The notes under the pieces: model-generated
Database searches by the model: none
What the model was told of the DNA's origin: nothing
What the model saw: only the letters and a program-made list of their open reading frames with translations
DNA from: Desulfuromonadales bacterium
GTDB lineage: Bacteria; Desulfobacterota; Desulfuromonadia; Desulfuromonadales; JACZKF01
Assembly: GCA_050485365.1 (NCBI GenBank)
Contig: JBJHBH010000003.1
Location: 4,127 to 68,126, forward strand
Reading direction: 5' to 3'
Length of the DNA stretch: 64,000 bases
Part shown: piece by piece, positions 1-64,000 of the stretch
Numbering within the stretch: the first letter of the stretch is position 1
How the letters are laid out: every line of letters starts with the position of its first letter
Position numbers and translations under genes: made by a program

Positions 1-880
1 GCACCGAAAGGTCCCCTGTGACCTCCGCATCGATGCGCTCGGCGCTCGTCATCCCGTCGCTCCAACGCACGAAATGGTACCCTCGGCGGGGGACCGCCGT
101 GACGTTGCCCCCATTCTCGCCGTGAAAGATCCGCTGACGGGAATCCCCCTCGATCCACCCCTCCTCGTCGGCCGCATAATCGAGGGTGTATTCGTTAATG
201 CGAAAAAGCGCCGTCACGGCGACTTCGCCCCTCACGTCCCTCTCCCTTCGGGGATTCTCCGCCGAACCGTCGCTCCACCCAGCGAAATGATGGCCGACGG
301 CCGGAACCGCCCGAACGACGCTCCCACTGCCGCCGTAATCCACCCGCTGCCGGGTCGCCCCTTCGATGGAGCCGTTCTCTGCGGGCGCGTAGGTGACATC
401 GTACTGGTCGACGGCGAAAAGAGCGCTCACCGACAGATCGCCTGTCACATCTTGGTCGGTACGGGGGTTCGCCGTCGTTCCGTCGCTCCAGCGCACGAAA
501 TGGTGATGCTCGGCCGGCACGGCCTGCACCGCACTCCCCGCTCCCCCACGCGATACCTGCTGATGCGCCTCACCGACGATGGCCCCCCTCCCCTCGACGA
601 GATAGCTCAGGGTGTGTTGCCTTTGCGCAGCCTCCTCTACGGCTTCGACTGTTATCGCAGCGGATTCGTCCTCCGGAGCCTGCGCCGGCGTCTCCACCGA
701 TTCCGACCCCGCGCCCCCAGTCGCATCCAAAGAAGCGATCTCGGCAGTTTTTTCCACCAGCACAATCCCATCCGATGACGCAGAAGAGGGTGCGGCGGTC
801 TCGCCGCTGCACCCAACCGAAAGGGATCCCAGCAAAAAACATGCTGCCCATTTGACGATCAGGTATTTTGGGTTAGGCAC
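1..880 (-). CDS. Lipoprotein with three InlB B-repeat (Listeria-Bacteroides repeat)-like domains; the 3' end runs off the window
   Basis: Not in the ORF track, so I translated the minus strand by hand from the GTG at 880. It reads MPNPKYLIVKWAACFLLGSLSVGCSGETAAPSS, a signal peptide with lipobox LSVGC. Three repeats follow, each carrying an HF(V/A)(R/G)WSDG motif: AEHHHFVRWSDG, AVGHHFAGWSDG and RRGYHFVRWSDG. The plus ORF 74..778 is its antisense shadow. Confidence 0.6.
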   Translation of the reverse strand, partial: MPNPKYLIVKWAACFLLGSLSVGCSGETAAPSSASSDGIVLVEKTAEIASLDATGGAGSESVETPAQAPEDESAAITVEAVEEAAQRQHTLSYLVEGRGAIVGEAHQQVSRGGAGSAVQAVPAEHHHFVRWSDGTTANPRTDQDVTGDLSVSALFAVDQYDVTYAPAENGSIEGATRQRVDYGGSGSVVRAVPAVGHHFAGWSDGSAENPRRERDVRGEVAVTALFRINEYTLDYAADEEGWIEGDSRQRIFHGENGGNVTAVPRRGYHFVRWSDGMTSAERIDAEVTGDLSV

Positions 881-1024
881 GTCGACCTCGAGGTGAGAAA
901 TAGGTAAAATTTGTTTTTTTAAATTAGCAGATATCAAAAATGCAGACAATACCTATTCTCCCCCTCAAAGAATCACCGCGAATCGAGGGGCGGCATTTGG
1001 ATGAGATTCACTTGAAGAGAGACA

Positions 1025-2170
1025 TTACGGCACCCTCCGCTGCCCTTTGGCCGTGTGGCAGGCGAAACACCCCTTTCCTTCGGCATCGCCGGCGTCGCCG
1101 GACACCATTCTGCGGAAATCGAAACGCAGCATGCCATCATACGGGCCTGCATGGGCCAGATGGCATGAGAGACACATGACCAGATCCTGGCCCGGGAAGA
1201 CCTGATCGCTGGGCTCGTCATAGACCCAGGGTCTGGCCACCGGCGCGGTCACCTCGTAGAAGATGTATTCGGCGTATTCTCCCCGATCGGGAAGGACGAA
1301 ATCAGAGGGGTGCCTCAGGAAAGCCAATGTGACGGGGAGTCGTTGGGTATGAAAGTCACCGTGGCAGGTCATGCAGAAACCGCTCATGCTGTTCCGCGGA
1401 GTGTCTATATAAGAATAGGGAGTCGCATTGGTGGAACCGTAATGGCAGGTCGAACAGTGTTGATCGTCGGAAGGACGGTGAGGGGCTCCGAAATATTCGT
1501 TGTGAATCATGGGGGTGACATTCTGCCACCGGTCGGGATAGGGATAGGGGTTTTCGAGCCCACGCACCCCCATTAGAAAGCGGAAGCTGTTGGCGACCAT
1601 ATCGGCCACCTTCAAGGCTCCGTCTTCATTGGCGTGATGAGCGCCGATGATGGCACTCATCCCGACACGATGAACCAGTCTCCCCTCACTGTCCTCCATC
1701 AATTGGTTTCTTAGCCCGTGACAGCCGCTCGCGCCGGCACAGGTGAGCCTGTTCTTGAAATAGATGGGGTTTTCCCCATGCACGAAGCCGGGGGGGAAAA
1801 TGAGGACATCGTCTCCACCGGGGAATATGTCGATGACGTCGTGCCCTTTTCGGCTCCCCGGCACGCCGACGCCCAGCTTGGCACCGGAGATGTAAGCGAA
1901 ATTCCCGCCGGCCAGGTCCCCCCGGCTGTCGGTGTGATACACCTGAGGGACCTGAGTTCCCCCAGGCATGATCACAATTCGCTCGTCTATTCCCAACGCA
2001 TGACAGGTGACACAGTCGACCCCCCACAGATACCCGGAAGAATCTTCTATGGCGCTGTCGGTGTGGCAATCGATGCAGTTATCCCCGATCTGAGCCAGAG
2101 CAACGTGAGAAAGAAGAAAGAACCATGCCGCGGCGACAGCACACAAACTCCATTTCACCGTCTTTTGCAT
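1025..2170 (-). CDS. OmcS-family multiheme c-type cytochrome, divergent paralog
   Basis: Signal peptide, six CXXCH motifs (CIDCH, CVTCH, CSTCH, CMTCH, CLSCH, CFACH) and one CX5CH (CAGASGCH). It shares blocks with the other three paralogs and with OmcS as I remember it: SRKGHDVID, FLRHPSD, MCLSCHLAHAGPYDGMLRF and a C-terminal CFACHTAKG. SD GGAGGA lies 4 nt before the ATG. Confidence 0.8.
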   Translation of the reverse strand: MQKTVKWSLCAVAAAWFFLLSHVALAQIGDNCIDCHTDSAIEDSSGYLWGVDCVTCHALGIDERIVIMPGGTQVPQVYHTDSRGDLAGGNFAYISGAKLGVGVPGSRKGHDVIDIFPGGDDVLIFPPGFVHGENPIYFKNRLTCAGASGCHGLRNQLMEDSEGRLVHRVGMSAIIGAHHANEDGALKVADMVANSFRFLMGVRGLENPYPYPDRWQNVTPMIHNEYFGAPHRPSDDQHCSTCHYGSTNATPYSYIDTPRNSMSGFCMTCHGDFHTQRLPVTLAFLRHPSDFVLPDRGEYAEYIFYEVTAPVARPWVYDEPSDQVFPGQDLVMCLSCHLAHAGPYDGMLRFDFRRMVSGDAGDAEGKGCFACHTAKGQRRVP

Positions 2171-2173
2171 CAG

Positions 2174-2295
2174 ATCCTCCGGGGAAAATGTCCTTTTCTC
2201 CGGGAACCCGGCCGTCCGCCTACGCGCAAGCTTCGACGGACCCGTCGGCTTTGTGCCCCCACCTTACGATGGGTTTACCTTTTCGGAGGATGACT
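2174..2295 (-). promoter_or_regulatory. Candidate GEMM-I (c-di-GMP-I / cGAMP class) riboswitch in the 5' UTR of the OmcS-type gene
   Basis: Minus-strand RNA reads AUCCUCCGAAAAGGUAAACC-CAUC-GUAA-GGUG-GGGGCACAAAGCC...GGCGGACGGCCGGGUUCCCGGAG. This matches GEMM-I hallmarks: GGYAAACC, a P1 hairpin capped by a GNRA loop, ACAAAGCC and GCCGGGUUxCC. The 5' strand AUCCUCCG (2291..2284) is exactly complementary to the SD region CGGAGGAU (2181..2174). Confidence 0.55.
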
Positions 2296-2327
2296 GCGGC
2301 GGCCTCAATGTGCACGTCTTCATTTTC

Positions 2328-2355
2328 AGCCTATCTCGTTTTGAGTATCCGTCAA
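2328..2355 (-). promoter_or_regulatory. Possible sigma70 promoter for the riboswitch and OmcS-type transcript
   Basis: On the minus strand, TTGACG (2355..2350), a 16-nt spacer, then TAGGCT (2333..2328). It sits between the upstream terminator and the aptamer. Confidence 0.3.
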
Positions 2356-2375
2356 TCCAGAGTCGCCCCCGAGAA

Positions 2376-2408
2376 TGAAAAAACCGGCCCAAAGAGACAC
2401 GGCCGGTT
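2376..2408 (-). terminator. Rho-independent terminator after the sulfatase-GDPD gene
   Basis: Minus-strand RNA AACCGGCC-GUGUCUCUUUG-GGCCGGUU followed by UUUUUC, about 50 nt after the stop at 2458. Confidence 0.7.
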
Positions 2409-2457
2409 CAGGTAATTTTGTTCGGCCAGAAGGTGGTCCGACCTTAATCTTCGTTTT

Positions 2458-5247
2458 TTATTCCGGCACAAGGAAATCTGTATAAATGCCGTTCACTCCA
2501 AGTTCCTGCAATTCTGTGAACAAATGGGGGTCATTGACCGTGTGGGCGTATACAAAAATGTTCCACGGCTTGATCATCTTGGCCATGCCCATCTGGGCCA
2601 GCCTCCAGTGCATTGTGATGGCAAATGGCTTCTTCTTGGACGAAAAGGACACCAACTGATAGGGATCGAGCTCCATTCGGTAAAGTGTGAGAATGATGTC
2701 GTCATACCCCAACGCTTCAGCTTTCTCATATTCCGCATAGCTGTAGACCTGCGGGATCACATACCCTATGAACTCCCTCCTCTCGCGAATCAATTTTTCG
2801 AGAGCCTTGACGTTTTCGTCCTTGATATCCGTAATGATATACGCATCCCCTTTTTCTCTCGCCCAATCCAATACTTGCGAGATGGTGAGCTGCGTCAGGC
2901 CATTCCTAGGTGTGAGTTGCAAAAACTCATTCTTTGTCAGCACACCTTGATATTTCGGGAGATGGAAGCGCCTTTTGAGCGATTCTTCCCAGTCATGAAT
3001 GGCAACGAGCTCACCATCTTTTGTCCAGGAAAAATCAATCTCGAAGTACCTAAATCCAAGGTCGTAGTTCAGGTTGAGAGCTTCCACGCTGTTGGTATAG
3101 GTCTGATTTTCTATACCTCCGCCAGCATGCGCGACATAGGCTGGTGGAGAGATCCCTCGAGGGGCGGTTAATGATTGCAGGAAACTCTCCCTCTGCTCAA
3201 CAACTCTAAATTCCGTCTCAGCCTTTTTTATCGAAGCAATTGTATCTGCTGGAATAGAAAAACTATCATCGAGGACACCCCAGAGATTTCTGGTACTCCC
3301 GGGTTTGCCGAAAAAACCGCATAACTGTAGGGGATGAACCCGCTCAAAATCGCAAAATCCCGGCAGATTCATTGCGTGACTTATCGCAAAAACCAGATCA
3401 TCTGCATGCTGCAGCAATATACTGCTCAGAGTTGTATTGTCCATCCCTTGGTCAAAGGGGAAGGAATGGATGTCCTTGAGCTTGAGCGTTGTACTGTCGA
3501 AGAGGAAGATCGTCGACGCGATACTTCCAGGAAGCCCCTCAGAGCTTATGTCGAAGATTCTGTTGCCGATCGTTATGCTCAAATCTTCCATATCGACCTT
3601 GAAGTCCATGCCCTCGAGCGACACGTCATCATCCCAGAGCGCTGCAGCGACGGCGTTCAGGGCCGGTGCTTTCTCACGCCATCTCTTTTCTCCGAATTTT
3701 CTGATCAGATACCCCGGAGCCTTCACCAGGGATGACCCGAAACCGAGCTGCCCCTTGAGCTCATAGCCGAGCAGATCGAGGATGGTGGGAGCGACGTCAT
3801 AGTGAATTCCCGGATGGGAATTTTCACCAATGGGACCGTTCGGCACGTTGACGAAGAAAGTCAGTTTTGGGGGGGCCGTCGACTCCTCCAGGAGAGACGA
3901 AGCGGTATTGCGCATGGCCAGATGGTCGCTGAAGACTGCGACGATGGTGTTGTCCGAGAATGGCGAGGACCTGATCCGATGGATGAACCGGCTTACCAGT
4001 TTATCCGCGCAGTGAACTGAATCGAGCATCGGATTGTCTGTCGTCTTAATTTCGCTGCAGGTCGGAGAAAGATGCCCTCTCGGAGGGTGGGTATCCAACG
4101 TCAGCAGTGTCAGCATAAAGGGCTGTTGCTGTGAGCTCAGGGATATGAATTTTTCAAAAGCGAGATCCAGGAGGATATCATCGTAAATACCCCATGAATT
4201 CAACGGAATAGCATCGCCAAGGGTATCGAGAATTTCCTGCCTGTCGATTACTTCGGAATATCCGTGCGACCGGAGGAAATTACCCTTGCCTGCAAATCGC
4301 TCGTCCGCCCCTCCCATATACGCCAGATGGTATCCGTCTGTTGTGAGGAGATCTCCCAGGCAGACGGCCCCTGGCATGAAACTGTCGTAAATTCCGAAAC
4401 TATTCCCCTTTATATTGTGTCCCCCCGCAAGTGGGTATCCGCACTGGGAGGCCACAAAACCACCCATCGTCCACCCGGCACCGACCCCCTGGGCAACACG
4501 GCTGAAGACCAGGGACTCGTCCTTAATTCGTTTCAGTTCAGGGAGAAGTCCAGGGAAAACCGCTTCATCAAAATACCGCTGCTCAATACTCTCCAGATAA
4601 ATCAGAACGAGATTGTATCGATCGGCTCCCTTGAACGAAGCGTTTACACTACCTGTCAGTTCCGGAAATTCGTCATATGCCAGGGAAGATCCATTTAATC
4701 TAGCAGACTGCATATGTTCGAACAGGGAACCAGCGGGAGGCGAGATCAAAATCCCGGAGAGAAAAAGCGCCAAACAGCCGTACCCATACCTTCCGTTTCG
4801 GTTAAGGCTCCTGTGGATTTGAAAGCAGGAAGTGGATATGTAAAGCAGAAAAGCTATAACCAGGAGGACGATGGGAAGAGTAAATTCGCCCAACCCTGAA
4901 TGGAGCAGATCGGGGCGAAGATGGTAGAAAAAAGCCTCGTTGAACCCGGCGTTCTGCAGATAATAGCTGGCAAGAAAAGCACCTTCCATAACAAAAAGTG
5001 CTGTGCCGAGAAGAATGAAAAAGAGCAGATTCACACGTCTTCGGGGGAAGTTCGAGAACGCGTATATCAGGCCTGCTGTATACATGAGGACCGAGATCGG
5101 CCAGATTAGCGGGGCATCCGTTGATGCAATGCCGAAAAGGCTTAAATAAAATGGAAAGCCTGACCCAGCGAGAGTCCAAATCTCTTCTTGTGAATATCTG
5201 ATCCCTAATGCCGAGAGACGTAATTGTGTCAACTTTCTATCCTCCAC
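2458..5247 (-). CDS. Membrane-anchored sulfatase-family phosphotransferase (OpgB/MdoB/LtaS-like) fused to a C-terminal GDPD-like phosphodiesterase domain
   Basis: 929 aa. The N-terminal ~170 aa are hydrophobic multi-pass. The central domain has an LTLDTHPP nucleophile-type motif typical of LtaS/OpgB sulfatase-fold enzymes. The C-terminal ~250 aa (AHAGGGIENQTYTNSVEAL..FRYFEIDFSWTKDGELVAIHDWE) resemble glycerophosphodiester phosphodiesterase. GC content is low. Confidence 0.65.
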   Translation of the reverse strand: MEDRKLTQLRLSALGIRYSQEEIWTLAGSGFPFYLSLFGIASTDAPLIWPISVLMYTAGLIYAFSNFPRRRVNLLFFILLGTALFVMEGAFLASYYLQNAGFNEAFFYHLRPDLLHSGLGEFTLPIVLLVIAFLLYISTSCFQIHRSLNRNGRYGYGCLALFLSGILISPPAGSLFEHMQSARLNGSSLAYDEFPELTGSVNASFKGADRYNLVLIYLESIEQRYFDEAVFPGLLPELKRIKDESLVFSRVAQGVGAGWTMGGFVASQCGYPLAGGHNIKGNSFGIYDSFMPGAVCLGDLLTTDGYHLAYMGGADERFAGKGNFLRSHGYSEVIDRQEILDTLGDAIPLNSWGIYDDILLDLAFEKFISLSSQQQPFMLTLLTLDTHPPRGHLSPTCSEIKTTDNPMLDSVHCADKLVSRFIHRIRSSPFSDNTIVAVFSDHLAMRNTASSLLEESTAPPKLTFFVNVPNGPIGENSHPGIHYDVAPTILDLLGYELKGQLGFGSSLVKAPGYLIRKFGEKRWREKAPALNAVAAALWDDDVSLEGMDFKVDMEDLSITIGNRIFDISSEGLPGSIASTIFLFDSTTLKLKDIHSFPFDQGMDNTTLSSILLQHADDLVFAISHAMNLPGFCDFERVHPLQLCGFFGKPGSTRNLWGVLDDSFSIPADTIASIKKAETEFRVVEQRESFLQSLTAPRGISPPAYVAHAGGGIENQTYTNSVEALNLNYDLGFRYFEIDFSWTKDGELVAIHDWEESLKRRFHLPKYQGVLTKNEFLQLTPRNGLTQLTISQVLDWAREKGDAYIITDIKDENVKALEKLIRERREFIGYVIPQVYSYAEYEKAEALGYDDIILTLYRMELDPYQLVSFSSKKKPFAITMHWRLAQMGMAKMIKPWNIFVYAHTVNDPHLFTELQELGVNGIYTDFLVPE

Positions 5248-5259
5248 TACATTGAATTC

Positions 5260-7311
5260 TCAATTGCTAACTAGCTCTTCCGAGATATTTCTGACTCTCA
5301 GAACCCTCGCAACCGGCCAGGCATTATAAATCTCCTCAAAGTAGCGCCGATCGTAATTGCCTAGGATGTACTGCTGGTTGAAGTTGCTCCAGAAGAGGCG
5401 GTCTTCGACTATCTGGATCTGAATTATCTCATTGTTCGCAATGAGGATCTGCAAATAATATCGAGCATTAGGGTGAAAGTCCTCCCTGGTGGTCACCTGC
5501 CCATCCTTGATAATCAACACTGCGACGAGGGGAACGTCTATAGTACCGTCGCTGATAATCCCCCGGTTTAGATCTGCAATTCCTTCTTGGCATTTGAATT
5601 TATTTCCGACGAGGGAAAAGCAATTCCATTGCTCATACCACATCATTTGATCAACCCGCTCTTCGAAGTCCCAAGTTCCGAAAGTGGATATCGATCCGAA
5701 TTTTGAAATCATGTCTTCGGTATAGAGGACATGAACTTTCTCTACGGTGAGATGCCCGGGGTAAGAAAAGACCATTCTTTTCAGATTCTCCCCCGATAAA
5801 TTTTCATCCACAATGAGAGAGTACAGCGAATCAAAACCGTTCTCCTCGACGTAAGAAAGCATAGAGACCATCTCCTCCTGTCGAGGAGAGGTCATCGTCT
5901 TGGCGATCAGTGTAGTTCGCAGTCCTCCATGAAGTGCTCCATCGTGATAGGTGGCGAACTGCCCGATTTCCATCAAGGGGTACCCCATATCCCACCAAGT
6001 GAACATGGCCGAGTGTTTGGGAACGAGTTGCTTGATTTCCAGGATCGCGCGTGTCGTAGATGCCGGGACGATAGCCGAAGGTTGACGATCGAATCCGGTA
6101 TGTACCGCGGTAGAGAAAAAGAGCATGAGCATGAGAGAAACAGTAGCGAAAGTGCCGTACATTGGTTTCAGTCGGATTTTCGCTCCGACCCTATTCACCA
6201 GGAGTTCAATCAACACTCCAACACCGATTCCGATGAAGGGGGCCAGATACATAGCGAACCGTCTGGGGCCAAAAAGCGACCAGAGCCCAAGGAGGATCAG
6301 CGGAGTGATGGGAATCATCTGCCGGAAGCGAAATATGTAGAGACAACAAAGCCCTACAAAGCCGGCCAAAACAATGGGGAGAAATCCGTGAATGTTTTTG
6401 AGCGCCTCCAAGGGGTCATTAATCCTCTGAGCCTCCTCGATCAAGGCCATCACGTTCGGCCAGACGATCTGCCCGGATGGGGAAGGGAAGAAATAAGCCT
6501 GGATAAAGATAGATAGTGAATTGACGCTCTGCGCTGCATAACCTGGGCCCGAAGCCAGTGTGAATACCAGCAATATTCCTAAAATCTGCCGCCATGGCAT
6601 GCAAATCGACAACAGGTATGCAGCTATGAAAAAGAGATAGACCAGCATGAAGCCCGGCTGTTCATACCACCAATTGAACAGATACATCATCGCGCCGGCG
6701 CCGGCGGCCAAACCGAGGTTTGCGCGGACGGATCGAGCGCTACTCATTGGCAGAGTGAAACAAGCCACTGCTAGAGGGAAGAAAATATTCAGTAAGTCGG
6801 TATCTAGATAGCCCATCCAACTTCGTTGGTAATAGGCCACACTGAAAATGCCGATCAATCCGCCCAGAACCGCCGCAGCCCCAAAACCTAACCTGTGGAA
6901 ATAAAAAAAGAGGGGAAAGATGAAAAGTCCACCCAGAATTGAAACGAGCAGCAGTCCGGAACGGTAATAATCGCCCCCAGTGAAGTTCGCGCAAAAGCTG
7001 ACAAGCCAGGCCAGCAGGTTGGGGTCGAAATATTCGATCAGATCGGGATACCCCTTTGTGGGATTGAGTAAACCCTTTCCGAGGTTACCTGCATCGAGAT
7101 CCCGAGCCATCTTCAGCCAGTGGTAGGCATCCATGGACGACATGGCCGTCACATGGCCCACAAAGTATTCATCTCCCTGCACCATCCATTGCTGGTAGCT
7201 CTCTTCTTTCTTGTAGACAGAGAGTCCATAAACAACCAGAACAAACGCGAAGACTACCAGGGTTGTCCGGTTGTTCAGAATTAGAATTCGCAAATCACCC
7301 ATAGTCCTCAC
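5260..7311 (-). CDS. PglB/STT3-type oligosaccharyltransferase
   Basis: 683 aa and polytopic. The motifs occur in the PglB order: SSMDAYHWLKMARD (cf. NDGYAFAEGARD), YLDTDLL (DxD), ALIEEA (TIxE-like loop) and FTWWDMGYP (WWDxG). A soluble C-terminal domain follows. Low GC. A 12-nt gap to the next gene suggests an operon. Confidence 0.7.
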   Translation of the reverse strand: MRTMGDLRILILNNRTTLVVFAFVLVVYGLSVYKKEESYQQWMVQGDEYFVGHVTAMSSMDAYHWLKMARDLDAGNLGKGLLNPTKGYPDLIEYFDPNLLAWLVSFCANFTGGDYYRSGLLLVSILGGLFIFPLFFYFHRLGFGAAAVLGGLIGIFSVAYYQRSWMGYLDTDLLNIFFPLAVACFTLPMSSARSVRANLGLAAGAGAMMYLFNWWYEQPGFMLVYLFFIAAYLLSICMPWRQILGILLVFTLASGPGYAAQSVNSLSIFIQAYFFPSPSGQIVWPNVMALIEEAQRINDPLEALKNIHGFLPIVLAGFVGLCCLYIFRFRQMIPITPLILLGLWSLFGPRRFAMYLAPFIGIGVGVLIELLVNRVGAKIRLKPMYGTFATVSLMLMLFFSTAVHTGFDRQPSAIVPASTTRAILEIKQLVPKHSAMFTWWDMGYPLMEIGQFATYHDGALHGGLRTTLIAKTMTSPRQEEMVSMLSYVEENGFDSLYSLIVDENLSGENLKRMVFSYPGHLTVEKVHVLYTEDMISKFGSISTFGTWDFEERVDQMMWYEQWNCFSLVGNKFKCQEGIADLNRGIISDGTIDVPLVAVLIIKDGQVTTREDFHPNARYYLQILIANNEIIQIQIVEDRLFWSNFNQQYILGNYDRRYFEEIYNAWPVARVLRVRNISEELVSN

Positions 7312-7576
7312 CTCAGACGAATCACAAGACCCGCTCTACCTCCAGTGCAGCCGTCAGCAGACGGCCACAATCGACCTCATCCCCCCCGAGAAACTCCGCA
7401 GGAAAGAATGAGAAATTGACTTAATCGCCAGAAACAGGGGGTCCGCCATCATTGAGTTCACTTCGAAAATCGTTGACTCTATGAAGCGAACTGGGTTAAA
7501 AGTGACCAAAGATTAACATATGATAATTATTTTGGTCTAGTCTTTTTGCAACCCATTTGCATGCCGCAGGGAGCCC

Positions 7577-8968
7577 ATGAAAAAACTGAATGTCCTCTGG
7601 AGATTTTTCGCATCGGTTAAGCTGGCCCTGTTCACGATCTTTCTGCTCGCCGGCACCTCGATCATCGGGACGGTCGTCCAGCAGGGGCAGGCTCCAGCCC
7701 ATTACGTCGAGGAGTACGGTGAGACGCTGGCCCGCGTCTTTCAGCTCCTCGACATTCCGACCATGTACAGCTCCTGGTGGTTTATCACCCTGCTGACCCT
7801 TTTCGCCGTGAATCTCATCGTCTGCAGCATCGAGAGGCTCCCCGCCTCCTGGCGCATGGTGACGCATGAATCGCGCGCGCCCGACTATGAGCGCCTGGAA
7901 AAAATGAACTCGAAGCACCGGGCGGACACCGCCCTGCCGACAGGCATCGTGGCTACGAGAATGCAGGAGCTTCTATCGGCTGCCGGGTGGCGCAAGAGCA
8001 CGCGACTGGAGAGGGATGGCTCAACCGTCCTCTTCGCCCAGCAGGGCGCCTGGACCCGATTCGGCGCGCACATCGTCCATCTGAGCATTCTGGTGATCTT
8101 TGCCGGTGTTCTGATCGGAAACCTTTTCGGCTTCAAAGCGTACGTCTTCCTCCCGGAGATGAGGGCGACGACCAACATATTCCTGCAGAGCAATCGCGAG
8201 CCCGTCCCCCTCGATTTCGAGCTCTACTACGAACGGTTCGAAATGGCTCTCTACCCCGACGGATCGATCCGCGAGTACCGCTCCGAGCTGACGGTGTACG
8301 ATCCGCAGCGCGCGCAGCCGTACGAAAAGACCTCCATCGTCAACGACCCGCTCAGATACAACGGAATCGCCTTTTACATCGCCGACAACTATCCCCTCGA
8401 GGAGTATTTCATTACCATTCAAAACCGAACCACCGGCGAAAAGCAGTCCTTTCGCGTCCCGCCGGATTATCTGGTCACATGGCCGGAAACGGAGATTTCC
8501 TTCAGCATCGAAGAGCTCAGGCAAAACCAGGAAGGGGCGACGCAGCAGGCAAAAATCTCGTTCTCCGACGGTTCCGGCTCCGACCCGTCGGTCTTCTGGA
8601 TGAACAACAAAGGGACGGTGACGATAAAAGGGCCTGGGGACGAATTCACATTTTCATTCCACCAGCTCTACACCACCCTCTTCCTGGCCAACAAAGACCC
8701 CGGAGTCATGGTCGTTTATGCTGGATTTTTCCTGATGGTCATCGGCCTCTGCATCAGCTTTTTCCTCTCCCACCAGCGGATCTGGGTGTACATCGCCCCC
8801 AAGGAGCAGGGATCGCGGATCCTGGTCAGCGGACTCAGCAACAAGCACCAGCCCGCTTTCGAGCGCCGTTTTCAGGAACTCATCGCCCGAATCAAGCAGG
8901 ACGAGCCGATCGTCACAACGGTGCCGAAAGCGGCCAAGCCGCTAAAGAAGCGCCGTGCGGCTGCTTGA
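7577..8968 (+). CDS. resB: Cytochrome c biogenesis protein ResB/Ccs1 (System II)
   Basis: The N-terminus MKKLNVLWRFFASVKLALFTIFLLAGTSIIGTVVQQ is typical of ResB. It is followed by a large periplasmic domain and C-terminal TM helices. No resC/ccsA is adjacent. Confidence 0.85.
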   Translation: MKKLNVLWRFFASVKLALFTIFLLAGTSIIGTVVQQGQAPAHYVEEYGETLARVFQLLDIPTMYSSWWFITLLTLFAVNLIVCSIERLPASWRMVTHESRAPDYERLEKMNSKHRADTALPTGIVATRMQELLSAAGWRKSTRLERDGSTVLFAQQGAWTRFGAHIVHLSILVIFAGVLIGNLFGFKAYVFLPEMRATTNIFLQSNREPVPLDFELYYERFEMALYPDGSIREYRSELTVYDPQRAQPYEKTSIVNDPLRYNGIAFYIADNYPLEEYFITIQNRTTGEKQSFRVPPDYLVTWPETEISFSIEELRQNQEGATQQAKISFSDGSGSDPSVFWMNNKGTVTIKGPGDEFTFSFHQLYTTLFLANKDPGVMVVYAGFFLMVIGLCISFFLSHQRIWVYIAPKEQGSRILVSGLSNKHQPAFERRFQELIARIKQDEPIVTTVPKAAKPLKKRRAAA

Positions 8969-9052
8969 ATCTGGGGGTCTCAAATCAAAAGCGATGGTAC
9001 GCGGATAAATCAGGGCGGATGCAAATCCGCGTTCCATTTGCCCTTGAATGAA

Positions 9053-9092
9053 GACAACGGCCCTCATCCGTCAGCGGATCAGGGCCGTTGTC
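9053..9092. terminator. Bidirectional terminator-like hairpin between convergent genes
   Basis: GACAACGGCCCT, a 16-nt loop, then AGGGCCGTTGTC: a perfect 12-bp stem between the resB stop and the 7-heme cytochrome stop. Confidence 0.5.
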
Positions 9093-9143
9093 TCATTGTC
9101 TATCGACTTACCTATCACCCTACAGCCTATCCCCCTGCCTTTC

Positions 9144-10397
9144 CTAGAACCTCCCCCCATGATGATGGCAGTCCCGGCACGAGACGACCTCCCAGTCGTC
9201 GCCGGGGCCGAGATAACCGGGTTCGCCGTGAAGCTGGGTTATGTAGTCCCGGTTATGGCAACGGACGCAGAGCGGCAGCAGATTGTTCGGCGCCGTCGCG
9301 GTGATGGTCTCACCGAGATTTCCACCGTTGACACGGCGCCGCAGGAGCATGATGTTCTGCGATCCGTGCGGCTCATGGCAATCGAGGCATGACATAACGA
9401 AATTGTTCTTGGTCGAAGAAGCCGCAAGATAGGGCTCGGCCCACCGGGGAGTCTCGTAGCTGTACGGATGCCCCTCTCTCGGGCGGGCGCCGTGCTTGTC
9501 CTGATTCTCTCCGGTCGTCCCCCAGTTGATCCTGCGCAGATTGCGGTTCAGGGTCGTGCTCCAGATGGTATTTGCGGGGTTGTGGCATTCGGTGCAGAAG
9601 CCGACGTAATCCGGCGTCTTGGCCCCGTCCGCGTCGCCGACGCCGGCCGGCTCACGGCTGAGATCGAAGACGTAGGGCGCCTCGTAGGAGAGGTACGAAG
9701 CCATCAGCTCCGTTTCTCCCCAGAGCCGTGAGCGATCGCTCGGTTTTGAGATGGCGCTCAGCAGGGGGAAGCCCGGCTTTGAACTGTCCCCGTTGCGCCT
9801 CGCGAGATGGGGATTGTGGCAGGCACTGCAGGGGTTGCTGTGCTCATCGAACCACGGGTAGGCCGTGTTGGTTCGAGCGTAGTTCCAGATGTCGAAGAGG
9901 TTGTGGTATGACTCCTGATTGAACGCCTCCAAAATAGACTGCGGACCGCTTCCGGACGCAGCCCCCCCGAACGTCGCGCTGTAATCCTGATTTATCACCT
10001 GCTGACCCGAGTCGCCGCTGTGACAGAAGAAACAGAAGTTGTCCGTCTCCATATAGAGGTTCTGGGTGCGTGCCGAATTGAAATTGCGATAGAAGAGTAC
10101 GTAAGGTGCCCCCCCGCTTAAGGGTTGCGGCGCCGCGCCGTCGAAGCTGGCGTGCATCTGGTGGCAGTGGGCGCAGTTGCCTGTGGCATACTCAGCGAAT
10201 CTCGGCTCGATGGCAGAGCGGTTTACGCCGTGCATCCCGTCGCCGTGGGCCGAGTTGCGGTACGTCCCCCCCCAGAGCGGTGCGGCGACAACGAGTCCGA
10301 GCATTGCGGCGAAGAGCGTGATGACGATCGCGCGACCTGATCCGACCTTGTCGCGCAGAAATGGCCGCCCGATCTTCGAAGCGTTACGATGATCCAT
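9144..10397 (-). CDS. Multiheme c-type cytochrome, 7 CXXCH
   Basis: I place the start at MDHRNASKIGRPF (10397) with a TM/signal segment AIVITLFAAMLGLVVAAP. Motifs are CAHCH, CFFCH, CSACH, CTECH, CLDCH, CVRCH and CRDCH. The first motif is CHQMH. The start overlaps the upstream stop by 14 nt. The longer track ORF (to 10814) is read-through of the upstream gene. Confidence 0.8.
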   Translation of the reverse strand: MDHRNASKIGRPFLRDKVGSGRAIVITLFAAMLGLVVAAPLWGGTYRNSAHGDGMHGVNRSAIEPRFAEYATGNCAHCHQMHASFDGAAPQPLSGGAPYVLFYRNFNSARTQNLYMETDNFCFFCHSGDSGQQVINQDYSATFGGAASGSGPQSILEAFNQESYHNLFDIWNYARTNTAYPWFDEHSNPCSACHNPHLARRNGDSSKPGFPLLSAISKPSDRSRLWGETELMASYLSYEAPYVFDLSREPAGVGDADGAKTPDYVGFCTECHNPANTIWSTTLNRNLRRINWGTTGENQDKHGARPREGHPYSYETPRWAEPYLAASSTKNNFVMSCLDCHEPHGSQNIMLLRRRVNGGNLGETITATAPNNLLPLCVRCHNRDYITQLHGEPGYLGPGDDWEVVSCRDCHHHGGRF

Positions 10398-11766
10398 CGC
10401 TCTGCCCCTCTGCGTCATCGCCGAAATCGGCCGGTGGGAATTCTTCGACAATCTCCTCGACGATCTCTTCACCTTCAAAATCGTCGTCGCTCGTCGGAGC
10501 GTCCTCTTCAGGCATCGCTTCAACCGCCTCACTCTCCTCCCCTGATTGTTGCGCAGGGGGCGGCGGCGCTGAGAAGAGGGGGAATTCCGGAATGTAATCG
10601 ACGTCCAGGACCTGCACTCTGCGGTTGAAGAGGTCGGAGACGATGAGCTGCCCCTCCCGGTTGATGGCGAGATCCGAGGGGAAATTGAACCAACCCGGCG
10701 CCTCCCCCCGACCGCCGACTTCGAACTGGAATCTTCCCGACAGATTGTAGGCGAGAATGGTGTGGCGCATGAAATCGGCCACGTAAATAAGGCCGCGCTC
10801 CTCATCAATAACAAGGCCGCGGGGCTGACTCAGCCTGCGGGGGCCTCCCCCCTTTTCACCAAAGGAAAAAAGGAACGTCTCATCGGCGCTGTAGACATAG
10901 ACCTTGCTCGTTTCGGCGCTGACCAGATAGAGATTGCCGGCCCTGTCGATGACCACATTGCGCACCCTGACGGGGCCGAGGCCGGGGCCGGATCGAGCTT
11001 CTTCTTCCTGCTGACGGCTTCTGGGACGAAACTCTTCGGGGATATCGCCTCGGGATCTCTGCCTGGCTTCGATTTCGTCCTCCAGAGCCTTCTTATCCTG
11101 CTGCGCCGCAAGCCGTTCGGCCGCGGCGGCGACCGCCTCGCGATCGGCGATGACATCCATCGGCTCAAGCATGCGAAGAAAGGTTCCGTCGCCGTCGAGT
11201 ACGATGACCCCCCTGCTCGATTCGCCCGTCAGGTAGATCAGCCCGTCGCGGCTCACCGCCAGCTTGCCGGGAGAGAAATTTGCGAGATTGGGGATGTCGT
11301 CGAGCAAAATCTCCCGGTCGACAAAAAAAGCGGCATTCAGGATGGTGATGCGGGGGGTCGGGTTCGCCGCCGAGCGGCTCTGGGTGACGTAGACTCTGCC
11401 GTCCGGCGCTACATGCATTCCTCGGGGGGCGAAAACGCCGCGTCCGGCTCCGATCGATACGCGAGGGTAAAAGTCCGGCCCGTAGACCACCACCCGGGCG
11501 CTGCCGCCATTGACGAGATAGATTTCCTCCTCGATCGGATCGTAAAAGACGGACGAAGGATAGTTCAGTAACCGTCCATCGTCATCCGTGGTGATCTGCG
11601 CGATGGAGATGGCCGGATAGGACGCCAGGCCCGGCGCCGGAGCGAAAAAGGCGAGCAGGCACAGCACAAAAGCCCCCAAACCCAAGAGGCGCCGGCCGCG
11701 ATTCCGTGACTCAAAAGGGCTGTGACCCCTTCTCTCGGCTCTATCTGTGACATCGACTGCAGACAT
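10384..11766 (-). CDS. NHL-repeat beta-propeller protein with a charged insert and an acidic C-terminal tail
   Basis: Signal/TM segment LLGLGAFVLCLLAFFAPAPGLA. NHL-type blades include GRVYVTQ, GLIYLTGE, GNLYLVSAE, GLIYVADF and GQLIVSDLFNRRVQVLD. The tail reads EESEAVEAMPEEDAPTSDDDFEGEEIVEEIVEE. I prefer the start MSAVDV at 11766 (GGGGAGG upstream); the alternative is 11814. Confidence 0.75.
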   Translation of the reverse strand: MSAVDVTDRAERRGHSPFESRNRGRRLLGLGAFVLCLLAFFAPAPGLASYPAISIAQITTDDDGRLLNYPSSVFYDPIEEEIYLVNGGSARVVVYGPDFYPRVSIGAGRGVFAPRGMHVAPDGRVYVTQSRSAANPTPRITILNAAFFVDREILLDDIPNLANFSPGKLAVSRDGLIYLTGESSRGVIVLDGDGTFLRMLEPMDVIADREAVAAAAERLAAQQDKKALEDEIEARQRSRGDIPEEFRPRSRQQEEEARSGPGLGPVRVRNVVIDRAGNLYLVSAETSKVYVYSADETFLFSFGEKGGGPRRLSQPRGLVIDEERGLIYVADFMRHTILAYNLSGRFQFEVGGRGEAPGWFNFPSDLAINREGQLIVSDLFNRRVQVLDVDYIPEFPLFSAPPPPAQQSGEESEAVEAMPEEDAPTSDDDFEGEEIVEEIVEEFPPADFGDDAEGQSDGSS

Positions 11767-12904
11767 GGCCTCCCCTACCGTCGGCAAACAAAATGTATCT
11801 GTAGGATGACCCATGAGGATCGTGGCAGCTCACGCAGGTGAGCTTGCGTCCCGGTCGCCGCCTCTCCGACGGTCCCTCGACCGGGTGCCCCCCTACAGGG
11901 TGTCCCCGCCTGATGCCGACGTATCCCTGATGACAACTGACGCAGAGCTCGTTTATCGAATCGTGAAGTATCGCTTCGTGATCCGACGCATGCGGATCGT
12001 GACAGGACACGCACCCCTTCGGCCCGTGGAGAATGCCGTGAGTGAAGCGCGCCCCGTTTCTTTGTATCAGACTTTCCATATCGCTGTGGCAGGCGATACA
12101 GAGATCGGACGCCCCCCCTGCCCAGAGCTGATATCTGTTCTTGTCGCCATGGGGGTTGTGACAGAGAGTGCAGCCGCCGGCGACCATCGGGCCATGGATG
12201 CTTTTTCGAGAGCGCCAATCCTTTTTTCCGGTGTGGCAGGCGACGCAGGTCTCCTCGATCTTTCCCGTCGGAAACCCGACGCGAAACGGCTGCGCGAACT
12301 GCTGATGGCATGCGAGGCATTGCTTGTTGACCGACGTGCTGTGCTGCCATGGCGATTGTTCGAGAAGGTTGCGATGGCAGCTCGCGCACGATTCCTGCGC
12401 CCGAAGACCGACCGGCTCCACGGGGGTGGTTTTTTGCAGATCGTGGCATTGGGCGCAGATGTGGGGGAGTTGGCCGTTTCGGTGAAAGAGATAGACGTCG
12501 CTCCCCAGGGTATTCGGATTCAAGGCGGCGCGCACGGGACGGTAATTGATTACCAGCCGCTCCGCGCCGGGGTGAATGGTAAAGCTGTTCAGGTTTGGCT
12601 GAAGGGGGAGTCGGAAGTGGAGATAATTATCGTTCAGAATTTCCCTGACCACCGCCGGGTCGACCCTCCTTTCGTTCGCCTCCACCCAGACCTGGGAGCC
12701 TTCCCTGTGTGGCCGGCGCACCACGAGGTGAGCCTCCGCATGCCTGCCGACGATCGTTGCGCCGGAAGGTGGGGTCAGAATCTCGATACCGGAGGCGAAA
12801 GCCAAGTTTCTGGCCGAGATGCCCTCCAGCCCAAACTGGCACAGAAGGACCAGAAGAAAGCTGAAGACGGCCCGGGCCGGAGTTGAGCATCTATAACGGT
12901 CCAT
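11741..12904 (-). CDS. Multiheme c-type cytochrome, 10 CXXCH, with an N-terminal non-heme domain
   Basis: I take the start at MDRYRCSTPARAVFSFLLVLL (12904), which avoids overlap with the upstream gene. About 150 aa are heme-free. They are followed by CAQCH, CASCH, CLACH, CVACH, CTLCH, CIACH, CVSCH x3 and CSRCH. Confidence 0.8.
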   Translation of the reverse strand: MDRYRCSTPARAVFSFLLVLLCQFGLEGISARNLAFASGIEILTPPSGATIVGRHAEAHLVVRRPHREGSQVWVEANERRVDPAVVREILNDNYLHFRLPLQPNLNSFTIHPGAERLVINYRPVRAALNPNTLGSDVYLFHRNGQLPHICAQCHDLQKTTPVEPVGLRAQESCASCHRNLLEQSPWQHSTSVNKQCLACHQQFAQPFRVGFPTGKIEETCVACHTGKKDWRSRKSIHGPMVAGGCTLCHNPHGDKNRYQLWAGGASDLCIACHSDMESLIQRNGARFTHGILHGPKGCVSCHDPHASDHEAILHDSINELCVSCHQGYVGIRRGHPVGGHPVEGPSERRRPGRKLTCVSCHDPHGSSYRYILFADGRGGHVCSRCHR

Positions 12905-12945
12905 AAAGAATCCATTACTGAAGGCAAAGATTTCCCTTTTTCCTA

Positions 12946-14406
12946 TCACTCCAGTCCCGCTAGCCCCAACGGCCGCGCACCGAGGTGGACCCACCCGATA
13001 AGCTGGTTGACGTTGGAGTCGACCACGGCCAGGGCGCCCGCCTTTTCGTCACCGACGTAGAGTCTGCGATAGGCCCGATTGAAGGCCATCTCCAGCGGCC
13101 GTCCAAGTCCGTGAATCTCCCTGACGACTCCAAGCTGCCCCGGGAACAGGACGGAAACCGTCCCATTCTCGTAATTGCTTACGTAAATCTGGTCTCCATT
13201 GAAGAGAAAACGGCGTGGTCCGAAGCCGACATCGAGGCGTCGCTGAAGCTGATTGGCGGAAAAATCATAAATCGCCACGGAGTGATCACCTCTTTCGGCG
13301 ATATAGAGTTCCCTGCCAACCATGAGCAGCCCCTCCGGAGAGTTTCCGGTGCGAATCGCTCTAACCTCGCGCAGATCGGTCGGGCTGTGGAGGGTGACGG
13401 TCTGAGTGAGTTCCGCCGAGACGGCGAGAAGATTCGCATCATGCAGAAAAGTCGCATAGGTGGGGCGATACCCGAGTCGCTCGCGTCCGGCACTTCGGCC
13501 GCTGCCCAAATCGATCTGATTGAGATAGCTGTTGCGCTCCTCCAATACATACGCCCAGCGACCGTCCGGACTGATCGTCATAAAGGTCGGGATCTCTGTC
13601 AGAGGGATGTGAATGAAATCGACAACCCTTTGGGACAGTAGATCGACTGTTTTTATGGCCGACTCCCCGGATGCGAGCACGTAGAGGCGCCTGCGGGAAG
13701 GATCGGGGTCCATGGCCAGATAGGTCGGCTGCCCCTTGATCCCGAACGAGTCGGCCACCCAGTTCTTGTCGCTTCGGATCACGAAAACAGTGTCGATCTC
13801 CGGGCAGGCGACATAGACCAGATCGACGAGCAGTTGCCTGAGCTCGAAGGCGAGCGTCATCACCGGGTGCATGATCTCAGGCTGATTGAGTGTTTCACGC
13901 ACATCCCAGGTGATAAATAGACTGCGGCTATCGTTTTGTGACAGGGAAAGGACAGAGGGAAATGCGATCTCGACCCGCGTCGACAGAGCAGCGAAAGATT
14001 CATATCGACCGTCGCCTTTACGCACCGCGCTGCCCGTCACATCGAAGCGCAGACGGTGGTAATCCCCTGGTCGAAGCGAGCGCCCTCCGACAAAGACCTG
14101 AGCAGCGCCAATCTGCGCGGAATCGAGGTTCTGCGGCCCCGAGTCGATGGGGAGCCAGACCCCTGCGGTGAGAATTTCAATGGCGGCGATCTCCAATTGC
14201 ACATCCGGACCGTCCGCTTCCTTGAGGTTCAGGAAGAGGCTGATACGGGCGCCGTCGTCGCCGTCGCGAGAAATCTCCGCCATAGGCCACGTCGGCGTCG
14301 ACGTCTTAAACCCCGCCTGGCAGCCCACCAGAAGCAAGGCCGAAAAGAGCAGCACCAGGTGAGAAATGATCTGATTGGAGATTTTCTTCCCAGCTCCCAA
14401 TTCCAA
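12946..14406 (-). CDS. Lipoprotein: DUF4382-like N-terminal domain plus YVTN/YncE-type beta-propeller
   Basis: Lipobox LLLVGC. The N-terminal part has the pattern VFVGGRSLRPGDYHRLRFDV..VEIAFPSVLSL. Repeated blades follow: LYVLASGESAIKTVDL, AYVLEERNSYLNQIDL, LYIAERGDHSVAIYDF, IYVSNYENGTVSVL and LYVGDEKAGALAVVD. Confidence 0.7.
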   Translation of the reverse strand: MELGAGKKISNQIISHLVLLFSALLLVGCQAGFKTSTPTWPMAEISRDGDDGARISLFLNLKEADGPDVQLEIAAIEILTAGVWLPIDSGPQNLDSAQIGAAQVFVGGRSLRPGDYHRLRFDVTGSAVRKGDGRYESFAALSTRVEIAFPSVLSLSQNDSRSLFITWDVRETLNQPEIMHPVMTLAFELRQLLVDLVYVACPEIDTVFVIRSDKNWVADSFGIKGQPTYLAMDPDPSRRRLYVLASGESAIKTVDLLSQRVVDFIHIPLTEIPTFMTISPDGRWAYVLEERNSYLNQIDLGSGRSAGRERLGYRPTYATFLHDANLLAVSAELTQTVTLHSPTDLREVRAIRTGNSPEGLLMVGRELYIAERGDHSVAIYDFSANQLQRRLDVGFGPRRFLFNGDQIYVSNYENGTVSVLFPGQLGVVREIHGLGRPLEMAFNRAYRRLYVGDEKAGALAVVDSNVNQLIGWVHLGARPLGLAGLE

Positions 14407-14418
14407 ACTCCTTAAAAA

Positions 14419-15510
14419 TCAATCCTTCGTCGTATGACAAACCGCACAGCCGTTGAAGGCGGGCTGCCCCGTATGCGGATCGTTCCCCGGCCACGAGCGA
14501 TATCCCCATCGCATCATGGCCGGATAGGGCGAGCCGTGGGGCCGATGGCACGAAACACACGCGACCAGATCGGATCCTCGATTGATATTGGAAAAATTCG
14601 CGTCTTCTCCGGTCACATTCTGGCGCGCCACAGGGACCATGGGGTTGTAGGTGGAGAATTCGGTGAATTCCCCGGCATCCGGTATCGAGAAATCGACGGG
14701 GTGACGGATCCATGCGGCGTTGGCCGTCGTTTCGCTGTGAAACCGTCCATGGCAGCCGGCGCATTTTTGGTTGATGGAGCCGGTTTCGAGATAGCTCGAA
14801 AAAGATCCGGCCTTCCCCTGATAGACGTTATGCTTGTTGGGGTGGGGATTTTGTTCCCAATCCGGGTCCTCGATCCCACTTACCCCTTCCGGTGGCGGCA
14901 CAGGTCCTCCGTCCCGCTGCATCACCGATCCCAGGAACCGGTACCACCCCTCTTCTCTTCCCGCGACGGCGCTGTTGCCGTCGGCATGATGGTGCGGGAC
15001 GTGGCAGCCGTTACAGCCGCTCTGTGCCGTCGCCAACGTTCCGTGACAACTCGTGCAGTCCTCGGCGCGGGCGGCCCCTCCGGGTGCCCACGAAAACCTG
15101 GAATCATGGCTGGCGATGCCGTGAACATTGTGGCCGAACTGATCCCCCTGGAGGACCCAGTGAAAGTTCCCCCCCGCCAGAGCCGAAGTGCTCGATCCGT
15201 CGGGGGGGTATGTCGGTTCGGTCAGGTTGAAAACGATGGGGACCCGCGAATCCCCCAGCGGGACGATCGTCTCCGGACCTGCATGGCTGTGACATCCGAC
15301 GCAGTCGGTCTTGAGCAGTTTGCCAAAGGCCTCGTTCCGGGAGACCCTCTGCCCGGTGCTGTCGAGGGAGAAAGCGACCACCCTCCCCTGCTCGCTGTTG
15401 TGCATCGTATGGCAATCGGAGCACAGCCCCTGAACCGCCCCGTCGCAAAGGATGGGCGTGACCGCGGTCGCGGCGAGTAGGCCCATGGCTATCCAATTGC
15501 GAAGGTGCAT
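14419..15510 (-). CDS. OmcS-family multiheme cytochrome, 7 CXXCH
   Basis: Start MHLRNWIAMGLLAATAV (15510). Motifs are CSDCHTMHNSE, CVGCH, CTSCH, CNGCH, CAGCH, CVSCHRPHGSPYPAMMRW and a C-terminal CAVCHTTKD. Also IRHPVDF. Collinear with the other paralogs. Confidence 0.8.
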   Translation of the reverse strand: MHLRNWIAMGLLAATAVTPILCDGAVQGLCSDCHTMHNSEQGRVVAFSLDSTGQRVSRNEAFGKLLKTDCVGCHSHAGPETIVPLGDSRVPIVFNLTEPTYPPDGSSTSALAGGNFHWVLQGDQFGHNVHGIASHDSRFSWAPGGAARAEDCTSCHGTLATAQSGCNGCHVPHHHADGNSAVAGREEGWYRFLGSVMQRDGGPVPPPEGVSGIEDPDWEQNPHPNKHNVYQGKAGSFSSYLETGSINQKCAGCHGRFHSETTANAAWIRHPVDFSIPDAGEFTEFSTYNPMVPVARQNVTGEDANFSNINRGSDLVACVSCHRPHGSPYPAMMRWGYRSWPGNDPHTGQPAFNGCAVCHTTKD

Positions 15511-15611
15511 TCCGAGACCCTTAAAGCGAGGACGGAGGACAGAGGACGGAAGACAGCAAGACCTGCATCCACGAGTCCAAGTTCCACACAGCAAAACAAC
15601 GGACAACTTGC

Positions 15612-15667
15612 GGCCGCGAAGCGGCCTGACACCGCGAAGCGGTTGACGCCGCTTTAGCGGCCTGACA
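15612..15667 (-). repeat. Three tandem short GC hairpins with a repeated GCGGCCTGACA; probable terminator or processing site
   Basis: GGCCGC-GAA-GCGGCC, CCGC-GAA-GCGG and GCCGC-TTTA-GCGGC. GCGGCCTGACA occurs at 15621 and 15657. The element lies directly after the stop of the NHL gene. Confidence 0.35.
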
Positions 15668-16555
15668 TCAACGGCTGAAGACCTCTACCCGTCCGTTCCC
15701 CTCATCGACCACGCAGAGCCGCCCCCATGGATCGAAGCGGATCTGCCGGGGGAAGTGGAGCTGTCCCCTTGCATGACCGGGGCCGAGAAAGCGGTAGCGG
15801 AAGCCACCGTCCTGGCTGTAGGCCAGGATGCTGCTCTTGTGACGATCGAGGACATAGAGAAAACCGGGACCGACGGCGAGGGAAACAGGAAAGTCGACCT
15901 GCTCGCCCAAGCTGATGTTTCTCGCCACGGTGCCGTCCGAGCGGAAGCGGATGACCCTCTTCCCCCGGGTCTCCAGCGCCCAGACTTCCCCTTCGGCGAC
16001 GACGAAGTCGCTGAGCCCCGCCGGACTTCGGGGGTCGCCGAAGCGCTGCTCCACCGTCAGGTCGTCTGACAGGCGAAGAACCTGGCCGCTGGCGCGGTCG
16101 AGAACGAACAGCTTATTCCCGTCATGGGCGATGCGGTCTGGGAAGATCTGCCGTCTGCCATCGCGCAGCACGAAAGGCTTCACCTCGCGGGCGGCGAGGT
16201 CGATGCGGGTGATGCTGTTGCGCCCCTTCTCCACCACCCAGAGACGACCGTCATCGAGACGCACCATGTCGAAGGGAGCCTTCAGCCGGTCGTCTGCGGT
16301 AAAGGCCCGAAGCATCTCGCCGTCGCGCCCGAAGGAGACGAGACGGTTTCGGCCCGCGTCGACGGCATAGTAGCGCTCGGCATCCATGTCGAACGCCACC
16401 GCCGCCGGCATGTACATGGCGTTGCCGGGGGTGTCGATCTTCAGGCTCATCTGCCATTGCCAGGGCGACTGGGCCAGGGCAGCGACCGGCAGCAGAGAAA
16501 AGATCGCCGCCAGTAAAAACCACTTCAGAGGTCGTATTGATATGTCATTCCTCAT
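15668..16555 (-). CDS. Secreted NHL-repeat beta-propeller protein
   Basis: Signal peptide MRNDISIRPLKWFLLAAIFSLLPVAALA. Repeated blades include YYAVDAGRNRLVSF, LWVVEKGRNSITRIDL, LFVLDRASGQVLRL, VWALETRGKRVIRF, LYVLDRHKSSILAY and LCVVDEGNGRVEVF. Confidence 0.75.
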   Translation of the reverse strand: MRNDISIRPLKWFLLAAIFSLLPVAALAQSPWQWQMSLKIDTPGNAMYMPAAVAFDMDAERYYAVDAGRNRLVSFGRDGEMLRAFTADDRLKAPFDMVRLDDGRLWVVEKGRNSITRIDLAAREVKPFVLRDGRRQIFPDRIAHDGNKLFVLDRASGQVLRLSDDLTVEQRFGDPRSPAGLSDFVVAEGEVWALETRGKRVIRFRSDGTVARNISLGEQVDFPVSLAVGPGFLYVLDRHKSSILAYSQDGGFRYRFLGPGHARGQLHFPRQIRFDPWGRLCVVDEGNGRVEVFSR

Positions 16556-16581
16556 GCGCTATCCCCATATGTGTTTCGTAG

Positions 16582-16655
16582 GGGCGGACCCCTGTGTCCG
16601 CCCTTTGCGGGAATCTTCTTACGCCGGTGAACAGGGCAGGCACAGGGGCCTGCCC
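16582..16655. repeat. Pair of GC-rich hairpins (REP-like)
   Basis: GGGCGGAC-CCCTGT-GTCCGCCC (16582-16603) and GGGCAGGC-ACAGGG-GCCTGCCC (16634-16655), between the 16-heme gene stop and the NHL gene start. Confidence 0.5.
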
Positions 16656-16693
16656 CTACCAACTCCTAACTCCCAACTTCTGGCTCCTGCTTC

Positions 16694-17881
16694 TCACCGA
16701 TTCCTGTGGCACTGCACGCACAGGTCGCGGGTCCCTCTGAATCTGAGATGGTTCTCGTACTCGGTCCCCTTGCTCGTGTGACAGCTCGCGCAGGTCATCA
16801 TCTGGCCGGTTCGCGGGTCGTAGACCGTCTCTCCGATCGGATGGGTGAACTGCTCGTGAGTCACATGGCAGGTGACGCAGACGCTGTTGATGGGTCCTTT
16901 GGCCATTGCCGGGTGATTGGAGCCGTGCGGCGCATGGCAGTCGCTGCACGAGGTGTGCTCCTCGTGCTTGAAGCGCGCATCCTCCATCCGCCGGAAGGTC
17001 GCATCATGACAGGTGCCGCAGACGTGGCGCTCCTTGCCTTTGAGCAGACTCTTCTTGTCGCCTGCGTGGGGCGAATGGCACGCAATGCAGCCGTTGCTGC
17101 CGAAGCGCACCAGATGATTGTGGGACGATGCCATCTGATCGCCGACCTGTGGATGGCAGGCGAGGCAGGTGTCGACGGTGACCGGCTCGTTCCGTCCACT
17201 GTGACAATCCCTGCAGCCGCCGGCGAAGGGCTCGTGCAGTACGTTGCGTATGAGCCCGGGGCGGTTGCTGCCGTGGGGACTGTGGCACGAGCCGCAGTTG
17301 CCGAGATCGGCGGGAAAGTTCGGGTGTTTCTGCCGCACCGAGGCCGCAGAATGGCAGTTCAGGCAGAGCGACTCCTGATCCCTGACCAGCAGATAGGGGT
17401 TTGACGACTGGTGAACTTCATGGCAGGAGGTGCACTGCCCCCGCGCATATGGCGTATGGGTGTTGCGATACTTTCTCGGCAGATCGCTGTGGCAGTCGAA
17501 GCACGTCTCGGAGAGCCGCTTTCCGAGAAGCCCAGGATGATCCGACGCGTGGGGATCGTGGCAGGAGAGACACTCCCCCCGCCGCACCGGCTGATGGACG
17601 ATCCCCTTGCCGTGCTTCTGCGCCGCGCCGGTATGGCACGAGTAGCACAGGCTTTTCACTTCCTGCTGGAGCAGGCCGGGGTACTTGGCCACATGGGGGC
17701 TGTGGCAGGAGGCACAATCGCCGCGAGAGGCGGGCTGGTGCTTCACCCTCTTCTGAAAGGTGCTTCGCTCATGGCAGGAGAAGCAGTCCACGGCGAGGGC
17801 CGCCCCCTGCGCCGCCAGAAAGAGGACGAGGGTCGAGATCGAAACCAGAGCGAATCGCACGAATCGATGTAATGACATCAT
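16694..17881 (-). CDS. Multiheme c-type cytochrome, 16 CXXCH
   Basis: Signal peptide ..LVLFLAAQGAALA. I counted 16 CXXCH motifs, many as paired CxxCH..CxxCHxPH units. ATGA start/stop overlap with the upstream gene at 17878-17881. Confidence 0.85.
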   Translation of the reverse strand: MMSLHRFVRFALVSISTLVLFLAAQGAALAVDCFSCHERSTFQKRVKHQPASRGDCASCHSPHVAKYPGLLQQEVKSLCYSCHTGAAQKHGKGIVHQPVRRGECLSCHDPHASDHPGLLGKRLSETCFDCHSDLPRKYRNTHTPYARGQCTSCHEVHQSSNPYLLVRDQESLCLNCHSAASVRQKHPNFPADLGNCGSCHSPHGSNRPGLIRNVLHEPFAGGCRDCHSGRNEPVTVDTCLACHPQVGDQMASSHNHLVRFGSNGCIACHSPHAGDKKSLLKGKERHVCGTCHDATFRRMEDARFKHEEHTSCSDCHAPHGSNHPAMAKGPINSVCVTCHVTHEQFTHPIGETVYDPRTGQMMTCASCHTSKGTEYENHLRFRGTRDLCVQCHRNR

Positions 17882-19827
17882 CTCGCCCTCCCTTCATGAC
17901 ACGCGGCGCAGTTGCCGGGGGCAAAGGGCCCGTGGCTCACCGGATAGAGCAGATTCTTCTCCGGCCCGCCGTGGGGGTCGTGGCACGACACGCACATGTC
18001 GGGCGCCGGCTTCATCCCCTGGTGCGCCTTGTCGAAGCGCGACGAGCCCGTGTCGTGACACCCAGCGCAAAGCGAGCCGATGCTCTCCACGGTCAGCGAC
18101 GCGAAATTCGATCCGTGGGCGCCGTGACAGGTGGTGCAGTCTTCGGCCGCCGGGGGGTGCATCGCCCCGTCGCGCCAGTACTTCGCCGTGTCGGCGTGAC
18201 AGCCGAGGCACAGAGCGGGCTGCGCTCTGTTGAGATATCCCGCATGGGGGGAGCCGTGGCTGCTGTGGCAGGCGCTGCACTCCATCTTGGCCACCGGCTC
18301 ATGCTGGAACTTGTAACGACCGACCTCTTGCCGAGTGTCGGAATGACAGGAGAGGCAGAGCCCTCCGGGCTGCGACTTGACGAGTTTGCCGTAATCGGCG
18401 CCGTGAGGTGCGTGGCAGGTCAGGCAGTCGCCGTCGGCAAAGGGCTGATGGGCCGTCTTTTCCTTCATGGCGCTCCCCATCCCCGGGTGGCAGGTAAGGC
18501 AGAGCGCCCCTTTGGCAGCCTGCGTCTTCAGAAGACCGCGGCGATCTCCGCCGTGGGGGGTGTGGCATGAGGAACACTCCCCTCTGCCGAAAGGTCTGTG
18601 CAGACTGAACAAGCCCATTTCACCCTGCGTCTGACGGTGGCAAGAGAAGCAGAGCGTCGATTCCGCCTGCGTCAGCAGCTTGCCTCGGTTCGATTCGTGG
18701 GAGGCGTGGCAGTCGAAACAACGCCCCTCTTTGGCGGGGGGATGCGCCCGCCGCGTATCGGAGTAGGTCCTGCGATCGTGACAGGTGAAGCAAAGCGCAG
18801 GGGTATCGGCCTTGAGAAGGGCCTGGTTTTCGCTCCTGTGTCCGCTGTGGCAGGTCATGCAGTCGCCGTCGCGGACGGGCTGGTGCACGCTGCGCATCCG
18901 GCTCCCAGGCAGGCCGTAGCTGTGGCAGTCGAGGCAGACCCGGTTCGGTGAATCGACCAGCATGGCGGTGTGATCGCTGGCATGCACGGCGTGGCACGAC
19001 GCGCAGTCGCCCTCCATGACCGGCATATGCTGCGCCCGCTGCGGAACATCGAAATGGCAGGTGAGACAGATCCCCCCTTCGGCCTGCTGAACTTTGATGG
19101 CGGAGCCCTCAACCTGATGACAGTCGTTGCAGCTTCCGCTCGCCACGGGGTCGTGAACCACCGCCTTGAGGAGCCCCGCCTGGTTGGAGCTATGATGCGA
19201 GTGGCAGTCTGCGCAGTTGGTCGCAACCGGGTAGTTCTGGTGGGCAGCGCCGAATTGTGCCGAATCGGTCGCATGGCAGGAGGCGCACAGCTCGTCCTTT
19301 CCCATGCTCAACAAGCCCGGATGATCGGACATGTGCGCGTCGTGGCAGGTCGCGCACCCCTGGGCGACGGGCGCGTGAACATTGCGTCGCGCAAATGCCT
19401 CGCGCTCATGGCACGCGAAACAGGCATTGGGGCCATCGGCCGTGAGAAGGTTCTTGAACGGGGAATTGTGCGGTTCATGGCAGGTGCTGCATTTCCCCTT
19501 GTTCACCGGTTCGTGCACCGACTTCTTGCTTCCGGCCTGCCTGAAGTCCGTATGGCAAGGCAGGCAGAGGAAAGGTTGTTCCTGCCGCGTCAGGAGCCCG
19601 CCGACCAGGCCATGGGGGAGATGGCAGGCTTCGCAGTTCCTCTCCCGAACCGGGGCGTGCACAACGCCTTGCTGATAATTCGTCGCCGTATCGACATGAC
19701 ATTCTGCGCAGGTGCGGCGAACCTCCCGGGTCGGTCCCTGGGATGAGGGCGCGCAACTCGCAACCAGCGCCGCGATGCCCAGAACACTCAGGCATCCCAG
19801 CAAAAACCTCATCGATCTTCCTCTCAT
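17878..19827 (-). CDS. Giant multiheme c-type cytochrome, 26 CXXCH, probable lipoprotein
   Basis: I take the start at MRGRSMRFLLGCLSVLGIAALVASC (19827), with lipobox LVASC. I counted 26 CXXCH motifs in about 650 aa. TGATG overlap with the upstream stop at 19825-19829. Confidence 0.85.
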   Translation of the reverse strand: MRGRSMRFLLGCLSVLGIAALVASCAPSSQGPTREVRRTCAECHVDTATNYQQGVVHAPVRERNCEACHLPHGLVGGLLTRQEQPFLCLPCHTDFRQAGSKKSVHEPVNKGKCSTCHEPHNSPFKNLLTADGPNACFACHEREAFARRNVHAPVAQGCATCHDAHMSDHPGLLSMGKDELCASCHATDSAQFGAAHQNYPVATNCADCHSHHSSNQAGLLKAVVHDPVASGSCNDCHQVEGSAIKVQQAEGGICLTCHFDVPQRAQHMPVMEGDCASCHAVHASDHTAMLVDSPNRVCLDCHSYGLPGSRMRSVHQPVRDGDCMTCHSGHRSENQALLKADTPALCFTCHDRRTYSDTRRAHPPAKEGRCFDCHASHESNRGKLLTQAESTLCFSCHRQTQGEMGLFSLHRPFGRGECSSCHTPHGGDRRGLLKTQAAKGALCLTCHPGMGSAMKEKTAHQPFADGDCLTCHAPHGADYGKLVKSQPGGLCLSCHSDTRQEVGRYKFQHEPVAKMECSACHSSHGSPHAGYLNRAQPALCLGCHADTAKYWRDGAMHPPAAEDCTTCHGAHGSNFASLTVESIGSLCAGCHDTGSSRFDKAHQGMKPAPDMCVSCHDPHGGPEKNLLYPVSHGPFAPGNCAACHEGRAR

Positions 19828-21452
19828 CAGACTCCTCCAAGCTCCCTTTTCACAGACTGCCACCTACGATCATGCACCTCGATCTTCGAGCGAGACTTGA
19901 GCAGATCGAGATATTCCCTGCGCTTCTGTTCCGTCTTTTCCTGCACGAGTCGAGAACGGATGGTATTTGAAACACGTGCAAGGGGGAGGGGGGATTCGGG
20001 GGTGCGGGAAAGCAGATGCACGATGACCCGGCTCCCCTGCGCGGTGAAGGGCTGGCTCGTATCCCCCACGGCGAGCCTGTCGATAGCCGCCCGAACGTCG
20101 GGGTCGAGATGGCTGACCGGCACCTCCTCGGGGCGAATGTTCCTGCCGAAGTGTTCTCTGACCGCTGCGGGAAACTCCTTGCGCGTGGCGACATCGGCCC
20201 AGACCCTGTCGATGGGCCCTTGGGTGTCGTCGATGATGTAGAACCTGACCAGCGCCGGCTGAGTGAAGCGGGCGATGTTTTCCTCGTAGTGCCTTTGGAT
20301 CTCTTCTTCGGTGACGTCGATTTCAGCGGCGAAGAGGCGTCTTTCGACGGCACCGGTCAACCGATGACGCACGTTGAACTCGTACTCCCACTTGAAGGGC
20401 TCCTTCTCCTCGTAACGGCGATCGAGCGACTCCCAGTTCGTCAGACTCTGGGCGACGATTCCGTCGACCACCCGGGCCTTCGTTTCCCGGGCCTTCTCTT
20501 CATCGAAGGCCGCGTGGGCGGCGTCGGGGCGTTGCCCCATATCGCGCCGGGCGACCTCGACGAACTCCCGCTCCGTCACATTCTGCCGGTTGGTGGAGAT
20601 CACCACCGCGTCGGTCAAGGCCTCGTCGGGGGCCATCAGATCGATGGCGGCGATGCGCTCTTCGTCGACTTTCACCTCGTATTTGCGGCGAAGATCGGCC
20701 AGAAGCTGCAGCGTCAGGGCATTTTCCTGCTCTTTCCAGAGCTCTCTGCGAATCTGTTGCCGAGTCATGTGGAAGTCCGCCTGGTCCGCTCCCTCCATCG
20801 CCTTCAGATGGTAGAGGAGCAGCCCCCCCTTGTGTTCGCTCGGCTCGACGACATCGCCCACCTTGAGGTTTCGGAAGATCTCCACCCACCCCTCATCGAT
20901 GCCGACGGGGCGCACCCAGTTTTCGTTTCGGGTAACGGGGCCTCCCTCCTCGGGATCGCGGGCGATCAGCGTCTCGACATCCAACGCCCCCGTGCTGAGC
21001 TCCTGCCAGGCCGCCATAGCCTGATCCTCACTGCTGAAATGAAGTCGCTCGATCAGCCACCTGGGGGAATACGCCTTTTCATAGCGGGCCCACAGATCGG
21101 CATCGGTGATCTTGATACGGCCGTCGATGGCGTCCCCCTTGAGCAGCAGCAGGGCTCTCGAGGTCAGAAAGACCCTCGTCTGGCGCTGAAAGCCGGGATC
21201 GGTGTCGAGTTGCATCCGCTCACCTTCCCGGGCCAGAAGGAGCCATTCGATATAGGAATCGGGCCTTTTCGGCACCTCGAGCCCTTCATCGTTCCAGAAT
21301 TTCCACCATCGCTTGAAATCGTCGGTGGTGTATCTCGTCCCGTCGATGGTGACCAGGGTGTCGTCGCTGCTGAACAACCAAGCCGAAACCGGAGAAACCG
21401 AAACCAAGGAGGTGCAGGCCATTAGCATTAGAATCGAGAGGATACGTCGCAT
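19827..21452 (-). CDS. Periplasmic SurA/PpiD-like chaperone (PpiC-type PPIase-like)
   Basis: Signal peptide MRRILSILMLMACTSLVSVSPVSA. The N-terminal layout is SurA-like (VTIDGTRYTTDDFKRWW). Two parvulin-like segments follow: KVGDVVEPSEHKGGLLLYHLK and VGDTSQPFTAQGSRVIVHLL. The family call is by eye only. Confidence 0.5.
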   Translation of the reverse strand: MRRILSILMLMACTSLVSVSPVSAWLFSSDDTLVTIDGTRYTTDDFKRWWKFWNDEGLEVPKRPDSYIEWLLLAREGERMQLDTDPGFQRQTRVFLTSRALLLLKGDAIDGRIKITDADLWARYEKAYSPRWLIERLHFSSEDQAMAAWQELSTGALDVETLIARDPEEGGPVTRNENWVRPVGIDEGWVEIFRNLKVGDVVEPSEHKGGLLLYHLKAMEGADQADFHMTRQQIRRELWKEQENALTLQLLADLRRKYEVKVDEERIAAIDLMAPDEALTDAVVISTNRQNVTEREFVEVARRDMGQRPDAAHAAFDEEKARETKARVVDGIVAQSLTNWESLDRRYEEKEPFKWEYEFNVRHRLTGAVERRLFAAEIDVTEEEIQRHYEENIARFTQPALVRFYIIDDTQGPIDRVWADVATRKEFPAAVREHFGRNIRPEEVPVSHLDPDVRAAIDRLAVGDTSQPFTAQGSRVIVHLLSRTPESPLPLARVSNTIRSRLVQEKTEQKRREYLDLLKSRSKIEVHDRRWQSVKRELGGV

Positions 21453-22153
21453 TGTTTGAGTCCTTGTCTTAACCAGAGGTTGATGATTTCCCGGGCAACC
21501 TGTTGATTGAGGCCGGTAACGGTATGGATCGTGCCGAAGTGCATTGCTTTTCGATAATCGGTCCCTTGCCGCTGATGGTATGTGCTCCAGAGGACATCGC
21601 CGCTGCCGGCGTCGCGGATCTGAATGTTCAAGGCGAGAACCGGGTTGACGCTGCCATGCTCGCCGGGGTTCTCTCGCGTCTCGATGACATTGCCGGTGAT
21701 CAGCAGCTGGGCGCCGAGGCGCCCCCCCAGCAGCTTCAACTGCTCGGGGTTGAGGGACGTCCCCGGCAAAAGCCGCAGGTGCTGGTACACCTTCAGAACA
21801 TCTCCTTCCTGGGCCAGGTGATAGTTCCCCGCCCCGGCGAATTCGGTCAGAAAGACCTTGTAAGCGATACTGTCAGCGAGAGGAAAATCCGCTTCATTCA
21901 CAAACGGCAGCACTGCAACGCGGCATATGGAGCCTTCAGGCAAAGGAGCTATTTTCGTGTGATACGGGAAGGAGCCCTGCTTCGCCGCACAGCCCGAGAA
22001 AGCAAAAGCGAGAATCAGAAGGAGAAGAGAGTGGAGCAGTTTTGAATTGAAAGCGCTCACGCCCTGAACCTCGTGCCTTTGGCCTGGTGCCTCAAGCCTT
22101 TCTCCCGGCCCCTTGTTCCCGTCCCCTGGAGACTGCCAGTTGTCAAAACTCAT
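21428..22153 (-). CDS. Lipoprotein with an LpoB/DUF799 (GNA1162)/PelC-like fold signature
   Basis: Lipobox AFSGC. Motifs are RVAVLPFVNE, LGAQLLITGNV and ALNIQIRDAGSGDVLW. The start is uncertain: ATG 22153 overlaps the upstream gene by 11 nt, and GTG 22059 is an alternative. Confidence 0.5.
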   Translation of the reverse strand: MSFDNWQSPGDGNKGPGERLEAPGQRHEVQGVSAFNSKLLHSLLLLILAFAFSGCAAKQGSFPYHTKIAPLPEGSICRVAVLPFVNEADFPLADSIAYKVFLTEFAGAGNYHLAQEGDVLKVYQHLRLLPGTSLNPEQLKLLGGRLGAQLLITGNVIETRENPGEHGSVNPVLALNIQIRDAGSGDVLWSTYHQRQGTDYRKAMHFGTIHTVTGLNQQVAREIINLWLRQGLKQCDVSSRF

Positions 22154-23654
22154 CGACCCACATTTCCGATAGCGGTGCGGCTGGTTCTTCCTTTTTGATC
22201 TGGACTTCCCTTTTGCCGAACTGCCGGAAGAGATCGTCTACCTCTCTGCGCGTCCTGTTGCCGAGGACATCCTGCACCATGAGAAATCCCTGAATCTGGT
22301 CATTCTCCTCACCGGTCGGCACCTCGAAGCCGACCTGAGCGGGCAATTCGTTCCCCTCGGCCATCTTCAGAATGCGCCCCTCCCTCGTCCACATCTCCAT
22401 CCGCCAGTATTCGAGGGGAACCCTGCCGTCGTGGGCGAACTCGACGGTCATCTCCCTGTCGTTTTTCTCGACGGCGAGCTCCACCTGCGGCGCTCTGCGG
22501 TTCAGCTCCACCTTCCGGGTAGCCTTGGCCGAGTTTCCGGCTTCGTCCCAGATTTCGAGGACCACCTCGTATTCCCCGTTCACGACCGGGATGTCGGTAT
22601 TGCCGCGCCCCGACCAGATGAGGGCTTCGGGCAGATTGCCGCCCCCGGCGTCGATCCCCACGACCTCTCCGCGATCGTTCAGAAAAGAGAGACGCCAGCG
22701 CGCGATCGGCTTTCGAACGAGCAGACGGGGCTGGATGATCAGATCCCTTCGGAAAACCGGGACATCCCCTTCGATGCTCGCCCCCTTCAGATCGATTTCG
22801 AAGAGCGGAGGGGTCCCGTCGACGACGTAGGAGCCGAGGAGCGCCGTTTCATTGCGGCCGTACAGAGGCCATTCGAGAAAGAGAGAGACCGGGAACCGTC
22901 CGTCCTTCTCCCCCGCGATCCAGGAGGACTCGAAGGTCAGCCCGTCATCGCTCACCGATGCGGCGTGGATCTGGTCGTCCGATTTGAAGAAGACCCGGGG
23001 GGGGCGCCCTGAAGGCCAGCCGTTTCGAAGCCGGACGCGGGCCGTAAATTCCGCCCCGGGGCGAAGGTGGCTCGGGTGCAGCACGATGGAGTCGATACTT
23101 ATGGTCGCTGCGCGCTGCATCTCGTTGATGATCTCCCAAGGCCACTTCGAAACGAGGTCATCAAGAAGAAAGGGGTGCAGATCGGCCACCGAAGACGGCT
23201 CGCCGATGCCGAGAACCCTGCGACCGTCAGAGGCGCTGAAATGTCCGACATACGTCCAGACGGTGCGGGCATCGGTGGTGCGGACCAGTTGCAGGGTCAA
23301 ACCCATGGACGGCGTCGGCCGCTCCTTCATCTGACTTACGGTTCCCAGCAGCACGAACGGGGCTCCCAACTCTTCCCTGACACGGGATATGTGATACGTC
23401 TCCAGATGGCCGACGGTGCGGATGCGGTTGTGGACCATGAAGGCGATGACCGTCTCCTGACTCTCGATCTCGTTGCCGGCCGTTCTCAAACGTTCGGCAA
23501 GGATCCGGGTAAAGGGGAGATTCACCTCGTTTCTCCCCCTGGTGAGCTCCTGCAGCGGAAAGACGGCTATGGACGGAGGAGCCGCAGCAGCAGCGACGGC
23601 CGGAAATAGAACGCAAAGAATGACGAGTCCGATCTTGGTCATTTTATTGAGCAC
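22143..23654 (-). CDS. Secreted protein: LpoB/DUF799-like N-terminal domain plus Ig-like (FlgD-Ig type) C-terminal domains
   Basis: Signal peptide ..FPAVAAAAA. The N-terminal domain has IAVFPLQEL, LGAPFVLLGTV and GLTLQLVRTTDARTVW. The C-terminal part has ALIWSGRGNTDIPVVNGEYEVVLEIWDEAGNSAKAT, typical of FlgD-Ig-like folds. Confidence 0.45.
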   Translation of the reverse strand: MLNKMTKIGLVILCVLFPAVAAAAAPPSIAVFPLQELTRGRNEVNLPFTRILAERLRTAGNEIESQETVIAFMVHNRIRTVGHLETYHISRVREELGAPFVLLGTVSQMKERPTPSMGLTLQLVRTTDARTVWTYVGHFSASDGRRVLGIGEPSSVADLHPFLLDDLVSKWPWEIINEMQRAATISIDSIVLHPSHLRPGAEFTARVRLRNGWPSGRPPRVFFKSDDQIHAASVSDDGLTFESSWIAGEKDGRFPVSLFLEWPLYGRNETALLGSYVVDGTPPLFEIDLKGASIEGDVPVFRRDLIIQPRLLVRKPIARWRLSFLNDRGEVVGIDAGGGNLPEALIWSGRGNTDIPVVNGEYEVVLEIWDEAGNSAKATRKVELNRRAPQVELAVEKNDREMTVEFAHDGRVPLEYWRMEMWTREGRILKMAEGNELPAQVGFEVPTGEENDQIQGFLMVQDVLGNRTRREVDDLFRQFGKREVQIKKEEPAAPLSEMWVDEF

Positions 23655-23708
23655 GCGCTCTCAACCCCTTTAACCCCTCAGCCTCAGATCCACTGTAAGT
23701 TTTTCCGC

Positions 23709-23810
23709 AATGCATCCCCTCCCTTTGGAAAGAGGGGGAAGGGGGGGGATTTCTTGCGAGCAACCTCAGGCAAATCCCCCTAATCCCCCTTTGTTAAAGG
23801 GAGACTTGGC
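23709..23810. mobile_element. MITE-like GC-rich hairpin element flanked by a 9-bp direct repeat
   Basis: TTTTTCCGC occurs at 23700-23708 and 23811-23819 and brackets 102 nt. The enclosed sequence contains the hairpins CCCCTC..GAGGGG and CCCTTT-GTT-AAAGGG. The ends are partly inverted (CTCCCTTT / AAAGGGAG). Confidence 0.45.
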
Positions 23811-23825
23811 TTTTTCCGCGAAGCG

Positions 23826-24425
23826 TCATCTGATCGTCGCCAGCATTCTGCTCACGAGAGTCAGTGTGACCTCGAAGGAGTTCTTCGGCGTCGTCCCGAA
23901 GAGCCGGTCCATCAGCGAGTAGCCGCTCCCCCGCCCGCTCGACTGCCACAGGACCATCCCCGTCTCGGTGTCGACGAGACGCAACGTCAGGGAGATTTCG
24001 GGGTAGACGGCCCCCCCGGTGCGGGCGCCCGCCTCCTGCTCGACGGAGCCGAGGATGAAGGCCTGGGTTCCGAGGCGCTGCCCCAGACGGCGCATGGTCG
24101 GTCCGTCCATGGGCGCACCCGCCTCGATCGCTTCGGCCCGCAGCGTGCTGTCGACCCGCCCCTTGTCCACCACGTCGAACAGGCCCGATGCGAGGAGTTG
24201 GGTCATGGTGATCTCGCGGGTGCGCTGAGCGGCGCCGGCCCCGCCGCCGAGGTTCTCGAAGGGGAGAACGGCCACCGTCTGGATGTAGGAGAGATTGACT
24301 TCATCCCGCATGAAAGACTTAGTCTGATTGCGCCCGCTGCATGCGGAAAGAGAAATCGACAAGAAGACGAAAATCAGCAGGAGTGCGACAATTTTCTTCT
24401 GTTTCATCTCGTAGAAGTCCTTCAT
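23826..24425 (-). CDS. Lipoprotein with an LpoB/DUF799 (GNA1162)/PelC-like fold signature
   Basis: Lipobox LSLSAC. Motifs are TVAVLPFENLGG, LGTQAFILGSV and SLTLRLVDTETGMVLW. These are the same three blocks seen in 21428-22153 and in the N-terminus of 22143-23654. Confidence 0.55.
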   Translation of the reverse strand: MKDFYEMKQKKIVALLLIFVFLSISLSACSGRNQTKSFMRDEVNLSYIQTVAVLPFENLGGGAGAAQRTREITMTQLLASGLFDVVDKGRVDSTLRAEAIEAGAPMDGPTMRRLGQRLGTQAFILGSVEQEAGARTGGAVYPEISLTLRLVDTETGMVLWQSSGRGSGYSLMDRLFGTTPKNSFEVTLTLVSRMLATIR

Positions 24426-24514
24426 GAAATTGGCTGGAATAAATGTACAGAAACTAATTTTTTAATGCAAGAGAATTTTTTAAGAAAGTAACATTAATCT
24501 TCTAGCACCTTCCG

Positions 24515-24562
24515 CCTCGCCTCTCCCCGAGGGAGAGGGTGCCTAAAGGGCGAGTGAGGGGG
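24515..24562. repeat. Copy, in inverted orientation, of the CCTTCGG..CCCTCTCC-NNN-GGAGAGGG double-hairpin repeat
   Basis: CCTCGCCTCTCCCCGAGGGAGAGGGTGCCTAAAGGGCGAGTGAGGGGG is the near reverse complement of the 49727-49774 copy. Confidence 0.5.
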
Positions 24563-24577
24563 TATTGGCTTTTGCCC

Positions 24578-26683
24578 CTAAAGCCTCATCGCCAAAGAAA
24601 CCTGGAAGTTATAACTGTTCATCTCGGCGAGCGTGTAGTTGACCCGGCTCTGCATGGAGAAGGTCTGGCTGATGGACCAACTTCCATCGAGTCCGAAGCG
24701 GTTGGAGGTTTCTCGCCCCTGCGTGTGGCTGTATCGGAAATTCGCCCTCGTCTTGTGGGTGCGCAGCAATACCATGCTCATGTTGAAGGCGAGCGTATCC
24801 GGGGTGTCGGGCCCCGTCCAGCGGCGGGTGCCGGTCAGACGCATGGAGAGGAGATCCGACGGGCGATACCCGAAGCTCAGCGTCGAGTCTGAGCTCGAGT
24901 CCGTGGCGGTATCGGTCTCGGTCTGCCGGTAATTCGTCGCCAGATCCGCCGTCAGTTTGGGGTTGATGCGGGCGTTGAAGTTGATTCGGCTGCTGAAGGT
25001 GTCGATGTCGACGGCCTCACCGTCGTCGCGAAACCGGGTGCTCGTCACGTAGGACGCATTGAGCGAGGCGGTGAGGTCCGGATAGATGCGCGCCGTGGAG
25101 AAGAGGCTGTAGGTGTCGCTGGTGGCGGTTTTCTGCTCTCCGACGAAGCGCTCGGACTTTGTGGCGCCGACGGTGACGTTTAGGGTCGGCAGGGGAAAGG
25201 TCGCCACGATCAGAGAATACGAGCGGGCGAGCGTCTCCGGCGCGCCGGTCGAATTCAGGCGGGTTTCGCTGTACCCGAGCGAGGGCGAGACCGCTCGGTG
25301 GGGCGCCCATCGAAGGCCGCCGCTCAGAGAGCGGCGGGTCGATTCGGTGCTCAAATCGCCGGACGTGCTGTCCGACCTCTCGTACGTCACGCTGGAGGAG
25401 GCCGCCAGCGTTCGGGTGAGTTGAAGACGCATATTGGCCGTGGTGAGATGGCTCGTCCGGCGGCTCCCACCGTCGGCGTCGGTAAAAAAACTGATGACCT
25501 CCAGTTCGGTGACGTGCAGGGGGACACCGGAGTCGTTCGTCACCACGACCTTGACTTCCCGCGCGAAACGGCCCACGGGGACTTCGAACCGGCTTCGCTG
25601 CTCGTCGTACAGCGCAGGGAGATCCTCCGCCGCCAGTTCCCACGAATCGTCGAGAATACTGCGGGTGTAAAGGTTCCATCGGAGGGCTTCGACCTGAGCG
25701 GGGGCCAGAGGCGCGAAGGGGTCGTGATAGAGGAGGAATGCATCGATCTGTTCGCTCAAATCGAAGCGGATGCCGACATGCCCCCTTTCGAGAGGCTGAA
25801 TAGAGAGGGCCCTGCCGAACTCCCCTTCCCGATCGTTGTTCTGCAGAAGGGGATTGATCGTCAGCTGCACGAGCGCGGGGTCGGGCTCCTGCGTCGGATC
25901 GGAGGTCGCCGACGATGGCTCCCCCAAATCGAGCCGCCGCCGGAAGACGCCTTCTTCCGGAATCACGGCCGTGAAGTCCGATTCCGAATACTGAAACTGC
26001 TGCGAGAGTCGTACGCTGAGGCGGTTTCGCCAGAAGTTGCCGCCGGTTTCGGCCCGCACGAAGTGAGAATCCGACTCGCTTCGGCTCAGCTCGATTCTGT
26101 CTTCGCTTTCGTTGTGGCTGTAGGCGTAGAAGAATTGGGCCGCCAGCAGGTCCCAGTCGAAACCGAAGCCGTAGCGTGACGAGTGCGTGTCGAGGGTGTC
26201 GGAATCGCGGCTCGTCTCGACCGCTTCGCCGTAACTGAGCCAAAGGTTGGGCCAGAAGATGCGCTCCCAGTTGCTCCCCAAAGAAGCGTCCCACGAATAG
26301 GAAGTGAGACCCGGCCCCGACGAGCTGCGGGTCTCCGAGGCGGTGCCGAGAAGCCCCGCCCGGAAGATGTCGTTTGTCAGATTGAGATTGGCGGAAGGGA
26401 CGATCTGCTCGGACGATCTCCATCCGGTGCCGGATTCGCTTTGGGTCCGGGTGTAGCTGAGATTGAAGCCCGCCGAAATGGCATGGGTCGGCTGCCACGT
26501 TACCCCGGTGCCTGCGCCGAGACTGTAACGCTGCTGAAATGAGCGCCGCGTCTCGATGTTGTCCCCTCCCGACTCCCGATACTGCCAGAAGGCGCCGAAG
26601 TCGACGGCGAAGGCGGGAGCGGCGCCCCAGACAAAAAAAACCAGCAACAGGAGAGACAGTCTTTTGCCGACAAATAAAAGCAT
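24578..26683 (-). CDS. Outer-membrane beta-barrel protein (~700 aa) with a central non-barrel insert
   Basis: I take the start at MLLFVGKRLSLLLLVFFVWGAAPAFA (26683). Both ends show alternating hydrophobic/polar strands rich in Y/F/W, S/T and R/D, for example RYGFGFDWDLLAAQFFYAYSH and NFRYSHTQGRETSNRFGLDGSWSI. Residues ~270-400 (..HVTELEVISF) look like a jelly-roll/discoidin-type insert. Confidence 0.55.
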   Translation of the reverse strand: MLLFVGKRLSLLLLVFFVWGAAPAFAVDFGAFWQYRESGGDNIETRRSFQQRYSLGAGTGVTWQPTHAISAGFNLSYTRTQSESGTGWRSSEQIVPSANLNLTNDIFRAGLLGTASETRSSSGPGLTSYSWDASLGSNWERIFWPNLWLSYGEAVETSRDSDTLDTHSSRYGFGFDWDLLAAQFFYAYSHNESEDRIELSRSESDSHFVRAETGGNFWRNRLSVRLSQQFQYSESDFTAVIPEEGVFRRRLDLGEPSSATSDPTQEPDPALVQLTINPLLQNNDREGEFGRALSIQPLERGHVGIRFDLSEQIDAFLLYHDPFAPLAPAQVEALRWNLYTRSILDDSWELAAEDLPALYDEQRSRFEVPVGRFAREVKVVVTNDSGVPLHVTELEVISFFTDADGGSRRTSHLTTANMRLQLTRTLAASSSVTYERSDSTSGDLSTESTRRSLSGGLRWAPHRAVSPSLGYSETRLNSTGAPETLARSYSLIVATFPLPTLNVTVGATKSERFVGEQKTATSDTYSLFSTARIYPDLTASLNASYVTSTRFRDDGEAVDIDTFSSRINFNARINPKLTADLATNYRQTETDTATDSSSDSTLSFGYRPSDLLSMRLTGTRRWTGPDTPDTLAFNMSMVLLRTHKTRANFRYSHTQGRETSNRFGLDGSWSISQTFSMQSRVNYTLAEMNSYNFQVSLAMRL

Positions 26684-26810
26684 TGGCAACCGCTGATCTC
26701 CCGTAGCTGAAAACCGATCCAACCCCCAACCAAAGATTAATACAATTATATTAACTTATACTTAATTTCTCCGCAAGCCTTTTTGCACTTCCTTCCGAAG
26801 AAATGAAATT

Positions 26811-26839
26811 CGGCAGTCTACGCAGGTTGCAGACTGCCG
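26811..26839 (-). terminator. Terminator-like hairpin downstream of the second tandem OmcS-type gene
   Basis: CGGCAGTCT, an 11-nt loop, then AGACTGCCG. On the minus strand it is followed by AAUUUCAUUUCUU. Confidence 0.5.
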
Positions 26840-27008
26840 ATAAAAATCCAAAGCGACCCCCCCGACCCTGCGGCCCCCCCCTGTGAAACAGGAGGGGCAA
26901 AGCAAGGCAATGTCCCCCCTATGCAATAGGGGGGAAGGCCTACGCGGCCAGGGGGGTCAGATTTCGCCTTCAGCCTTTCGCCTTTTACCCATCGCCTCGC
27001 GCCTGCCC

Positions 27009-28343
27009 TTAAGGCATCGCCCCGCCCTTCGCCGCATGGCACGCAAGGCACCCTTCGCCGGCATGGGTCTGGTTGCCGGTGCCGGCGCGCATGCCGCTCG
27101 TCAGGGCGGCGTAGTCGAAGCGCAGCAGCCCGTCATAAGGGGCGGCGTGGGCCATGTGGCAGGAGAGACACATGACCATGTCGCGCCCGGGAACCACGTC
27201 GGCGCTCGCGGTCATTCCGGCGTTGAAGAAGTCGCTCGGACGGGCGACGGGGGCGGTGATGGAGTATTCGGTGTAGGCGGCGTACTCGCCGAGGTCCGGG
27301 ATGACGTAGTCCGAAGGGTGACGCAGAAAGGCGCCGCTCGTCCCGTTGGTGTCGCCCGAAGAGTGGAAGGTGCCGTGGCAGGTGATGCAGAAGCCGGTCA
27401 TCGTCGCGTTCGGCACATAGAGGCGCGACGTCTGCGACGACGTCCCCAGATGGCACCGGTTGCAGGTGTTGGTCGTGCCGTAGTCGGTGGCCTTGATCAG
27501 GTCGTTGATGTACCCGCCGTGATATTCGTTGTGGCTGCTGCTGTCGACATTTCGCCAGCGGTCCTGCTCGTTGCCGTAGCCTCTCAGCCCCCGGATGAAG
27601 CGGTAGCTGTGGGCGAGGGGGTTGTCGTAAAAATTCGGGTGCCCACCGGGGCCGCCGTCGGCCTTGAAGCCGTCGTAATTGTCGTGATGAGCGCCGCGAA
27701 AGTAGGTGACACTCGACGCGGTGGGGCCGTCGTATCCGCTGAAGGCGGAGAGGCCGGTGCGGTAGGTCGGCGGCGCGCCGGTAAAGGGGTCCCCTTCGTC
27801 GAGTTGCTGGCCGCGGATGCCGTGGCACCCCATGCTGCCGGCGCAGGTGAATTTGCCGACGTCGAAGGTGAAGCCACTCGCCTCGTGGGGCCTGAAGCCG
27901 GGGGGGTTGTTCAGGACATCGTCCCTCGGGACGAGATCGACGACGTTGTGCCCCTTGCGGCTACCCGGCTCCCCCTGCCCTTCCTTGGTGCCGGAGATGT
28001 AGGCGAAGTTGCCGCCCGCCAGGTCGTCGTCGAAGTTGTGATAGACCTGCGGCACCCTGCTTCCGCCAGCCATCTGCCAGACCGAGTCGTCGGCGAGGGG
28101 GCTCGCGTGGCAGGCGATGCAGTCGTAGCGCAGCAGGTTGCGGTTCGTCTCCCCCGTGACGGTAGTGCTGCGCCCCTGCAGCGCCACCGGCCTCCCTTCT
28201 TCGCTGTTGTGCATGGTATGGCAGTCGGCGCACTGGCCGACAAGACCGGCCCCGGCTGCCGTCGCGACGAGGCCGAAGAGCCACACACCCGTAAGGGCAC
28301 CGATGAGGGACATAATGCGGGACTTCTTCAATTCATGCTCCAT
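27009..28343 (-). CDS. OmcS-family multiheme cytochrome (downstream gene of the tandem pair)
   Basis: Motifs are GQCADCHTMHNSEEGRPVA, CIACH, VPQVYH, DLAGGNFAYISG, SRKGHNVVD, CAGSMGCH (CX5CH), CNRCH, CITCHGTFHSS, FLRHPSDYVIPD, MCLSCHMAHAAPYDGLLRF and CLACHAAKG. The start is uncertain: MEHELKK at 28343 or MSLIGAL at 28313. The track start 28409 has no RBS. Confidence 0.8.
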   Translation of the reverse strand: MEHELKKSRIMSLIGALTGVWLFGLVATAAGAGLVGQCADCHTMHNSEEGRPVALQGRSTTVTGETNRNLLRYDCIACHASPLADDSVWQMAGGSRVPQVYHNFDDDLAGGNFAYISGTKEGQGEPGSRKGHNVVDLVPRDDVLNNPPGFRPHEASGFTFDVGKFTCAGSMGCHGIRGQQLDEGDPFTGAPPTYRTGLSAFSGYDGPTASSVTYFRGAHHDNYDGFKADGGPGGHPNFYDNPLAHSYRFIRGLRGYGNEQDRWRNVDSSSHNEYHGGYINDLIKATDYGTTNTCNRCHLGTSSQTSRLYVPNATMTGFCITCHGTFHSSGDTNGTSGAFLRHPSDYVIPDLGEYAAYTEYSITAPVARPSDFFNAGMTASADVVPGRDMVMCLSCHMAHAAPYDGLLRFDYAALTSGMRAGTGNQTHAGEGCLACHAAKGGAMP

Positions 28344-28418
28344 ACCGTATGAGAAACGATCATTCACATTTGGATGTTCAACCTGTGAGAATGCCTGATG
28401 CGCTCCCATTTAAAGTAG

Positions 28419-28452
28419 GCCGGTACCCGAAGCGCACTTCGGGTACCGGCCG
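28419..28452 (-). terminator. Perfect 15-bp hairpin between the two tandem OmcS-type genes (attenuator, stabiliser or partial terminator)
   Basis: GGCCGGTACCCGAAG-CGCA-CTTCGGGTACCGGCC, 35 nt after the stop at 28487. On the minus strand it is followed only by a weak U-tract (UACUUUAAAU). Confidence 0.55.
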
Positions 28453-28486
28453 GATGTTCATGTCAATTCAAACCTGGCAGCCTCAT

Positions 28487-29773
28487 TTAATTCTTGGGCA
28501 CCCCTTTGGTGGTATGGCAGGCGAGGCAGCCGGAGACGCCTTCGGTGTTGCCGGCGACCATGTCGGCATAATTGAAGCGCAGCATGCCGTCATGGGGGGT
28601 TGCGTGGGCAGCGTGGCACGAAAGACACATGACCATGTCGGTGCCGGGACGAACGACGCTGGCCGCGGGGAGGTCGCTCAAGTCGGGACGGGCGACCGGC
28701 GCCGTGATGTCGTACACGGTGTACGCGGCATACTCGCTGGCGTCAGGAATGACGTAGTCGGAGGGGTGGCGCAGGAAGGCGCCGCTCACGCCGTTGTTCC
28801 CGCCGTCGCCCGAGGAGTGGAAGTTGCCGTGGCAGGTGGCGCAGAAGTTGCTCATCGACTGGTTGGCGATCTTCAGGGTCGAGTCGAGGGTCATGCGGGC
28901 GCTGATGCCACTGGTGTCACTGCCGGGCACATGGCAGCTGTTGCAGCTCGCAATCCGGAACTCCGAGTCGGCGCCGAAGTACTCGTTGTGGCTGGTGCTG
29001 TCGACGTTCTGCCAGCGGGCCTCGGTGTTGCCGATCCCCTTGAGGCCGGCGATGAAGCGATAGCTGTCAGCGATATACTGCCCGTCATGGACACCGGCGG
29101 TGATCTGCTCGGGATCCTTGAGGCCGTCGTAGTTTTGGTGGTGCGCGCCGCTGACGGCGGGGATGCCTCTGCGCTTGACAGTGATGTTTTGACCCTCATT
29201 ATCTGGGTCCGGAACAGAGCTCAGCAACTGCGAACGGGTGCCGTGACAGCCGGCGGCGCCGGCGCAGGTGAAGTTGGCGAACTGCAGGCCCATGTAGTTG
29301 GCATGGGTATTGCCCATGGCTGCACCCGTTTCGGGATCGACATAGCCCCCGCGGAAGTCGCCGGGGGGAACGGTGAGACCGCCGAAGTCGGGGTCGCCCG
29401 CGCCGAAGATGTCGACGACGTTGTGCCCCTTGCGGTTCCCTTCCAGAATGTGCATGAAGTTACCTGCGGCGAGGTCAGTCGTGCCGCTGTGATAGACCTG
29501 GGGGACCTTGCTGCCGCCCTCGAGGGTGACGATGTGCTCGCTTCCCCCCTGAGCGTGGCAGGAGATGCAGTCCATCCGCAGCAGGTTCTGGACGGGTGCT
29601 ACTGAGGTGTCGCTGGATGCCGTCTCCGAGTTCCAGACCTGTGCGACGGGGCGCCCTTCTTCGCTGTTGTGCATGGTGTGGCAGTCGGCGCATTGGCCGA
29701 TGAGGCCCTGAGCACTGGCCATTGCCGGCAAGGCGAAAAGGCCTAGGGCGGCGATTGCAATCATTTTCTTCAT
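28487..29773 (-). CDS. OmcS-family multiheme cytochrome (first gene of the tandem pair)
   Basis: Start MKKMIAIAALGLFALPAMASA, with GGAGG 8 nt upstream. Motifs are CADCHTMHNSEEGRPVA, CISCH, CAGAAGCH (CX5CH), CNSCH, CATCHGNFHSS, FLRHPSDYVIPD, MCLSCHAAHATPHDGMLRF and CLACHTTKG. Confidence 0.85.
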   Translation of the reverse strand: MKKMIAIAALGLFALPAMASAQGLIGQCADCHTMHNSEEGRPVAQVWNSETASSDTSVAPVQNLLRMDCISCHAQGGSEHIVTLEGGSKVPQVYHSGTTDLAAGNFMHILEGNRKGHNVVDIFGAGDPDFGGLTVPPGDFRGGYVDPETGAAMGNTHANYMGLQFANFTCAGAAGCHGTRSQLLSSVPDPDNEGQNITVKRRGIPAVSGAHHQNYDGLKDPEQITAGVHDGQYIADSYRFIAGLKGIGNTEARWQNVDSTSHNEYFGADSEFRIASCNSCHVPGSDTSGISARMTLDSTLKIANQSMSNFCATCHGNFHSSGDGGNNGVSGAFLRHPSDYVIPDASEYAAYTVYDITAPVARPDLSDLPAASVVRPGTDMVMCLSCHAAHATPHDGMLRFNYADMVAGNTEGVSGCLACHTTKGVPKN

Positions 29774-30017
29774 TTCGACTTCCTCCATTCATTTCCATTT
29801 GGTTGTGGCAGCTCAAAAACCCTCCTCCATTTTCCCACCTGATACATGGGCCGGCACTCCCGACGATCCGGGAGGGGAGAACCCGGTCAAGCCTCCTTCT
29901 TTTCTTTCGTCTCTACTCACCTCCTTTCCGGCGTTTTTTGCCTTAGCGATACCTGCCGACACATTGCAGCAATCCGTATCCCCCCAGAAATGAAGTGTGC
30001 ATTTGCGCAGCGTCCTA

Positions 30018-30046
30018 ATTATTAGCAATTCATTATTTATTGTCAA
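30018..30046 (-). promoter_or_regulatory. Candidate sigma70 promoter of the tandem OmcS-type operon
   Basis: On the minus strand, TTGACA (30046..30041), a 17-nt spacer, then AATAAT (30023..30018), inside a very AT-rich stretch. This implies a 5' UTR of about 235 nt. Confidence 0.45.
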
Positions 30047-30137
30047 TTATAAAAAACAAATTGTTGCTGAATTTTAAAAAATAATTGAAATCTCAACGGT
30101 TTAACACCAGAAAGAGCCTAGAGCACTTTCCCCTCAT

Positions 30138-30177
30138 CCGGCCTTCGGCCACCCTCTCCCTTATGGAGAGAGGAAGC
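30138..30177. repeat. Double-hairpin GC-rich repeat
   Basis: CCGGCCTTCGGCCACCCTCTCCCTTATGGAGAGAGGAAGC, nearly identical to 32544-32583. Confidence 0.6.
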
Positions 30178-30290
30178 TGTTGGGGCGAGATCGAGCACAT
30201 TCGAAGAGTGGAATGGGGTGGATATGGCGGTGGGTTGTTAAGAGCGGGGATATAACAGGCGAGCAGTGTACGGGGTCAGAGAAGCCATTG

Positions 30291-30328
30291 AGGGAAACGG
30301 AGGCGCGACCTCGCGCCTCCGTTTCCCT
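30291..30328 (-). terminator. Perfect 17-bp hairpin just after the stop of the cytochrome-Ig gene
   Basis: AGGGAAACGGAGGCGCG-ACCT-CGCGCCTCCGTTTCCCT, 9 nt from the stop at 30337. Confidence 0.6.
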
Positions 30329-30336
30329 CTGGGAAG

Positions 30337-31713
30337 TTAATAGCTTAGCCGCACGATCTGGCCGGGCGTAGTGACGTAGACGTTCGAGAACCAGCTTTCG
30401 TCATCGTATCCTTGATCGCTGTCCCACCAGTTGACGATTACGAAATATTCCGTGGAGCCGACCTGGACGTGGATGTCGTCGACGCCGCTCCAGTCGGGAC
30501 AGGCTCCAGAGCCTGAAGCAATCACACGACCCCACCATCCGCCGGTGCGCACGGTCCATGATGCCCACGCCTCGGGGTCGCCGGGGCACGGCGAGCCGCT
30601 TACGTCACTGTCGCCCCAGACAAGGCGGATCGTTCCGCTGCCACTGGTCACAGTGAAGTTCACGCTGTTCGGTTCTTCGACGTTGCCCGACCAGTCCTCG
30701 GACCAGAAGGTGAGCGTGTACTCGATGATCCCGTTCGCCGCAGGGACCTTAACCCTGGTGCCGGTCTGGACGGGGCCGTCATCGAGTCGATAGTAGGTCT
30801 CTTTCACCCCCAGGGTGCCGTTGTCGGTGGCGGTGAGGGTGATCCATCCTCCCTGATTGTAGCTTGCCCTGGCGTCGGAAGTCGTCACCGGCGGTTCGGT
30901 ATCTTCAACGACGGTGAAGGAGACGCTCTTCGGTATCGGCTCGAAGTTGCCGTCCTGGTCGACGGACCAGAACGCGACCTGATGGTGACCGAGCTCGCTG
31001 ACGAAGGCACGGGAGCCGGGAACATCGTCGGCGCCGTTCAGGCTGTAGAAGGTCGTCCCAACGGCGACCTTGCCGTTGCTCGCCATGGAGAAGTCGATTC
31101 TCGCCGGCCCGATGTACTCGGCCAATGCGTTCGCGGTCGTCACGGGGGGGACGAGATTCCCCTTCCCGTAGGTCGCGTGGCAGTTCAGGCACTCGTTCGA
31201 CGTGACCGCGAAGTCACTGTTTCTATGACAGAGATTGCAGGTCTCGTACGCGTAGGGATCGGCGAAGGGCTTATGGGCCTTGATGGAGTCTTCGTGATAG
31301 GTGGTATGGCACCCCCCCTGCTGGCACCCCCCCTGCCACGTTCCAAGAGAGCGGTACGGCTGAGGGTGGCAGGTCGAACATTGGTTGCCGTGGGCCGCGA
31401 TGAGATCTCGGGTGTGACAGGTGGCGCAACTGACCGTGACACCGAACTGGGGACTTGGAGAGCTCCACCCGGCGCTGTCGTGATCGAAGTCGGCGAAGAT
31501 CACCACCTCTCCGCCGGCGGGCTGAGCGTTGTGGTTCACGCTTCCGTGGACCTCGGCGAAGGTGCCGTGACAGTCGATGCAGTTTTCCGACAACTGTGCG
31601 AATGTGGGGGCTGCCCCGATGCCGACGATCAGCAGGACTGCCACTGTGAGGGATATGCAAAAACGCCCGGAAATTCCCATCGGCCTGAAGCGAGGAGTGT
31701 TGTTCGATCCCAT
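30337..31713 (-). CDS. Secreted cytochrome c (5 CXXCH plus 1 CX4CH) fused to two Ig-like (OmpL47/Big-type) domains and a C-terminal beta-rich domain
   Basis: Signal peptide ..IVGIGAAPTFA. Motifs are CIDCH, CATCH, CSTCH, CQQGGCH, CNLCH and CLNCH within the first ~190 aa. These are followed by TTANALAEYIGPARIDF..TTFYSLNGAD and TTSDARASYNQGGWITLTATDNGTLGVKETYYRLDDGPVQTG. SD AAGGAGA. Confidence 0.75.
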   Translation of the reverse strand: MGSNNTPRFRPMGISGRFCISLTVAVLLIVGIGAAPTFAQLSENCIDCHGTFAEVHGSVNHNAQPAGGEVVIFADFDHDSAGWSSPSPQFGVTVSCATCHTRDLIAAHGNQCSTCHPQPYRSLGTWQGGCQQGGCHTTYHEDSIKAHKPFADPYAYETCNLCHRNSDFAVTSNECLNCHATYGKGNLVPPVTTANALAEYIGPARIDFSMASNGKVAVGTTFYSLNGADDVPGSRAFVSELGHHQVAFWSVDQDGNFEPIPKSVSFTVVEDTEPPVTTSDARASYNQGGWITLTATDNGTLGVKETYYRLDDGPVQTGTRVKVPAANGIIEYTLTFWSEDWSGNVEEPNSVNFTVTSGSGTIRLVWGDSDVSGSPCPGDPEAWASWTVRTGGWWGRVIASGSGACPDWSGVDDIHVQVGSTEYFVIVNWWDSDQGYDDESWFSNVYVTTPGQIVRLSY

Positions 31714-31800
31714 TTTCTTTCTCCTTTCCCTGTTTGCTGTCGCCCGTTCTGTTGAAAGACAGTCCTCCTCGCATTACGCGGCACAAAAACCGTTCCGAAA

Positions 31801-31829
31801 ATTATAGTATTTTTATTATATAAATACAA
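31801..31829 (-). promoter_or_regulatory. Candidate sigma70 promoter of the cytochrome-Ig gene
   Basis: On the minus strand, TTGTAT (31829..31824), a 17-nt spacer, then TATAAT (31806..31801). Confidence 0.45.
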
Positions 31830-32026
31830 TTAGAACACGCGTCGCCAGCCTGTCAATATGGCGGATTGCCACCTGTTGAAAAGCACACTACTGCTGACCA
31901 AAAGGTGCCTGGCGCCCCGACGCAGGCAAAGGCGTTCGCGATCGACCTGAGCGATGTTGCTGGAAATGGTTGAATTTTTAAGATATCTTGAGGGTGTTGC
32001 GCCTATGATTCATTGGAGGAGAGTCA

Positions 32027-32194
32027 ATGGACAGATTTCTCGACTGGCTCAGGCAAGCGGAGAACGATCTGGCGTGGGCCAGGCACTCTCTTGCCGGCGG
32101 CTTCTACGCCCAGACATGCTTCGCCTCGCAGCAGGCCGCCGAAAAGGTCTTCACCATCCTCAAGAAGAGGCTTGAACATGCCGAGAATTCTTGA
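32027..32194 (+). pseudogene. Truncated HEPN-domain ORF (55 codons)
   Basis: Hand translation gives MDRFLDWLRQAENDLAWARHSLAGGFYAQTCFASQQAAEKVFTILKKRLEHAENS*. This is the N-terminal half of a HEPN domain and lacks the Rx4-6H motif. GGAGGA lies 6 nt upstream. It overlaps the MNT start by 17 nt and is below the ORF-track length cut-off. Confidence 0.45.
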
Positions 32195-32528
32195 GCGCAG
32201 CCGCCCGGCGAGCAGCATCCTCGATTTCGACCCCGCCGTGATTCGGGAACGCATCAGGAGCATTCTCTTCACCAAAGGCATCCGGGAGGCCTATCTTTTC
32301 GGCTCTTTCGCCGAGGGGAAGTGCGGCCCCTGGTCTGACCTCGACCTCGTCATCGTCCACGAAACCGATCGCCCCTTCATCGAACGCCCCCTCGATTTCA
32401 CGGAATTGCAGGATCTCGGCTTTCCCGTCGACATCCTCGTCTACACCCCCGAGGAGCTCGTCCGGATGACGACGTCTGACTCGCCGTTCTGGCGCAAATT
32501 TGAAAAGCAGAAGGCCAGACTGCTCTGA
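32178..32528 (+). CDS. Minimal nucleotidyltransferase (MNT) domain protein
   Basis: MPRILERS..AYLFGSFAEGKCGPWSDLDLVIV carries the GSx..DxD nucleotidyltransferase motif. 116 aa. The longer track ORF from 32013 has an implausible N-terminus. Confidence 0.7.
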   Translation: MPRILERSRPASSILDFDPAVIRERIRSILFTKGIREAYLFGSFAEGKCGPWSDLDLVIVHETDRPFIERPLDFTELQDLGFPVDILVYTPEELVRMTTSDSPFWRKFEKQKARLL

Positions 32529-32543
32529 GGCTGCCCTCCCCCC

Positions 32544-32583
32544 CCGGCCTTCGGCCACCCTCTCCCTCATGGAGAGGGGAAGC
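32544..32583. repeat. Double-hairpin GC-rich repeat
   Basis: CCGGCCTTCGGCCACCCTCTCCCTCATGGAGAGGGGAAGC, differing at 2 positions from the 30138-30177 copy. Confidence 0.6.
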
Positions 32584-32690
32584 CCTTTAAATTCATTTCC
32601 CCTCATCTGTTGGCCGCCTTTTCACCGCTTCTTGACTCCCCCTCCCCCCTTGGTACATTCGAGAAAAACTCCACCTTTGGGAGGCCTCTC

Positions 32691-33497
32691 ATGTCCTCAG
32701 AGAACAAGCTCGCCGGCCAGGTCGCTCTCGTCACGGGCGCCACATCGGGGATCGGCCGGGAGATCGCCCTGGCGCTGGCCGATGCCGGCGCGGCGGTCGT
32801 CGTCAACTATCATGCGAAACGGGAGAACGGCGAAGAGGTGGTTCGCGAGATCGAGGGGCGCGGCGGTCGGGCGGTGACGATCGGCGCCGACGTGAGCCGC
32901 GAGGAGGAGGTTCAGGCGATGTTCCGGCAGGCGGTGGAGGCGTTCGGTACCGTCGACATCGTCGTCAACAACGCCGGCATCCAGGAGGATGTCCCCTTTA
33001 TCGAGATGTCGCTGGAGGACTGGCGCAAGGTGCTGGAGGTGAATCTCACCGGGGCGTTTTTGTGCGCCCGGGAGGGGGCCCGCGAGTTCTGCCGCCGGGG
33101 TGTCGATCCGAAGCGCTCGCGGGCGGCGGGGAAGATCCTCTTCGTCAGCTCGGTGCACGAGGTCATCCCCTGGGCCGGTCGGGTCAACTACGCCGCCTCA
33201 AAGGGGGGGATGGGGCAGCTCATGCGCAGCCTGGCGCGCGAGCTTGCCGCCGAGAAAATCCGTGTCAACAGCATCGCCCCCGGCGCCATCAAGACCGACA
33301 TCAACCGGCAGGACTGGGAAGACCCCGATGCGGCCGCCGAGCTGTGCAAGAAGATCCCCTACGGGCGCATCGGCGAAACCGAGGACGTCGCGAGAGCGGC
33401 GGTCTGGCTCCTCAGCGACGAGGCGGATTACATCACCGGCACGACCCTGTTTGTCGACGGAGGGATGTTGCTCTATCCGGGGTTCGGCGAGGGATAG
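32691..33497 (+). CDS. Short-chain dehydrogenase/reductase (glucose 1-dehydrogenase / FabG-like)
   Basis: Start MSSENKLAGQVALVTGATSGIGREIA (TGxxxGIG). Also NNAG, the catalytic YAASKGG, and PGAIKTDI. GGGAGG SD. Confidence 0.85.
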   Translation: MSSENKLAGQVALVTGATSGIGREIALALADAGAAVVVNYHAKRENGEEVVREIEGRGGRAVTIGADVSREEEVQAMFRQAVEAFGTVDIVVNNAGIQEDVPFIEMSLEDWRKVLEVNLTGAFLCAREGAREFCRRGVDPKRSRAAGKILFVSSVHEVIPWAGRVNYAASKGGMGQLMRSLARELAAEKIRVNSIAPGAIKTDINRQDWEDPDAAAELCKKIPYGRIGETEDVARAAVWLLSDEADYITGTTLFVDGGMLLYPGFGEG

Positions 33498-33528
33498 GAT
33501 GTGCAGGAGCCAGGAAGACGATGAGATT

Positions 33529-33933
33529 CTAGAGATTTGCTTCGATATGACGGAGAAATTCGTCGATCTCCACCAATTTGTCCAGAATCGCCCCGCAGAT
33601 CAGCTCCCCTTGGACTTTTTCGTAGTCGTGGGCGAGAAAGTTGCGGAAGCCGGCAATCCCGGCGAATCCGTGCGCGAACTCAGAAGGGAGAAAATCGTTT
33701 TCGGCCAGGATGTCGAATGCCTCGGCATACGACTGAGGGGGGCGCAAATTTTTCTCTTTGATCACCAGTTCGGCCAGCACGATGCAACCGTCTGAGAGGA
33801 GATAGAGATAATGCATCAGGGCGCCGCGATAGATGGGATCGGCAGCAAAGCGCTTCCGGCAATCGCCCTGTATCGATCGGACAAGTGCAAGGTGCTCCCT
33901 GATGCGGGCGATTTTTCGGCGAATGCGTTCCAT
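33529..33933 (-). CDS. hepT: HepT-like HEPN toxin (DUF86)
   Basis: Start MERIRRKIARIREHL (33933). Rx4H motif RNFLAH. It starts 1 nt after the mntA stop. Confidence 0.75.
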   Translation of the reverse strand: MERIRRKIARIREHLALVRSIQGDCRKRFAADPIYRGALMHYLYLLSDGCIVLAELVIKEKNLRPPQSYAEAFDILAENDFLPSEFAHGFAGIAGFRNFLAHDYEKVQGELICGAILDKLVEIDEFLRHIEANL

Positions 33934-33934
33934 T

Positions 33935-34336
33935 TCACTCCCCCATGACACGACGCCTCTGCCCCTTGAAGTCGAGAATCCGGTGCTGCATCCGCACTTC
34001 GAAATCGCGACGCAGATCGGGGCGGGAATCGTAAAGAAGAACCCCGCGGCGCAGGATCTCGTCGAGAACAAAGAGGTTGTCGAGGGTGTTGAGCACCGTC
34101 AGATCGATGTCGTTGGTTTGCAGGGCTCGGCTGAAATCGGCATAGAGAGCGAAGCGTAAATCGGTGGGGAGTGGACGCGTCCGGGAGTCGAGCAGAACGG
34201 CGAGATCGAGATCGCTCAAGGGAGTCGCATTGCCTTCGGCGCGGGACCCGAAGAGGTAGACGGCGAGCAGGCTCTCTGCGTAACGATCGGCCACAGCGCC
34301 GATGCGCTGTTTGATTTCGTCTGTGTCCAGGCGCAT
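33935..34336 (-). CDS. mntA: MntA-like nucleotidyltransferase antitoxin
   Basis: VYLFGSRAEGNATPLSDLDLAVLL carries the GSx..DxD motif. 133 aa, directly upstream of hepT. Confidence 0.75.
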   Translation of the reverse strand: MRLDTDEIKQRIGAVADRYAESLLAVYLFGSRAEGNATPLSDLDLAVLLDSRTRPLPTDLRFALYADFSRALQTNDIDLTVLNTLDNLFVLDEILRRGVLLYDSRPDLRRDFEVRMQHRILDFKGQRRRVMGE

Positions 34337-34406
34337 GCCGGAATTATCTCAAAGAGACCCCGCAAAGGCAATGTTGAAACCGCTCTTACGTTGAGCGGGA
34401 AAATCC

Positions 34407-36395
34407 TCAGCGCACCGCGTGCAGAAAGTGCATGTGCTTCTCGTACTGGTCGAGGACGTCTCCGATCACATCCCCTTTGCTCCACCCCATGATGTCGTAG
34501 TCCTGCCCCCCTTCGCGCAGGTGAACCTCGGCGCGGTAGTATTTAAGGGTTTCGGCCCGGTCGCTGCGGGTGTCGCGCATGATGAACGAGGGGGGCTCGT
34601 AGGGGCGCGGGCGCACGGAATAGAAGAAGTCGATCTCCTCGCCGTGGCCGACCTCGACCCAGACCCGGCCGTCCTCCCTTTCGCCCACCCGCGCCTTGAG
34701 CCCCTGTTTTTTCAGCTCTTCGGCGACCTCCTCCAGGGCGGGTTTAACCGTCCCCTGGATGAAGGCCATCGTCTCGCCGCGCCGGGGCTGGTGAACGATG
34801 GTGCGCAGCCTCTCCTGCCACTTCATGGCGGCGTGCGGCCCGCGCGGCGTCACCCGCGCCTCGCGCAGGCTCAGGCGCTTGGCCCCCTCGATGCGCAGCG
34901 CCCGCACCATCCCCCAGCACATCAGGATCATGATGACGGTGAACGGCAGAGCGCTGGTGATCGTCGCCGTCTGCAGGGCGCCGAGCCCTCCGGCCAGCAA
35001 AAGCGCCGCGGCGACGACCCCCTCAACGACGGCCCAGAAGATGCGCTGCCAGGTCGGCGACTGCTCCATGCCGCCGGAGGTGAGCATGTCGACCACCAGC
35101 GACCCCGAGTCCGACGACGTCACGAAGAAGGTCACCACCAGCACCGTGGCCAGCAGCGACATGAGCCCCGACAGGGGGAGGTGCTCGAAGAACTGGAACA
35201 GGGCCACCGAGGTGTCGGCGGCCACCGCGTCGGCGAGCTCCGTTATTCCCTGGAGCATGATCATGTGGATGGCGGTGTCGCCGAAGAAGGTCATCCACAT
35301 GAAAGTGAAGCCGATGGGGACGAGCAGAACGCCGATGACGAATTCGCGGATGGTGCGCCCCCGCGAGACGCGGGCGATGAACATCCCTACGAAGGGGGAC
35401 CAGGCGATCCACCACCCCCAGTAAAACAGAGTCCACCCCCCGATCCAGCCCGTCGGCTCGTAGGCGTAGAGATTGAAGGTCATCTCGAAGAGGCGCGACA
35501 GGTACATCCCGGTGTTCTGCACCATCGTCTGAAGCAAAAAGACGGTCGGCCCCGCCACCAGAACGAAGACGAGAAGGGTCACCGCCAACACCATGTTGAG
35601 CTCGGAGATGCGCCGGATGCCGGTATCGAGCCCCAGGGCCACCGACAGCGTCGCCACGGCGGTGATGGCGGCGATGAGGATGATCTGCACGGTGATGCTG
35701 CTGGGGATGCCGAAGAGGTAGTTGAGCCCGGAGTTCACCTGGATGACGCCGAAGCCCAGCGAGGTCGCCACGCCGAAGATCGTCCCCAGCACGGCGAAGA
35801 TGTCGACGGCGTGCCCGATGGGGCCGTAGATGCGATCGCCGATGAGGGGATAGAGGGACGAGCGGATGGTGAGCGGCAAGTCGTGGCGAAAGGCGAAATA
35901 GGCCAGCGAGAGGGCGACGACGGCGTAGATCGCCCAGGCGTGGACCCCCCAATGGAAGAAGGTGATGCGCATCGCCTGGCGGGCGGCGGCGGCGGTTTCG
36001 GGCTCGCCCACCGGCGGCGCCACATAGTGCATCACCGGCTCGGCCACGCCGAAGAACATCAGCCCGATCCCCATCCCCGCGGAAAAAAGCATGGCGAACC
36101 ACGAACCGTAGCTGTAGTCGGGCTCGCTGTGGTCGCGGCCGAGCTTGATGCGGCCGTAGTCCGAGGCGGCCAGAACCACCACGAAGACGAGAAAGCCGGC
36201 CACGGCCAGCACGTAGAACCACCCCGCCGTGTGCGTCACCCACTGCTGGATGTCGTCGAAGAGGGCGCCGGTCGTTTCGGGGGCGATGACGGCGATGAAG
36301 ACAAAGACGAGCGCGAGGGCTCCGGAGGTGAAAAAGACGGGGGGATTGATCTGGATGCGCGGCCTCCCCGAATCGGCGTCGGCCTTCCGGCTCAT
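34407..36395 (-). CDS. BCCT-family (betaine/carnitine/choline) transporter
   Basis: Polytopic. It carries the BCCT signature region GWTLFYWGWWIAWSPFVGMFIARVSRGRTIREF and a C-terminal cytoplasmic extension. Confidence 0.85.
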   Translation of the reverse strand: MSRKADADSGRPRIQINPPVFFTSGALALVFVFIAVIAPETTGALFDDIQQWVTHTAGWFYVLAVAGFLVFVVVLAASDYGRIKLGRDHSEPDYSYGSWFAMLFSAGMGIGLMFFGVAEPVMHYVAPPVGEPETAAAARQAMRITFFHWGVHAWAIYAVVALSLAYFAFRHDLPLTIRSSLYPLIGDRIYGPIGHAVDIFAVLGTIFGVATSLGFGVIQVNSGLNYLFGIPSSITVQIILIAAITAVATLSVALGLDTGIRRISELNMVLAVTLLVFVLVAGPTVFLLQTMVQNTGMYLSRLFEMTFNLYAYEPTGWIGGWTLFYWGWWIAWSPFVGMFIARVSRGRTIREFVIGVLLVPIGFTFMWMTFFGDTAIHMIMLQGITELADAVAADTSVALFQFFEHLPLSGLMSLLATVLVVTFFVTSSDSGSLVVDMLTSGGMEQSPTWQRIFWAVVEGVVAAALLLAGGLGALQTATITSALPFTVIMILMCWGMVRALRIEGAKRLSLREARVTPRGPHAAMKWQERLRTIVHQPRRGETMAFIQGTVKPALEEVAEELKKQGLKARVGEREDGRVWVEVGHGEEIDFFYSVRPRPYEPPSFIMRDTRSDRAETLKYYRAEVHLREGGQDYDIMGWSKGDVIGDVLDQYEKHMHFLHAVR

Positions 36396-36540
36396 GTGCT
36401 TCTCCTCAAGCTTTATTCTGATCCCTATACGCAGAGCTTAAACGCCAGGCGGAGGGTTGTCCACCCTTTCATGTGTGATACGCTGAAGCCTGCCGCTTCC
36501 ATCTTTTTTTCGACTGCTATAGACCAAGGAGGATGTCCCG

Positions 36541-37767
36541 ATGTACCCAAGAAGAGCGCTCCTCGTATCCGCCTGCCTCGCCCTCGCTCTGGCGATCTTC
36601 CCCCTGTCGTCGTCGGCCGACGACGAACTGGAGAGCATGAGGGAGCGGCTGAGCTCTCTCGAAGAGCGTCTATCGGACGAGGGGAGAATCAGAATCGGAG
36701 GCGCCCTGCGAACCACCTACAGCTATCTCGACTGGGACGAAGGGAACAAGGAGCGCGGCGGCGACTTTGCCTTCGATACCTTTCGCCTCAACCTGTCGGG
36801 GGAGCTGAGAGGGCTTCTCTTTTCCGCCGAGTACCGCTTCTATCCCCAGCTCGATTTTCACACCCCCCATCACGGCTGGATCGGCTACCAATTCACAGAG
36901 CAATGGCAGGGGCGGATCGGCATTCATCAGGTCCCCTTCGGCCTTCTCCCCTATGCCTCTCACAATTTCTGGTTCAGCGGCGCCTACTACGTCGGGTTGG
37001 AGGACGATTACGATCTCGGCGTGAAAGCCCTGTACGAAAGCGGCCCATGGAACCTGGCTCTGGCCTTCTACAAGAATGAAGAGCTCGGCGATGCCGGCAA
37101 CGCCTCGCGCTACTCGGTCGACGTGATCAGCAACGCCGACGGAGGGTTCGCCGGCGCGCAGCCTGCGGGGAATCGGGAGACCAACCAGCTCAATGCGCGC
37201 CTCGCCTACACCTTCGAGCACGGCGCCCCGGGATCGACCGAGCTCGGCGCAAGCGGCCAGTTCGGCGGTCTCTACAATGAGAACACCGGCAGCACCGGCG
37301 ACCACTGGGCCGCAGCCCTGCATCTCAACGGCAACTACGGCCGCTGGAACGTGCAGCTTCAGTGGGCCCGCTATGAATACAACCCGAAAAATCCGGCCGA
37401 GGTGGAAGGCGTCCCGATGGATGACGACATCATCACCATGGGCGCCTACGCCTCTTCGTGGGGCGTTCCCGCCAAGGCCGACATCGGCATCGCCAACGTG
37501 GCCTACACCCTTCCGGTGGATCGCGGTCCCGTCGACACCCTCACCTTCTATCTCGACAACACCGTCATCGCCCCCGAGGAAGGGCGGTTCCGAACCATCT
37601 GGCAGAATGTCGCCGGCGTCCTCGTCGCCGCCGGGCCGCTCTTCACCTACATCGACGTCATCTCCGGAAAAAACATGATCTTCATGGGCGGAGACATGGT
37701 CGGGGACGAGCACGCCAGCTTCGGCCGCAACACCCGGTTGAACATCAACTTCGGATACTATTTCTGA
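36541..37767 (+). CDS. Outer-membrane porin (porin O/P-like)
   Basis: Signal peptide ..LAIFPLSSSA, then the coiled segment DDELESMRERLSSLEERLS. Beta-strand patterning follows, ending ..NINFGYYF. Confidence 0.55.
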   Translation: MYPRRALLVSACLALALAIFPLSSSADDELESMRERLSSLEERLSDEGRIRIGGALRTTYSYLDWDEGNKERGGDFAFDTFRLNLSGELRGLLFSAEYRFYPQLDFHTPHHGWIGYQFTEQWQGRIGIHQVPFGLLPYASHNFWFSGAYYVGLEDDYDLGVKALYESGPWNLALAFYKNEELGDAGNASRYSVDVISNADGGFAGAQPAGNRETNQLNARLAYTFEHGAPGSTELGASGQFGGLYNENTGSTGDHWAAALHLNGNYGRWNVQLQWARYEYNPKNPAEVEGVPMDDDIITMGAYASSWGVPAKADIGIANVAYTLPVDRGPVDTLTFYLDNTVIAPEEGRFRTIWQNVAGVLVAAGPLFTYIDVISGKNMIFMGGDMVGDEHASFGRNTRLNINFGYYF

Positions 37768-38702
37768 TCGGCGACCGTCGAAGCCCCATCGATCCGCTCC
37801 GGCCCTGAAAGGAGCCGCAGATCGATGGGGGGGCTCACCTCCCCGAAGTACAGGGTGCGGTGCGGGAAGGGGATCTCGATCCCTTTTTCGTCGAAGGCGA
37901 TCTTGAGCCGGCGCAGAAATTCACGCCCCGTGGCCCACTGACGGATCGGCTTGGTCTTGATCCTCCCCTTGATCACCACCGCCGAGTCGTCGAACTTGTC
38001 GACGCCGAAGATCTCCAGCGGCTCGAGAATCGACGGACCGAAACCGGGGTCGGCCTGCAGGTCGGCGCCCACCTCCCTGATCACCTCGACGACCCTGTCG
38101 GTATTCTCCTTGTAGGCGACCCCGATGTCGAAGACGTAGGCCGACCACAGGTTGGTCATGTTGCTCAGGGTGTTGATCGAGCCGTTGGGAAAGACGTGCA
38201 CCGTACCCGAGTTGTCGCGAAGCACCAGGGTGCGGAAGTTGATCTCCTGCACGAGGCCGCCGGTGCCGTTGACGAGGGCGACGTCGCCGACCCGCACCTG
38301 ATTCTCCAGGATGATGAAGAACCCCGCGATGATGTCGCGCACCAGGGTCTGGGCGCCGAAGCCAACGGCCAGGCCAATGATCCCCGCGCCGGCGAGGATC
38401 GGACCGATCTGCACCCCCAGCTCGCTCAGGATCACCAGCACCACGACGAACATCAGCGCGATCCGCGACCCCTGGCGCAGCAGGCGCGTCAGGGTATCGA
38501 CCCGCTTGCCCGATTCGGACGGGGGCTCGCCTTCGTGTTCGCTTCGCCTCAATATCGCATCCTTGACGCGCAGCAGGAGTCTGTCGATCAAAAACATCGC
38601 CACCCGGGCCACGACGAGGATGAGGAAAATGCTCCAGACCGCCGCGATCAAACCGTGGATATCGAACCACTCCATCATCAAGCCTCCTTCCCATTGCAAC
38701 AA
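37758..38702 (-). CDS. Small-conductance mechanosensitive channel (MscS family)
   Basis: TM helices, then the conserved GFGAQTLVRDIIAGFFIILENQVRVGDVA..GGLVQEINFRTLVLRDNSGTVHVFPNG. The start may be 38675. Confidence 0.8.
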   Translation of the reverse strand: MLQWEGGLMMEWFDIHGLIAAVWSIFLILVVARVAMFLIDRLLLRVKDAILRRSEHEGEPPSESGKRVDTLTRLLRQGSRIALMFVVVLVILSELGVQIGPILAGAGIIGLAVGFGAQTLVRDIIAGFFIILENQVRVGDVALVNGTGGLVQEINFRTLVLRDNSGTVHVFPNGSINTLSNMTNLWSAYVFDIGVAYKENTDRVVEVIREVGADLQADPGFGPSILEPLEIFGVDKFDDSAVVIKGRIKTKPIRQWATGREFLRRLKIAFDEKGIEIPFPHRTLYFGEVSPPIDLRLLSGPERIDGASTVADQK

Positions 38703-38760
38703 TTCCGCTGTGGCGTCCCGAGATCTTTAGGTGAACAGTCATTGTATCTATTCACCTTGT

Positions 38761-38878
38761 GGGGTCGCGGCTCACATGACAAGGGTGTCTGGCGCCATGG
38801 ACGGCGCCAGTCAAGCGGCCATGGACGGCGGAAAGCGTCCCTTGGCATGGGAGTTGGGACTCCATGCTGAACAGTTAC
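38761..38878. repeat. Structured ~120-nt intergenic repeat, copy A (subfamily 1)
   Basis: Near-identical to 52418-52536. It contains the hairpin CTGGCGCC-ATGGAC-GGCGCCAG, a duplicated CCATGGACGGCG, and a long closing stem (GGGGTCGCGGCTCACATGACAAGGG / CCCTTGGCATGGGAGTTGGGACTCC). Confidence 0.7.
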
Positions 38879-39073
38879 CAGTTATTTTTCATTTTGGTAT
38901 TCTATCAAAAGTATCTGTTGATGCAGCCGGTGGTCGGACACAGGGGTGCCGAGGACGCCCGGGGCTGGGAGCGCCCGGAAGCGGCAAGGAAAACAACCCC
39001 TTTTCAGTTCGCTGTGGCATGATAATCTTTGGCATGACAATGATTCTGATTCTAATGAGCGATCGAGGTTGAG

Positions 39074-41794
<2,721 letters not shown>

Positions 41795-41813
41795 ATCCTC
41801 ACCTCTGCCCCCA

Positions 41814-41855
41814 AAAGCGAAGGCGAGCCGGATGCGTGCGGCTCGCCTTCGCTTT
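41814..41855 (+). terminator. Terminator hairpin after the P-type ATPase gene
   Basis: AAAGCGAAGGCGAGCCG-GATGCGTG-CGGCTCGCCTTCGCTTT: a perfect 17-bp stem ending in TTT. Confidence 0.65.
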
Positions 41856-41953
41856 GGGCACCGACTCCCCTCCGAAAAACCCCGCTTTCGACTCCCAACG
41901 ACACCACCGACAAGCGTCGTCCGGTGCCATAGAAAATACCTTTGCCCCCCACA

Positions 41954-41994
41954 GTAAAACAGTATTTTACATCATTGCGAACCTCCCCTAGAGT
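41954..41994 (+). promoter_or_regulatory. Palindrome GTAAAACAGTATTTTAC overlapping a promoter-like TTTACA-17-TAGAGT
   Basis: The palindrome is at 41954-41970. The -35-like TTTACA is at 41966-41971 and the -10-like TAGAGT at 41989-41994. It lies about 140 nt upstream of the TPP-enzyme gene. Confidence 0.4.
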
Positions 41995-42109
41995 GTTCAA
42001 AAGGTTACTCAGGCGGTATTGTTTAATAGAGCCGACGACCCGTCCGCGCGGAACGGTCGAAACCCTTTGAAGTGATTCAAAACTCAAGCAGCTCGAAAGG
42101 GGAGAGAAT

Positions 42110-43825
42110 ATGAACGGAGCACACGTTATCGTCAGGATGCTCAAGGAGCAGGGGGTGGAGGTCGTCTTCGGCGTCCCTGGAGACACGAGCATCGCTCTGT
42201 ACGAGGCGCTGCACGACGCCGCACCCGAGATCAGGCACATCCTGGCCCGCGACGAGCGCTCGGCCGCCTTCATGGCCGATGCGTACGCGCGCCTCTCCCA
42301 CAAGCCCGGCGTGTGCGAGTGCCCGAGCGGCGCCGGCGCCCTCTATTCGGTCCCCGGCGTGGCCGAGGCCAACGCCTCCTCGATCCCCGTCATCCTCATC
42401 ACCTCGGACAACGCCCTGGCCGGCGAGGGGAAGAAGACGATCACCGAGCTCGACACCGAGGCGCTCTTCAAGACGATCACCAAGCTCTCCACCCTCTTGA
42501 AGATGGGACACAAGCTCCCCGAGACGATCCGCCGTGCCTTCCGCATCGCCACGAGCGGCCGCCCCGGAGCGGTGCAGCTCGCCATCCCGGCGGAGGTCTC
42601 CGGCGGCGAGTTCACCGGCGGCGAAGAGGCGCTTTTCGGCGCGGCCGACTGCCGCACCTACCCCTCTTACCGCACCCGCGGCAGCCGTGAGGCGCTGGAG
42701 GAGCTGGTGGGGCACCTGATGCAGGCGAGCCGCCCCGTCATCGTCGCCGGCGGCGGCACCAATCACTCCCAGGCGGGCAATGAGATCAGGGCCGCGGCCG
42801 AGTGGCTCGCCGCCCCGGTGGTGACGACGATCTCGGGGCAGGGGATCATGCCCGACGAGCACCCGCTGGCCCTCGGCGTCATCGGCGACAACGGCTTTCA
42901 CCCCCACGCCATCCGCGCCGTCGAGGAAGCCGACGTCATCCTCTACGTCGGCTGCAAGATGGGGTCGGTCTCGACCCTCAAGTGGACGCTCCCTTCGCCG
43001 AAACCCGAGCGCAAGATCCTCCAGATCGATCTCGATCCGGAGCTCCTCTCCAACAATTTCCACAACACCCTGAGCGTCGCCGGAGACGCCCGGCTCGTTC
43101 TGGCCGACCTCGTCGTCCTGCTCAAGGGGAGAGGGGCGGCCCGAAAGCCCTCGGCATGGCTCGATGCGCTCAACGAGGCACGGGCGCAGTTCTGGCGCGA
43201 CGCCGAGGCCGAGCTTCAGGCCGACGACGTCCCCCTGAAGCCCCAGCGGGTCATCTCGGCGCTGAACAAGCGCCTCACCGGCCCCTCCATCGTCATCTCC
43301 GACGCGGGGACGCCGACCCCCTACATCACCCGTTTTTTGAAGCTCTCAGGGAACGGCTCGCGCTTCATCATCCCCCGCGCTTACGGCGGACTCGGCTACG
43401 CCATTCCGGCGCTGGTCGGCGCCCATCAGGCCCGCCCCGACGCGCGCCTCGTCGGCCTCTTCGGCGACGGCAGCCTGGGGATGTCGGCCGGTGAGCTCGA
43501 GACGCTGGCGCGCCTGAAGATCCCGGCGGTGCTGATCCACTTCAACAACTCGTGCTTCGGGTGGATCAAGGCGCTGCAGTCGCTGCACGCCAAGAGCAAA
43601 TACTTCTCCGTCGACTTCACCGCGGGGAGCCCCTCGATGGTCGCCGAAGGGTTCGGCCTGAAGGCCCGCCAGGTCGCCACCCCCGAAGAGCTCGAAGCGG
43701 GGCTCGACGAGGCCTTCGCCTGCGACGGCCCCTTCTTCCTCGACGTGATCTCCGAGTCCGAAGAGCTGGCGATCCCCCCCGTCGCGTCGTGGCTCAAAGC
43801 TGCGGAGAAGCTGAAGAAGGGTTGA
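42110..43825 (+). CDS. Thiamine-pyrophosphate enzyme (acetolactate synthase large-subunit-like)
   Basis: The N-terminus reads GAHVIVRMLKEQGVEVVFGVPGDTSIALYEAL. The C-terminal TPP-binding region reads GDGSLGMSAGELETLARLKIPAVLIHFNN. Confidence 0.8.
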   Translation: MNGAHVIVRMLKEQGVEVVFGVPGDTSIALYEALHDAAPEIRHILARDERSAAFMADAYARLSHKPGVCECPSGAGALYSVPGVAEANASSIPVILITSDNALAGEGKKTITELDTEALFKTITKLSTLLKMGHKLPETIRRAFRIATSGRPGAVQLAIPAEVSGGEFTGGEEALFGAADCRTYPSYRTRGSREALEELVGHLMQASRPVIVAGGGTNHSQAGNEIRAAAEWLAAPVVTTISGQGIMPDEHPLALGVIGDNGFHPHAIRAVEEADVILYVGCKMGSVSTLKWTLPSPKPERKILQIDLDPELLSNNFHNTLSVAGDARLVLADLVVLLKGRGAARKPSAWLDALNEARAQFWRDAEAELQADDVPLKPQRVISALNKRLTGPSIVISDAGTPTPYITRFLKLSGNGSRFIIPRAYGGLGYAIPALVGAHQARPDARLVGLFGDGSLGMSAGELETLARLKIPAVLIHFNNSCFGWIKALQSLHAKSKYFSVDFTAGSPSMVAEGFGLKARQVATPEELEAGLDEAFACDGPFFLDVISESEELAIPPVASWLKAAEKLKKG

Positions 43826-43828
43826 AAT

Positions 43829-43918
43829 TCATAACCCCTCCCGACCTCCCCTTGAGTCAAGGGGAGGAGAAAGGGGATTCCCCCTCTTAAGTTAAGAGGG
43901 GGTCAGGGGGAGTTATGA
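43829..43918. mobile_element. MITE-like palindromic element with 18-nt terminal inverted repeats
   Basis: TCATAACCCCTCCCGACC (43829-43846) matches the reverse complement of 43901-43918 at 15 of 18 positions. Internal hairpins are CCTCCCCTTG-AGT-CAAGGGGAGG and CCCCCTCTTA-AGT-TAAGAGGGGG. Confidence 0.45.
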
Positions 43919-43961
43919 CAGATTCCGGAGACAGCATGTTTGCACCCCAAGGAGCAAAAAA

Positions 43962-45455
43962 ATGACTCACACCAACATCCTGAAGCCTTTCGATCTGCAC
44001 AACGCCAAGGGCGGCACCCTCGCCGTCCGCTCCCCCATCGACGGGGCGCTCCTCGCCGAGGTCGCCGAGAACACCCCCGAAGAGATGGCCGCCATGATCG
44101 CCAAGGCGAGCGCCGCCTTCGACAGCTGGCGTGCGGTGCCGGCGCCGAGGCGCGGCGAGCTGGTGCGCCTCCTCGGCGAGGAGCTGCGCGCGTCGAAGGA
44201 AGATCTCGGCCGCCTCGTCTCGCTGGAGGTCGGCAAGATCTACCAGGAGGGGCTCGGCGAGGTGCAGGAGATGATCGACATCTGCGACTTCGCCGTCGGC
44301 CTGTCGCGCCAGCTCTACGGTCTCACCATCGCCTCGGAGCGCCCGGGGCACCGCATGATGGAGTCGTGGCATCCCATCGGGACGTGCGGGGTCATCTCGG
44401 CCTTCAACTTCCCCGTCGCGGTGTGGGCGTGGAACACGGCCCTGGCGCTGGTGTGCGGCAACCCCGTGATCTGGAAGCCCTCGGAGAAGACGCCGCTGGG
44501 CGCCCTGGCCTCGATGAAGATCTTCGAGCGGGCTCTGGCGCGCTTCGGCGACGCCCCCGAAGGGCTTGCGCAGCTCGCCATCGGCGGGCGCGAGCTCGGC
44601 GAGGCCCTCGTCGCCAGCCCCGACGTCCCGGTCATCTCGGCGACGGGCTCCACGGCCATGGGGCGCGCCGTCGGGATCAAGGTGGCCGAGCGCTTCGGCC
44701 GCTCCATCCTGGAGCTCGGCGGCAACAACGCCATGATCGTCGCCCCCTCGGCCGATCTGGAGATGGCGGTGCGCGCCATCGTCTTCTCGGCGGTCGGCAC
44801 CTGCGGGCAGCGCTGCACCTCCCTTCGCCGCCTCATCGTCCACAGCGATATCGCCTCGACGCTCCTGCCGCGCATCCGTCAGGCGTACGCGTCGGTCCCC
44901 ATCGGCGACCCCCTCGAAAACGGCAGCCTCATCGGCCCCCTCATCGACGCCCAGGCCTACGAGGCGATGCAGGACGCCCTCGATCAGGCCCGCGCCGACG
45001 GCGGCAAGGTCTACGGCGGCGAGCGCATCCTTCAGGACCGCTACCCCGACGCCTACTACGTCAGGCCCGCCATCGTGGAGATGCCCGCCCAGACCGAGGT
45101 CGTCAAGCACGAGACCTTCGCCCCCATCCTCTACGTGCTGACCTACGACACCCTCAAGGAGGCGATCGCGCTGCAGAACGGCGTCCCCCAGGGGCTCTCC
45201 TCGTGCATCTTCTCCAACGACGTGCGCGAGACCGAGGCGTTTTTCAGCGCCACCGGCTCCGACTGCGGCATCGCGAACGTCAACATCGGCCCCTCGGGGG
45301 CCGAGATCGGCGGCGCTTTCGGCGGAGAGAAGGAGACCGGCGGGGGACGCGAGTCGGGCTCCGATTCGTGGAAGGCCTACATGCGCCGACAGACCAACAC
45401 CATCAACTACTCCAGCGATCTCCCCCTCGCGCAGGGGATCAAGTTCACGATCTGA
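43962..45455 (+). CDS. ALDH7-type aldehyde dehydrogenase (piperideine-6-carboxylate / aminoadipate-semialdehyde dehydrogenase-like)
   Basis: LELGGNNAMIV and FSAVGTCGQRCTSLRRL match the ALDH7 catalytic-region pattern (ELGGNNA..GTAGQRCT). 497 aa. Confidence 0.8.
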   Translation: MTHTNILKPFDLHNAKGGTLAVRSPIDGALLAEVAENTPEEMAAMIAKASAAFDSWRAVPAPRRGELVRLLGEELRASKEDLGRLVSLEVGKIYQEGLGEVQEMIDICDFAVGLSRQLYGLTIASERPGHRMMESWHPIGTCGVISAFNFPVAVWAWNTALALVCGNPVIWKPSEKTPLGALASMKIFERALARFGDAPEGLAQLAIGGRELGEALVASPDVPVISATGSTAMGRAVGIKVAERFGRSILELGGNNAMIVAPSADLEMAVRAIVFSAVGTCGQRCTSLRRLIVHSDIASTLLPRIRQAYASVPIGDPLENGSLIGPLIDAQAYEAMQDALDQARADGGKVYGGERILQDRYPDAYYVRPAIVEMPAQTEVVKHETFAPILYVLTYDTLKEAIALQNGVPQGLSSCIFSNDVRETEAFFSATGSDCGIANVNIGPSGAEIGGAFGGEKETGGGRESGSDSWKAYMRRQTNTINYSSDLPLAQGIKFTI

Positions 45456-45530
45456 TCCGTCTCCTCTCCTCCATTCCCCTCTTCCCCTCCGAATGCCGGG
45501 GCGGGGAAGAGGGGCTGACCGAAAAAGAGC

Positions 45531-45651
45531 GTACTGTTCGCCGAAGGAGTCTCGGGGCGCCGCGCAGAGGGTGTCCGGCGCCCGGATGGCGCCGGCCAAG
45601 CCCCAGGGATGGGTTCATGCGTCCCTCGGAGCGGGGGGCGCGAGACCCTTC
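45531..45651. repeat. Structured intergenic repeat, copy C (subfamily 2)
   Basis: It shares the core AGGGTGTCYGGCGCC..GGCGCC..CAAGC with copies A and B. It aligns along its whole length with 58376-58499. Its outer stem is GTCTCGGGGCGCC / GGCGCGAGAC. Confidence 0.6.
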
Positions 45652-45735
45652 GCACGGCGGGTGGATCGCTAACAGCAAGGGCTCGTTCCCTGAACGGGAC
45701 TCGTCCGTCTGAGCGCCCCGCGCCTCATCACAGGT

Positions 45736-48700
45736 ATGCAAACCGAGGAAAGTCCGATGAACGAGACAGCGAAAAAAACCTTGTCCGCCGAGGTGTTGCG
45801 AGAGATCGACGCCTGCTGCGGCCAGGCGGGGGAGAACCTGCGGTGGCTGATGGAGAAGATGAACGCCTACTTCGCCATCACCATGCAGGACGAGCCCCAG
45901 GCGATCACCGCCCTCGCCCTGCGCCTTCAGCACCTGCGTCTGGAAGATCATCTCGTTCTGGCCGAGCGCGAAAACCGCCTGATGCTCGCCAAACCCAACC
46001 GGCTCGGCTCCCTCTACGCCACCCTTCGCTCGTTGCGGGGGCGCGAAATTTCGTACGCGCAGTTCACCCAGTCCTACGGGGCGATCCCCGGGCTCGACGA
46101 GGAGCTCGAAGTCCAGCGCTTCGACTTCGACCGCAAATCCCACGAAGAGATCGCCTCGGCCGGTGAGGTGACGATCCCCCAGGGGATCCGCCGCGCCGTC
46201 AGGGCGTCGCTCGCGAGCACTACGGGCAGATCGACGCGCGGCCGTTCGATCACCTTCTGCGCCTGCTGTGGCTCAACAACGAAAACTACGTGCGCATCTC
46301 TCCCCCCAAGCGGGTCGCCCAGGTCCTCTGGATGTATCACCAGAGCAACCTGCACGGGGGGATCTTCTTCGATACCGAGAAATCGGCGGACGCCGAGTAC
46401 GAGTACGGCCGGGAGTGCCGCATCATGTTCGCGGCGGGCAATCCTCCCGAATACGACTTTCTCACCCAGATCATGGAGGTCTTCAACCGCCTGCAGATCG
46501 GCGTCAGGCGCGCCTACTGTCTCACCATCAGCAACGGCGTCCACCCCTATTTCTTCGGCACCTTCTACATCCGCCTGCGATACGACGAGCTCGTCGACAA
46601 AAACTCCGACCTTTACAAGAGTCTGCGCGCCGAGCTCTACAACACCCAGATCCTCTCCACCGCCAAGCGCAGCTACCGCGCCTTCGTCACCGGAGGGGTG
46701 ATGACGGGGGAGGCCGTCTCGCTGGTCAACGCCATGATGGCCTTCTGCCACACGAATCTGGCCCACAATCAGCCCGACCGCTTCGGCTTCGAAGACGTCG
46801 AGAGGGCCTTTCTGTGCCACCCGCAGATGACGCACGCCCTGGTGCGCCTCTTCGAGGCGCGCTTCGACCCGGAGATCGCCGAGCGCGCCCCCCTCTACGA
46901 AAAGAGCCTCGAGGAGGTCGCCGCCGACATCGACAACTACAACACCGGCTACCGCTCCCTCGACCGGATACGCCGCACCATCTATCGCTGCGCGCTCCTC
47001 TTCATCACCCACACCCTCAAGACGAACTTCTTCGTCCCCGAGAAGCAGGCCCTCGCCTTCCGCCTCGATCCGGCCTACCTCGAAGCCCTCGGCAGCGAGT
47101 TCACCGCCGACCTGCCACCGGAGCGCCCCTTCCGAGTGACCTTCTTTTTCGGCCGCCACGGCGCCGGCTACCACATCGGCTTTTCGGACATCGCCCGCGG
47201 CGGATGGCGCACGGTGCTGGCCCACGGCTGGGACGATTTCGTCAGCAACGCCGGCACCATCTTCCGCGAGAACTACGTCCTTGCGCACACACAACACCTC
47301 AAGAACAAGGACGTCTACGAGGGGGGCTCGAAGATGGTCGTCCTCCTCAACGCCGTCGACTTGAAGAACAAAGAGCTCGTCACCCGGCGCCTCTACAAGC
47401 TGCAGTTCGGCTTCATCAACGCCTTCTTCGACATCTTCGTCACGGAGAACGGCCGCGCCAAAGATCCCCGCGTCGTCGACTACTACGGCGAAGACGAGGC
47501 GATCGAGCTCGGCCCGGACGAGAACATGCACGACAGCATGGTCGAGCTGATCGCCCGCCAGTCGGTGAGGCGCGGCTATCTGCTGGGCATCGGCGTCATC
47601 TCCAGCAAGAAGGCGGGGATCAATCACAAGGAGTTCGGCGTCACCTCGACGGGGGTCGTCAAGTTCGCCGAAATCGCCATGGAGGAGCTCGGGATCGACG
47701 TCCGCCGCGACCCCTTCAGCGTCAAGTTCACCGGCGGCCCCGGCGGCGACGTGGCGGGGAATGCCATGCGTCTTCTGTTAGAGCGCTCTCCCGACGTGAG
47801 GATCAAGCTGATCCTCGACGGCACGGGGGCTCTGCACGACCCGGACGGCGCCGACCGCGCGGCGCTGGAGCGCATCGTGCTGCAAAGCGACATCGAGGCC
47901 TTCGACGCGCAGGCGCTGCACCCGGGGGGCTTCATCCTCTACCGCAACGTGCGCCGCACCGACGGGCTCAGGGAGCTCTATAAGAAGGTGCGCCGCACCG
48001 ACGAGGGGCTGCTCGAAGAGTGGATCACCGGCGACGAGTTTAACCGCACCTTCAACAATCTCATCTTCACCGTCGACGCCGACCTCTTCATCCCCGCCGG
48101 CGGACGCCCCGAGACGGTGGACGAGAGCAACTGGCAAAAATTCTTCGACGCCGGGGGGAAGGCGTCGATGCGGGCGGTGGTCGAGGGGGCCAACTCCTTC
48201 ATCACCCCGCCGGCCCGGGCCGAGCTGCAAAAGAAGGGGGTCATCGTCCTTCGCGATTCTTCGGCCAACAAGTGCGGCGTCATTTCGAGCTCGTACGAGA
48301 TCATCGCCAACCTGCTGATGAGCGAGAAGGAGCTCTTCGCCAACAAGGAGCGCTACGTCGCCGACGTGCTGAAAATCCTCGAACAGCGCGCCGAAGACGA
48401 GGCACGGCTGATCTTCAGGCGCCGAAGCGACAGCGGCGGCGCGCTCCTCTACACCGAGATCTCGGCCCGGATCAGCGCCGAAATCAACGCCCACTATGCC
48501 AAGCTCTTCAGCTATTTCCAGAAGCACCCCGAGTCGGCGGACGATCCGCAGATGCGTAAGGCCATCCTCGCGCATCTGCCCGAGATGATTCGCGAAGTGC
48601 CGAAGTTTCGCAACCGGATCAAGACGCTCCCCGCCAAATACATCGCCGCGATTCTGGCGGGGGAGATCGCCTCGTCGATGGTCTACAGGGGCGATCAGGA

Positions 48701-48758
48701 GGCCAACTTCGTCGACATGTTCAAGGGGCACCTGCGCCGCTGCAGCCGCGAGCCATGA
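45736..48758 (+). pseudogene. Large NAD-glutamate-dehydrogenase-like gene interrupted by a 1-nt frameshift near 46202
   Basis: The frame of ORF 45736.. is protein-like up to ..IPQGIRRAV. The frame of ORF 46290.. is open and protein-like from 46167 (..VAREHYGQIDARPFDHLLRLLWLNNENYVRISPP). One extra G in the GGG run at 46202-46204 would fuse them into about 1007 aa. Downstream motifs are ARGGWR, GGSK and GGPGGDVAGN. Confidence 0.6.
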
Positions 48759-48871
48759 GCAATGCCCAGCGCGTTCCGCCAATCTTGACGCGCATCATTT
48801 TTCTGCGGCCGCGCCGATGGTAAAAAGCGTCGGACAATGACAGAGCTCTTGCTCAAAATAAGAGGTCCATC

Positions 48872-49711
48872 ATGCTCGAAGCAGTTCTCAGTCTCGGCGG
48901 GATCGGCCTGAGCGCCGCCCTCATCCTCGGAATCCTCGCCAAGAAATTCGCCGTGGAGGTCGACCCGCGCGAGGCGGCGATCACCGACATCCTCCCCTCC
49001 GCCAACTGCGGCGCCTGCGGTTATCCCGGCTGCGGCGCCTACGCCAAGGCGGTGTCGGGCGGGGCCGCGGCGATCAATCTGTGCACTCCCGGCGGGCAGC
49101 AGGCGATCTCGGAGATGGCCCGCATCCTCGGGGTGACGGCCATCGGCATGGAGGCGCAGGTGGCGGTCGTCTTGTGCCAGGGGGACAACGAGAAGGCCAC
49201 GTCCAAATACCGCTATCTCGGCATCGAGGACTGCAACGCCGCCCAGCGGTTGGCGGGGGGACCCAAGGAGTGCCCCGGAGGGTGCCTCGGGCTCGGCACC
49301 TGCGCCCGCGTCTGCCCCTTTGACGCCATCGAGATGACCTCCAAGGGGCTGGCGGTGATCAGTCGCGACAAATGCACCGGCTGCAAGAAGTGCGTCGCGG
49401 CCTGCCCCCGAGACGTCATCCGCATGACCCCGGCCTCGAACACCGTCCACGTCCTGTGCAACAGCCGCGACAAGGGGGCGAAGGTGCGCAAATATTCCAA
49501 GACGGGGTGCATCGCCTGCAACATCTGCGTCAAGGTCGCCCCGGGAGCCTATGTGGTGGAGGAGAATCTGGCGCGGGTGATCTACGAAGAGGGGGCCGAG
49601 GCCAAAGCTGCCATGGAGAAATGCCCGACCAAGTGCATCCGCGATTTCAGCGAAGCCTACCCCGACGGAAGCACGTTCAAGCCGCAAAGGCAGAAAAAGG
49701 AATCGACGTGA
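48872..49711 (+). CDS. rnfB: RnfB-type iron-sulfur protein
   Basis: An N-terminal TM helix, then ANCGACGYPGCGAYAKAV..NLCTPGG and several CxxCxxCxxxCP ferredoxin motifs. Confidence 0.8.
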   Translation: MLEAVLSLGGIGLSAALILGILAKKFAVEVDPREAAITDILPSANCGACGYPGCGAYAKAVSGGAAAINLCTPGGQQAISEMARILGVTAIGMEAQVAVVLCQGDNEKATSKYRYLGIEDCNAAQRLAGGPKECPGGCLGLGTCARVCPFDAIEMTSKGLAVISRDKCTGCKKCVAACPRDVIRMTPASNTVHVLCNSRDKGAKVRKYSKTGCIACNICVKVAPGAYVVEENLARVIYEEGAEAKAAMEKCPTKCIRDFSEAYPDGSTFKPQRQKKEST

Positions 49712-49726
49712 CAGGGACCGGTACAC

Positions 49727-49774
49727 CCCCCTCACCCGCCCTTCGGGCACCTTCTCCCTGAGGGAGAGGGGAGG
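49727..49774. repeat. Double-hairpin GC-rich repeat
   Basis: CCCCTCACCCGCCCTTCGGGCACCTTCTCCCTGAGGGAGAGGGGAGG, in the rnfB-rnfC spacer. Confidence 0.5.
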
Positions 49775-49788
49775 CGCAAGTACAGCTT

Positions 49789-51099
49789 ATGAAACTCAAG
49801 ACGTTTCCCGGCGGGCTGCATCCACCGGACAACAAGGAGTGGTCGGCCCACAAGGCGATCGAGGAATGCCCCCTCCCCGAGGAGCTCGTCATCCCTTTGT
49901 CGCAGCATATCGGCGCACCCGCGGAAGTCTGCGTCGGCAAAGGGGACCGGGTCAGACGGGGGGAGGTGATCGGGCGGGCCAAAGGGTTCGTCTCGGCGCC
50001 GATGCACGCCTCGACTTCCGGGGAGGTGGTCGCCGTCGAGCCGCGACCGCACCCCACCGGCTTCTCGGTCCCGTCGGTGGTGATCCGTCCCGACGGCGAG
50101 GATCTTTGGGTCGACGGGATCGGCGAGGCCGATCCGGAGAGATTGACTGCGGCCGAGATCCTAGAGCGCATCCGGGCCGCCGGCGTCGTCGGCAAGGGGG
50201 GCGCGACCTTCCCCACCCACGTCAAGCTGAGCCCTCCGCCCGAGAAGAAGATCGATACCCTCATCATCAACGGCGTGGAGTGCGAGCCGTATCTCACCGC
50301 CGACCACCGCCTCATGGTGGAGGAGGCCGAGCGCGTCTTCGACGGGATCGACGCCTTTCGCAAAGCGCTCGGAGTGAGGCGGACGCTGATCGGCATCGAG
50401 TCGAACAAGCCCGACGCCATCGAGCTGATGACCCGCAAGGGGGCGCCCCTCGGGATGGAGATCTTCCCCCTGAAGATCCGCTACCCGCAGGGGGGAGAGA
50501 AGCAGCTCATCTTCGCGCTCACCGGGCGCGAGGTCCCCAACGGCTCCCTGCCGATGGATGTCGGGGTGATCGTGCAGAACGTCGCCACCGCCGCCGCCGT
50601 GAGCGATGCGGTACGTTTCGGCGCGCCGCTCATCGAGCGCATCGTCACCGTCACCGGCCCCGCCGTGGCCGAGCCGAAGAACCTGCGGGTGCGCATCGGC
50701 ACCCCCTACACTCATCTGATCGCGCAGTGCGGCGGCCTTTCGGGCGATCCGGCCAAGATCATCATGGGGGGGCCCATGATGGGGACCGCGCAGCTCTCGC
50801 TGGAGGTGCCGGTGACGCGCGGCGCATCGGGGGTCGTCCTCTTCACCGAAGGGGACATCCCCCTCGTCAAGGAGGGGCCGTGCATCCGCTGCGGGCGCTG
50901 CGTTCGGGTGTGCCCGGCGCGCATCGTGCCGACCGCCGTTGCCGCCTACGCGCGCCTCGACATGCACGAGGCGGGCGAGAAGCTCCACGCCACCGCCTGC
51001 ATCGAGTGCGGCTGCTGCACCTACATCTGCCCCTCGGCCATCCCCCTGGTCCAGGCGATCCGACAGACCAAGGCGGTCATCGCCGCCAGGCGCAGATGA
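49789..51099 (+). CDS. rnfC: RnfC-type NADH-binding/iron-sulfur subunit
   Basis: MKLKTFPGGLHPPDNKE.., GKGGATFPTHVKL, INGVECEPYLTADHRLM, and two 4Fe-4S motifs CIRCGRCVRVCP and CIECGCCTYICP. Confidence 0.8.
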   Translation: MKLKTFPGGLHPPDNKEWSAHKAIEECPLPEELVIPLSQHIGAPAEVCVGKGDRVRRGEVIGRAKGFVSAPMHASTSGEVVAVEPRPHPTGFSVPSVVIRPDGEDLWVDGIGEADPERLTAAEILERIRAAGVVGKGGATFPTHVKLSPPPEKKIDTLIINGVECEPYLTADHRLMVEEAERVFDGIDAFRKALGVRRTLIGIESNKPDAIELMTRKGAPLGMEIFPLKIRYPQGGEKQLIFALTGREVPNGSLPMDVGVIVQNVATAAAVSDAVRFGAPLIERIVTVTGPAVAEPKNLRVRIGTPYTHLIAQCGGLSGDPAKIIMGGPMMGTAQLSLEVPVTRGASGVVLFTEGDIPLVKEGPCIRCGRCVRVCPARIVPTAVAAYARLDMHEAGEKLHATACIECGCCTYICPSAIPLVQAIRQTKAVIAARRR

Positions 51100-51132
51100 A
51101 CCACCTCGAAGCCCGGCCTGATCCTTCCATTT

Positions 51133-52389
51133 TCAGGCCGCACCCCCATCTCTAGTGCTCGCCTCCCCTCCCCTCTCGCGGCGCCCCGCCCACACGAACC
51201 AGACGACGGCCGCCGCCTGCAGCAGCAAAACGGCTCCGAACCCCGCCCGATATCCGGAAGGATGGTAGCCCCCCGCGGCCGTCTCGGGCCACAGGCCGAT
51301 GATCGCCCCAATGGCCCATTGGGCCAGGAAGGCGCCGAGAAAGCACGGCATGTTCAGAGCGGTGTTGGCGCGCCCCGCCAGATGTTTAGGGAATGTCTGG
51401 GAGAGGATGGCGTAGGGGAGGATGCAGGCGGTCCCGCCGAATCCGAAGAGAAACCAAAGCAGCGCCGGCGGCAGGAAGGCGTTCCAGATCACAAGGGCCT
51501 GCACGACCATGAAGGCTCCCATGGCCCAGATCACCACCGTCATCGGAGGGATCCCCCGCAGCGCGAGGCGTTCGGTCAGTAGGCCGTAGAAGAAGTAGCC
51601 GATCACCATCGCCACCGACAGGACCAGAAGGGTGAAGGCGACGTCGGCGCGCTCCAACCCCGCCATGTCGCGCAGCCAGGGGCCGGCCCACAGCCCGGGG
51701 ATCGCCAGAAAGGCGGACTGGGCGAGGATCGCCAGCGGCGCGATGCGCCAGAACGCCCGGCTGGTGTAGACGGTGCGCACCCCCGTCAGTTGCTCGGCCA
51801 GAGACTCCCCCGTCGGTTTTTCATGGGCGCGCGGGACGACGAAGTAGATGACGGCGGCGGAGAGGAGCGTGAGGGCGCTCAGCCCCAAAAAGACGCCGCG
51901 CCAGTCGATGACGTGCAGGGCGGCCTCCACCGGCGCGGTGGCGAAGAGCGCCCCCATCCCCCCCGAAACCATCTGGATGCCGTTGGCCAGCGGGAGCCGC
52001 TCCGGCGGAAGCCACTGGGTGAAGGCCTTGAAGGCCGCCATCAGACAGGCCGAAACCCCGAGGCCGATGAGCGCCCTGCCGACGATGAGGGCGGCGAGAC
52101 TCTCGGCCTGCGAAAAGATGAAGGCCCCCGCGGCGGCGAACAGGAGAAGGGCGGCTTCGACCCGTCGGGGGCCGTAGCGATCGAGAAGGACCCCCAGGGG
52201 GAGCTGGAAGGCGGCGAAGGCGAGAAAGTAGGCCGAGGTCAAAAGCCCCAGCGCGGCCGGGTCGAGCCCCAGGTCCGCCACCAGATTGGGGGCGAGGACC
52301 GCGTTGACCATGCGGTAGACGTAGGAGAAGAAATAGCCCAGCGCAAAGGGGACAAAGACGCGCAGCAGTGTCGGGATCGTCAGGGGCAT
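51133..52389 (-). CDS. MFS transporter
   Basis: 12-TM pattern. The N-terminus FALGYFFSYVYRMVNAVLAPNL..LPLGVLLDRYGPRRV carries the MFS loop 2-3 motif. Confidence 0.8.
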   Translation of the reverse strand: MPLTIPTLLRVFVPFALGYFFSYVYRMVNAVLAPNLVADLGLDPAALGLLTSAYFLAFAAFQLPLGVLLDRYGPRRVEAALLLFAAAGAFIFSQAESLAALIVGRALIGLGVSACLMAAFKAFTQWLPPERLPLANGIQMVSGGMGALFATAPVEAALHVIDWRGVFLGLSALTLLSAAVIYFVVPRAHEKPTGESLAEQLTGVRTVYTSRAFWRIAPLAILAQSAFLAIPGLWAGPWLRDMAGLERADVAFTLLVLSVAMVIGYFFYGLLTERLALRGIPPMTVVIWAMGAFMVVQALVIWNAFLPPALLWFLFGFGGTACILPYAILSQTFPKHLAGRANTALNMPCFLGAFLAQWAIGAIIGLWPETAAGGYHPSGYRAGFGAVLLLQAAAVVWFVWAGRRERGGEASTRDGGAA

Positions 52390-52417
52390 GGGATCAATTC
52401 CAAAGCAAACAGCGGAG

Positions 52418-52536
52418 AGGGGTCACGGCTCACATGACAAGGGTGTCTGGCGCCATGGACGGCGCCAGTCAAGCGGCCATGGACGGCGAAAAGCGTCCCT
52501 TGACATGGGAGTTGTGACCCCATGCTGAACAGTTAC
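52418..52536. mobile_element. Structured ~120-nt repeat, copy B, flanked by a 10-bp direct duplication
   Basis: AACAGCGGAG occurs at 52408-52417 and again at 52537-52546. The enclosed 119 nt are near-identical to copy A. Its closing stem GGGGTCAC/GTGACCCC is perfect. Confidence 0.65.
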
Positions 52537-52715
52537 AACAGCGGAGCGGATGGCCGTACTGCAAAAAGGGGCAGAATCGCTTCTGCCCCTTTGATTACAT
52601 ATTCAGGTCGTTATTGCAACGATCAAGGCGCCGGGCCCTGCCCCCCTGTTCCACAGGGGGGTGGCCCAAAGGGCCGGGGGGGTCAGGTTCCCGGGGAGCC
52701 CAAGCCCCTCCCATC

Positions 52716-54107
52716 TCACATCAGGAAGATGGCGAGTATCGTCGCGACCAGCAACCCCGCCATAACCGCGATGAAGTTCCTTCGCACCAGATCGATGGGT
52801 CTGACCCCTGCAATCCCCGCATCGGCGACCACCCCGAAGGCCCAGGCGGTGAGGGTTCCGCCGCCGGCCCAGATGGCCGCGACCTGCCCGAGGGCGGCAA
52901 GGGTGGCGACGTCGACGCCGGTCGGCCCGCCCAGAGAGGCGGCGAGCGATCCGACCAGCGGCAGCCCCGAGAAGCCCGAGCCGTCGAGGCCGGTCAGCAG
53001 CCCGACGAGGACGATGCCGAAGGCCAGGGGGACGGCGCTCAAGGGGATGTTTGCGGCGAGAGCCGTTCCGAGGTCGAACATGTAGCCGGGGGTCCCTTCA
53101 CCGAGGATCGCCGCCGCGTGCCGGGGGGCGCCGAGAAAGAAGAAGCCGGCGATGGGGATGACGGGGGCGAAGACCTTGATGGCGAAGAGGAAGCCGTCGC
53201 GCAAAAACTCGACGATCTTCTCCAGCCCCTGCCCCCGGTGGTGGGTCACCGTTGAGAGCATCATCATGACGGCGGCGGCGCCGCCGAGAAGGGCCGTGGC
53301 GCTGCCCCCCCGGATCCCCGGGATGTCGGGGTCGAGATTGGATCGGACCATGATGAAGACGATGGTGAAGAAGACGAGGGGGACCAGAGCCGCGAAGATC
53401 TTGGCGTACTTGGGGTACTCTTTGGGCGCTTCGGTCTGGAGGAGCTCGGTCGATTGGGGCTTGCCGGCGAAGATCTCCTTGCGCAGCATGAAGAAGGCGA
53501 CGAGCAGCGCGACCAGACCGACGGTCCAGCCGAGCATCGCCCCCTTGGTCACGACGAGCCCGACATCGACGCCTGCGGCGCGGGCGGTGATGGCGGGCGC
53601 CCCCTGCAGGACGACGTCACCCGAGAGGGCGGCGCCGTGGCCGGCCAGGTTGAGGGCCTGCGCCGCGGCCATCGGCGAGAGGCCCGCAGCGATGGCGACG
53701 GGGATCAGGATCGTTCCGACCAGCGCGACGGCCGGCGTCGGCCAGAAAAAGGTCGATGCCAGGAACATCACCCCGGCGAGCGCCCAGAACGCGACGGACG
53801 GCTTGCGCATGAGCCGTTTGGCCGGCGCGACCATGAGGTAGTCCGCCCCCATGCTCTGCAGCGCCTTGAGCATCGCCACCATCAGCGCGATGACGAGCAT
53901 GATGTCGAAGAGCTCGGTCCCCGCCCTCTCGAGCGCCTTGAAGACCGTCTGTCCCCCGCCGACGAGGGATTCCTGGGAGATGACGCCGATCAGAAAGATC
54001 CCGGCGAGGCAGGGCAGCACCACATCTCTGCGGAAAATCATCAGCACGATTACCGTCAGAACGACCGCCAGGTAGAACCAGTGTAAAAACGTCAGCGTTG
54101 TTTCCAT
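52716..54107 (-). CDS. Polytopic membrane transporter (ion-transporter superfamily; family not resolved by eye)
   Basis: 463 aa, hydrophobic throughout, with 10 or more predicted helices. It forms an operon with the FAD oxidoreductase upstream (58-nt gap). Confidence 0.55.
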   Translation of the reverse strand: METTLTFLHWFYLAVVLTVIVLMIFRRDVVLPCLAGIFLIGVISQESLVGGGQTVFKALERAGTELFDIMLVIALMVAMLKALQSMGADYLMVAPAKRLMRKPSVAFWALAGVMFLASTFFWPTPAVALVGTILIPVAIAAGLSPMAAAQALNLAGHGAALSGDVVLQGAPAITARAAGVDVGLVVTKGAMLGWTVGLVALLVAFFMLRKEIFAGKPQSTELLQTEAPKEYPKYAKIFAALVPLVFFTIVFIMVRSNLDPDIPGIRGGSATALLGGAAAVMMMLSTVTHHRGQGLEKIVEFLRDGFLFAIKVFAPVIPIAGFFFLGAPRHAAAILGEGTPGYMFDLGTALAANIPLSAVPLAFGIVLVGLLTGLDGSGFSGLPLVGSLAASLGGPTGVDVATLAALGQVAAIWAGGGTLTAWAFGVVADAGIAGVRPIDLVRRNFIAVMAGLLVATILAIFLM

Positions 54108-54165
54108 TCTTCGTTCTCCGCAAGTCCAGGATTATCGATGTGAGACTGCCCCATATCGTGCCGTT

Positions 54166-55443
54166 TTAATTGCCCGAGAAAACCCCAGTCAGACCCGCGG
54201 CATCGACCCTGCCTTCGATCTCCCGCACGTCGGTGGTGTACAGGCCGAGCTGGTTCATCCGGTCGAAAAAGACCGATCCCGAGAAGGTGTACTTGAGCCC
54301 CATCCCCCCTTCGGTCCCCATCTGCTCCCGCACGTAGCGTATCGCCTCTCCCACGGCGAGGGTGGAGGGGAGAACGACAGGGGCCTCGTTTTTCAGATAC
54401 TTCACGGCGTTGTGCCCCGCGAGGGTTCCGGTGCAGATCGCCTCGGTGTGCCCCACCAGAAGCCCCGCCTTCTCCCCGGCGCAAAAGAGGTTCTCGGCCC
54501 CTTCGACCTTCAGGGCGTCGTTGCGCGGCGACATGTTGAAGTAGCGCACCGAATTGCCGATGCCGCCGGTGTAGGGGTCTTCGAAGCGGGCGTTTTCAAA
54601 TCCGGGGACCTCCCGCAGCGTATCGACGGGGTAGAAGGGGCTCATCAGCTTGGCGTGGCCGGTGTTCAGAAGGATGATGTTCTCCTCGAAGGCCGCCCCG
54701 GCGTACTGCTGGCACGCCTTGATGGCGTTTTTCCCGCTCACCCTCTGGGCCTCGGGGATGGGAATGACGGCCACCCCCGTCTCGTGCAGCTGCGCGTTGA
54801 TCTCGGGGGAGAGGGATTCGAGAAGGAGTTTGCACGAGCCGCTCATGGCCCCGACCTGCTCCCCCTTCCTGCCGGTCATCTCCTGCACCCCCGCTTTTTC
54901 GGCCAGACTCACCCGCCCGCCGAAGGAGGGACAGCGCAGAACGCACATGGCACAACCGTTGCCGTGCTTGATGCAGTTGGGCATCGGACCGGCGGTTCCG
55001 GTGGTGTCGATGAAGACGTCCCCGGCGAGGCGGATCGTCTCCTTGCGCCTCTTTCCGAAAGCGGCCCTGATCGTCCTGCCCTCCATCTCCACATCTTCGA
55101 TCCGGGTCGAGGTGAGGATGCGGACCCCCGCCTTCTCGAGAAGCCTTCGGACGGCGGGCTCGATGGTCGCCACACTGTACAAAGAGGCGTGGCGATGTCC
55201 CGGGAACTCGATGTCGCGGTAGGGGCTGTTCTCGTCCGAGACCTGGAAGAGCTCACCGCCCCCCATGGCGATCATCTCCTCGGTGGCGGTGAAGCGGCCG
55301 TTGTTGCGCATGATGCCGCCGACGAGCCCTGTCCCCAGAAGCATGTCCGTACGCTCTACCAGCGTGACCTCTCCGCCATGCTTGCGCGCGGAAAGAGCCG
55401 CCGCGCATCCGGCCCAGCCTCCTCCGACGATAATGGTCTTCAT
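54166..55443 (-). CDS. FAD-dependent oxidoreductase
   Basis: The N-terminal dinucleotide fold reads MKTIIVGGGWAGCAAALSARKHGGEVTLVE. 425 aa. Confidence 0.7.
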   Translation of the reverse strand: MKTIIVGGGWAGCAAALSARKHGGEVTLVERTDMLLGTGLVGGIMRNNGRFTATEEMIAMGGGELFQVSDENSPYRDIEFPGHRHASLYSVATIEPAVRRLLEKAGVRILTSTRIEDVEMEGRTIRAAFGKRRKETIRLAGDVFIDTTGTAGPMPNCIKHGNGCAMCVLRCPSFGGRVSLAEKAGVQEMTGRKGEQVGAMSGSCKLLLESLSPEINAQLHETGVAVIPIPEAQRVSGKNAIKACQQYAGAAFEENIILLNTGHAKLMSPFYPVDTLREVPGFENARFEDPYTGGIGNSVRYFNMSPRNDALKVEGAENLFCAGEKAGLLVGHTEAICTGTLAGHNAVKYLKNEAPVVLPSTLAVGEAIRYVREQMGTEGGMGLKYTFSGSVFFDRMNQLGLYTTDVREIEGRVDAAGLTGVFSGN

Positions 55444-55652
55444 GGTGATCTCCTTTACTGATGAATGGAAAAGGCTCTGTGATTGGAAATTCGCTCCTCG
55501 CCTCTGCCCCTGAAAAGGCGGGCCAACGGAGCGATGATCGGGTTGAAAAATTGTTCTAGAAAACCCCTATGTCCCGCCAGGCTTTTTTCCGGGCGGATAG
55601 AGATGCATGCCATTGTTGCTTGAGAAGTATAAAAACATGAATGCCGAATTCT

Positions 55653-55669
55653 GTAAAATAGTGTTTTAT
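55653..55669. promoter_or_regulatory. Palindrome GTAAAATAGTGTTTTAT upstream of the FAD-oxidoreductase/transporter operon
   Basis: It is the same GTAAAA-N5-TTTTAY motif as at 41954 and 57121. On the minus strand it overlaps TTTACA-17-TTTTAT. Confidence 0.4.
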
Positions 55670-55895
55670 TGCAGGGGGTAAAGGCGGGACCTATAACACC
55701 TATAGAGTCAAAAAAAGACAAGTGATTCGAGACAGTTGCCGGGAGGGGCCGCCCTGAAAGGATGACCTCATTGGTCGGGATTAAATCGGCACAGCTCGCC
55801 TTCGCGCACGCCGGGTAGCCGGGAGCGCGAAGGCCCGCCATTATAACCAAGTTGCACGCTCAAGACCATCGGCCCAAAGGTCGAATCGCTCTTCG

Positions 55896-55937
55896 AAAAA
55901 AAAACGGCATCGTCGGGGGCGAAGTCCCGACGATGCC
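55896..55937 (-). terminator. Rho-independent terminator downstream of the USP gene
   Basis: GGCATCGTCGGG / CCCGACGATGCC form a perfect 12-bp stem. On the minus strand nine U follow. Confidence 0.75.
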
Positions 55938-56037
55938 AAGTGGAAAGGAGAGAGGGGTGGAACTGGTGGTGCGGTGGTGCTCGAAAAAACGCAGCGATGG
56001 CGAATCGCCCCGCTCGACTGCCGATGGCGTCGGGGTG

Positions 56038-57000
56038 TCAGGGTTGCGAGATCCCCCCCTTGGGCCAGTTCGGGGGGAGACGCTCTTCAGGCTTGAACGT
56101 CTTCTTCAGCGCGGCCTGAGCCGAGGGGATGAGCAGCACCGGGACCTCGGCGCGCCGCACGACGTCGTTGGCGACGCTGCCTAGGAGGGCCTCCCGAAAA
56201 AAACCCCTTCCGTGGTTCCCCATGACGATGAGGGATGAAGGTGTCTTGGCGGCGCAGGCGAGGATCTCCTTGGCCGCCGTCCCGCTCTTCCAAACGACCT
56301 CGACCGTGCTGCCGAGCGCCTCGAGGCGCTCCTTCATCTGTTCGAGGCGTCCCTTTTTCTCTTCCATGCGGCGGCGGTCGATGTCCTTTTGCTTCTTGAT
56401 CCCGGCCTCGCCGAGTGGGACCTCCGCAGAGCTGCGGCGAAAGACGTGAATCAAGGTGATCTTCGAGCGGAGCTCGCGGGCGATCTCCTCGACGTACCCG
56501 AAGGCGCGCTCGGCGGCGTCGGAGAAGTCGGTGGCGAAGAGGACGTCGCTGAAGACATCCCGGCAGACCGAGACGTTGCAGCTCTGCCCCTCCTTCAACA
56601 CCTTGATCCGGGAGAGAAAGACCGGCCGACGGGCGGTCTGCAGGAGGCGGAAGGAGACCCCGCCCAGGGTCGACTTCACCAGGCTGTGGCCGTGCGATCC
56701 GATGAGGATGGCCGAGACGTCGTGCTGCTCGGCGAGGGCGTTGAGATCGCGCCCAGGGATGCCGAATTCAAACGCCGTTTCCACGTCGAGCCCCTGTGCC
56801 TTGAGTCGCGTCTCCTGCGCCTTCAGGTGAGCCGGCGCCTGCGCCTTGAGCATCTCTTCGAGGCCCCGGGTGTTGGCGACGTAGACGACGTGTGCCAGCA
56901 CCGCCTTCTTCACCCCGAAGGACTTCAGTTCGGAGACGCACTCGATGAGGCAGTCCGAGGCGGGGGAGAAGTCGGTGGCGATCAGGATTTTTTCAAACAT
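56038..57000 (-). CDS. Tandem universal stress protein (two UspA domains)
   Basis: Start MFEKILIATDFSPAS, with GGGAGG 5 nt upstream. The second domain reads DVLFATDFSDAAERA..LIVMGNHGRGFFREALLGSVANDVVRRAEVPVLLIP. The 638-aa track ORF is an artefactual upstream extension. Confidence 0.8.
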   Translation of the reverse strand: MFEKILIATDFSPASDCLIECVSELKSFGVKKAVLAHVVYVANTRGLEEMLKAQAPAHLKAQETRLKAQGLDVETAFEFGIPGRDLNALAEQHDVSAILIGSHGHSLVKSTLGGVSFRLLQTARRPVFLSRIKVLKEGQSCNVSVCRDVFSDVLFATDFSDAAERAFGYVEEIARELRSKITLIHVFRRSSAEVPLGEAGIKKQKDIDRRRMEEKKGRLEQMKERLEALGSTVEVVWKSGTAAKEILACAAKTPSSLIVMGNHGRGFFREALLGSVANDVVRRAEVPVLLIPSAQAALKKTFKPEERLPPNWPKGGISQP

Positions 57001-57120
57001 GGCGCCTCCCTGGCGTAAGATCCGGACGGCCGATCCGGAAATCTGAAGAGCTTGACGTTCAAGTTTAGCACATGTCGATCGTTGCCGTGAGTGACATGAA
57101 ACCACGCGGAGAGCCCATCT

Positions 57121-57137
57121 GTAAAATAGTGTTTTAC
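57121..57137. promoter_or_regulatory. Palindrome GTAAAATAGTGTTTTAC upstream of the USP gene
   Basis: A perfect GTAAAA-TAGTG-TTTTAC. About 45 nt around it also match the 55651-55700 region. Confidence 0.4.
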
Positions 57138-57224
57138 TTGGTGGGGTGAAGGCGGATCCTATGGCAGGGGCGCTCGTCGGCGCGATGGGGGCCCCCTGCC
57201 CCAAGAAGGAGGAGGACGGGTGCG

Positions 57225-58304
57225 CTAACAGGATCGGCGATCGCGGAAGAGGGCGCCGGTAGGGGTGCCGAAGAAGAGGGAGAGGGGGATCTCCTCCTGC
57301 TTGACGAATCCGCTTGCGGCGAGCTCCCGCCTCGCGACAAGCTCGAGGACGGCGCAGACCGCCCCGGCGGTCGTCCACGAGATGGCGCGCCACCTCTGCC
57401 CCGCGATCATCTGCGGATAGTACCCGCGCACGAACTCCTCCCGGCGCAGGCTGCCGTCCCTTTGCCCCTCGACGGCGGCGTGCACGTAGACCACATCGTC
57501 GTTCACGGGGGGCTTGGCGTTGACGAGAATCTCGCCGGCGCGCTCCCGCTCGTTCTTCATCAGCAGCTCTTCGAAGAAAAAGCGCATGAGCTTGCAGTGA
57601 CCCGGATAGCGGATCGTCTTGTAGTTGAGGGTGTCGACCTTCCCCTCGTAGGTGTCGCACATGGTGCCGAGGCCGCCCGAGGTGGTGAAGGCCTCCAACT
57701 GGTGCCCGTAGATGACGATCGTCTCCAGCCCCTCCATCGGGGGGACCCGCGCCCGTTTGCCGTCGGCGATCACCTCGCACGGATTCAAGTATTCGTTGAC
57801 GACCCCTTCGGGGGACCAGTTGAAGGCGTAGCCGAGAAGACCGCGAGGGTGCTGGGGGAGGGCCCCGACGCGCAGCTCGATGCTGCGGATCGTGTCGAAG
57901 CGGGAGACGAGATCGGCGCCGACGATGGAGATGAACCCCGGCGCCAGGCCGCATTGGGGCGCCATCACCGCCGTGGCGCTGGGGGCGAGGGCCTTGATGG
58001 CGCGGGCGGTGGCGACGTCTTCGGTGAGATCGAAATAGTGGCGCCCCACCTGGTGGGCCGCGCGGGCGACGAGGAGATTGAGGTGATGGGGGAGGCAGCT
58101 CACCACCGCGTCGTGCGCGGCGACGGCGTCGAAGACCGTCTCCTCATCGGCGACGGACCCCTCGCGCACGGCGAAGGGGGTTTGCGCAGGGGGGTGCGCG
58201 TCGAGACCGGTCACTTCGTACCCCCCTTGGTGCAGGAGAGTCGCCACCAGCGAGCCGACCTTCCCCAGACCGATCACCAGAACCGAATCGATGATCCTCG
58301 TCAT
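57225..58304 (-). CDS. Saccharopine-dehydrogenase-family enzyme (lysine dehydrogenase-like)
   Basis: Start MTRIIDSVLVIGLGKVGSLVATLL (GxGxxG), with GGAGGAGG upstream. It also has the characteristic WSPEGVVNEY and FTTSGGLG blocks. The upstream part of the track ORF lies in repeat D. Confidence 0.7.
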   Translation of the reverse strand: MTRIIDSVLVIGLGKVGSLVATLLHQGGYEVTGLDAHPPAQTPFAVREGSVADEETVFDAVAAHDAVVSCLPHHLNLLVARAAHQVGRHYFDLTEDVATARAIKALAPSATAVMAPQCGLAPGFISIVGADLVSRFDTIRSIELRVGALPQHPRGLLGYAFNWSPEGVVNEYLNPCEVIADGKRARVPPMEGLETIVIYGHQLEAFTTSGGLGTMCDTYEGKVDTLNYKTIRYPGHCKLMRFFFEELLMKNERERAGEILVNAKPPVNDDVVYVHAAVEGQRDGSLRREEFVRGYYPQMIAGQRWRAISWTTAGAVCAVLELVARRELAASGFVKQEEIPLSLFFGTPTGALFRDRRSC

Positions 58305-58375
58305 GGGCACCTCCTCCCCCACGGGCAAAGCCCCCTCAAGGGGGCCGTTTTTCGAAAGAGACATGAAAGGAAGCG

Positions 58376-58499
58376 GTAACTGTTCGCCAAAGGGTCTCGG
58401 GGCGCCCACGCAGAGGGTGTCTGGCGCCCGGACGGCGCCAGTCAAGCCCCCAGGGATGGGTTCATGGCGTCCCTCGGAGTGGGCGGCCCGAGACCCTTC
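58376..58499. repeat. Structured intergenic repeat, copy D (subfamily 2)
   Basis: GTAACTGTTCGCCAAAGGGTCTCGGGGCGCC..AGGGTGTCTGGCGCCCGGACGGCGCCAGTCAAGC..GGCGGCCCGAGACCCTTC. It is collinear with copy C. Its left end GTAACTGTTC is the reverse complement of the right end GAACAGTTAC of copies A and B. Confidence 0.6.
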
Positions 58500-58552
58500 T
58501 CCACCTCTGGTGAATAACTACTGGAAACGAACCATTCGGATCTGAAGGGGCT

Positions 58553-59752
58553 TCAGATCCGCTCCAGCGCGAGGGAGATCCCTTGACCGACCCCGATGCA
58601 CATGCTGCATAGCGCCCGCTTGCCGCCGGTGCGCTGGAGCTGATGGACGGCGGTGCTCACGAGGCGCGCGCCGCTCATCCCCAGCGGATGCCCGAGCGCG
58701 ATGGCGCCCCCTTGGGGGTTGATGCGCGCATCGTCGTCGGCCAGGCCGAGCTCCCGCGTGCAGGCGAGGGCCTGGGCTGCGAAGGCTTCATTGAACTCAA
58801 GTATATCAAAATCCTTGAGCCCAAGACCGAGTCGGGAGAGGAGTTTGACCGTCGCCGGCACGGGGCCGATCCCCATGATGCGCGGCGGGACCCCCGCCGT
58901 CGCCATCCCGAGGATGCGCGCCTTGGGAACGAGGCCGTAGCGCTTCACCCCCTCTTCTCCGGCGAGGAGTAGGGCCGCCGCGCCGTCGTTGACGCCGGAG
59001 GCGTTGCCGGCGGTGATCGTTCCGTCGGCGAACATCGCCTTGAGCTTGGCGAGCTGCGCCGCGGATGTGGCGCGGGGGTGCTCGTCCTTCTCGACGACGA
59101 GGGGCTCCCCTTTTCTCTGCGGGATCCGGACGGGGACGATCTCCTGCGCCAGTCGCCCGTCCGCCTGGGCGGCCGCCGCCTTCTCCTGACTCCACAGGGC
59201 GAAGCGGTCCTGGTCTTCGCGGCTGATGCCGAGCTCGCGGGCGAGGTTTTCGGCCGTCTCCGGCATCGAATCGGTGCCGCAGAGGGCGTGAAGCTTCGGG
59301 TTGACGAAGCGCCAGCCGATGGTCGTGTCGAAGATTTCGGCCGTGCGGGAGAAGGCGCTCTCGGCCTTCCCCATGACGAAGGGGGCGCGCGACATGCTCT
59401 CGACCCCGCCGGCGATCAGCAGATCGGCTTCGCCCGCCTTGATCGCCTGGGCGCCGCTGCCGACGGCGTTGAGCCCGGAGCCGCACAGCCGGTTGACGGT
59501 GTTGCCGGGGACCTTCTCGGAGAGCCCGGCCAGCAGCAGCGCCATGCGGGCGACGTTGCGGTTGTCTTCCCCGGCCTGGTTGGCGCAGCCGAGAATCACC
59601 TCGTCCAGCGCCTGCCAGTCGACGCCGGGGTTGCGCTCCATCAAGGCCTTCAGGGGGATGGCCGCCAGATCGTCGGCGCGCACCGACGACAGGGTGCCGC
59701 CGTAGCGGCCGATGGGCGTGCGGATCGCGTCGCAGACAAATACATCCTTCAT
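58553..59752 (-). CDS. Acetyl-CoA C-acyltransferase (thiolase)
   Basis: Start M(T)MKDVFVCDAIRTPIGRYGG. Motifs are NRLCGSGLNAV (active-site Cys), GHPLGMSGARL and CIGVGQG. Confidence 0.85.
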   Translation of the reverse strand: MKDVFVCDAIRTPIGRYGGTLSSVRADDLAAIPLKALMERNPGVDWQALDEVILGCANQAGEDNRNVARMALLLAGLSEKVPGNTVNRLCGSGLNAVGSGAQAIKAGEADLLIAGGVESMSRAPFVMGKAESAFSRTAEIFDTTIGWRFVNPKLHALCGTDSMPETAENLARELGISREDQDRFALWSQEKAAAAQADGRLAQEIVPVRIPQRKGEPLVVEKDEHPRATSAAQLAKLKAMFADGTITAGNASGVNDGAAALLLAGEEGVKRYGLVPKARILGMATAGVPPRIMGIGPVPATVKLLSRLGLGLKDFDILEFNEAFAAQALACTRELGLADDDARINPQGGAIALGHPLGMSGARLVSTAVHQLQRTGGKRALCSMCIGVGQGISLALERI

Positions 59753-59766
59753 CGTCATTCCTCCCT

Positions 59767-61125
59767 TCAGTACGCCTGGGTCTTGGCGCTCTGCTTGATT
59801 TTGCGGAATCCGCCCAGCATCGCCTCGGCGAGAGCGTCGATCTCCTTTTCGGTCATCGGTGTCGAGAGGGTCCCCGAGCAGGTGTTGATCATCATGATGC
59901 CGTTGTCGAAGAGGTGATCGAGGAGCATCTTGATCCACGCCGCCTCCTCCTTCGTCTCGAAGGCTTCGCGGTAGTTTCTCGGCGCTTCGGGCTTCATGTG
60001 GACGCGGAACATGGAGCCGACCCCCGTCACGCACGCCGGAATGTCGGCGACCTGGATCGCCTCGGCGATGCCGCTTCGCACCCGGTCGCCGAGACGGTTG
60101 ATGCGCTGCACCGCCTCTTGGTCGAAGAGCTCCATGGAGACGCGCCCCGCCGTCATGGTGATGGGGTTGGCCGAGAAGGTCCCCGAAAGGGGGAAAAGGA
60201 GCTTCTCGGAGCGCGGGTTCATCACCTCCATCACCTCGGCCCGCCCGGCGATGGCGCCGACGGGGAACCCCCCGCCGATCATCTTCCCCATGGCGGTCAG
60301 ATCCGGTCGCACGTCGTACGCCTGCTGGGCGCCGCCGTAGTTGAAGCGGAAGGTGATGACCTCGTCACACACCAGAAGGGCGCCCTTCTCCCGGGTCCAC
60401 GTGTGGATCGCCCGGACGAAGTCGGCCGAGGCCGGCACGAGACCGACGCGGTGGGGGACGAGATCGAGGAGGACGCAGGCCAGCTCGTCGGCGTGCCGGT
60501 CGAGGATCTCGATGGCCCGCACCGGATCGTTGAAGGGGATGACGACGACATCGCCCAGGGCCGAGGAGGGGGTGCCGTGGGAGACCGGCACGCTCGACGG
60601 GCTCGCGGCTTCGCCCCACGTCGCGGGGGAGGCGGTCTGGCTCACCTCGGCGTAGTCGTAGAGGCCGTGGTACGCCCCTTCGACCTTGGCGATCTTCGGC
60701 CGACCGGTGTAGGCGCGGGCGGCCTTCAGGCAGCTCATCACCGCTTCGGTGCCGGAGTTGACGAAGCGCACCTTGTCGAACCCTTCGCTTCGGCTGCAGA
60801 TGTGCTCTGCATAGTATACTTCGGCCTCGGTCGCCAGGGTGAAGGCCGTCCCCTTGTGGAGCTGCTCGGTGACCGCCGCCACGACGGCGGGATGGGCGTG
60901 GCCGTGGATCAGCGCCGCCATGTTGTTGGCGAAGTCGATGCGCTTCACGCCGTCGATGTCGGTGACGTAGCACCCCTCGCCCCGCTCGGCGTAGAGGGGA
61001 TGGGGGGAGCGAAGGACGGTGTTGCGGCTCACCCCGCCGGGGAGGACCTTGCACGCCCGCTCGTAGAGCTCGGCGCTTCTAGACGTTTCCGCTTGTTTTA
61101 TCGCTTGCTCAGTCATGGTGACCAC
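59767..61125 (-). CDS. Class-III (PLP) aminotransferase, GSA-aminomutase-like
   Basis: VLPGGVSRN..GCYVTDIDGVKRIDF, DEVITFRFNYGGAQ, and MGKMIGGGFPVGA (PLP Lys). Confidence 0.8.
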   Translation of the reverse strand: MVTMTEQAIKQAETSRSAELYERACKVLPGGVSRNTVLRSPHPLYAERGEGCYVTDIDGVKRIDFANNMAALIHGHAHPAVVAAVTEQLHKGTAFTLATEAEVYYAEHICSRSEGFDKVRFVNSGTEAVMSCLKAARAYTGRPKIAKVEGAYHGLYDYAEVSQTASPATWGEAASPSSVPVSHGTPSSALGDVVVIPFNDPVRAIEILDRHADELACVLLDLVPHRVGLVPASADFVRAIHTWTREKGALLVCDEVITFRFNYGGAQQAYDVRPDLTAMGKMIGGGFPVGAIAGRAEVMEVMNPRSEKLLFPLSGTFSANPITMTAGRVSMELFDQEAVQRINRLGDRVRSGIAEAIQVADIPACVTGVGSMFRVHMKPEAPRNYREAFETKEEAAWIKMLLDHLFDNGIMMINTCSGTLSTPMTEKEIDALAEAMLGGFRKIKQSAKTQAY

Positions 61126-61220
61126 CTTTGGGAGATGTTAAGCCTGTCAGGCTCTAGGCTTTTAGGAAATTCAAAACCTTGGCATCCGTCGTCCGTCCTC
61201 TGCTTTCAGCCTAAGAGCCT

Positions 61221-61898
61221 TCAGCCTAAACCCCTGCCCCTCTGCAGCTTGCAACCGGTCCTCTCCTGGACATAGTCGAAATCGACCCCCGGGGCGAGCT
61301 CGGCGACCTCGAACCCGTGGGGGGTCAGGTCGATGACGGCCAGATCGGTGTAGATGCGGCTGACGACCCCTTTGCCGGTGAGCGGATAGGTGCACGCCTC
61401 CACCAGCTTCGCCTCGCCGTCGCTGGTGCAGTGCTGAGTGATGACGTAGATGGTGCGCACCCCGGCGACCAGATCCATCGCCCCCCCCACGGCGGGGATG
61501 GCGTCGGGGGCGCCGGTCGACCAGTTGGCCAGGTCCCCCTTCTCGGAGACCTGCATCGCCCCGAGGACGCACACGTCGATGTGCCGCCCCCGGATCATGG
61601 CGAAGCTGTCGGCGTGGTGGAAGAAGGAAGCTCCGGGGATCGCCGTGACCATCTTCTTTCCGGCGTTGATCAGCTCGGGATCCTCGCACCCCGGTTCGGG
61701 GGGCGGCCCCATCCCGAGGAGGCCGTTTTCGGTGTGGTAGATCACTTCGCGCCCCTCGGGGACGTAGCGCGCCACCATCTCGGGGATGCCGATCCCCAGG
61801 TTGACGTAGGAGCCGTCGGGGATGTCGAGGGCGGCCCGCGCCGCCATCTCTTCGCGGCTCCAGCCGAGGGCGCCTTCGTTTTTCGCTGCCACTGTCAT
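61221..61898 (-). CDS. 3-oxoacid/acetate CoA-transferase subunit B
   Basis: Start MTVAAKNEGALGWSREEMAARAAL. Also YVNLGIGIP, ENGLLGMGP and GGAMDLV. ATGA overlap with subunit A. Confidence 0.85.
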   Translation of the reverse strand: MTVAAKNEGALGWSREEMAARAALDIPDGSYVNLGIGIPEMVARYVPEGREVIYHTENGLLGMGPPPEPGCEDPELINAGKKMVTAIPGASFFHHADSFAMIRGRHIDVCVLGAMQVSEKGDLANWSTGAPDAIPAVGGAMDLVAGVRTIYVITQHCTSDGEAKLVEACTYPLTGKGVVSRIYTDLAVIDLTPHGFEVAELAPGVDFDYVQERTGCKLQRGRGLG

Positions 61899-62605
61899 GG
61901 GTACCTTCTCCCTTCGGCGACGAGTTTCGACTCCTGGGCGGGGTTGGGGACGAGGACGACGCGCTTCACGAAGATCCCCGGGGTGACGACCACCTCGGGA
62001 TCGATCCCCCCCGGCTCGACGAGGGTGCTCGTCTGCACGATGGTCGTCTTGGCGGCCATCGCCATGATGGGGGCGAAGTTGCGCGCCGTCTTGTTGTAGG
62101 TCAGGTTGCCGTGGCGGTCGGCGCACTCGGCCTTGATCAGCGCGAAGTCGGCCCGCAGGCCGTATTCCATGACGTAGTCGCGCCCGTCGAAGGTGCGCTG
62201 CTCCTTCCCTTCGGCCAGCGGAGTCCCGACGGAGGTGGCCGTGTAGAAGGCGGGGATTCCGGCTCCGCCGGCGCGGATCCGCTCGGCGAGCGTCCCCTGG
62301 GGGACGAGCTCGAGCTCGATCTTTCCGCTGCGGTAGAGCTCGGGGAAGACCTTGGAGTTGGTGGAGCGCGGGTAGGAGCAGATCATCTTGCCGACCCGGC
62401 CGTTCTCGATCAGGGCCGCAAGCCCCACGTGGCCGCTCCCGGTGTTGTTGTTCACCACGGTGAGATTCTTCGCCCCCTGGTCGATGAGGGCGTGAATCAG
62501 CTCGATGGGGCTGCCGGCCTCTCCGAACCCGCCGATCAGCACGGTGGCGCCGTCGAAGATGTCGGCGACCGCCTCCGCCGGTGAGGCGACACTTTTATTG
62601 ATCAT
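61895..62605 (-). CDS. 3-oxoacid/acetate CoA-transferase subunit A
   Basis: Start MINKSVASPAEAVADIFDGATVLIGGFG. Also ELVPQGTLAERIRAGGAGIPAFYT. Confidence 0.85.
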   Translation of the reverse strand: MINKSVASPAEAVADIFDGATVLIGGFGEAGSPIELIHALIDQGAKNLTVVNNNTGSGHVGLAALIENGRVGKMICSYPRSTNSKVFPELYRSGKIELELVPQGTLAERIRAGGAGIPAFYTATSVGTPLAEGKEQRTFDGRDYVMEYGLRADFALIKAECADRHGNLTYNKTARNFAPIMAMAAKTTIVQTSTLVEPGGIDPEVVVTPGIFVKRVVLVPNPAQESKLVAEGRRYP

Positions 62606-62761
62606 GGTCGTTACCTCTTCAAGTCCAAAATCGTTCTCCCGCTCGTTCGCTCCGCTCACTAGAGGCGCAGAGGTCACAGAGAAAATCAAGATCAGATCTC
62701 CCTGCGTTCTCTGCGTCTCTAGCGACGCAGGAGCGGGCGAGAGATGCCTTTAGTGTATTTC

Positions 62762-64000
62762 CTAGCCCAGGCGCTTGCGCAGCGCCGCCTCGAGCTGCTC
62801 CTCGATCTGCTTGAGCTCGTCCTCGAAGAAGAACTTCTCGGTGTCGAAAGGCTTGAGGAGGTCGATCTTGTTCTGCTTCTCGTCGTACTTGGCGTGGAAA
62901 ACCCGGTCCATCCACTCCATGTTGCGCGACTCGGTGAACTTCAGGGCGAAGCACGTCTCGCCGTTGATCACCGACGTCCCCATGATGGCCAGCTTGCCGG
63001 CCGAGATCGTCATCGAGATGTGGCGCGACGGGCGGTTGATCGACGACAACGAGCGATAGATTCGGCTGAAGATCTTCTCCACGTCGGCGAGCGACGCGGT
63101 GAAGTAGTGGTGCTCGCCGGTGGGGCGGGCGCAGTACATGGAGTGGAAGCCGACCCCCATCATCGCCAGGATGTGCGCCAGGTCGATCCAGTTCTGGGCC
63201 GACTTCTCCACGTCGACCTTGCCGCTCTCGTCGGTGAAGAGGCTGATGTGGTTCATCATCGGGCTCTGGCTGCGCACGTAGACGCCGTGGGCCTTCAGGC
63301 GACGGATCGCGGCGATCGTCCTGGGGTTGAGGATCTCGCGCGGGGTGGAGAAATGGGCCATCCACGCCATCTGGATTCCGTTGTCGTAGAGGCGATCGAA
63401 GAGCTCGAGCATCTTGTCGTACTTGGGGCTCAGGATCATCTCCGGATGGAAGGTGAGTGAGCGCGACCCGAGGCGGATGACCTTGATGTGGCTGAGATCG
63501 GGGTCCTCGATGATCGGGGTGATGTACTGCTCGAAGCGGTGCGCCGGCATGAAGCCGCCGTCGCCGCCGGTGATCAGCAGGTCGGTGACCTCGGGGTGGC
63601 GCTTGAGGTAGTTGTGGATCTGCTCGACCTCCTTCTGCACGAACATGTCCTCGTCGCCGCGAACCTGGGCATGGCGGAAGCAATAGGTGCAGAAGGAGAA
63701 GCAGTACTGGGTCGTTGTGTCGAAGACGAGCTGGCACTGGGGGTACTTGTGCTGGCTCCCTTCGAGGAACTCGACGTTCCCCTCGTCGTTGACGAACCAC
63801 GGTTTGTTGAGCTGCTGCTTGCCGTCGTGGGGGTTCGTCTTCTGGGTGTACTCCTTGACGATGCGGGCGCGCTCCTCGTCGTTCGCCGCCTCGACGTAGG
63901 CCTTGGAGGTCTGCGCGTCGATCATTCCCGGCTGGGGGATGACGAGCTGGTAGAGAGAGTCGTTCTCGTAGGCGTCCCAGTTGATGGTGTTGAGAGAGTG
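62762..64000 (-). CDS. KamA-family (lysine 2,3-aminomutase-like) radical SAM protein; the 5' end lies outside the window
   Basis: CFSFCTYCFR is the CX3CX2C cluster and LLITGGDG follows, in the KamA-like order. The reading frame stays open upstream of the track Met at 63925 to the window edge (..HSLNTINWDAYENDSLYQLVIPQPGMID). Confidence 0.7.
   Translation of the reverse strand, partial: HSLNTINWDAYENDSLYQLVIPQPGMIDAQTSKAYVEAANDEERARIVKEYTQKTNPHDGKQQLNKPWFVNDEGNVEFLEGSQHKYPQCQLVFDTTTQYCFSFCTYCFRHAQVRGDEDMFVQKEVEQIHNYLKRHPEVTDLLITGGDGGFMPAHRFEQYITPIIEDPDLSHIKVIRLGSRSLTFHPEMILSPKYDKMLELFDRLYDNGIQMAWMAHFSTPREILNPRTIAAIRRLKAHGVYVRSQSPMMNHISLFTDESGKVDVEKSAQNWIDLAHILAMMGVGFHSMYCARPTGEHHYFTASLADVEKIFSRIYRSLSSINRPSRHISMTISAGKLAIMGTSVINGETCFALKFTESRNMEWMDRVFHAKYDEKQNKIDLLKPFDTEKFFFEDELKQIEEQLEAALRKRLG

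Follow-up and report, generated by a model that had tools for sequence, protein, structure and literature searches.

A class I c-di-GMP riboswitch aptamer with a predicted translational ON platform ahead of an OmcS-like multihaem cytochrome gene

In this work, we have analysed the leader of a multihaem cytochrome gene on the minus strand of a 64,000-nucleotide stretch of bacterial DNA (the whole stretch is called the window here). Our results show that this leader carries an RNA that is a bona fide member of the c-di-GMP-I (GEMM-I) class. We propose, with a probability of about 0.62, that the leader is a class I c-di-GMP riboswitch that acts on translation, is turned on by its ligand, and uses the 5' strand of the closing helix of the aptamer (P1) as its anti-Shine-Dalgarno (anti-SD) strand; the ligand and the direction of switching (ON) are what we infer from alignments and predicted folds. 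The element had been noticed in a first-pass annotation made from the letters of the sequence, and our analysis confirms that observation and supports the interpretation it was given.

The first-pass annotation had recognised a GEMM-I layout by eye, and each aptamer element that it listed, like the SD and the start codon, was found in place on direct reading of the minus strand. The parts of the aptamer are as follows.

2198-2289, minus strand: c-di-GMP-I (GEMM-I) aptamer, matched by RF01051 and by our own model R1
2279-2272, minus strand: GGUAAACC box, read directly
2273-2268 with 2263-2258, minus strand: first hairpin helix, CCCAUC/GGUGGG, read directly
2264-2267, minus strand: GNRA tetraloop GUAA capping the first hairpin, read directly and placed by the Rfam alignment
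2254-2247, minus strand: ACAAAGCC, read directly
2241-2235 with 2220-2214, minus strand: second hairpin, GUCCGUC/GGCGGAC, read directly
2212-2203, minus strand: GCCGGGUUCC, read directly
2198-2202, minus strand: CGGAG, the P1 3' strand, an SD mimic, read directly

The covariance-model search bore out the class assignment. The match to RF01051 (2198-2289, minus strand) scored 54.5 bits against a gathering score of 35, with an E value of 6.9e-8, and spans model positions 1-87, which is the full length. The scan, to which this E value refers, covered the whole 64-kb window with 4227 families, and RF01051 was the sole family to reach its gathering score, with this single hit. A covariance model of our own (R1), built on the first aptamers found among related loci, gives 82.1 bits for the window aptamer. 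The interhelical C44-G83 pair, universally conserved in the class (PMC4744006), is present as C2255 and G2212 at the Rfam consensus positions.

With the same model we searched 172 related loci. The aptamer lies directly upstream of orthologues of the window gene in L002 (same sequence as L165-167), L163, L164, L168, L169 and L171, whose proteins share 55-64% identity with that of the window, and also ahead of further OmcS-like paralogues in L094 and at the second gene of L170; aptamer and expression platform thus recur in eight further metagenomic loci, each time before an OmcS-like cytochrome gene that is an orthologue or a paralogue. It was also found in L029, L078 and L068. Among 12 distinct related aptamers, 95.8% of the cells of 18 pairs are paired and 8 pairs are changed on both sides, in an alignment that was fitted to the model and so somewhat favours the structure in these statistics; helices slid out of register gave 37-47% pairing, and none of 500 shuffles reached the observed value. 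The loop of the first hairpin is GCAA or GUGA in the related leaders. P1 itself, formed by CUCCG (2288-2284) and CGGAG (2202-2198), is a 5-bp helix beside the ligand pocket, and it shows compensatory changes to CUCCA/UGGAG in L164 and CCUUCG/CGAAGG in L170, while its pairing is retained in L171 through CUUCC/GGGAG. These P1 changes were read by eye from alignment A4 and not counted by the pair-counting tool, because the MAFFT whole-leader alignment (A2) misplaces the P1 register where the length of the A run differs.

The leader in which the aptamer is embedded is compact, spanning about 120 nt between P1 and the ATG, and contains the following features.

2378-2408, minus strand: terminator-like hairpin AACCGGCC/GGCCGGUU followed by a U run, at the end of the upstream OpgB-like gene, read directly
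2350-2355, minus strand: putative promoter-like -35 hexamer TTGACG, read directly
2328-2333, minus strand: promoter-like -10 hexamer TAGGCT, 16-nt spacer from the -35, read directly
2284-2291, minus strand: switching strand AUCCUCCG, comprising the P1 5' strand (CUCCG, 2288-2284) and the anti-SD, from the folding pair list
2179-2203, minus strand: hairpin CCGGAGAAAA-GGACA-UUUUCCCCGG, predicted by folding to capture the 3' P1 strand when P1 is open
2174-2181, minus strand: SD region CGGAGGAU, with its GGAGG core 5 nt ahead of the ATG, read directly and from folding
2170-2168, minus strand: ATG of the cytochrome gene, read directly
1025-2170, minus strand: regulated cytochrome gene, 381 aa, with signal peptide and six CXXCH, from the ORF and Pfam Paired_CXXCH_1

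The promoter-like TTGACG-16-TAGGCT pointed out in the first-pass annotation is present. Both hexamers are there (2355-2328), and the TTGAC motif recurs at a comparable upstream position in the orthologous loci L002, L162, L163, L164, L168 and L173, but the -10 agrees with TATAAT at only 3 of 6 positions, which alone is weak evidence and explains why a consensus scan did not report the promoter. A transcription start near 2321 would be implied by these hexamers. The hairpin at 2408-2378, overlooked by the terminator scan because its loop of 10-12 nt exceeds the 8-nt limit, closes the upstream gene, which suggests that the cytochrome gene forms a transcription unit of its own. From the aptamer to the ATG the scan found no terminator-like site (the two sites that it reported fall within the coding region); transcription attenuation was rejected on this ground, and control is most likely translational.

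The nine leaders (the window and its eight relatives) share one layout, in which a conserved 5' strand UCAUCCUCCG is followed by the aptamer, the P1 3' strand CCGGAG with an A run, a U run with CC(GG), and the SD. The UCAUCCUCC motif is kept in 7 of the 9 and varies to UCAUCUUCC and GUUCCUUCG in the others. In the window, AUCCUCCG has two partners, 2202-2198 (5 bp) or 2181-2174 (8 bp), and the anti-SD pairing of the 5' flank claimed in the first-pass annotation is supported by folding: the ensembles predicted for all nine leaders place the SD in a helix with the 5' flank/P1 5' strand (p 0.53-1.0), and the 8-bp AUCCUCCG:CGGAGGAU helix belongs to the minimum free energy (MFE) structure of the full window leader. 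Energies predicted for the duplex of 5' flank and SD region range from -12 to -28 kcal/mol (P1: -8 to -13), and in 6 of the 9 leaders this duplex reaches z <= -2 relative to shuffled sequences; in L171 and L170 it did not stand out from shuffled controls (z -0.3 and -1.4). Several leaders show an additional predicted pairing, of the far 5' flank (UUUCUGCG) with the first codons (AUGCAGAAG). A further, fourth element of the platform, added here to those of the first-pass annotation, is the hairpin that captures the released 3' P1 strand; its core GAAAA/UUUUC (2198-2194 with 2188-2184) occurs in MFE structures, some folds extend it to a longer stem with flanking C/G pairs, and an equivalent is found in six related leaders (predicted in L163, L164, L168, L169 and L171, by inspection in L002), being absent or rudimentary in L094 and L170.

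Lineage-specific covariation between anti-SD and SD was not found, since cognate 5'/3' pairs did not outperform non-cognate ones (the observed mean was reached in 4391 of 20000 permutations), and the helix is therefore supported, at the level of modelling, by conservation and folding energetics, not by covariation. Since a CCUCC strand will find a partner in whatever SD is present, some of the signal is unavoidable, and the helix could have arisen as a side effect of the P1 sequence. That the CCUCC strand is there for the SD is argued by two observations: the terminator-type relatives L029 and L078 have no CCUCC in P1, and a 5' CCUCC strand remains paired with the SD, in the predicted fold, in the aptamer-less orthologues of L162 and L173.

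We propose the following mechanism. The strand AUCCUCCG (2291-2284) would choose between the CGGAG just 3' of the aptamer and the SD CGGAGGAU, 21 nt further downstream. When no ligand is bound, the longer 8-bp AUCCUCCG:SD helix would win, and the freed CGGAG would enter a small hairpin with the U-rich/CCGG segment before the SD, leaving the ribosome-binding site masked. Because the aptamer is transcribed first, c-di-GMP, if present, would bind it and lock P1; the anti-SD strand would then be occupied, SD and start codon would be single-stranded, and the cytochrome would be translated. A constrained fold and the energies of the states agree that every structure that stabilises P1 leaves the SD unpaired. 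For the window, an explicit ON state was computed at -37.0 kcal/mol and an OFF state that keeps the aptamer helices at -44.9 kcal/mol, a gap of about 8 kcal/mol which in this model could be within reach of pM-nM ligand binding. The MFE of the full-length leader (-61.5 kcal/mol) lies far under the ON state, so that ON would need to be trapped during transcription; the MFE of a nascent transcript ending at 2197 is the aptamer with P1. The kinetic trapping of the bound state is assumed, and by analogy with GEMM-I kinetics it is plausible. In the Vibrio cholerae riboswitch Vc2, the length of the closing helix affects ligand binding (PMC11705072), in line with a switching role for P1.

A different masking strand gives the best-surviving alternative, which keeps the aptamer and the ON logic: here the SD would be covered by the 3' half of the aptamer, GCCGGGUUCCCGGAGAAAA (2212-2194) folding on UUUUCCCCGGAGGAUCUG(AUGC) (2188-2167) into one long hairpin, and the ligand would act by holding the 3' strand of P2 in the aptamer. 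This hairpin, which did not figure in the first-pass annotation, is the MFE structure of a 151-nt construct (2300-2150, -57.1 kcal/mol) and of a transcript ending at 2171, and it takes 0.37 of the pairing probability of the SD in the window and 0.45 in L168. Its share is negligible, however, in the other seven leaders (p <= 0.02), its extension onto the SD beyond the CCGGAG/CCGG core is not conserved in L002, L163 and L094 on inspection, and when more 5' context is included the MFE of the window moves away from it to the anti-SD helix. We consider it unlikely, if a serious competitor, and retain the P1 5' strand as the anti-SD.

The ligand, which the first-pass annotation could not call by eye, can be called from three positions.

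2279, minus strand: G at the Vc2 G20 position, which recognises the first ligand base (Rfam alignment position 11)
2252, minus strand: A at the Vc2 A47 position, which intercalates between the ligand bases (Rfam alignment)
2203, minus strand: C at the Vc2 C92 position, which forms a Watson-Crick pair with the second ligand guanine (Rfam model position 83)

The Vc2 numbers were placed on the Rfam consensus by way of the Vc2 sequence. This mapping agrees with the residue roles of G21, G45, G42, C44 and G83 in PMC11705072. Contacts of Vc2 with c-di-GMP are made by G20, A47 and C92 (PMC4744006, PMC5888326), and since these read G2279, A2252 and C2203 in the window, the sequence predicts c-di-GMP rather than cGAMP as ligand. 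In the 12-aptamer alignment A4, column 12 is G in 12/12, column 39 is A in 12/12 and column 97 is C in 11/12.

It might be argued that the aptamer senses 3',3'-cGAMP, or cGAMP and c-di-GMP both, as do many Geobacter GEMM-I RNAs upstream of cytochrome genes, that of omcST included. The gene context is indeed that of Geobacter, where GEMM-Ib riboswitches stand ahead of OmcS/OmcT, PgcA and OmcAHG, and the OmcST riboswitch answers both ligands (PMC6456294); moreover, the top-scoring Rfam model within the clan is a variant family and not the parent. According to PMC6140456 and PMC6456294, however, cGAMP-sensing GEMM-Ib riboswitches carry A20, cGAMP selectivity tracks this residue, and A20G makes a Geobacter cGAMP riboswitch selective for c-di-GMP. 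Wild-type Vc2, with G20, binds c-di-GMP in the pM range but needs about 10 uM to bind cGAMP (PMC6140456). The A20 signature was not seen here: the position is G2279 in the window and G in that column in all of the 12 aptamers, that is, in the window and its 11 relatives. On G20 cGAMP was ruled out as the leading ligand call, and a response to cGAMP, alone or shared, seems to us improbable; c-di-GMP remains the ligand that we predict.

The variant family in question is RF03167 (c-di-GMP-I-GGC), which gave the highest clan score at permissive thresholds, 55.4 bits. Overall its sequence, including a modelled P1, is very similar to that of the window, and its consensus differs from that of RF01051 at a single ligand-site position, right after a short GC/GC helix, where the variant has G and the parent A; the meaning of 'GGC' was deduced by comparing these two Rfam consensus sequences. 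Membership of RF03167 was rejected, as 55.4 bits is under its own gathering score of 59 and its diagnostic G, at the A47 position, aligns to A2252. A departure from the c-di-GMP contacts was observed in L170 (2354-2436, ahead of the second OmcS-like gene), where the C92 column has U in place of C, with G20 and A47 retained (GGGUUGUCGAAGG); this could reflect an altered specificity, for example for an A-containing dinucleotide, or merely a shift of one nucleotide in the P1 register.

Could a functional aptamer act here in another way, as an OFF switch, through Rho-dependent termination or on mRNA stability, instead of through SD masking? Several GEMM-I riboswitches work in ways that are not clear or depart from the usual: neither a terminator nor an anti-SD is evident in Vc1 (PMC4744006), Vc2 masks a distant ribosome-binding site and so represses translation (Inuzuka 2018, cited in PMC11705072), and Vc2 affects RNA stability (bioRxiv 10.1101/617340). 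Against such a mechanism, the only conserved alternative pairings in the nine leaders compete with P1 and involve the SD, and in the constrained fold a stabilised P1 always frees the SD, so we give it a very small chance. That the RNA is a decaying, non-functional relic, as loss of the aptamer from some orthologues (L162, L173, L172 and the first gene of L170) might suggest, is hardly credible, as the conserved core nucleotides and ligand contacts are all intact, the score is 19 bits over the gathering score, and the aptamer is retained with compensatory substitutions in orthologues of only 55-64% protein identity.

The related loci also contain other arrangements of leader and aptamer. In L162 (1390-1518) and L173 (107-234), whose orthologues (64% identity) have no aptamer, a 5' CCCCUCC or GCCUCCUCGG strand pairs with the SD in the predicted MFE, and the leader of the first gene of L170 retains a UUUUCUGCG:AUGCGGAAGA pairing, so that, as far as folding predictions go, the SD-masking hairpin seems to be present whether the aptamer is there or not. 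In other lineages, GEMM-I aptamers lie near homologous cytochrome genes in L029 (3476-3640) and L078 (941-1060), and are followed by intrinsic terminators in place of SD masking. L029 combines a GAAA loop and a CCUAAG receptor-like bulge; in the window clade the loops are GYRA and this bulge is absent.

The regulated gene had been called OmcS-type, and this holds in the sense of a distant relationship. A single-sequence match of the 381-aa protein to OmcS gave an E value of 0.0017, but a 17-member family profile found OmcS (6ef8) in the PDB at E 5e-11 in two collinear stretches (query 30-134 to OmcS 7-134, query 245-357 to OmcS 218-351). 'OmcS-type' is therefore a fair name for what appears from sequence to be a distant homologue of Geobacter sulfurreducens OmcS, not an orthologue. 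An AlphaFold2 model of the cytochrome from a 17-sequence alignment had a mean pLDDT of 33.6, too low for the model to be used. The closest named homologues of the protein come from Desulfurivibrio, not Geobacter, and the host organism is probably not Geobacter. Residues 144-151 (window 1718-1741), between canonical CXXCH sites, form a family-invariant C-A-G-x-x-G-C-H with CX5CH spacing, which might be an unusual seventh haem-binding site.

Immediately upstream, and on the same strand, 2458-7311 encodes two proteins: one of 929 aa, in which an OpgB/LtaS-like sulfatase domain is fused to a glycerophosphodiester phosphodiesterase domain, and an STT3/PglB-like oligosaccharyltransferase of 683 aa. 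These are envelope or glycosylation functions that adjoin the regulated cytochrome. Genes with Lcl_C / Flg_new_2 domains adjoin riboswitch-controlled cytochromes in L001 (4291-7146), which is the window's own contig, and in L163 (744-1268), L164 (1-1114) and L168 (221-784), and are thus a conserved neighbour in the window contig and three orthologous loci. Beyond, from 7577 to 29788, the window holds an island of multihaem cytochrome genes, which includes the following.

7577-8968: candidate ResB/Ccs1 cytochrome c biogenesis gene, judged by its N-terminal sequence
9144-10814: another doubled-CXXCH protein
16694-17881: DmsE-like decahaem protein
17878-19863: 661-aa protein with ten doubled-CXXCH stretches

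By tblastn, the window encodes three OmcS-like paralogues of the regulated cytochrome (14425-15606, 27012-28343 and 28502-29788). The first-pass annotation held that these lack the riboswitch, and we agree: no aptamer was found near them by cmscan at E<=10, and our own model, run with filters off over 14000-31000, gave at most 10.8 bits. A long perfect inverted repeat on the minus strand (30283-30335, GGGAAACGGAGGCGCGA-GGUC-GCGCCUCCGUUUCCC), probably a terminator, comes after the gene at 30337-31713 and before the AT-rich leader of the tandem OmcS-like paralogues.

How does this leader compare with known systems? With the RF01051 riboswitches of Vibrio cholerae (Vc2, Vc1) and Clostridioides difficile (Cd1) it shares the two-hairpin aptamer, P1, the GNRA loop, C44-G83, G20/A47/C92 and a site in the 5' UTR, and Vc2 likewise acts on translation by masking the ribosome-binding site. 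In contrast to Vc2 and Cd1, which are OFF switches, the window switch is predicted to be ON. It also differs from Vc2, Vc1 and Cd1 in that the P1 5' strand is itself the predicted anti-SD and the 3' strand an SD mimic, which would make for a simple strand exchange, in a GUAA loop without the 11-nt receptor bulge, and in its host, an uncultured lineage of the former Deltaproteobacteria. A translational ON switch of comparable logic is the add adenine riboswitch of Vibrio vulnificus, in which a ligand-stabilised P1 competes with a pairing that masks SD and start codon. Aptamer and ligand of add are unrelated to those of the window, and its masking strand comes from the 3' side of the aptamer, whereas the best-supported masking strand in the window is the P1 5' strand.

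The nearest parallel is Geobacter. Cyclic-dinucleotide riboswitches before extracellular cytochrome genes, those of OmcS/OmcT included, are well described there and most sense cGAMP (PMC6456294). The GEMM-Ib riboswitches of pgcA, omcAHG and omcST resemble the window aptamer in their fold and in their targets, which are extracellular multihaem cytochromes (OmcS and its relatives among them), and their ligand turns expression on, as predicted for the window leader. They carry A20 and sense cGAMP (omcST, both ligands), where the window has G20. The characterised pgcA riboswitch works through a transcription terminator (PMC6456294), whereas the window leader has none and is predicted to use SD masking. 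Predicted ligand, control point and host lineage are thus where the window switch differs from the Geobacter ones, and these are variations within a known kind; they leave our understanding of the riboswitch class unchanged, would not surprise a specialist and do not unlock an open question.

What would such a switch mean for these bacteria? As a tentative idea, which we regard as less probable than the riboswitch itself, the leader may be one instance of a modular design, conserved outside Geobacter, for the control of OmcS-like nanowire cytochromes, in which an ancestral 5' CCUCC anti-SD hairpin had a c-di-GMP aptamer inserted between its strands or lost from them, so that the orthologues would range from constitutively masked to gated by a second messenger. 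The compact leader and the clean strand-exchange design would suit it for use as a natural c-di-GMP ON switch for reporters. The presence of the switch on only one of the four OmcS-like paralogues of the island suggests that it is this cytochrome which belongs to a surface-attached lifestyle with high c-di-GMP. The Geobacter link between cyclic-dinucleotide riboswitches and extracellular multihaem cytochromes would be extended to a different, uncultured lineage, with c-di-GMP as predicted ligand and control predicted at translation. If the modular design is real, Desulfurivibrio-like sulfur bacteria would set their capacity for extracellular electron transfer at the level of translation through c-di-GMP, and not through cGAMP as in Geobacter.

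What the first reader, a model, noticed from the sequence alone, without database searches (positions are those of the whole stretch)
5260..7311. PglB/STT3-type N-oligosaccharyltransferase without a pgl locus, beside secreted cytochromes
The catalytic motifs occur in the PglB order: MDAYHWLKMARD, DTD, ALIEEA and WWDMG. Yet no glycosyltransferases, flippase or sugar-biosynthesis genes are adjacent. The only partner is a sulfatase-fold transferase.

Bacterial PglB-type sequons (D/E-x-N-x-S/T) occur in neighbouring OmcS-type proteins. DTNGT is in 27009-28343, within HSSGDTNGTSGAFLRHP. DANFS is in 14419-15510. That is only weak support.

Glycosylation of extracellular cytochrome filaments has been reported for archaeal examples. 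A bacterial equivalent would be new.
Basis: partly seen in the sequence, partly recalled or inferred. Interest (0 to 1): 0.65.

Follow-up and report, generated by a model that had tools for sequence, protein, structure and literature searches.

The report
PglB-like glycosyltransferase with phosphoglycerol-transferase partner
The gene encodes an intact but distant bacterial relative of the enzyme that attaches sugar chains to protein asparagines, paired in several genomes with a glycerol-phosphate transferase, but nothing here shows that it glycosylates the neighbouring cytochromes, and glycosylated bacterial cytochromes are already known.

Summary
ORF 5260-7311 (probable ATG at 7302, 680 aa) carries MDAYHWLKMARD, LDTDLL, ALIEEA and WWDMG in PglB order. 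It is an STT3/PglB-family enzyme: Pfam STT3 passes its cut-off, a family profile matches C. lari PglB full length (7.5e-45), and the model superposes on PglB (TM 0.80). ArnT and PMT score far worse. The catalytic Asp, Glu and Arg positions are invariant in 28 homologues. It is not a PglB orthologue (85 bits against a cut-off of 1300, about 18% identity).

There are no glycan-synthesis genes in the 64 kb, but relatives sit in glycan loci. The sulfatase-fold neighbour is an OpgB/LtaS-type phosphoglycerol transferase fused to a GDPD domain. It adjoins the STT3 gene in 5 loci, fused or split, in either order. A Flg_new_2/Lcl_C lipoprotein pair adjoins it in 13 of about 16 loci, and the cytochrome/NHL cluster in 6.

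Sequons are at chance: 3 observed against 3.1 expected in exported proteins. The Arg that sets PglB's -2 rule is Asn here. N-glycosylated D. gigas HmcA and glycan densities on Geobacter OmcS/OmcE filaments are already published.

Best reading: an N-oligosaccharyltransferase whose glycan is decorated with glycerol phosphate. The substrates are unproven.

The parts
5260..7302 (-). STT3/PglB-family single-subunit oligosaccharyltransferase homologue, 680 aa. The ORF opens at GTG 7311; the probable start is ATG 7302. Residues and motifs: D58 in MDAYHW (7099-7134); R160; D167-T-D169 (6790-6807); E290 in ALIEEA (6430-6447); R348 in GPRRFAMY (6247-6270); WWDMG (5983-5997); HDG (5923-5949); two invariant periplasmic Cys (5590-5625).
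2458..5247 (-). OpgB/LtaS-type phosphoglycerol (glycerol-phosphate) transferase fused to a C-terminal GDPD domain, 924-929 aa. It starts 12-27 nt after the STT3 stop codon. It has three N-terminal hydrophobic segments. The sulfatase-fold domain is about 3763-4614 and carries YLESIE, the GAGWT nucleophile Thr and FSDH. The GDPD domain is about 2461-3150 and carries AHAGGG, FEIDF and AIHDW.
   Evidence: Adjacent to the STT3 gene in L081, L082, L083 and L084
1025..2170 (-). Secreted hexahaem c-type cytochrome (6 CXXCH, signal peptide) downstream of the pair. A 67%-identical orthologue directly follows the STT3 gene in L077. Similarity to OmcS is weak (E 0.0017).
1..880 (-). 5' part (293 codons) of an 819-aa Flg_new_2 (InlB B-repeat) / Lcl_C (DUF1566) lipoprotein gene that runs off the left edge. 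Outside the window it is followed by a 177-aa secreted Lcl_C protein. This pair is the most constant neighbour of this STT3 clade.
7303..7576 (.). 274-bp divergent intergenic region between the STT3 gene and resB. It is the presumed promoter region; the consensus scan was uninformative.
7577..8968 (+). ResB (CcsB) cytochrome c biogenesis protein, transcribed divergently from the STT3 gene. resB also lies near the STT3 homologue in L077 and L012.
9144..17881 (-). Context: a cluster of multihaem cytochromes alternating with NHL/beta-propeller proteins (9144-10814, 10384-11814, 11741-12994, 12946-14406, 14419-15606, 15668-16555, 16694-17881). The ORF coordinates run from the first possible start codon and so overlap. 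Orthologous blocks adjoin the STT3 gene in D. alkaliphilus (L001), L077, L012 and L084.

Best explanation
The ORF 5260-7302 (minus strand) encodes a catalytically intact single-subunit oligosaccharyltransferase. It belongs to a distinct, experimentally uncharacterised bacterial STT3/PglB clade found in Desulfuromonadia, Desulfobulbia and relatives.

Shown: the fold, the conserved catalytic residues, and family membership.

Inferred:
- In the periplasm it transfers a lipid-linked glycan, assembled by genes elsewhere in this genome, to Asn side chains of exported proteins.
- The co-transcribed downstream enzyme is an OpgB/LtaS-type transferase with an intact Glu/Thr/Asp-His site, fused to a periplasmic GDPD domain. 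It then decorates that glycan, on protein or as released free oligosaccharide, with glycerol phosphate taken from phosphatidylglycerol. The GDPD domain trims or edits the phosphodiester.
- The Flg_new_2/Lcl_C lipoprotein and the small Lcl_C protein are the most likely dedicated clients or accessory factors.
- The adjacent cytochromes and beta-propeller proteins are possible clients.

The STT3/OpgB pair sits in a low-GC3 slot whose gene content varies between relatives. This behaves like a laterally exchanged glycan-diversity locus.
For: Family and activity:
- Pfam STT3 scores 26.9 against a cut-off of 24.5.
- phmmer matches PglB 3rce at 1.4e-13. The 28-sequence profile matches PglB at 7.5e-45 over residues 3-712, and human STT3B at 3e-4.
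- The AF2 model has pLDDT 90.4. Foldseek gives PglB TM 0.80 and E 1e-25, then AglB and STT3.
- D58, R160, D167, D169, E290, R348, the second Trp of WWD, and D454-G455 are invariant in 28 homologues.

Glycan-pathway context in relatives: Wzx, GT2, GT4, DegT, epimerases and rmlA-D lie next to the STT3 gene.

Partner:
- NCBIfam OpgB models score 2e-89 and 5e-87.
- The LtaS E255/T300/D475-H476 equivalents are conserved.
- The GDPD motifs are conserved in both fused proteins and split lipoproteins.
- The partner adjoins the STT3 gene in 5 loci. It is fused in the window, L081 and L084, and split in L082 and L083. The order is reversed, with a 4-bp overlap, in L081 and L084. The pairing spans both the WWD and the FWE subclades.

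Other neighbours: Flg_new_2/Lcl_C adjoins the STT3 gene in 13 of about 16 loci with at least 46% identity.

Composition: GC3 is 0.59 and 0.57 for the pair against 0.68-0.90 for the neighbours.

Precedents (established knowledge and papers): C. jejuni EptC adds phosphoethanolamine to N-glycans (own knowledge). Streptococcal GacH adds glycerol phosphate to GlcNAc side chains that a GT-C enzyme installed from GacI/GacJ-made Und-P-GlcNAc (10.1101/337519, 10.1101/180810).
Against: - No donor-pathway gene lies within 64 kb plus 4.7 kb.
- The PglB equivalog score is 85 against a cut-off of 1300.
- Sequons are not enriched in any neighbour. Conserved N-x-S/T sites in the Lcl_C proteins lie in motifs I recall as typical of DUF1566 domains in general, a recollection not tested here.
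- The OpgB-like partner is absent from about two thirds of related loci, including D. alkaliphilus.
- Some relatives have degenerate WWD motifs: FWE, HWG, EWS.
- There are no expression data. The only run holding the sequence is a DNA metagenome.
- The acceptor, the donor and the glycerol-phosphate step are all inferred.
Confidence: 0.55

Rival explanations
1. Free-oligosaccharide route. The STT3 enzyme mainly hydrolyses the lipid-linked glycan and releases free periplasmic oligosaccharides. The OpgB-like enzyme then substitutes these with phosphoglycerol. The result is a functional analogue of osmoregulated periplasmic glucans.
For: The partner's best family matches are OpgB, the enzyme that phosphoglycerylates periplasmic glucans. 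C. jejuni PglB releases free oligosaccharides that were likened to periplasmic glucans (Nothaft 2009, listed in PMC9561416; own knowledge). No client with enriched sequons was found. Some family members have degenerate WWD motifs.
Against: Hydrolysis by PglB is a side activity of a true protein glycosylase. The constant neighbours are exported proteins (Flg_new_2/Lcl_C), not osmotic genes. The window protein keeps WWD intact. The OpgB score is below its cut-off, 301 against 572.
Confidence: 0.13
2. Side-chain glycosylation of a non-protein polymer, on the GacI/J/L/H pattern. A GT2 plus DUF2304 pair makes a Und-P-monosaccharide. The STT3-like GT-C enzyme transfers that sugar to a polysaccharide or glycolipid, and the sulfatase-fold enzyme adds glycerol phosphate.
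For: A small GT2 plus DUF2304 (GacI/GacJ-like) pair, or GtrA plus GT2, lies beside the STT3 gene in L001, L007, L050, L077, L079, L082 and L083. GacJ is a DUF2304 protein, and GacI-DUF2304 fusions were noted in Geobacter, Desulfuromonas and D. alkaliphilus (10.1101/180810). GacH is a glycerol-phosphate transferase of the same fold (10.1101/337519).
Against: Every STT3-family member characterised so far glycosylates protein Asn (own knowledge). The peptide-binding WWD motif and the EL5 Glu are kept. R348, the equivalent of the pyrophosphate-binding R375, is invariant. No GT2/DUF2304 pair is present in this window.
Confidence: 0.12
3. This is a dedicated N-glycosylase of the neighbouring OmcS-type extracellular cytochromes, acting at D/E-x-N-x-S/T sequons.
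For: The same cytochrome/NHL/ResB block adjoins the STT3 gene in 6 loci. In L077 and L084 the arrangement is tight and on one strand, like an operon. DANFS in the protein at 14419..15606 is kept in D. alkaliphilus. Published precedent exists for glycosylated HmcA, OmcS and OmcE, and for glycosylation clusters beside cytochrome clusters next to resB (PMC4894442, PMC9473688, 10.1101/2025.10.22.684050).
Against: Sequons are at chance. The R331 equivalent is Asn. L082, L083, L078 and L003 have 10-kb flanks and no cytochromes. Lcl_C proteins are far more constant neighbours. Similarity to OmcS is marginal. Cytochrome genes are very numerous in these taxa, so adjacency carries less weight (own knowledge).
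Confidence: 0.12
4. Orphan or decaying gene. The pair is a laterally acquired remnant with no donor pathway in this genome and no function.
For: The pair has low GC3 relative to its neighbours. No glycan genes lie in the window.
Against: The ORF is full length and all catalytic residues are intact. The partner's active site is intact. The same module is maintained in many genomes.
Confidence: 0.05

Closest known systems
Campylobacter PglB (undecaprenyl-diphosphooligosaccharide--protein glycotransferase, GT66; PDB 3RCE, 5OGL)
   Same: Same overall fold, with TM-score 0.80 over about 700 columns. Same order of catalytic elements: D56, R147, D154/D156, E319, R375, WWD and DGG equivalents. It has a periplasmic C-terminal domain and is a single subunit.
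   Different: About 18% identity. It scores 85 bits against the 1300-bit equivalog cut-off. The R331 equivalent is Asn. No pgl genes are adjacent. Different conserved partners are present: OpgB-GDPD and Lcl_C proteins.
Desulfovibrio PglB homologues and N-glycosylated 16-haem cytochrome HmcA of D. gigas
   Same: A deltaproteobacterial single-subunit OST only 15-20% identical to CjPglB. It has relaxed or different acceptor rules. A multihaem cytochrome is a proven N-glycoprotein there, at N261 in TANGT (PMC4894442, PMC12229607).
   Different: The relationship of this clade to the Desulfovibrio enzymes was not tested here. HmcA is periplasmic, not an extracellular filament.
Streptococcal GacI/GacJ/GacL/GacH side-chain system
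   Same: The logic is the same: a GT2 plus DUF2304 lipid-sugar synthase, a periplasmic-face GT-C transferase, and a sulfatase-fold glycerol-phosphate transferase that uses phosphatidylglycerol (10.1101/180810, 10.1101/337519). GT2 plus DUF2304 and the OpgB-like gene co-occur with the STT3 gene in L082 and L083.
   Different: GacL is not an STT3 enzyme and its acceptor is polyrhamnose. This window has no GT2/DUF2304 pair. A GDPD domain is an added element here.
E. coli OpgB (MdoB) phosphoglycerol transferase I; C. jejuni EptC; N. meningitidis PptB
   Same: The sulfatase/LtaS-fold periplasmic domain follows N-terminal TM segments, and the Glu/Thr/Asp-His site is conserved. EptC decorates N-glycans with a phospho-head group, and PptB puts phosphoglycerol on pilin (own knowledge; PptB is mentioned in PMC5383330).
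   Different: The score is below the OpgB equivalog cut-off, 301 against 572. It is fused or paired with a GDPD domain whose HRG motif reads HAGGG. No opgGH genes were seen in the window.
Glycosylation gene clusters beside the OmcE nanowire cluster in Desulfuromonadia
   Same: Position next to resB, beside multihaem cytochromes and beta-propeller lipoproteins, with TPR proteins in relatives (10.1101/2025.10.22.684050).
   Different: That description lists GT2, GT4 and GT39 families, not STT3 (GT66). No clear OmcE was found here: the best OmcE 7tfs hit is E 0.044, while the protein at 11741..12994 looks like MtrA at 3e-11.

Membership tests
STT3/PglB/AglB oligosaccharyltransferases (GT66, Pfam PF02516) | Score above the curated family threshold | tested here: met
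   PF02516 scores 26.9 bits against a cut-off of 24.5, only just above. PF21436 (core domain) scores 20.7 against 23, so it is below. The family profile matches PglB at 7.5e-45 over the full length.
STT3/PglB/AglB oligosaccharyltransferases (GT66, Pfam PF02516) | GT-C fold with a multi-helix membrane domain plus a periplasmic C-terminal domain that superposes on solved OSTs better than on other GT-C families | tested here: met
   AF2 pLDDT 90.4 and pTM 0.87. Foldseek: PglB TM 0.80 and E 1e-25; AglB and STT3 E about 1e-11; ArnT 1e-4; DPY19 1e-4; PMT 0.14.
STT3/PglB/AglB oligosaccharyltransferases (GT66, Pfam PF02516) | Catalytic acidic residues and Arg: PglB D56, R147, D154/D156, E319 (EL5) and R375 | tested here: met
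   D58, R160, D167/D169, E290 and R348 are invariant in 28 homologues and align with the PglB residues.
STT3/PglB/AglB oligosaccharyltransferases (GT66, Pfam PF02516) | WWDxG motif that binds the +2 Ser/Thr of the sequon | tested here: met
   WWDMG lies at aa 436-440. In a sister subclade the motif reads FWE, HWG or EWS.
STT3/PglB/AglB oligosaccharyltransferases (GT66, Pfam PF02516) | MI or DK motif of the periplasmic domain | tested here: inconclusive
   EDMISKFG aligns with PglB's YRMLRIM region, but the register is uncertain.
STT3/PglB/AglB oligosaccharyltransferases (GT66, Pfam PF02516) | Demonstrated transfer of a lipid-linked glycan to Asn | not testable with these tools
   This needs biochemistry or glycoproteomics.
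PglB proper (NCBIfam NF050801 equivalog; Campylobacter-type pgl system) | Equivalog score at or above 1300 bits | tested here: not met
   85.3 bits.
PglB proper (NCBIfam NF050801 equivalog; Campylobacter-type pgl system) | Arg331 equivalent that imposes the D/E at position -2 | tested here: not met
   The aligned residue is Asn (LKNIHG), with a Lys before it. The column varies and is Arg in about half of the family. The loop alignment is uncertain.
PglB proper (NCBIfam NF050801 equivalog; Campylobacter-type pgl system) | Embedded in a pgl-like locus (initiating transferase, glycosyltransferases, flippase, amino-sugar synthesis) | tested here: not met
   None found in the 64-kb window or in 4.7 kb beyond it. 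Relatives do have Wzx, GT2, GT4 and DegT loci.
OpgB/LtaS-type glycerol-phosphate transferases (for the partner gene 2458..5247) | Sulfatase-fold domain with the metal-binding Glu, the nucleophilic Thr and the Asp-His pair, after N-terminal TM segments | tested here: met
   PF00884 at 1.8e-24. YLESIE, GAGWT and FSDH align with LtaS E255, T300 and D475-H476. There are three hydrophobic segments at aa 71-177.
OpgB/LtaS-type glycerol-phosphate transferases (for the partner gene 2458..5247) | OpgB equivalog score | tested here: not met
   NF009027 scores 301 against a cut-off of 572. NF003000 scores 293 against 574.
OmcS-type nanowire cytochromes (for the neighbours) | Significant similarity to OmcS, with six haems | tested here: inconclusive
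   Six CXXCH motifs occur in 1025..2170, 27009..28409 and 28487..29788. OmcS 6ef8 matches at E 0.0017 and 0.0039 only. The protein at 14419..15606 has 7 CXXCH and no hit.

The most novel reading that the evidence does not exclude
A conserved module of STT3-type oligosaccharyltransferase, phosphoglycerol transferase and GDPD phosphodiesterase makes glycerol-phosphate-decorated (anionic, teichoic-acid-like) N-glycans. With its Flg_new_2/Lcl_C lipoprotein partners, it places these glycans on surface proteins of metal- and sulfur-respiring Desulfuromonadia and Desulfobulbia, including components of the adjacent extracellular electron-transfer cytochrome cluster. This would be a previously undescribed N-glycan modification in bacteria. 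It would also give a genetic handle on how cytochrome-nanowire surfaces are glycosylated.
Probability: 0.2. Interest if true: 0.7.

Novelty: new variant of a known kind. Interest (0 to 1): 0.45.

Why it matters
Bacterial N-glycosylation is understood almost entirely from Campylobacter, plus a few Desulfovibrio enzymes.

This clade is roughly 120 near-full-length homologues at 44-73% identity, within a wider set of about 1,200 clusters at 50% identity. It keeps the catalytic machinery but has a different partner set.

If the OpgB-GDPD partner really acts on the transferred glycan, that would be a new glycan decoration. It would also add an OST with possibly relaxed sequon rules to the glyco-engineering toolbox.

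The recurring position beside resB and multihaem cytochrome/beta-propeller clusters makes a current question testable in cultured strains: which enzymes put the glycans seen on Geobacter cytochrome filaments? D. alkaliphilus carries the STT3 gene and the cytochrome cluster. Desulfuromonas sp. TF carries an STT3 gene and a sulfatase-fold gene on one contig.

If the pair turns out to be an ordinary general OST, the finding is a routine annotation.

Tried and rejected
1. Sequon enrichment. I counted D/E-x-N-x-S/T and N-x-S/T in all window proteins against composition shuffles, and in syntenic neighbours of four loci. There was no enrichment.

2. Conserved sequon columns. In Flg_new_2/Lcl_C there are three columns conserved in 9-11 of 11 sequences (SPNQT, GLNDT, RDNVT). 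They look like general DUF1566-type domain motifs, by my recollection of that domain and not by any test. The cytochrome orthologues gave too few sequences.

3. First tblastn for the OpgB-like partner. It found none in 76 genome-contig loci, and I nearly concluded that the pairing was unique to this window. Matching contig lengths between the two protein searches led to loci that show the pairing.

4. OmcE cluster identity. The best OmcE hit is E 0.044, and the protein at 11741..12994 resembles MtrA instead. The idea is not supported.

5. Promoter and terminator scan of 800-7700. Counts were at shuffle level.

6. Expression evidence. Only one DNA metagenome, from mine tailings, holds the sequence, and no RNA runs do (one search failed).

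7. Look-ups that were not on record: the Desulfuromonas sp. TF proteins P0037 and P0157, and the paper PMC2736414.

8. ArnT/PMT/other GT-C assignment. Rejected by the Foldseek ranking.
Full report
**1. Observation**

The finding's coordinates hold an ORF, but on the minus strand: 5260..7311, GTG start, 683 aa. The plus-strand translation is riddled with stops.
- An ATG at 7302, preceded by GAGGTGAGG, is the likely start and gives 680 aa.

**2. What the protein is**

Sequence evidence:
- Pfam STT3 N-terminal scores 26.9 bits against a cut-off of 24.5. The STT3/PglB core domain scores 20.7 against 23.
- phmmer against PDB finds only PglB chains, with 3rce at 1.4e-13.
- A 28-sequence family alignment (A1) used as a profile matches C. 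lari PglB end to end (residues 3-712) at 7.5e-45, and human STT3B at 3e-4.

Structure evidence:
- The AlphaFold2 model built on A1 is confident, with pLDDT 90.4 and pTM 0.87.
- Foldseek ranks PglB first (TM 0.80, E 1e-25), then AglB and eukaryotic STT3 (about 1e-11).
- ArnT and DPY19 reach only about 1e-4, and PMT 0.14.

Conserved residues. The residues that do the chemistry in PglB are invariant across the 28 homologues:

| This protein | PglB equivalent |
|---|---|
| D58 | D56 |
| R160 | R147 |
| D167 / D169 | D154 / D156 |
| E290 | E319 |
| R348 | R375 |
| second Trp of WWD | second Trp of WWD |
| D454-G455 | DGG motif |

Two periplasmic cysteines are also invariant.

Limits on the assignment:
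- It is not a PglB orthologue. The NCBIfam equivalog scores 85 bits against 1300, and structural-alignment identity is 18%.
- The residue aligned with PglB R331, which makes the salt bridge to the -2 Asp/Glu, is Asn here. The column is variable and is Arg in about half of the family. The extended bacterial sequon therefore cannot be assumed.
- Even Desulfovibrio enzymes that keep this Arg are relaxed (PMC4894442).

**3. Family and host**

- The word-index search returned 137 proteins. About 115 of them are near-full-length at 44-73% identity. Named members come from Desulfurivibrio alkaliphilus (64%), Desulfuromonas sp. TF (54%), Desulfuromusa, Thermodesulfobacteriota and Deferribacteres (45%). 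All are annotated only as 'STT3 domain-containing' or by automatic EC names.
- An exhaustive phmmer against 1.84 billion representatives gives 1239 clusters at E no more than 1e-3, and 195 at no more than 1e-30.
- More distant loci come from Nitrospirae, SAR324, Deferribacter, Thermosulfurimonas and others.
- The window comes from a mine-tailings metagenome.
- Its RnfC is 70-72% identical to Desulfuromonas species. The host is therefore a Desulfuromonadales bacterium, while its STT3 protein is closest to a Desulfobulbales one.
- The STT3 gene and its downstream gene have GC3 of 0.59 and 0.57, against 0.68-0.90 for neighbours. Similar dips occur in L077, L081 and L082. This is typical of laterally exchanged glycan loci (inference).

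**4. Surroundings in the window**

Pfam scans of all large ORFs found no glycosyltransferase, flippase or sugar-nucleotide gene in the 64 kb.

Downstream of the STT3 gene, 12-27 nt after its stop codon, lies 2458..5247 (minus strand). This gene encodes:
- three hydrophobic segments;
- a sulfatase-fold domain whose best family matches are OpgB/MdoB phosphoglycerol transferase (2e-89 and 5e-87, below the equivalog cut-offs);
- a C-terminal GDPD domain.

Alignment to LtaS structures shows the metal-binding Glu (YLESIE), the nucleophilic Thr (GAGWT) and the Asp-His pair (FSDH) all conserved. The GDPD domain has AHAGGG, FEIDF and AIHDW, lacking the Arg of the usual HRG motif.

The remaining neighbours are:
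- a hexahaem cytochrome at 1025..2170;
- from 880 leftward, the start of an 819-aa Flg_new_2/Lcl_C lipoprotein gene. A Logan contig that extends 4.7 kb beyond the window shows this gene followed by a 177-aa Lcl_C protein and a DegP-like gene;
- upstream and divergent, resB at 7577..8968;
- then a run of multihaem cytochromes alternating with NHL/beta-propeller proteins.

**5. Comparative context**

This changes the picture. Loci around homologues were obtained, and screened by tblastn.

(a) Glycan-assembly genes flank the STT3 gene in most relatives.

| Locus | Genes beside the STT3 gene |
|---|---|
| D. alkaliphilus (L001) | GtrA, GT2, Wzx, methyltransferases, DegT, GT4 |
| L078 | tandem STT3 pair, deacetylase, Wzx, WbqC, DegT, GT2 (three genes), GT4 |
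| L079 | epimerase, GT2-GtrA, Wzx, radical SAM |
| L081 | rml-type genes |
| L082, L083 | many GT2 and GT4 genes, GT2 plus DUF2304 |

So 'no pgl locus' is a feature of this window, not of the enzyme.

(b) The OpgB-like gene adjoins the STT3 gene in five loci.
- It is fused to GDPD in the window, L081 and L084.
- It is split into a sulfatase-fold gene and a GDPD lipoprotein gene in L082 and L083.
- The order is reversed, with a 4-bp overlap, in L081 and L084.
- It occurs in both the WWD and the FWE subclades.
- Equal contig lengths suggest two more cases, P0014/P0139 and Desulfuromonas sp. TF P0037/P0157. These are not verified.
- Fusion, fission and order change with retained adjacency argue for functional coupling.
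- The partner is absent from roughly two thirds of loci, D. alkaliphilus included.

(c) The Flg_new_2/Lcl_C lipoprotein plus small Lcl_C pair is the most constant neighbour, present in 13 of about 16 distinct loci with at least 46% identity.

(d) The orthologous cytochrome/NHL/ResB block adjoins the STT3 gene in six loci: the window, L001, L012, L077, L079 (one cytochrome) and L084.
- In L077 the order on one strand is cytochrome, ResB, TPR, STT3, cytochrome.
- In L084 the order on one strand is cytochromes, 180-aa protein, TPR, OpgB-GDPD, STT3, Flg_new_2/Lcl_C.
- Loci with full 10-kb flanks and no cytochromes also exist: L003, L078, L082 and L083.

**6. Sequons**

- Exported proteins of the window carry 3 D/E-x-N-x-S/T against 3.1 expected from shuffles.
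- Cytoplasmic proteins carry 4 against 1.3.
- N-x-S/T counts in exported proteins are 26 against 32.6 expected.
- Neighbours in three related loci show no enrichment either.
- The fully conserved N-x-T columns in the Lcl_C proteins (GLNDT, RDNVT, D-N-x-TGL-x-W) read like general motifs of the DUF1566 domain. That is my recollection of the domain, not a test.
- DANFS in the protein at 14419..15606 is kept in D. alkaliphilus, but within a region that is 69% identical.
- Sequons therefore neither support nor exclude any client.

**7. Mechanism**

Shown: an intact STT3/PglB-type catalytic site, and an intact LtaS/OpgB-type site in a co-oriented, almost abutting gene.

Inferred:
- The enzyme transfers a lipid-linked glycan made elsewhere in the genome to Asn of exported proteins.
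- The partner adds glycerol phosphate from phosphatidylglycerol to that glycan, and the GDPD domain edits it.

Analogies:
- EptC places phosphoethanolamine on Campylobacter N-glycans (own knowledge).
- GacH places glycerol phosphate on GlcNAc side chains. Those side chains are installed by a GT-C enzyme from Und-P-GlcNAc made by GacI/GacJ, and GacJ is a DUF2304 protein (10.1101/337519, 10.1101/180810).
- The latter paper notes GacI-DUF2304 fusions in Geobacter, Desulfuromonas and D. alkaliphilus.

Rivals are set out in the Rival explanations section: a free-oligosaccharide route resembling periplasmic glucans; a non-protein acceptor with a Und-P-monosaccharide donor; a dedicated cytochrome glycosylase; and an orphan remnant.

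**8. Novelty**

- The claim that bacterial cytochrome glycosylation would be new is wrong.
  - D. gigas HmcA is N-glycosylated (PMC4894442, PMC12229607).
  - G. sulfurreducens OmcS and OmcE filaments show glycan densities (PMC9473688).
  - A 2025 preprint describes glycosylation clusters (GT2, GT4, GT39, TPR proteins) following an OmcE cluster next to resB in Desulfuromonadia (10.1101/2025.10.22.684050).
- I could not show that this window's cluster is that OmcE cluster.
- I found nothing in the paper library on an STT3 enzyme paired with a phosphoglycerol transferase and GDPD, or with Lcl_C proteins. This covers only the held library.

**Verdict:** a real STT3/PglB-family gene. It is a new variant by its partner set, of moderate interest, and the cytochrome link remains unproven.

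Noticed in passing
window 1-880 (-), continued in L080 7851-10865: An 819-aa Flg_new_2 (InlB B-repeat) / Lcl_C (DUF1566) lipoprotein and a 177-aa secreted Lcl_C protein. This pair accompanies the STT3 clade in 13 of about 16 loci, more constantly than any glycan gene. Its role is unknown; it may be a client, a lectin-like accessory or an adhesin.
   Followed up: partly
window 7577-8968 (+): A ResB/CcsB cytochrome c biogenesis paralogue lies inside the cytochrome cluster with no recognisable CcsA gene next to it. It may be a dedicated haem-attachment factor for the neighbouring cytochromes.
   Followed up: no
window 11741-12994 (-): A cytochrome with 10 CXXCH motifs. Its best solved relative is the MtrA chain of the Shewanella MtrCAB complex (6r2q, E 3e-11), which suggests a porin-cytochrome type conduit. 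The ORF's true start is probably well downstream of the first GTG.
   Followed up: partly
window 16694-17881 (-) and 17878-19863 (-): Two very haem-dense cytochromes, with 16 CXXCH in 395 aa and 26 CXXCH in 661 aa. They are followed by a PPIase-domain protein at 19827-21452.
   Followed up: no
window 30337-31713 (-): A five-CXXCH cytochrome that also carries an OmpL47-type beta-barrel domain (NCBIfam 2e-19).
   Followed up: no
window 2458-7311: A low-GC island. GC is 0.49-0.50 and GC3 is 0.57-0.59, against GC3 of 0.68-0.90 for flanking genes. Similar dips occur at the STT3 or partner genes in L077, L081 and L082. The STT3 protein is closer to a Desulfobulbales enzyme (64%) than to Desulfuromonas sp. 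TF (54%), although the host looks like a Desulfuromonadales bacterium. This suggests lateral exchange.
   Followed up: partly
In the L078 pair (P0084 and P0086 in alignment A1) the WWD motif is degenerate, reading HWG and EWS. A large sister subclade has FWE. This hints at diverged acceptor recognition.
   Followed up: partly
window 2461-3150 (-) and L082 14202-14981, L083 14314-15099: The GDPD domain subfamily has AHAGGG in place of the canonical HRG motif. It occurs either fused to the sulfatase-fold enzyme or as a separate lipoprotein.
   Followed up: partly
window 32013-32528 (+) and 33529-34071 (-): A MNT-like nucleotidyltransferase gene and a HepT RNase gene, the two halves of a type VII toxin-antitoxin pair, are separated by an SDR gene and lie on opposite strands.
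   Followed up: no
window 34407-41794: A group of osmotic and ion-homeostasis genes: a BCCT betaine/choline transporter, a porin-like protein, an MscS channel and a P-type cation ATPase. It lies about 27 kb from the OpgB-like gene, and no link was shown.
   Followed up: no

Follow-up and report, generated by a model that had tools for sequence, protein, structure and literature searches.

A probable osc-type locus for cytochrome-filament biogenesis in a Desulfuromonadales bacterium

We consider it likely that the 20.6-kb stretch described here, where 15 minus-strand genes are tightly packed from 29773 down to 9144, is an osc-type locus for cytochrome-filament biogenesis, in an arrangement common to Desulfurivibrio alkaliphilus and some Desulfuromonadales MAGs. 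Positions are those of the window, i.e. the whole 64,000-nucleotide stretch analysed, and the genes are numbered W01 to W15 from 29773 downwards. The first-pass annotation had proposed a candidate complete charge-and-assemble system for cytochrome filaments. This reading is essentially right given the match to OmcS and the conserved synteny, but the system is not new: osc (omcS-companion), to which the locus belongs, has been described before from the cluster GSU2504-GSU2493 of Geobacter sulfurreducens (Shen et al. 2025, Cell Chem Biol 32:239), and the locus has a gene-for-gene twin in D. alkaliphilus. The remark that nearly every accessory function is unassigned is out of date, roles having been proposed in the same study. 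New here relative to osc are a predicted PelC-like fold, a split OscG, the downstream position of an OscC/OscD-like pair, two extra cytochromes, a putative hairpin that would part the subunit genes from the accessory genes, and a fourth OmcS-family paralog.

Layout and conservation of the cluster

The 15 ORFs all lie on the minus strand within the bounds 9144-29788, where the plus-strand ORFs are overlapping shadow frames in DNA of roughly 61% GC. The ORF translations bear out the earlier description of a single-strand series with overlapping junctions, once likely internal starts are taken. The stop codon of W08 (17878-17880) overlaps the ATG of W09 (17879-17881, coordinates from the translations). 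The start of W08 is most likely the ATG at 19827 (Met13 of the ORF), which overlaps the stop codon of W07 (19827-19829). Further overlaps are at 10384-10397, 21428-21452 and 22143-22153, and that at 11741-11766 holds if W14 starts at 11766. The numbers of CxxCH motifs are 6 (W01), 6 (W02), 26 (W08), 16 (W09), 7 (W11), 10 (W13) and 7 (W15), i.e. 78 across the cluster; with two CX5CH motifs, one each in W01 and W02, the count reaches 80, in agreement with the first estimate of about 80.

Several putative transcription signals are found on the minus strand. A sigma-70-like promoter candidate (TTGACA-17-AATAAT, 30018..30046), recognised by consensus match (11/12), is located about 245 nt upstream of W01, in a spacer where no sigma-54 site was found. 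The 286-nt gap between the two subunit genes, W01 and W02, and the accessory block contains a 12-bp GC-rich hairpin with a T-rich tail (26810..26840), a putative terminator or attenuator, followed by an AT-rich stretch with TATAAT that may be an internal promoter; the equivalent position in D. alkaliphilus displays a weaker hairpin and a T-run. Two small hairpins just past the last gene (9015..9073), both weak consensus matches, are candidates for the end of the transcription unit. Together these signals would predict two coupled transcription units, not unrelated ones.

The same 15 genes are present in the same order in D. alkaliphilus AHT2 (CP001940.1:451494-473173), with 41-72% amino-acid identity. 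Disparities nevertheless appear: the flanking genes are unlike those here, and the protein equivalent to W13 is shorter there, with 231 aa and 7 hemes. More generally, the accessory genes co-occur in this order in about 45 independent loci (other genomes and metagenomes), so the gene order first reported is real and not a product of chance. For the 39 loci retrieved, drawn from a collection with one genome per species, the core W03-W10 remains collinear in essentially all those of sufficient length, and W11 and W12 come after W10 in almost all loci that extend far enough to reveal them. The order of W11-W15 varies by sublineage, W15 preceding W12 in Desulfobulbaceae-type loci. Co-occurrence with OmcS-family genes is confirmed: of the 24 window-type loci that reach 14 kb or more, 23 have one, and the homologous accessory set stands in the same order in Geobacter-type loci.

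The OmcS-family cytochromes

W01 (28487..29773) is a secreted OmcS-family cytochrome and a putative filament subunit, with the motifs CADCHTMHNS at the N-terminus and CLACHTTKG at the C-terminus. W02 (27009..28343), its tandem paralog, is 57% identical to it by alignment and probably starts at Met23 of the ORF. The third member, W11 (14419..15510), carries CSDCHTMHNS and a C-terminal CAVCHTTKD, and its family matches that of W01 with E=6.5e-94 (hhalign); family and adjacency to a propeller suggest that it is OscC-like. Outside the coordinates of the first-pass annotation, the window also contains a fourth paralog of 381 aa (1025..2170, minus strand), 41% identical to W01/W02 over its full length, whose N-terminal motif CIDCHTDS is without the second histidine of CHTMH. 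Another multiheme gene outside the cluster is at 30337-31713.

An alignment with OmcS had been set beforehand as a check of this family assignment. W01, W02 and W11 can be aligned with OmcS-family proteins from end to end, and W01 matches only OmcS with phmmer. A profile built from the OmcS-like proteins of this lineage only retrieves the OmcS structure 6EF8 with E=2.8e-27 (OmcS residues 8-349 of 407), the sole strong match to a solved structure, the runner-up being at E=1e-3. The heme motifs and distal histidines aligned in 49 sequences are invariant, and in nearly all family members the mature N-terminus bears C..CH[TVI]MH and the C-terminus C..CHxxK[DN]. Sequence identity to OmcS-type proteins is only 24-30%, and W01 and W02 differ from these by a CX5CH at the heme-3 site and by an extra CxxCH. 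The AF2 model of W01 has a pLDDT of 42 and does not confirm the fold. In OmcS, one ligand of heme 5 is supplied by the neighbouring OmcS molecule. We take this inter-subunit ligand to be His16, as reportedly assigned by Wang et al. 2019. Polymerisation is known only for OmcS itself, and no filament has been seen for proteins of this lineage.

By sequence, the D. alkaliphilus proteins DA_402 and DA_403 are orthologs of W01/W02: W01 is 58.5% identical to DA_402 and W02 55.9% to DA_403, and the paralog pair is crossed, W01 best matching the second gene and W02 the first. According to the D. alkaliphilus study (Nature 2025, PMC12545173), these two are the OmcS-like cytochromes with the strongest induction in iron-oxide respiration coupled to sulfide oxidation, with ferrihydrite induction log2FC of 11.3 and 8.1 respectively, i.e. 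2^8 to 2^11-fold, and the AF2 oligomer of DA_402 is filament-like (TM 0.56 to OmcS). For this locus the study names only DA_402 and DA_403, and the text covered here mentions neither the accessory genes nor the term osc.

Accessory genes and their osc counterparts

In the Geobacter-type loci, the cytochrome shares 61% identity with the two OmcS segments that served as query. It is through these loci, together with gene order, sizes and heme counts from the literature, that the cluster is linked to the named Osc proteins. The HMMs of all accessory families save W13 and W15 match Geobacter-type loci in order, with E from 1e-21 to 1e-182 in L043 and L044-L063 where genes are complete, and this order agrees with that of the eight genes in the osc block GSU2500-GSU2493 described by Shen et al. 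2025. Common to both arrangements are OmcS-family genes beside a propeller, a large barrel, a small lipoprotein, PelC/LpoB-like domains and a PPIase, as well as a 26-heme cytochrome, a 16-heme cytochrome and an NHL protein. The locus had been called an expanded version of the omcS neighbourhood, but it is rearranged rather than simply expanded: the OscC/OscD-like pair (W11 and W12) comes after the NHL gene and not before the barrel as in G. sulfurreducens, OscG is split into W05 and W06, and the GSU2505-like NHL gene (W14) is placed downstream, while in Geobacter-type loci the counterparts of W12 and W14 are upstream of the barrel. The only additions are W13, W15 and the extra OmcS paralogs.

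The barrel of about 700 aa announced earlier exists as a gene, W03 (24578..26683), an OscE equivalent by position that encodes 714 aa with a signal peptide. Its assignment to the outer membrane stays putative: no Pfam match and no PDB relative was found, nor any detectable similarity to PelB or any solved barrel; the last 314 aa show a period-2 amphipathicity of z=3 (a weak barrel heuristic), and the family consensus ends in ARF. Its HMM matches a 733-792-aa gene of Geobacter-type loci (E=7e-55).

Two of the three proteins described as LpoB/DUF799-like have LpoB/CsgG-like domain matches, namely W04 (23826..24425, lipobox LSAC, OscF equivalent) and W06 (21428..22153, lipobox FSGC); for the third, W05 (22143..23642, 503 aa), the likeness is confined to the N-terminal 150 aa and comes from profile comparison (hhalign probability 97-98%; 98% with the W04 family), the protein continuing with a C-terminal extension of about 330 aa. 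By domain mapping, W05 and W06 are equivalent to the first and second domains of OscG, which in Geobacter-type loci is a single protein of about 375 aa with two domains; the W04 family HMM also has a match in these loci, at about 1e-33. The AF2 model of W04 (pLDDT 92) suggests for this small lipoprotein the fold of PelC, which forms the lipoprotein ring in the PelBC exporter: the best Foldseek matches are PelC (5t0z/5t10/5t11) and PelBC (9h80), with E=5e-11 to 3e-8 and target TM 0.71-0.83. As in PelB-PelC, an outer-membrane-directed lipoprotein is encoded beside a large (putative) barrel. However, the PelB-PelC cargo is a polysaccharide whereas here it would be a folded or heme-loaded protein, three different PelC-like domains replace one, and W03 is without a TPR region. 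A PelC-like ring is proposed by analogy. W07 (19827..21452) is a periplasmic parvulin-type PPIase/chaperone, as first labelled (PPIC/Rotamase_2 match, Rotamase_2 E=1e-21); this OscH equivalent is 59% identical to the D. alkaliphilus protein, and its HMM matches the Geobacter-type PPIase at 5e-32.

W08 (17878..19827, lipobox VASC) is a 26-heme lipoprotein cytochrome equivalent to OscI/GSU2495, the latter described as having about 70 kDa and 26 hemes, and W09 (16694..17881) is a 16-heme periplasmic cytochrome equivalent to OscJ/GSU2494; both heme counts are constant across loci. The NHL labels hold, with domain matches in 15668-16555 and 10384-11814: these are the beta-propellers W10 (15668..16555), OscK/GSU2493 equivalent by position, and W14 (10384..11766), which has an acidic C-terminal tail and whose homolog in Geobacter-type loci is the NHL gene located upstream of the OmcS-like cytochrome. 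For W12 (12946..14406), a lipoprotein equivalent to OscD, the propeller is borne out (YNCE/lactonase-like) while the DUF4382 part is sub-threshold (E=0.077). Its HMM matches a propeller of about 470 aa that Geobacter-type loci encode between their OmcS-like gene and their barrel (E about 1e-35), and an OscD model superposition covers 473 aligned residues. The last two cytochromes have no counterpart in Geobacter-type loci: W13 (11741..12904), 10-heme and of paired-CXXCH type, has a non-heme N-terminal region of about 140 aa; W15 (9144..10397), 7-heme and 55% identical to the D. alkaliphilus protein, has no PDB relative and resembles the OmcS family only in its C-terminal third (residues 263-383, hhalign 97.5%).

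A possible assembly route and competing readings

A first transcription unit, bounded by the promoter near 30030 and the hairpin at 26810-26840, would supply the abundant secreted subunits W01 and W02. Once these have been exported by Sec and have received their hemes, W07 would keep them assembly-competent, and they would cross the outer membrane through W03, fed by a periplasmic ring of the PelC-like domains of W04, W05 and W06. Outside the cell, head-to-tail polymerisation may follow, in which the second histidine of CHTMH at the N-terminus would ligate a heme of the adjacent subunit as in OmcS. W08 and W09 would form a periplasmic heme path charging the filament base, with the propellers W10, W12 and W14, W11, W13 and W15 possibly modulating or anchoring assembly. 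A porin-like model of export has already been published, and large barrels are described for OmcS regions.

The locus could instead encode a porin-cytochrome conduit, in which W03 houses part of W08 or W09 and the OmcS-like proteins are monomeric surface terminal reductases. We judge this improbable. As in Geobacter OmaB-OmbB-OmcB and Shewanella MtrCAB, the barrel adjoins a large lipoprotein multiheme and a periplasmic multiheme; several cytochromes have weak Pfam MtrC/MtrF-domain matches, and both the restriction of proven polymerisation to OmcS and the altered CHTMH of the 1025-2170 paralog go in the same direction. But the cytochromes here are far larger, with 26 and 16 hemes, and a PPIase with three PelC-like export-ring lipoprotein domains points to substrate export. 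Pcc/Mtr clusters are not known to carry such a combination, nor those of OmaB-OmbB-OmcB and MtrCAB any PPIase, PelC-like lipoproteins, propellers or OmcS-family genes. Published Geobacter genetics moreover ties genes homologous to the accessory set to OmcS folding and secretion, the inter-subunit-ligand motif is kept in W01, W02 and W11, and the DA_402 oligomer is predicted to be filamentous in the study cited above.

A filament locus restricted to W01-W10, next to an independent extracellular electron-transfer module W11-W15 with its own product, has a small but real chance of being correct: the Geobacter-type block stops at the W10 equivalent, the order of W11-W15 shifts among sublineages, and W13 and W15 are without a Geobacter-type counterpart. 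Yet homologs of W11, W12 and W14 are part of the Geobacter-type cluster or lie directly upstream of it, so that W11, W12 and W14 belong to the same system as the osc genes; in addition, W11 and W12 keep their place after W10, the gaps around W10-W12 are only 61 and 12 nt, and no terminator-like site was found between W10 and W11. As for the idea that, in a genome rich in cytochromes, the cytochrome and lipoprotein genes came to lie side by side by chance, which the extra multiheme genes of the window might suggest, we give it practically no credence: it is ruled out by the conserved synteny, and start and stop codons overlap within the cluster.

Gene content and membership in the OmcS family

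The ORF list and translations give an unbroken run of 15 minus-strand genes (9144-29788), numbered W01 to W15 in transcription order, which upholds the single-strand supercluster proposed in the first-pass annotation. The gene overlaps it had listed are all present, given the likely starts at 29773 (W01), 19827 (26-heme cytochrome, ATG), 11766 (second NHL gene) and 10397 (last cytochrome). The cytochromes of the cluster carry 6, 6, 26, 16, 7, 10 and 7 CxxCH motifs, i.e. 78, and W01 and W02 each add one CX5CH (CAGAAGCH and CAGSMGCH respectively), so that the earlier count of about 80 heme motifs stands at 80. Pfam recognizes a parvulin-type PPIase (W07; Rotamase_2, E=1e-21), two NHL propellers, two LpoB/CsgG-like lipoproteins and paired-CXXCH multihemes; it assigns no family to the 714-aa putative barrel W03 (24578-26683) or to the 503-aa W05. 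The first ~150 aa of W05 form a third LpoB-like domain (hhalign 97-98%), and the description of three LpoB-like proteins is therefore correct, two by Pfam and one by profile comparison. In the propeller protein W12 the proposed DUF4382 domain does give a match, but a sub-threshold one (E=0.077).

Three genes had been called OmcS-type: W01 (28487-29773), W02 (27009-28343) and W11 (14419-15510). When W01 is searched as a single sequence against the PDB, OmcS is the sole match, weak (E=9e-7) and in two pieces, N- and C-terminal; the same kind of search with W11 and with the 7-heme W15 gave no useful PDB match. A profile of 46 proteins (alignment A6), all from the window lineage and without Geobacter sequences, matches OmcS (6EF8) with E=2.8e-27 in one continuous stretch, residues 8-349 of 407, the second-best match being at 1e-3. 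The OmcS-type identity is thus borne out over most of the length of OmcS.

In a further alignment of 49 sequences with OmcS-type proteins included (A3), W01 is 24-30% identical to the latter. Heme motifs 1, 2, 4, 5 and 6, together with H117, H177, H336 and H390, vary hardly or not at all, and at the heme-3 site the CX5CH of W01 is aligned with the CSSCH of OmcS. W01 and W02 have one extra CxxCH each, and W11 has 7 CxxCH. Almost every family member displays C..CHTMHNS at the mature N-terminus and C..CHxxK(D/N) at the C-terminus. One axial ligand of OmcS heme 5 is supplied by the adjacent subunit; this ligand is reportedly His16, the second His of CHTMH, and the OmcS literature looked through for "His16" yielded no usable statement. 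The second His of CHTMH is kept in W01, W02 and W11, in 42 of the 47 aligned sequences and in almost all homologs from the loci. AF2 gave no usable model of W01 (pLDDT 42).

A fourth OmcS-family cytochrome lies apart from the cluster on the minus strand (1025-2170; 381 aa, 6 CxxCH and one CX5CH). It is 41% identical to W01/W02 over its full length (E=7e-93). Its first heme motif, CIDCHTDS, is devoid of the second His of CHTMH, the putative inter-subunit ligand, and this variant might end chains or be unable to polymerise.

Conservation of the cluster and proposed correspondence with the Geobacter osc genes

Desulfurivibrio alkaliphilus encodes a homolog of the W07 PPIase (59% identity), and the surrounding locus (L001, CP001940.1:451494-473173) contains the identical 15 genes in the identical order; BLASTP gives collinear best matches, at 41-72% identity, for 15/15 genes. 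The published coordinates of DA_402 (468410-469705) and DA_403 (470176-471483; PMC12545173, Nature 2025) coincide exactly with the two upstream OmcS-like genes of this locus. DA_402 is the most induced multiheme cytochrome in ferrihydrite respiration with sulfide oxidation (log2FC 11.3, RPKM 51459); its predicted oligomer is filament-like and its monomer has a TM of 0.56 to OmcS, while the induction of DA_403 reaches a log2FC of 8.1 (PMC12545173). In the accessible part of the text and supplements of PMC12545173 only these two genes are given for the locus, with no "osc" and no downstream genes; since the accessory genes are absent from those supplements, they provide no co-expression evidence either way. 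The tandem OmcS-like pairs are crossed, W01 being closest to DA_402 (second gene of its pair) and W02 to DA_403 (first gene; 27009-29773 in the window, 1691-4764 in L001). The crossed best matches suggest an order swap or gene conversion.

By scanning a one-genome-per-species collection with the PPIase alignment we obtained 39 loci, a set that holds neither Geobacter, nor D. alkaliphilus, nor the window's own genome. They originate from Desulfuromonadales MAGs, Pelovirga, Desulfobulbaceae, Desulfurivibrionaceae, a SEEP-SRB2 MAG and others. The core W03-W10 is in constant order in essentially every locus long enough (tblastn and family HMMs); W10 is usually followed by W11 and W12, then often by W13-W15. 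An OmcS-family gene is found in 23/24 loci of at least 14 kb with the arrangement of the window and D. alkaliphilus (window-type loci). Co-occurrence of the accessory genes with OmcS-family genes, expected from the first-pass annotation, is thus observed in other genomes.

In nearly all loci, window-type as well as Geobacter-type (close OmcS relatives, described below), the CxxCH counts of the two large cytochromes are exactly 26 and 16; this invariance argues that the machinery is one conserved unit. In five loci (L004, L028, L036, L038 and L040) the 26-heme and 16-heme cytochromes are fused as one ORF of 42 CxxCH. The family of the small lipoprotein W04 amounts to at least 409 clusters in a large protein collection, with only close relatives among the matches listed. 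A lone PPIase paralog (32% identity) occurs without the rest of the cluster in JAJRZR010000025.1 (L025), where the sole other family match, on the opposite strand, is a 7-heme gene resembling W11; a full cluster (L010) is present elsewhere in this MAG.

A 2025 paper, whose title calls the omcS-companion (osc) cluster type "widespread", gave it its name and dissected its functions (Shen et al. 2025, PMC11845295). According to the accessible part of the published work on G. sulfurreducens, oscC is GSU2501 (OmcS-like), oscI is GSU2495 (26 hemes, ~70 kDa) and oscJ is GSU2494, and the eight genes GSU2500-GSU2493 form a block that is invariably found with a GSU2501-like hexaheme cytochrome. The same part assigns OscD to morphology, OscE/F/G to secretion and OscH to folding; a requirement of osc genes for filament folding, secretion or morphology is published there for Geobacter only.

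Geobacter-type loci were reached with the OmcS segments of the PDB alignment as query, which led to a protein 61% identical to it on contig L043; the matches listed included one from Geomonas agri and not OmcS of G. sulfurreducens itself. The PPIase of L043, used in a metagenome scan, gave 20 further loci. The window-family HMMs match these loci in a fixed order: an NHL gene (W14-like), one or more hexaheme OmcS-like genes, a ~470-aa propeller (W12-like, E~1e-35), the barrel (W03, down to 7e-55), a small lipoprotein (W04, ~1e-33), a ~375-aa protein, the PPIase (W07, ~1e-32 to 1e-43), the 26-heme cytochrome (W08, ~1e-176), the 16-heme cytochrome and finally an NHL gene (W10), beyond which these HMMs match nothing further. 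In the ~375-aa protein there are two LpoB/PelC-like domains, of which the first is nearest the W05 domain and the second nearest W06. The eight genes after the cytochrome equal the size of the published block, and all eight OscD-OscK families are present in the window (propeller, barrel, lipoprotein, two-domain lipoprotein, PPIase, 26-heme, 16-heme and NHL).

From this we infer that OscD corresponds to W12, OscE to W03, OscF to W04, OscG to W05+W06, OscH to W07, OscI to W08, OscJ to W09 and OscK to W10, W11 being OscC-like. The mapping relies on order, size and heme count, and passes through the metagenomic loci rather than through direct alignment to GSU2493-GSU2501. As size support we used, from the accessible part of the published data, the superposition of the OscD model (473 aligned residues) and the substitution counts, which are far lower for OscF than for OscE and OscG. 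Compared with the Geobacter osc cluster, the window has its OscC/OscD-like pair placed downstream, its OscG split and endowed with a ~330-aa extension, additional 10-heme and 7-heme cytochromes, and CX5CH at the heme-3 site.

The window cluster is therefore a further member of the osc type already described, and the OmcS-like pair of its closest cultured relative, D. alkaliphilus, was characterised in 2025 too (PMC12545173). The lineage features, i.e. the relocated OscC/OscD-like pair, the split OscG, the extra 10- and 7-heme cytochromes, the CX5CH and a PelC-like fold, might already be reported by Shen et al. 2025. Among the ways to carry respiratory electrons micrometres from the cell, OmcS-type filaments are the best understood; their export and assembly are only recently being worked out, only in Geobacter. 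Here the whole companion set is kept in a distant uncultured relative of Desulfurivibrio/Desulfuromonadales, and likewise in ~45 further loci, which argues for a conserved unit tied to iron-oxide respiration coupled to sulfide oxidation.

Transcription signals and a candidate export machinery

A candidate sigma-70-like promoter (30046-30018, minus strand; 11/12 consensus match) lies upstream of W01. The 286-nt gap before W03 contains a 12-bp hairpin with a T-rich tail (26840-26810, minus strand) and an AT-rich stretch with TATAAT; D. alkaliphilus has a weaker hairpin and T-run at the equivalent position. From W03 onward genes overlap or are separated by short gaps. No relevant site came out of a search for sigma-54 promoters, whose matches were fewer than chance would give. 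The promoter, the hairpin and the tight spacing from W03 thus point to two units, one for the subunits (W01-W02) with high expression and one for the accessory genes (W03-W15) with lower expression. The very strong induction of DA_402/DA_403 fits this model and is no proof of it.

The AF2 model of W04 is of good quality (pLDDT 92). In Foldseek its top 15 matches are all PelC chains, and the PelBC transporter 9h80 comes at rank 19. The best structural matches, PelC of G. metallireducens and Paraburkholderia and PelBC, have E=5e-11 to 3e-8 and a target TM of 0.71-0.83; GNA1162, FlgT, LpoB and CsgG score lower. W04 has homologs in W06 and in the N-terminal domain of W05. In the Pel exporter, twelve copies of the lipoprotein PelC make a ring beneath the PelB barrel. 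The W03 family profile, compared to PDB sequences, retrieved nothing significant, neither PelB nor any other barrel, and Pfam gave no TPR match in W03; a period-2 amphipathicity heuristic is only mildly supportive of a barrel. Because W03 is without PelB similarity, the export system of the window may work like PelBC, by analogy, and is not classed as a member. A preprint mentions the porin-type export model and large barrels in the OmcS and OmcE regions. Midway along the W03 family (residues ~271-396) a conserved segment reads WDLY.S.DG..W ... YLKLV; its resemblance to F5/8 type C / CBM32 is weak and non-significant (E=0.05-0.4).

By the PelBC analogy, the three PelC-like domains of W04, W05 and W06 would form a ring beneath W03; a ring-plus-barrel export model, which lends itself to testing, is thus suggested by the PelC-like fold of the small lipoproteins. 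The subunits, rich in proline and made up largely of loops, would be held export-competent by the PPIase, and the periplasmic wire to the filament base would consist of the 26-heme lipoprotein together with the 16-heme cytochrome. An alternative is that the locus encodes a porin-cytochrome conduit with surface cytochromes that do not polymerise. We hold this unlikely: it leaves the PPIase and the PelC-like set unexplained and is at odds with the Geobacter genetics, as cited in the accessible part of the published work. Chance adjacency of the genes is excluded by the conserved synteny.

Another alternative makes W11-W15 a separate module beside the osc machinery. This appears unlikely, given that three of these five downstream genes have homologs in the Geobacter-type cluster and that they follow W10 almost everywhere. 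The Desulfurivibrio-type osc locus could also build a more elaborate machine than that of Geobacter. The ring would then be a hetero-oligomer of three distinct PelC-like domains feeding a PelB-unrelated barrel, i.e. a protein-fibre translocon, new for the PelC fold; W11-W15 would build a membrane-proximal base or a second filament type, and the 1025-2170 paralog, without the inter-subunit His, would act as chain terminator or cap. As a whole this reading is unlikely. Both the lineage rearrangements and the paralog devoid of the histidine are natural variants with which assembly and termination could be dissected.

Genes flanking the cluster

Between the 1025-2170 paralog and the cluster extends a low-GC island (2001-8000; GC 0.485-0.524 vs ~0.61 in the cluster). 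On the minus strand are found genes for a 929-aa sulfatase-superfamily + GDPD protein (2458-5247) and a 683-aa STT3/PglB-like membrane protein (5260-7311), both possible modifiers of the envelope or of proteins at the surface; a preprint reports glycosylation genes near OmcE filament clusters. On the plus strand, convergent with the cluster end, lies a ResB-like cytochrome c biogenesis gene (7577-8968; Pfam E=4e-89), with no CcsA-like partner ORF evident directly downstream.

Directly upstream of the cluster promoter, a minus-strand gene (30337-31713) encodes a 458-aa protein that is not kept at the equivalent position in D. alkaliphilus. It weakly matches the multiheme protein 4qo5; its first ~180 aa contain 5 CxxCH and one Cx4CH, and the C-terminal region (~280 aa) is non-heme.
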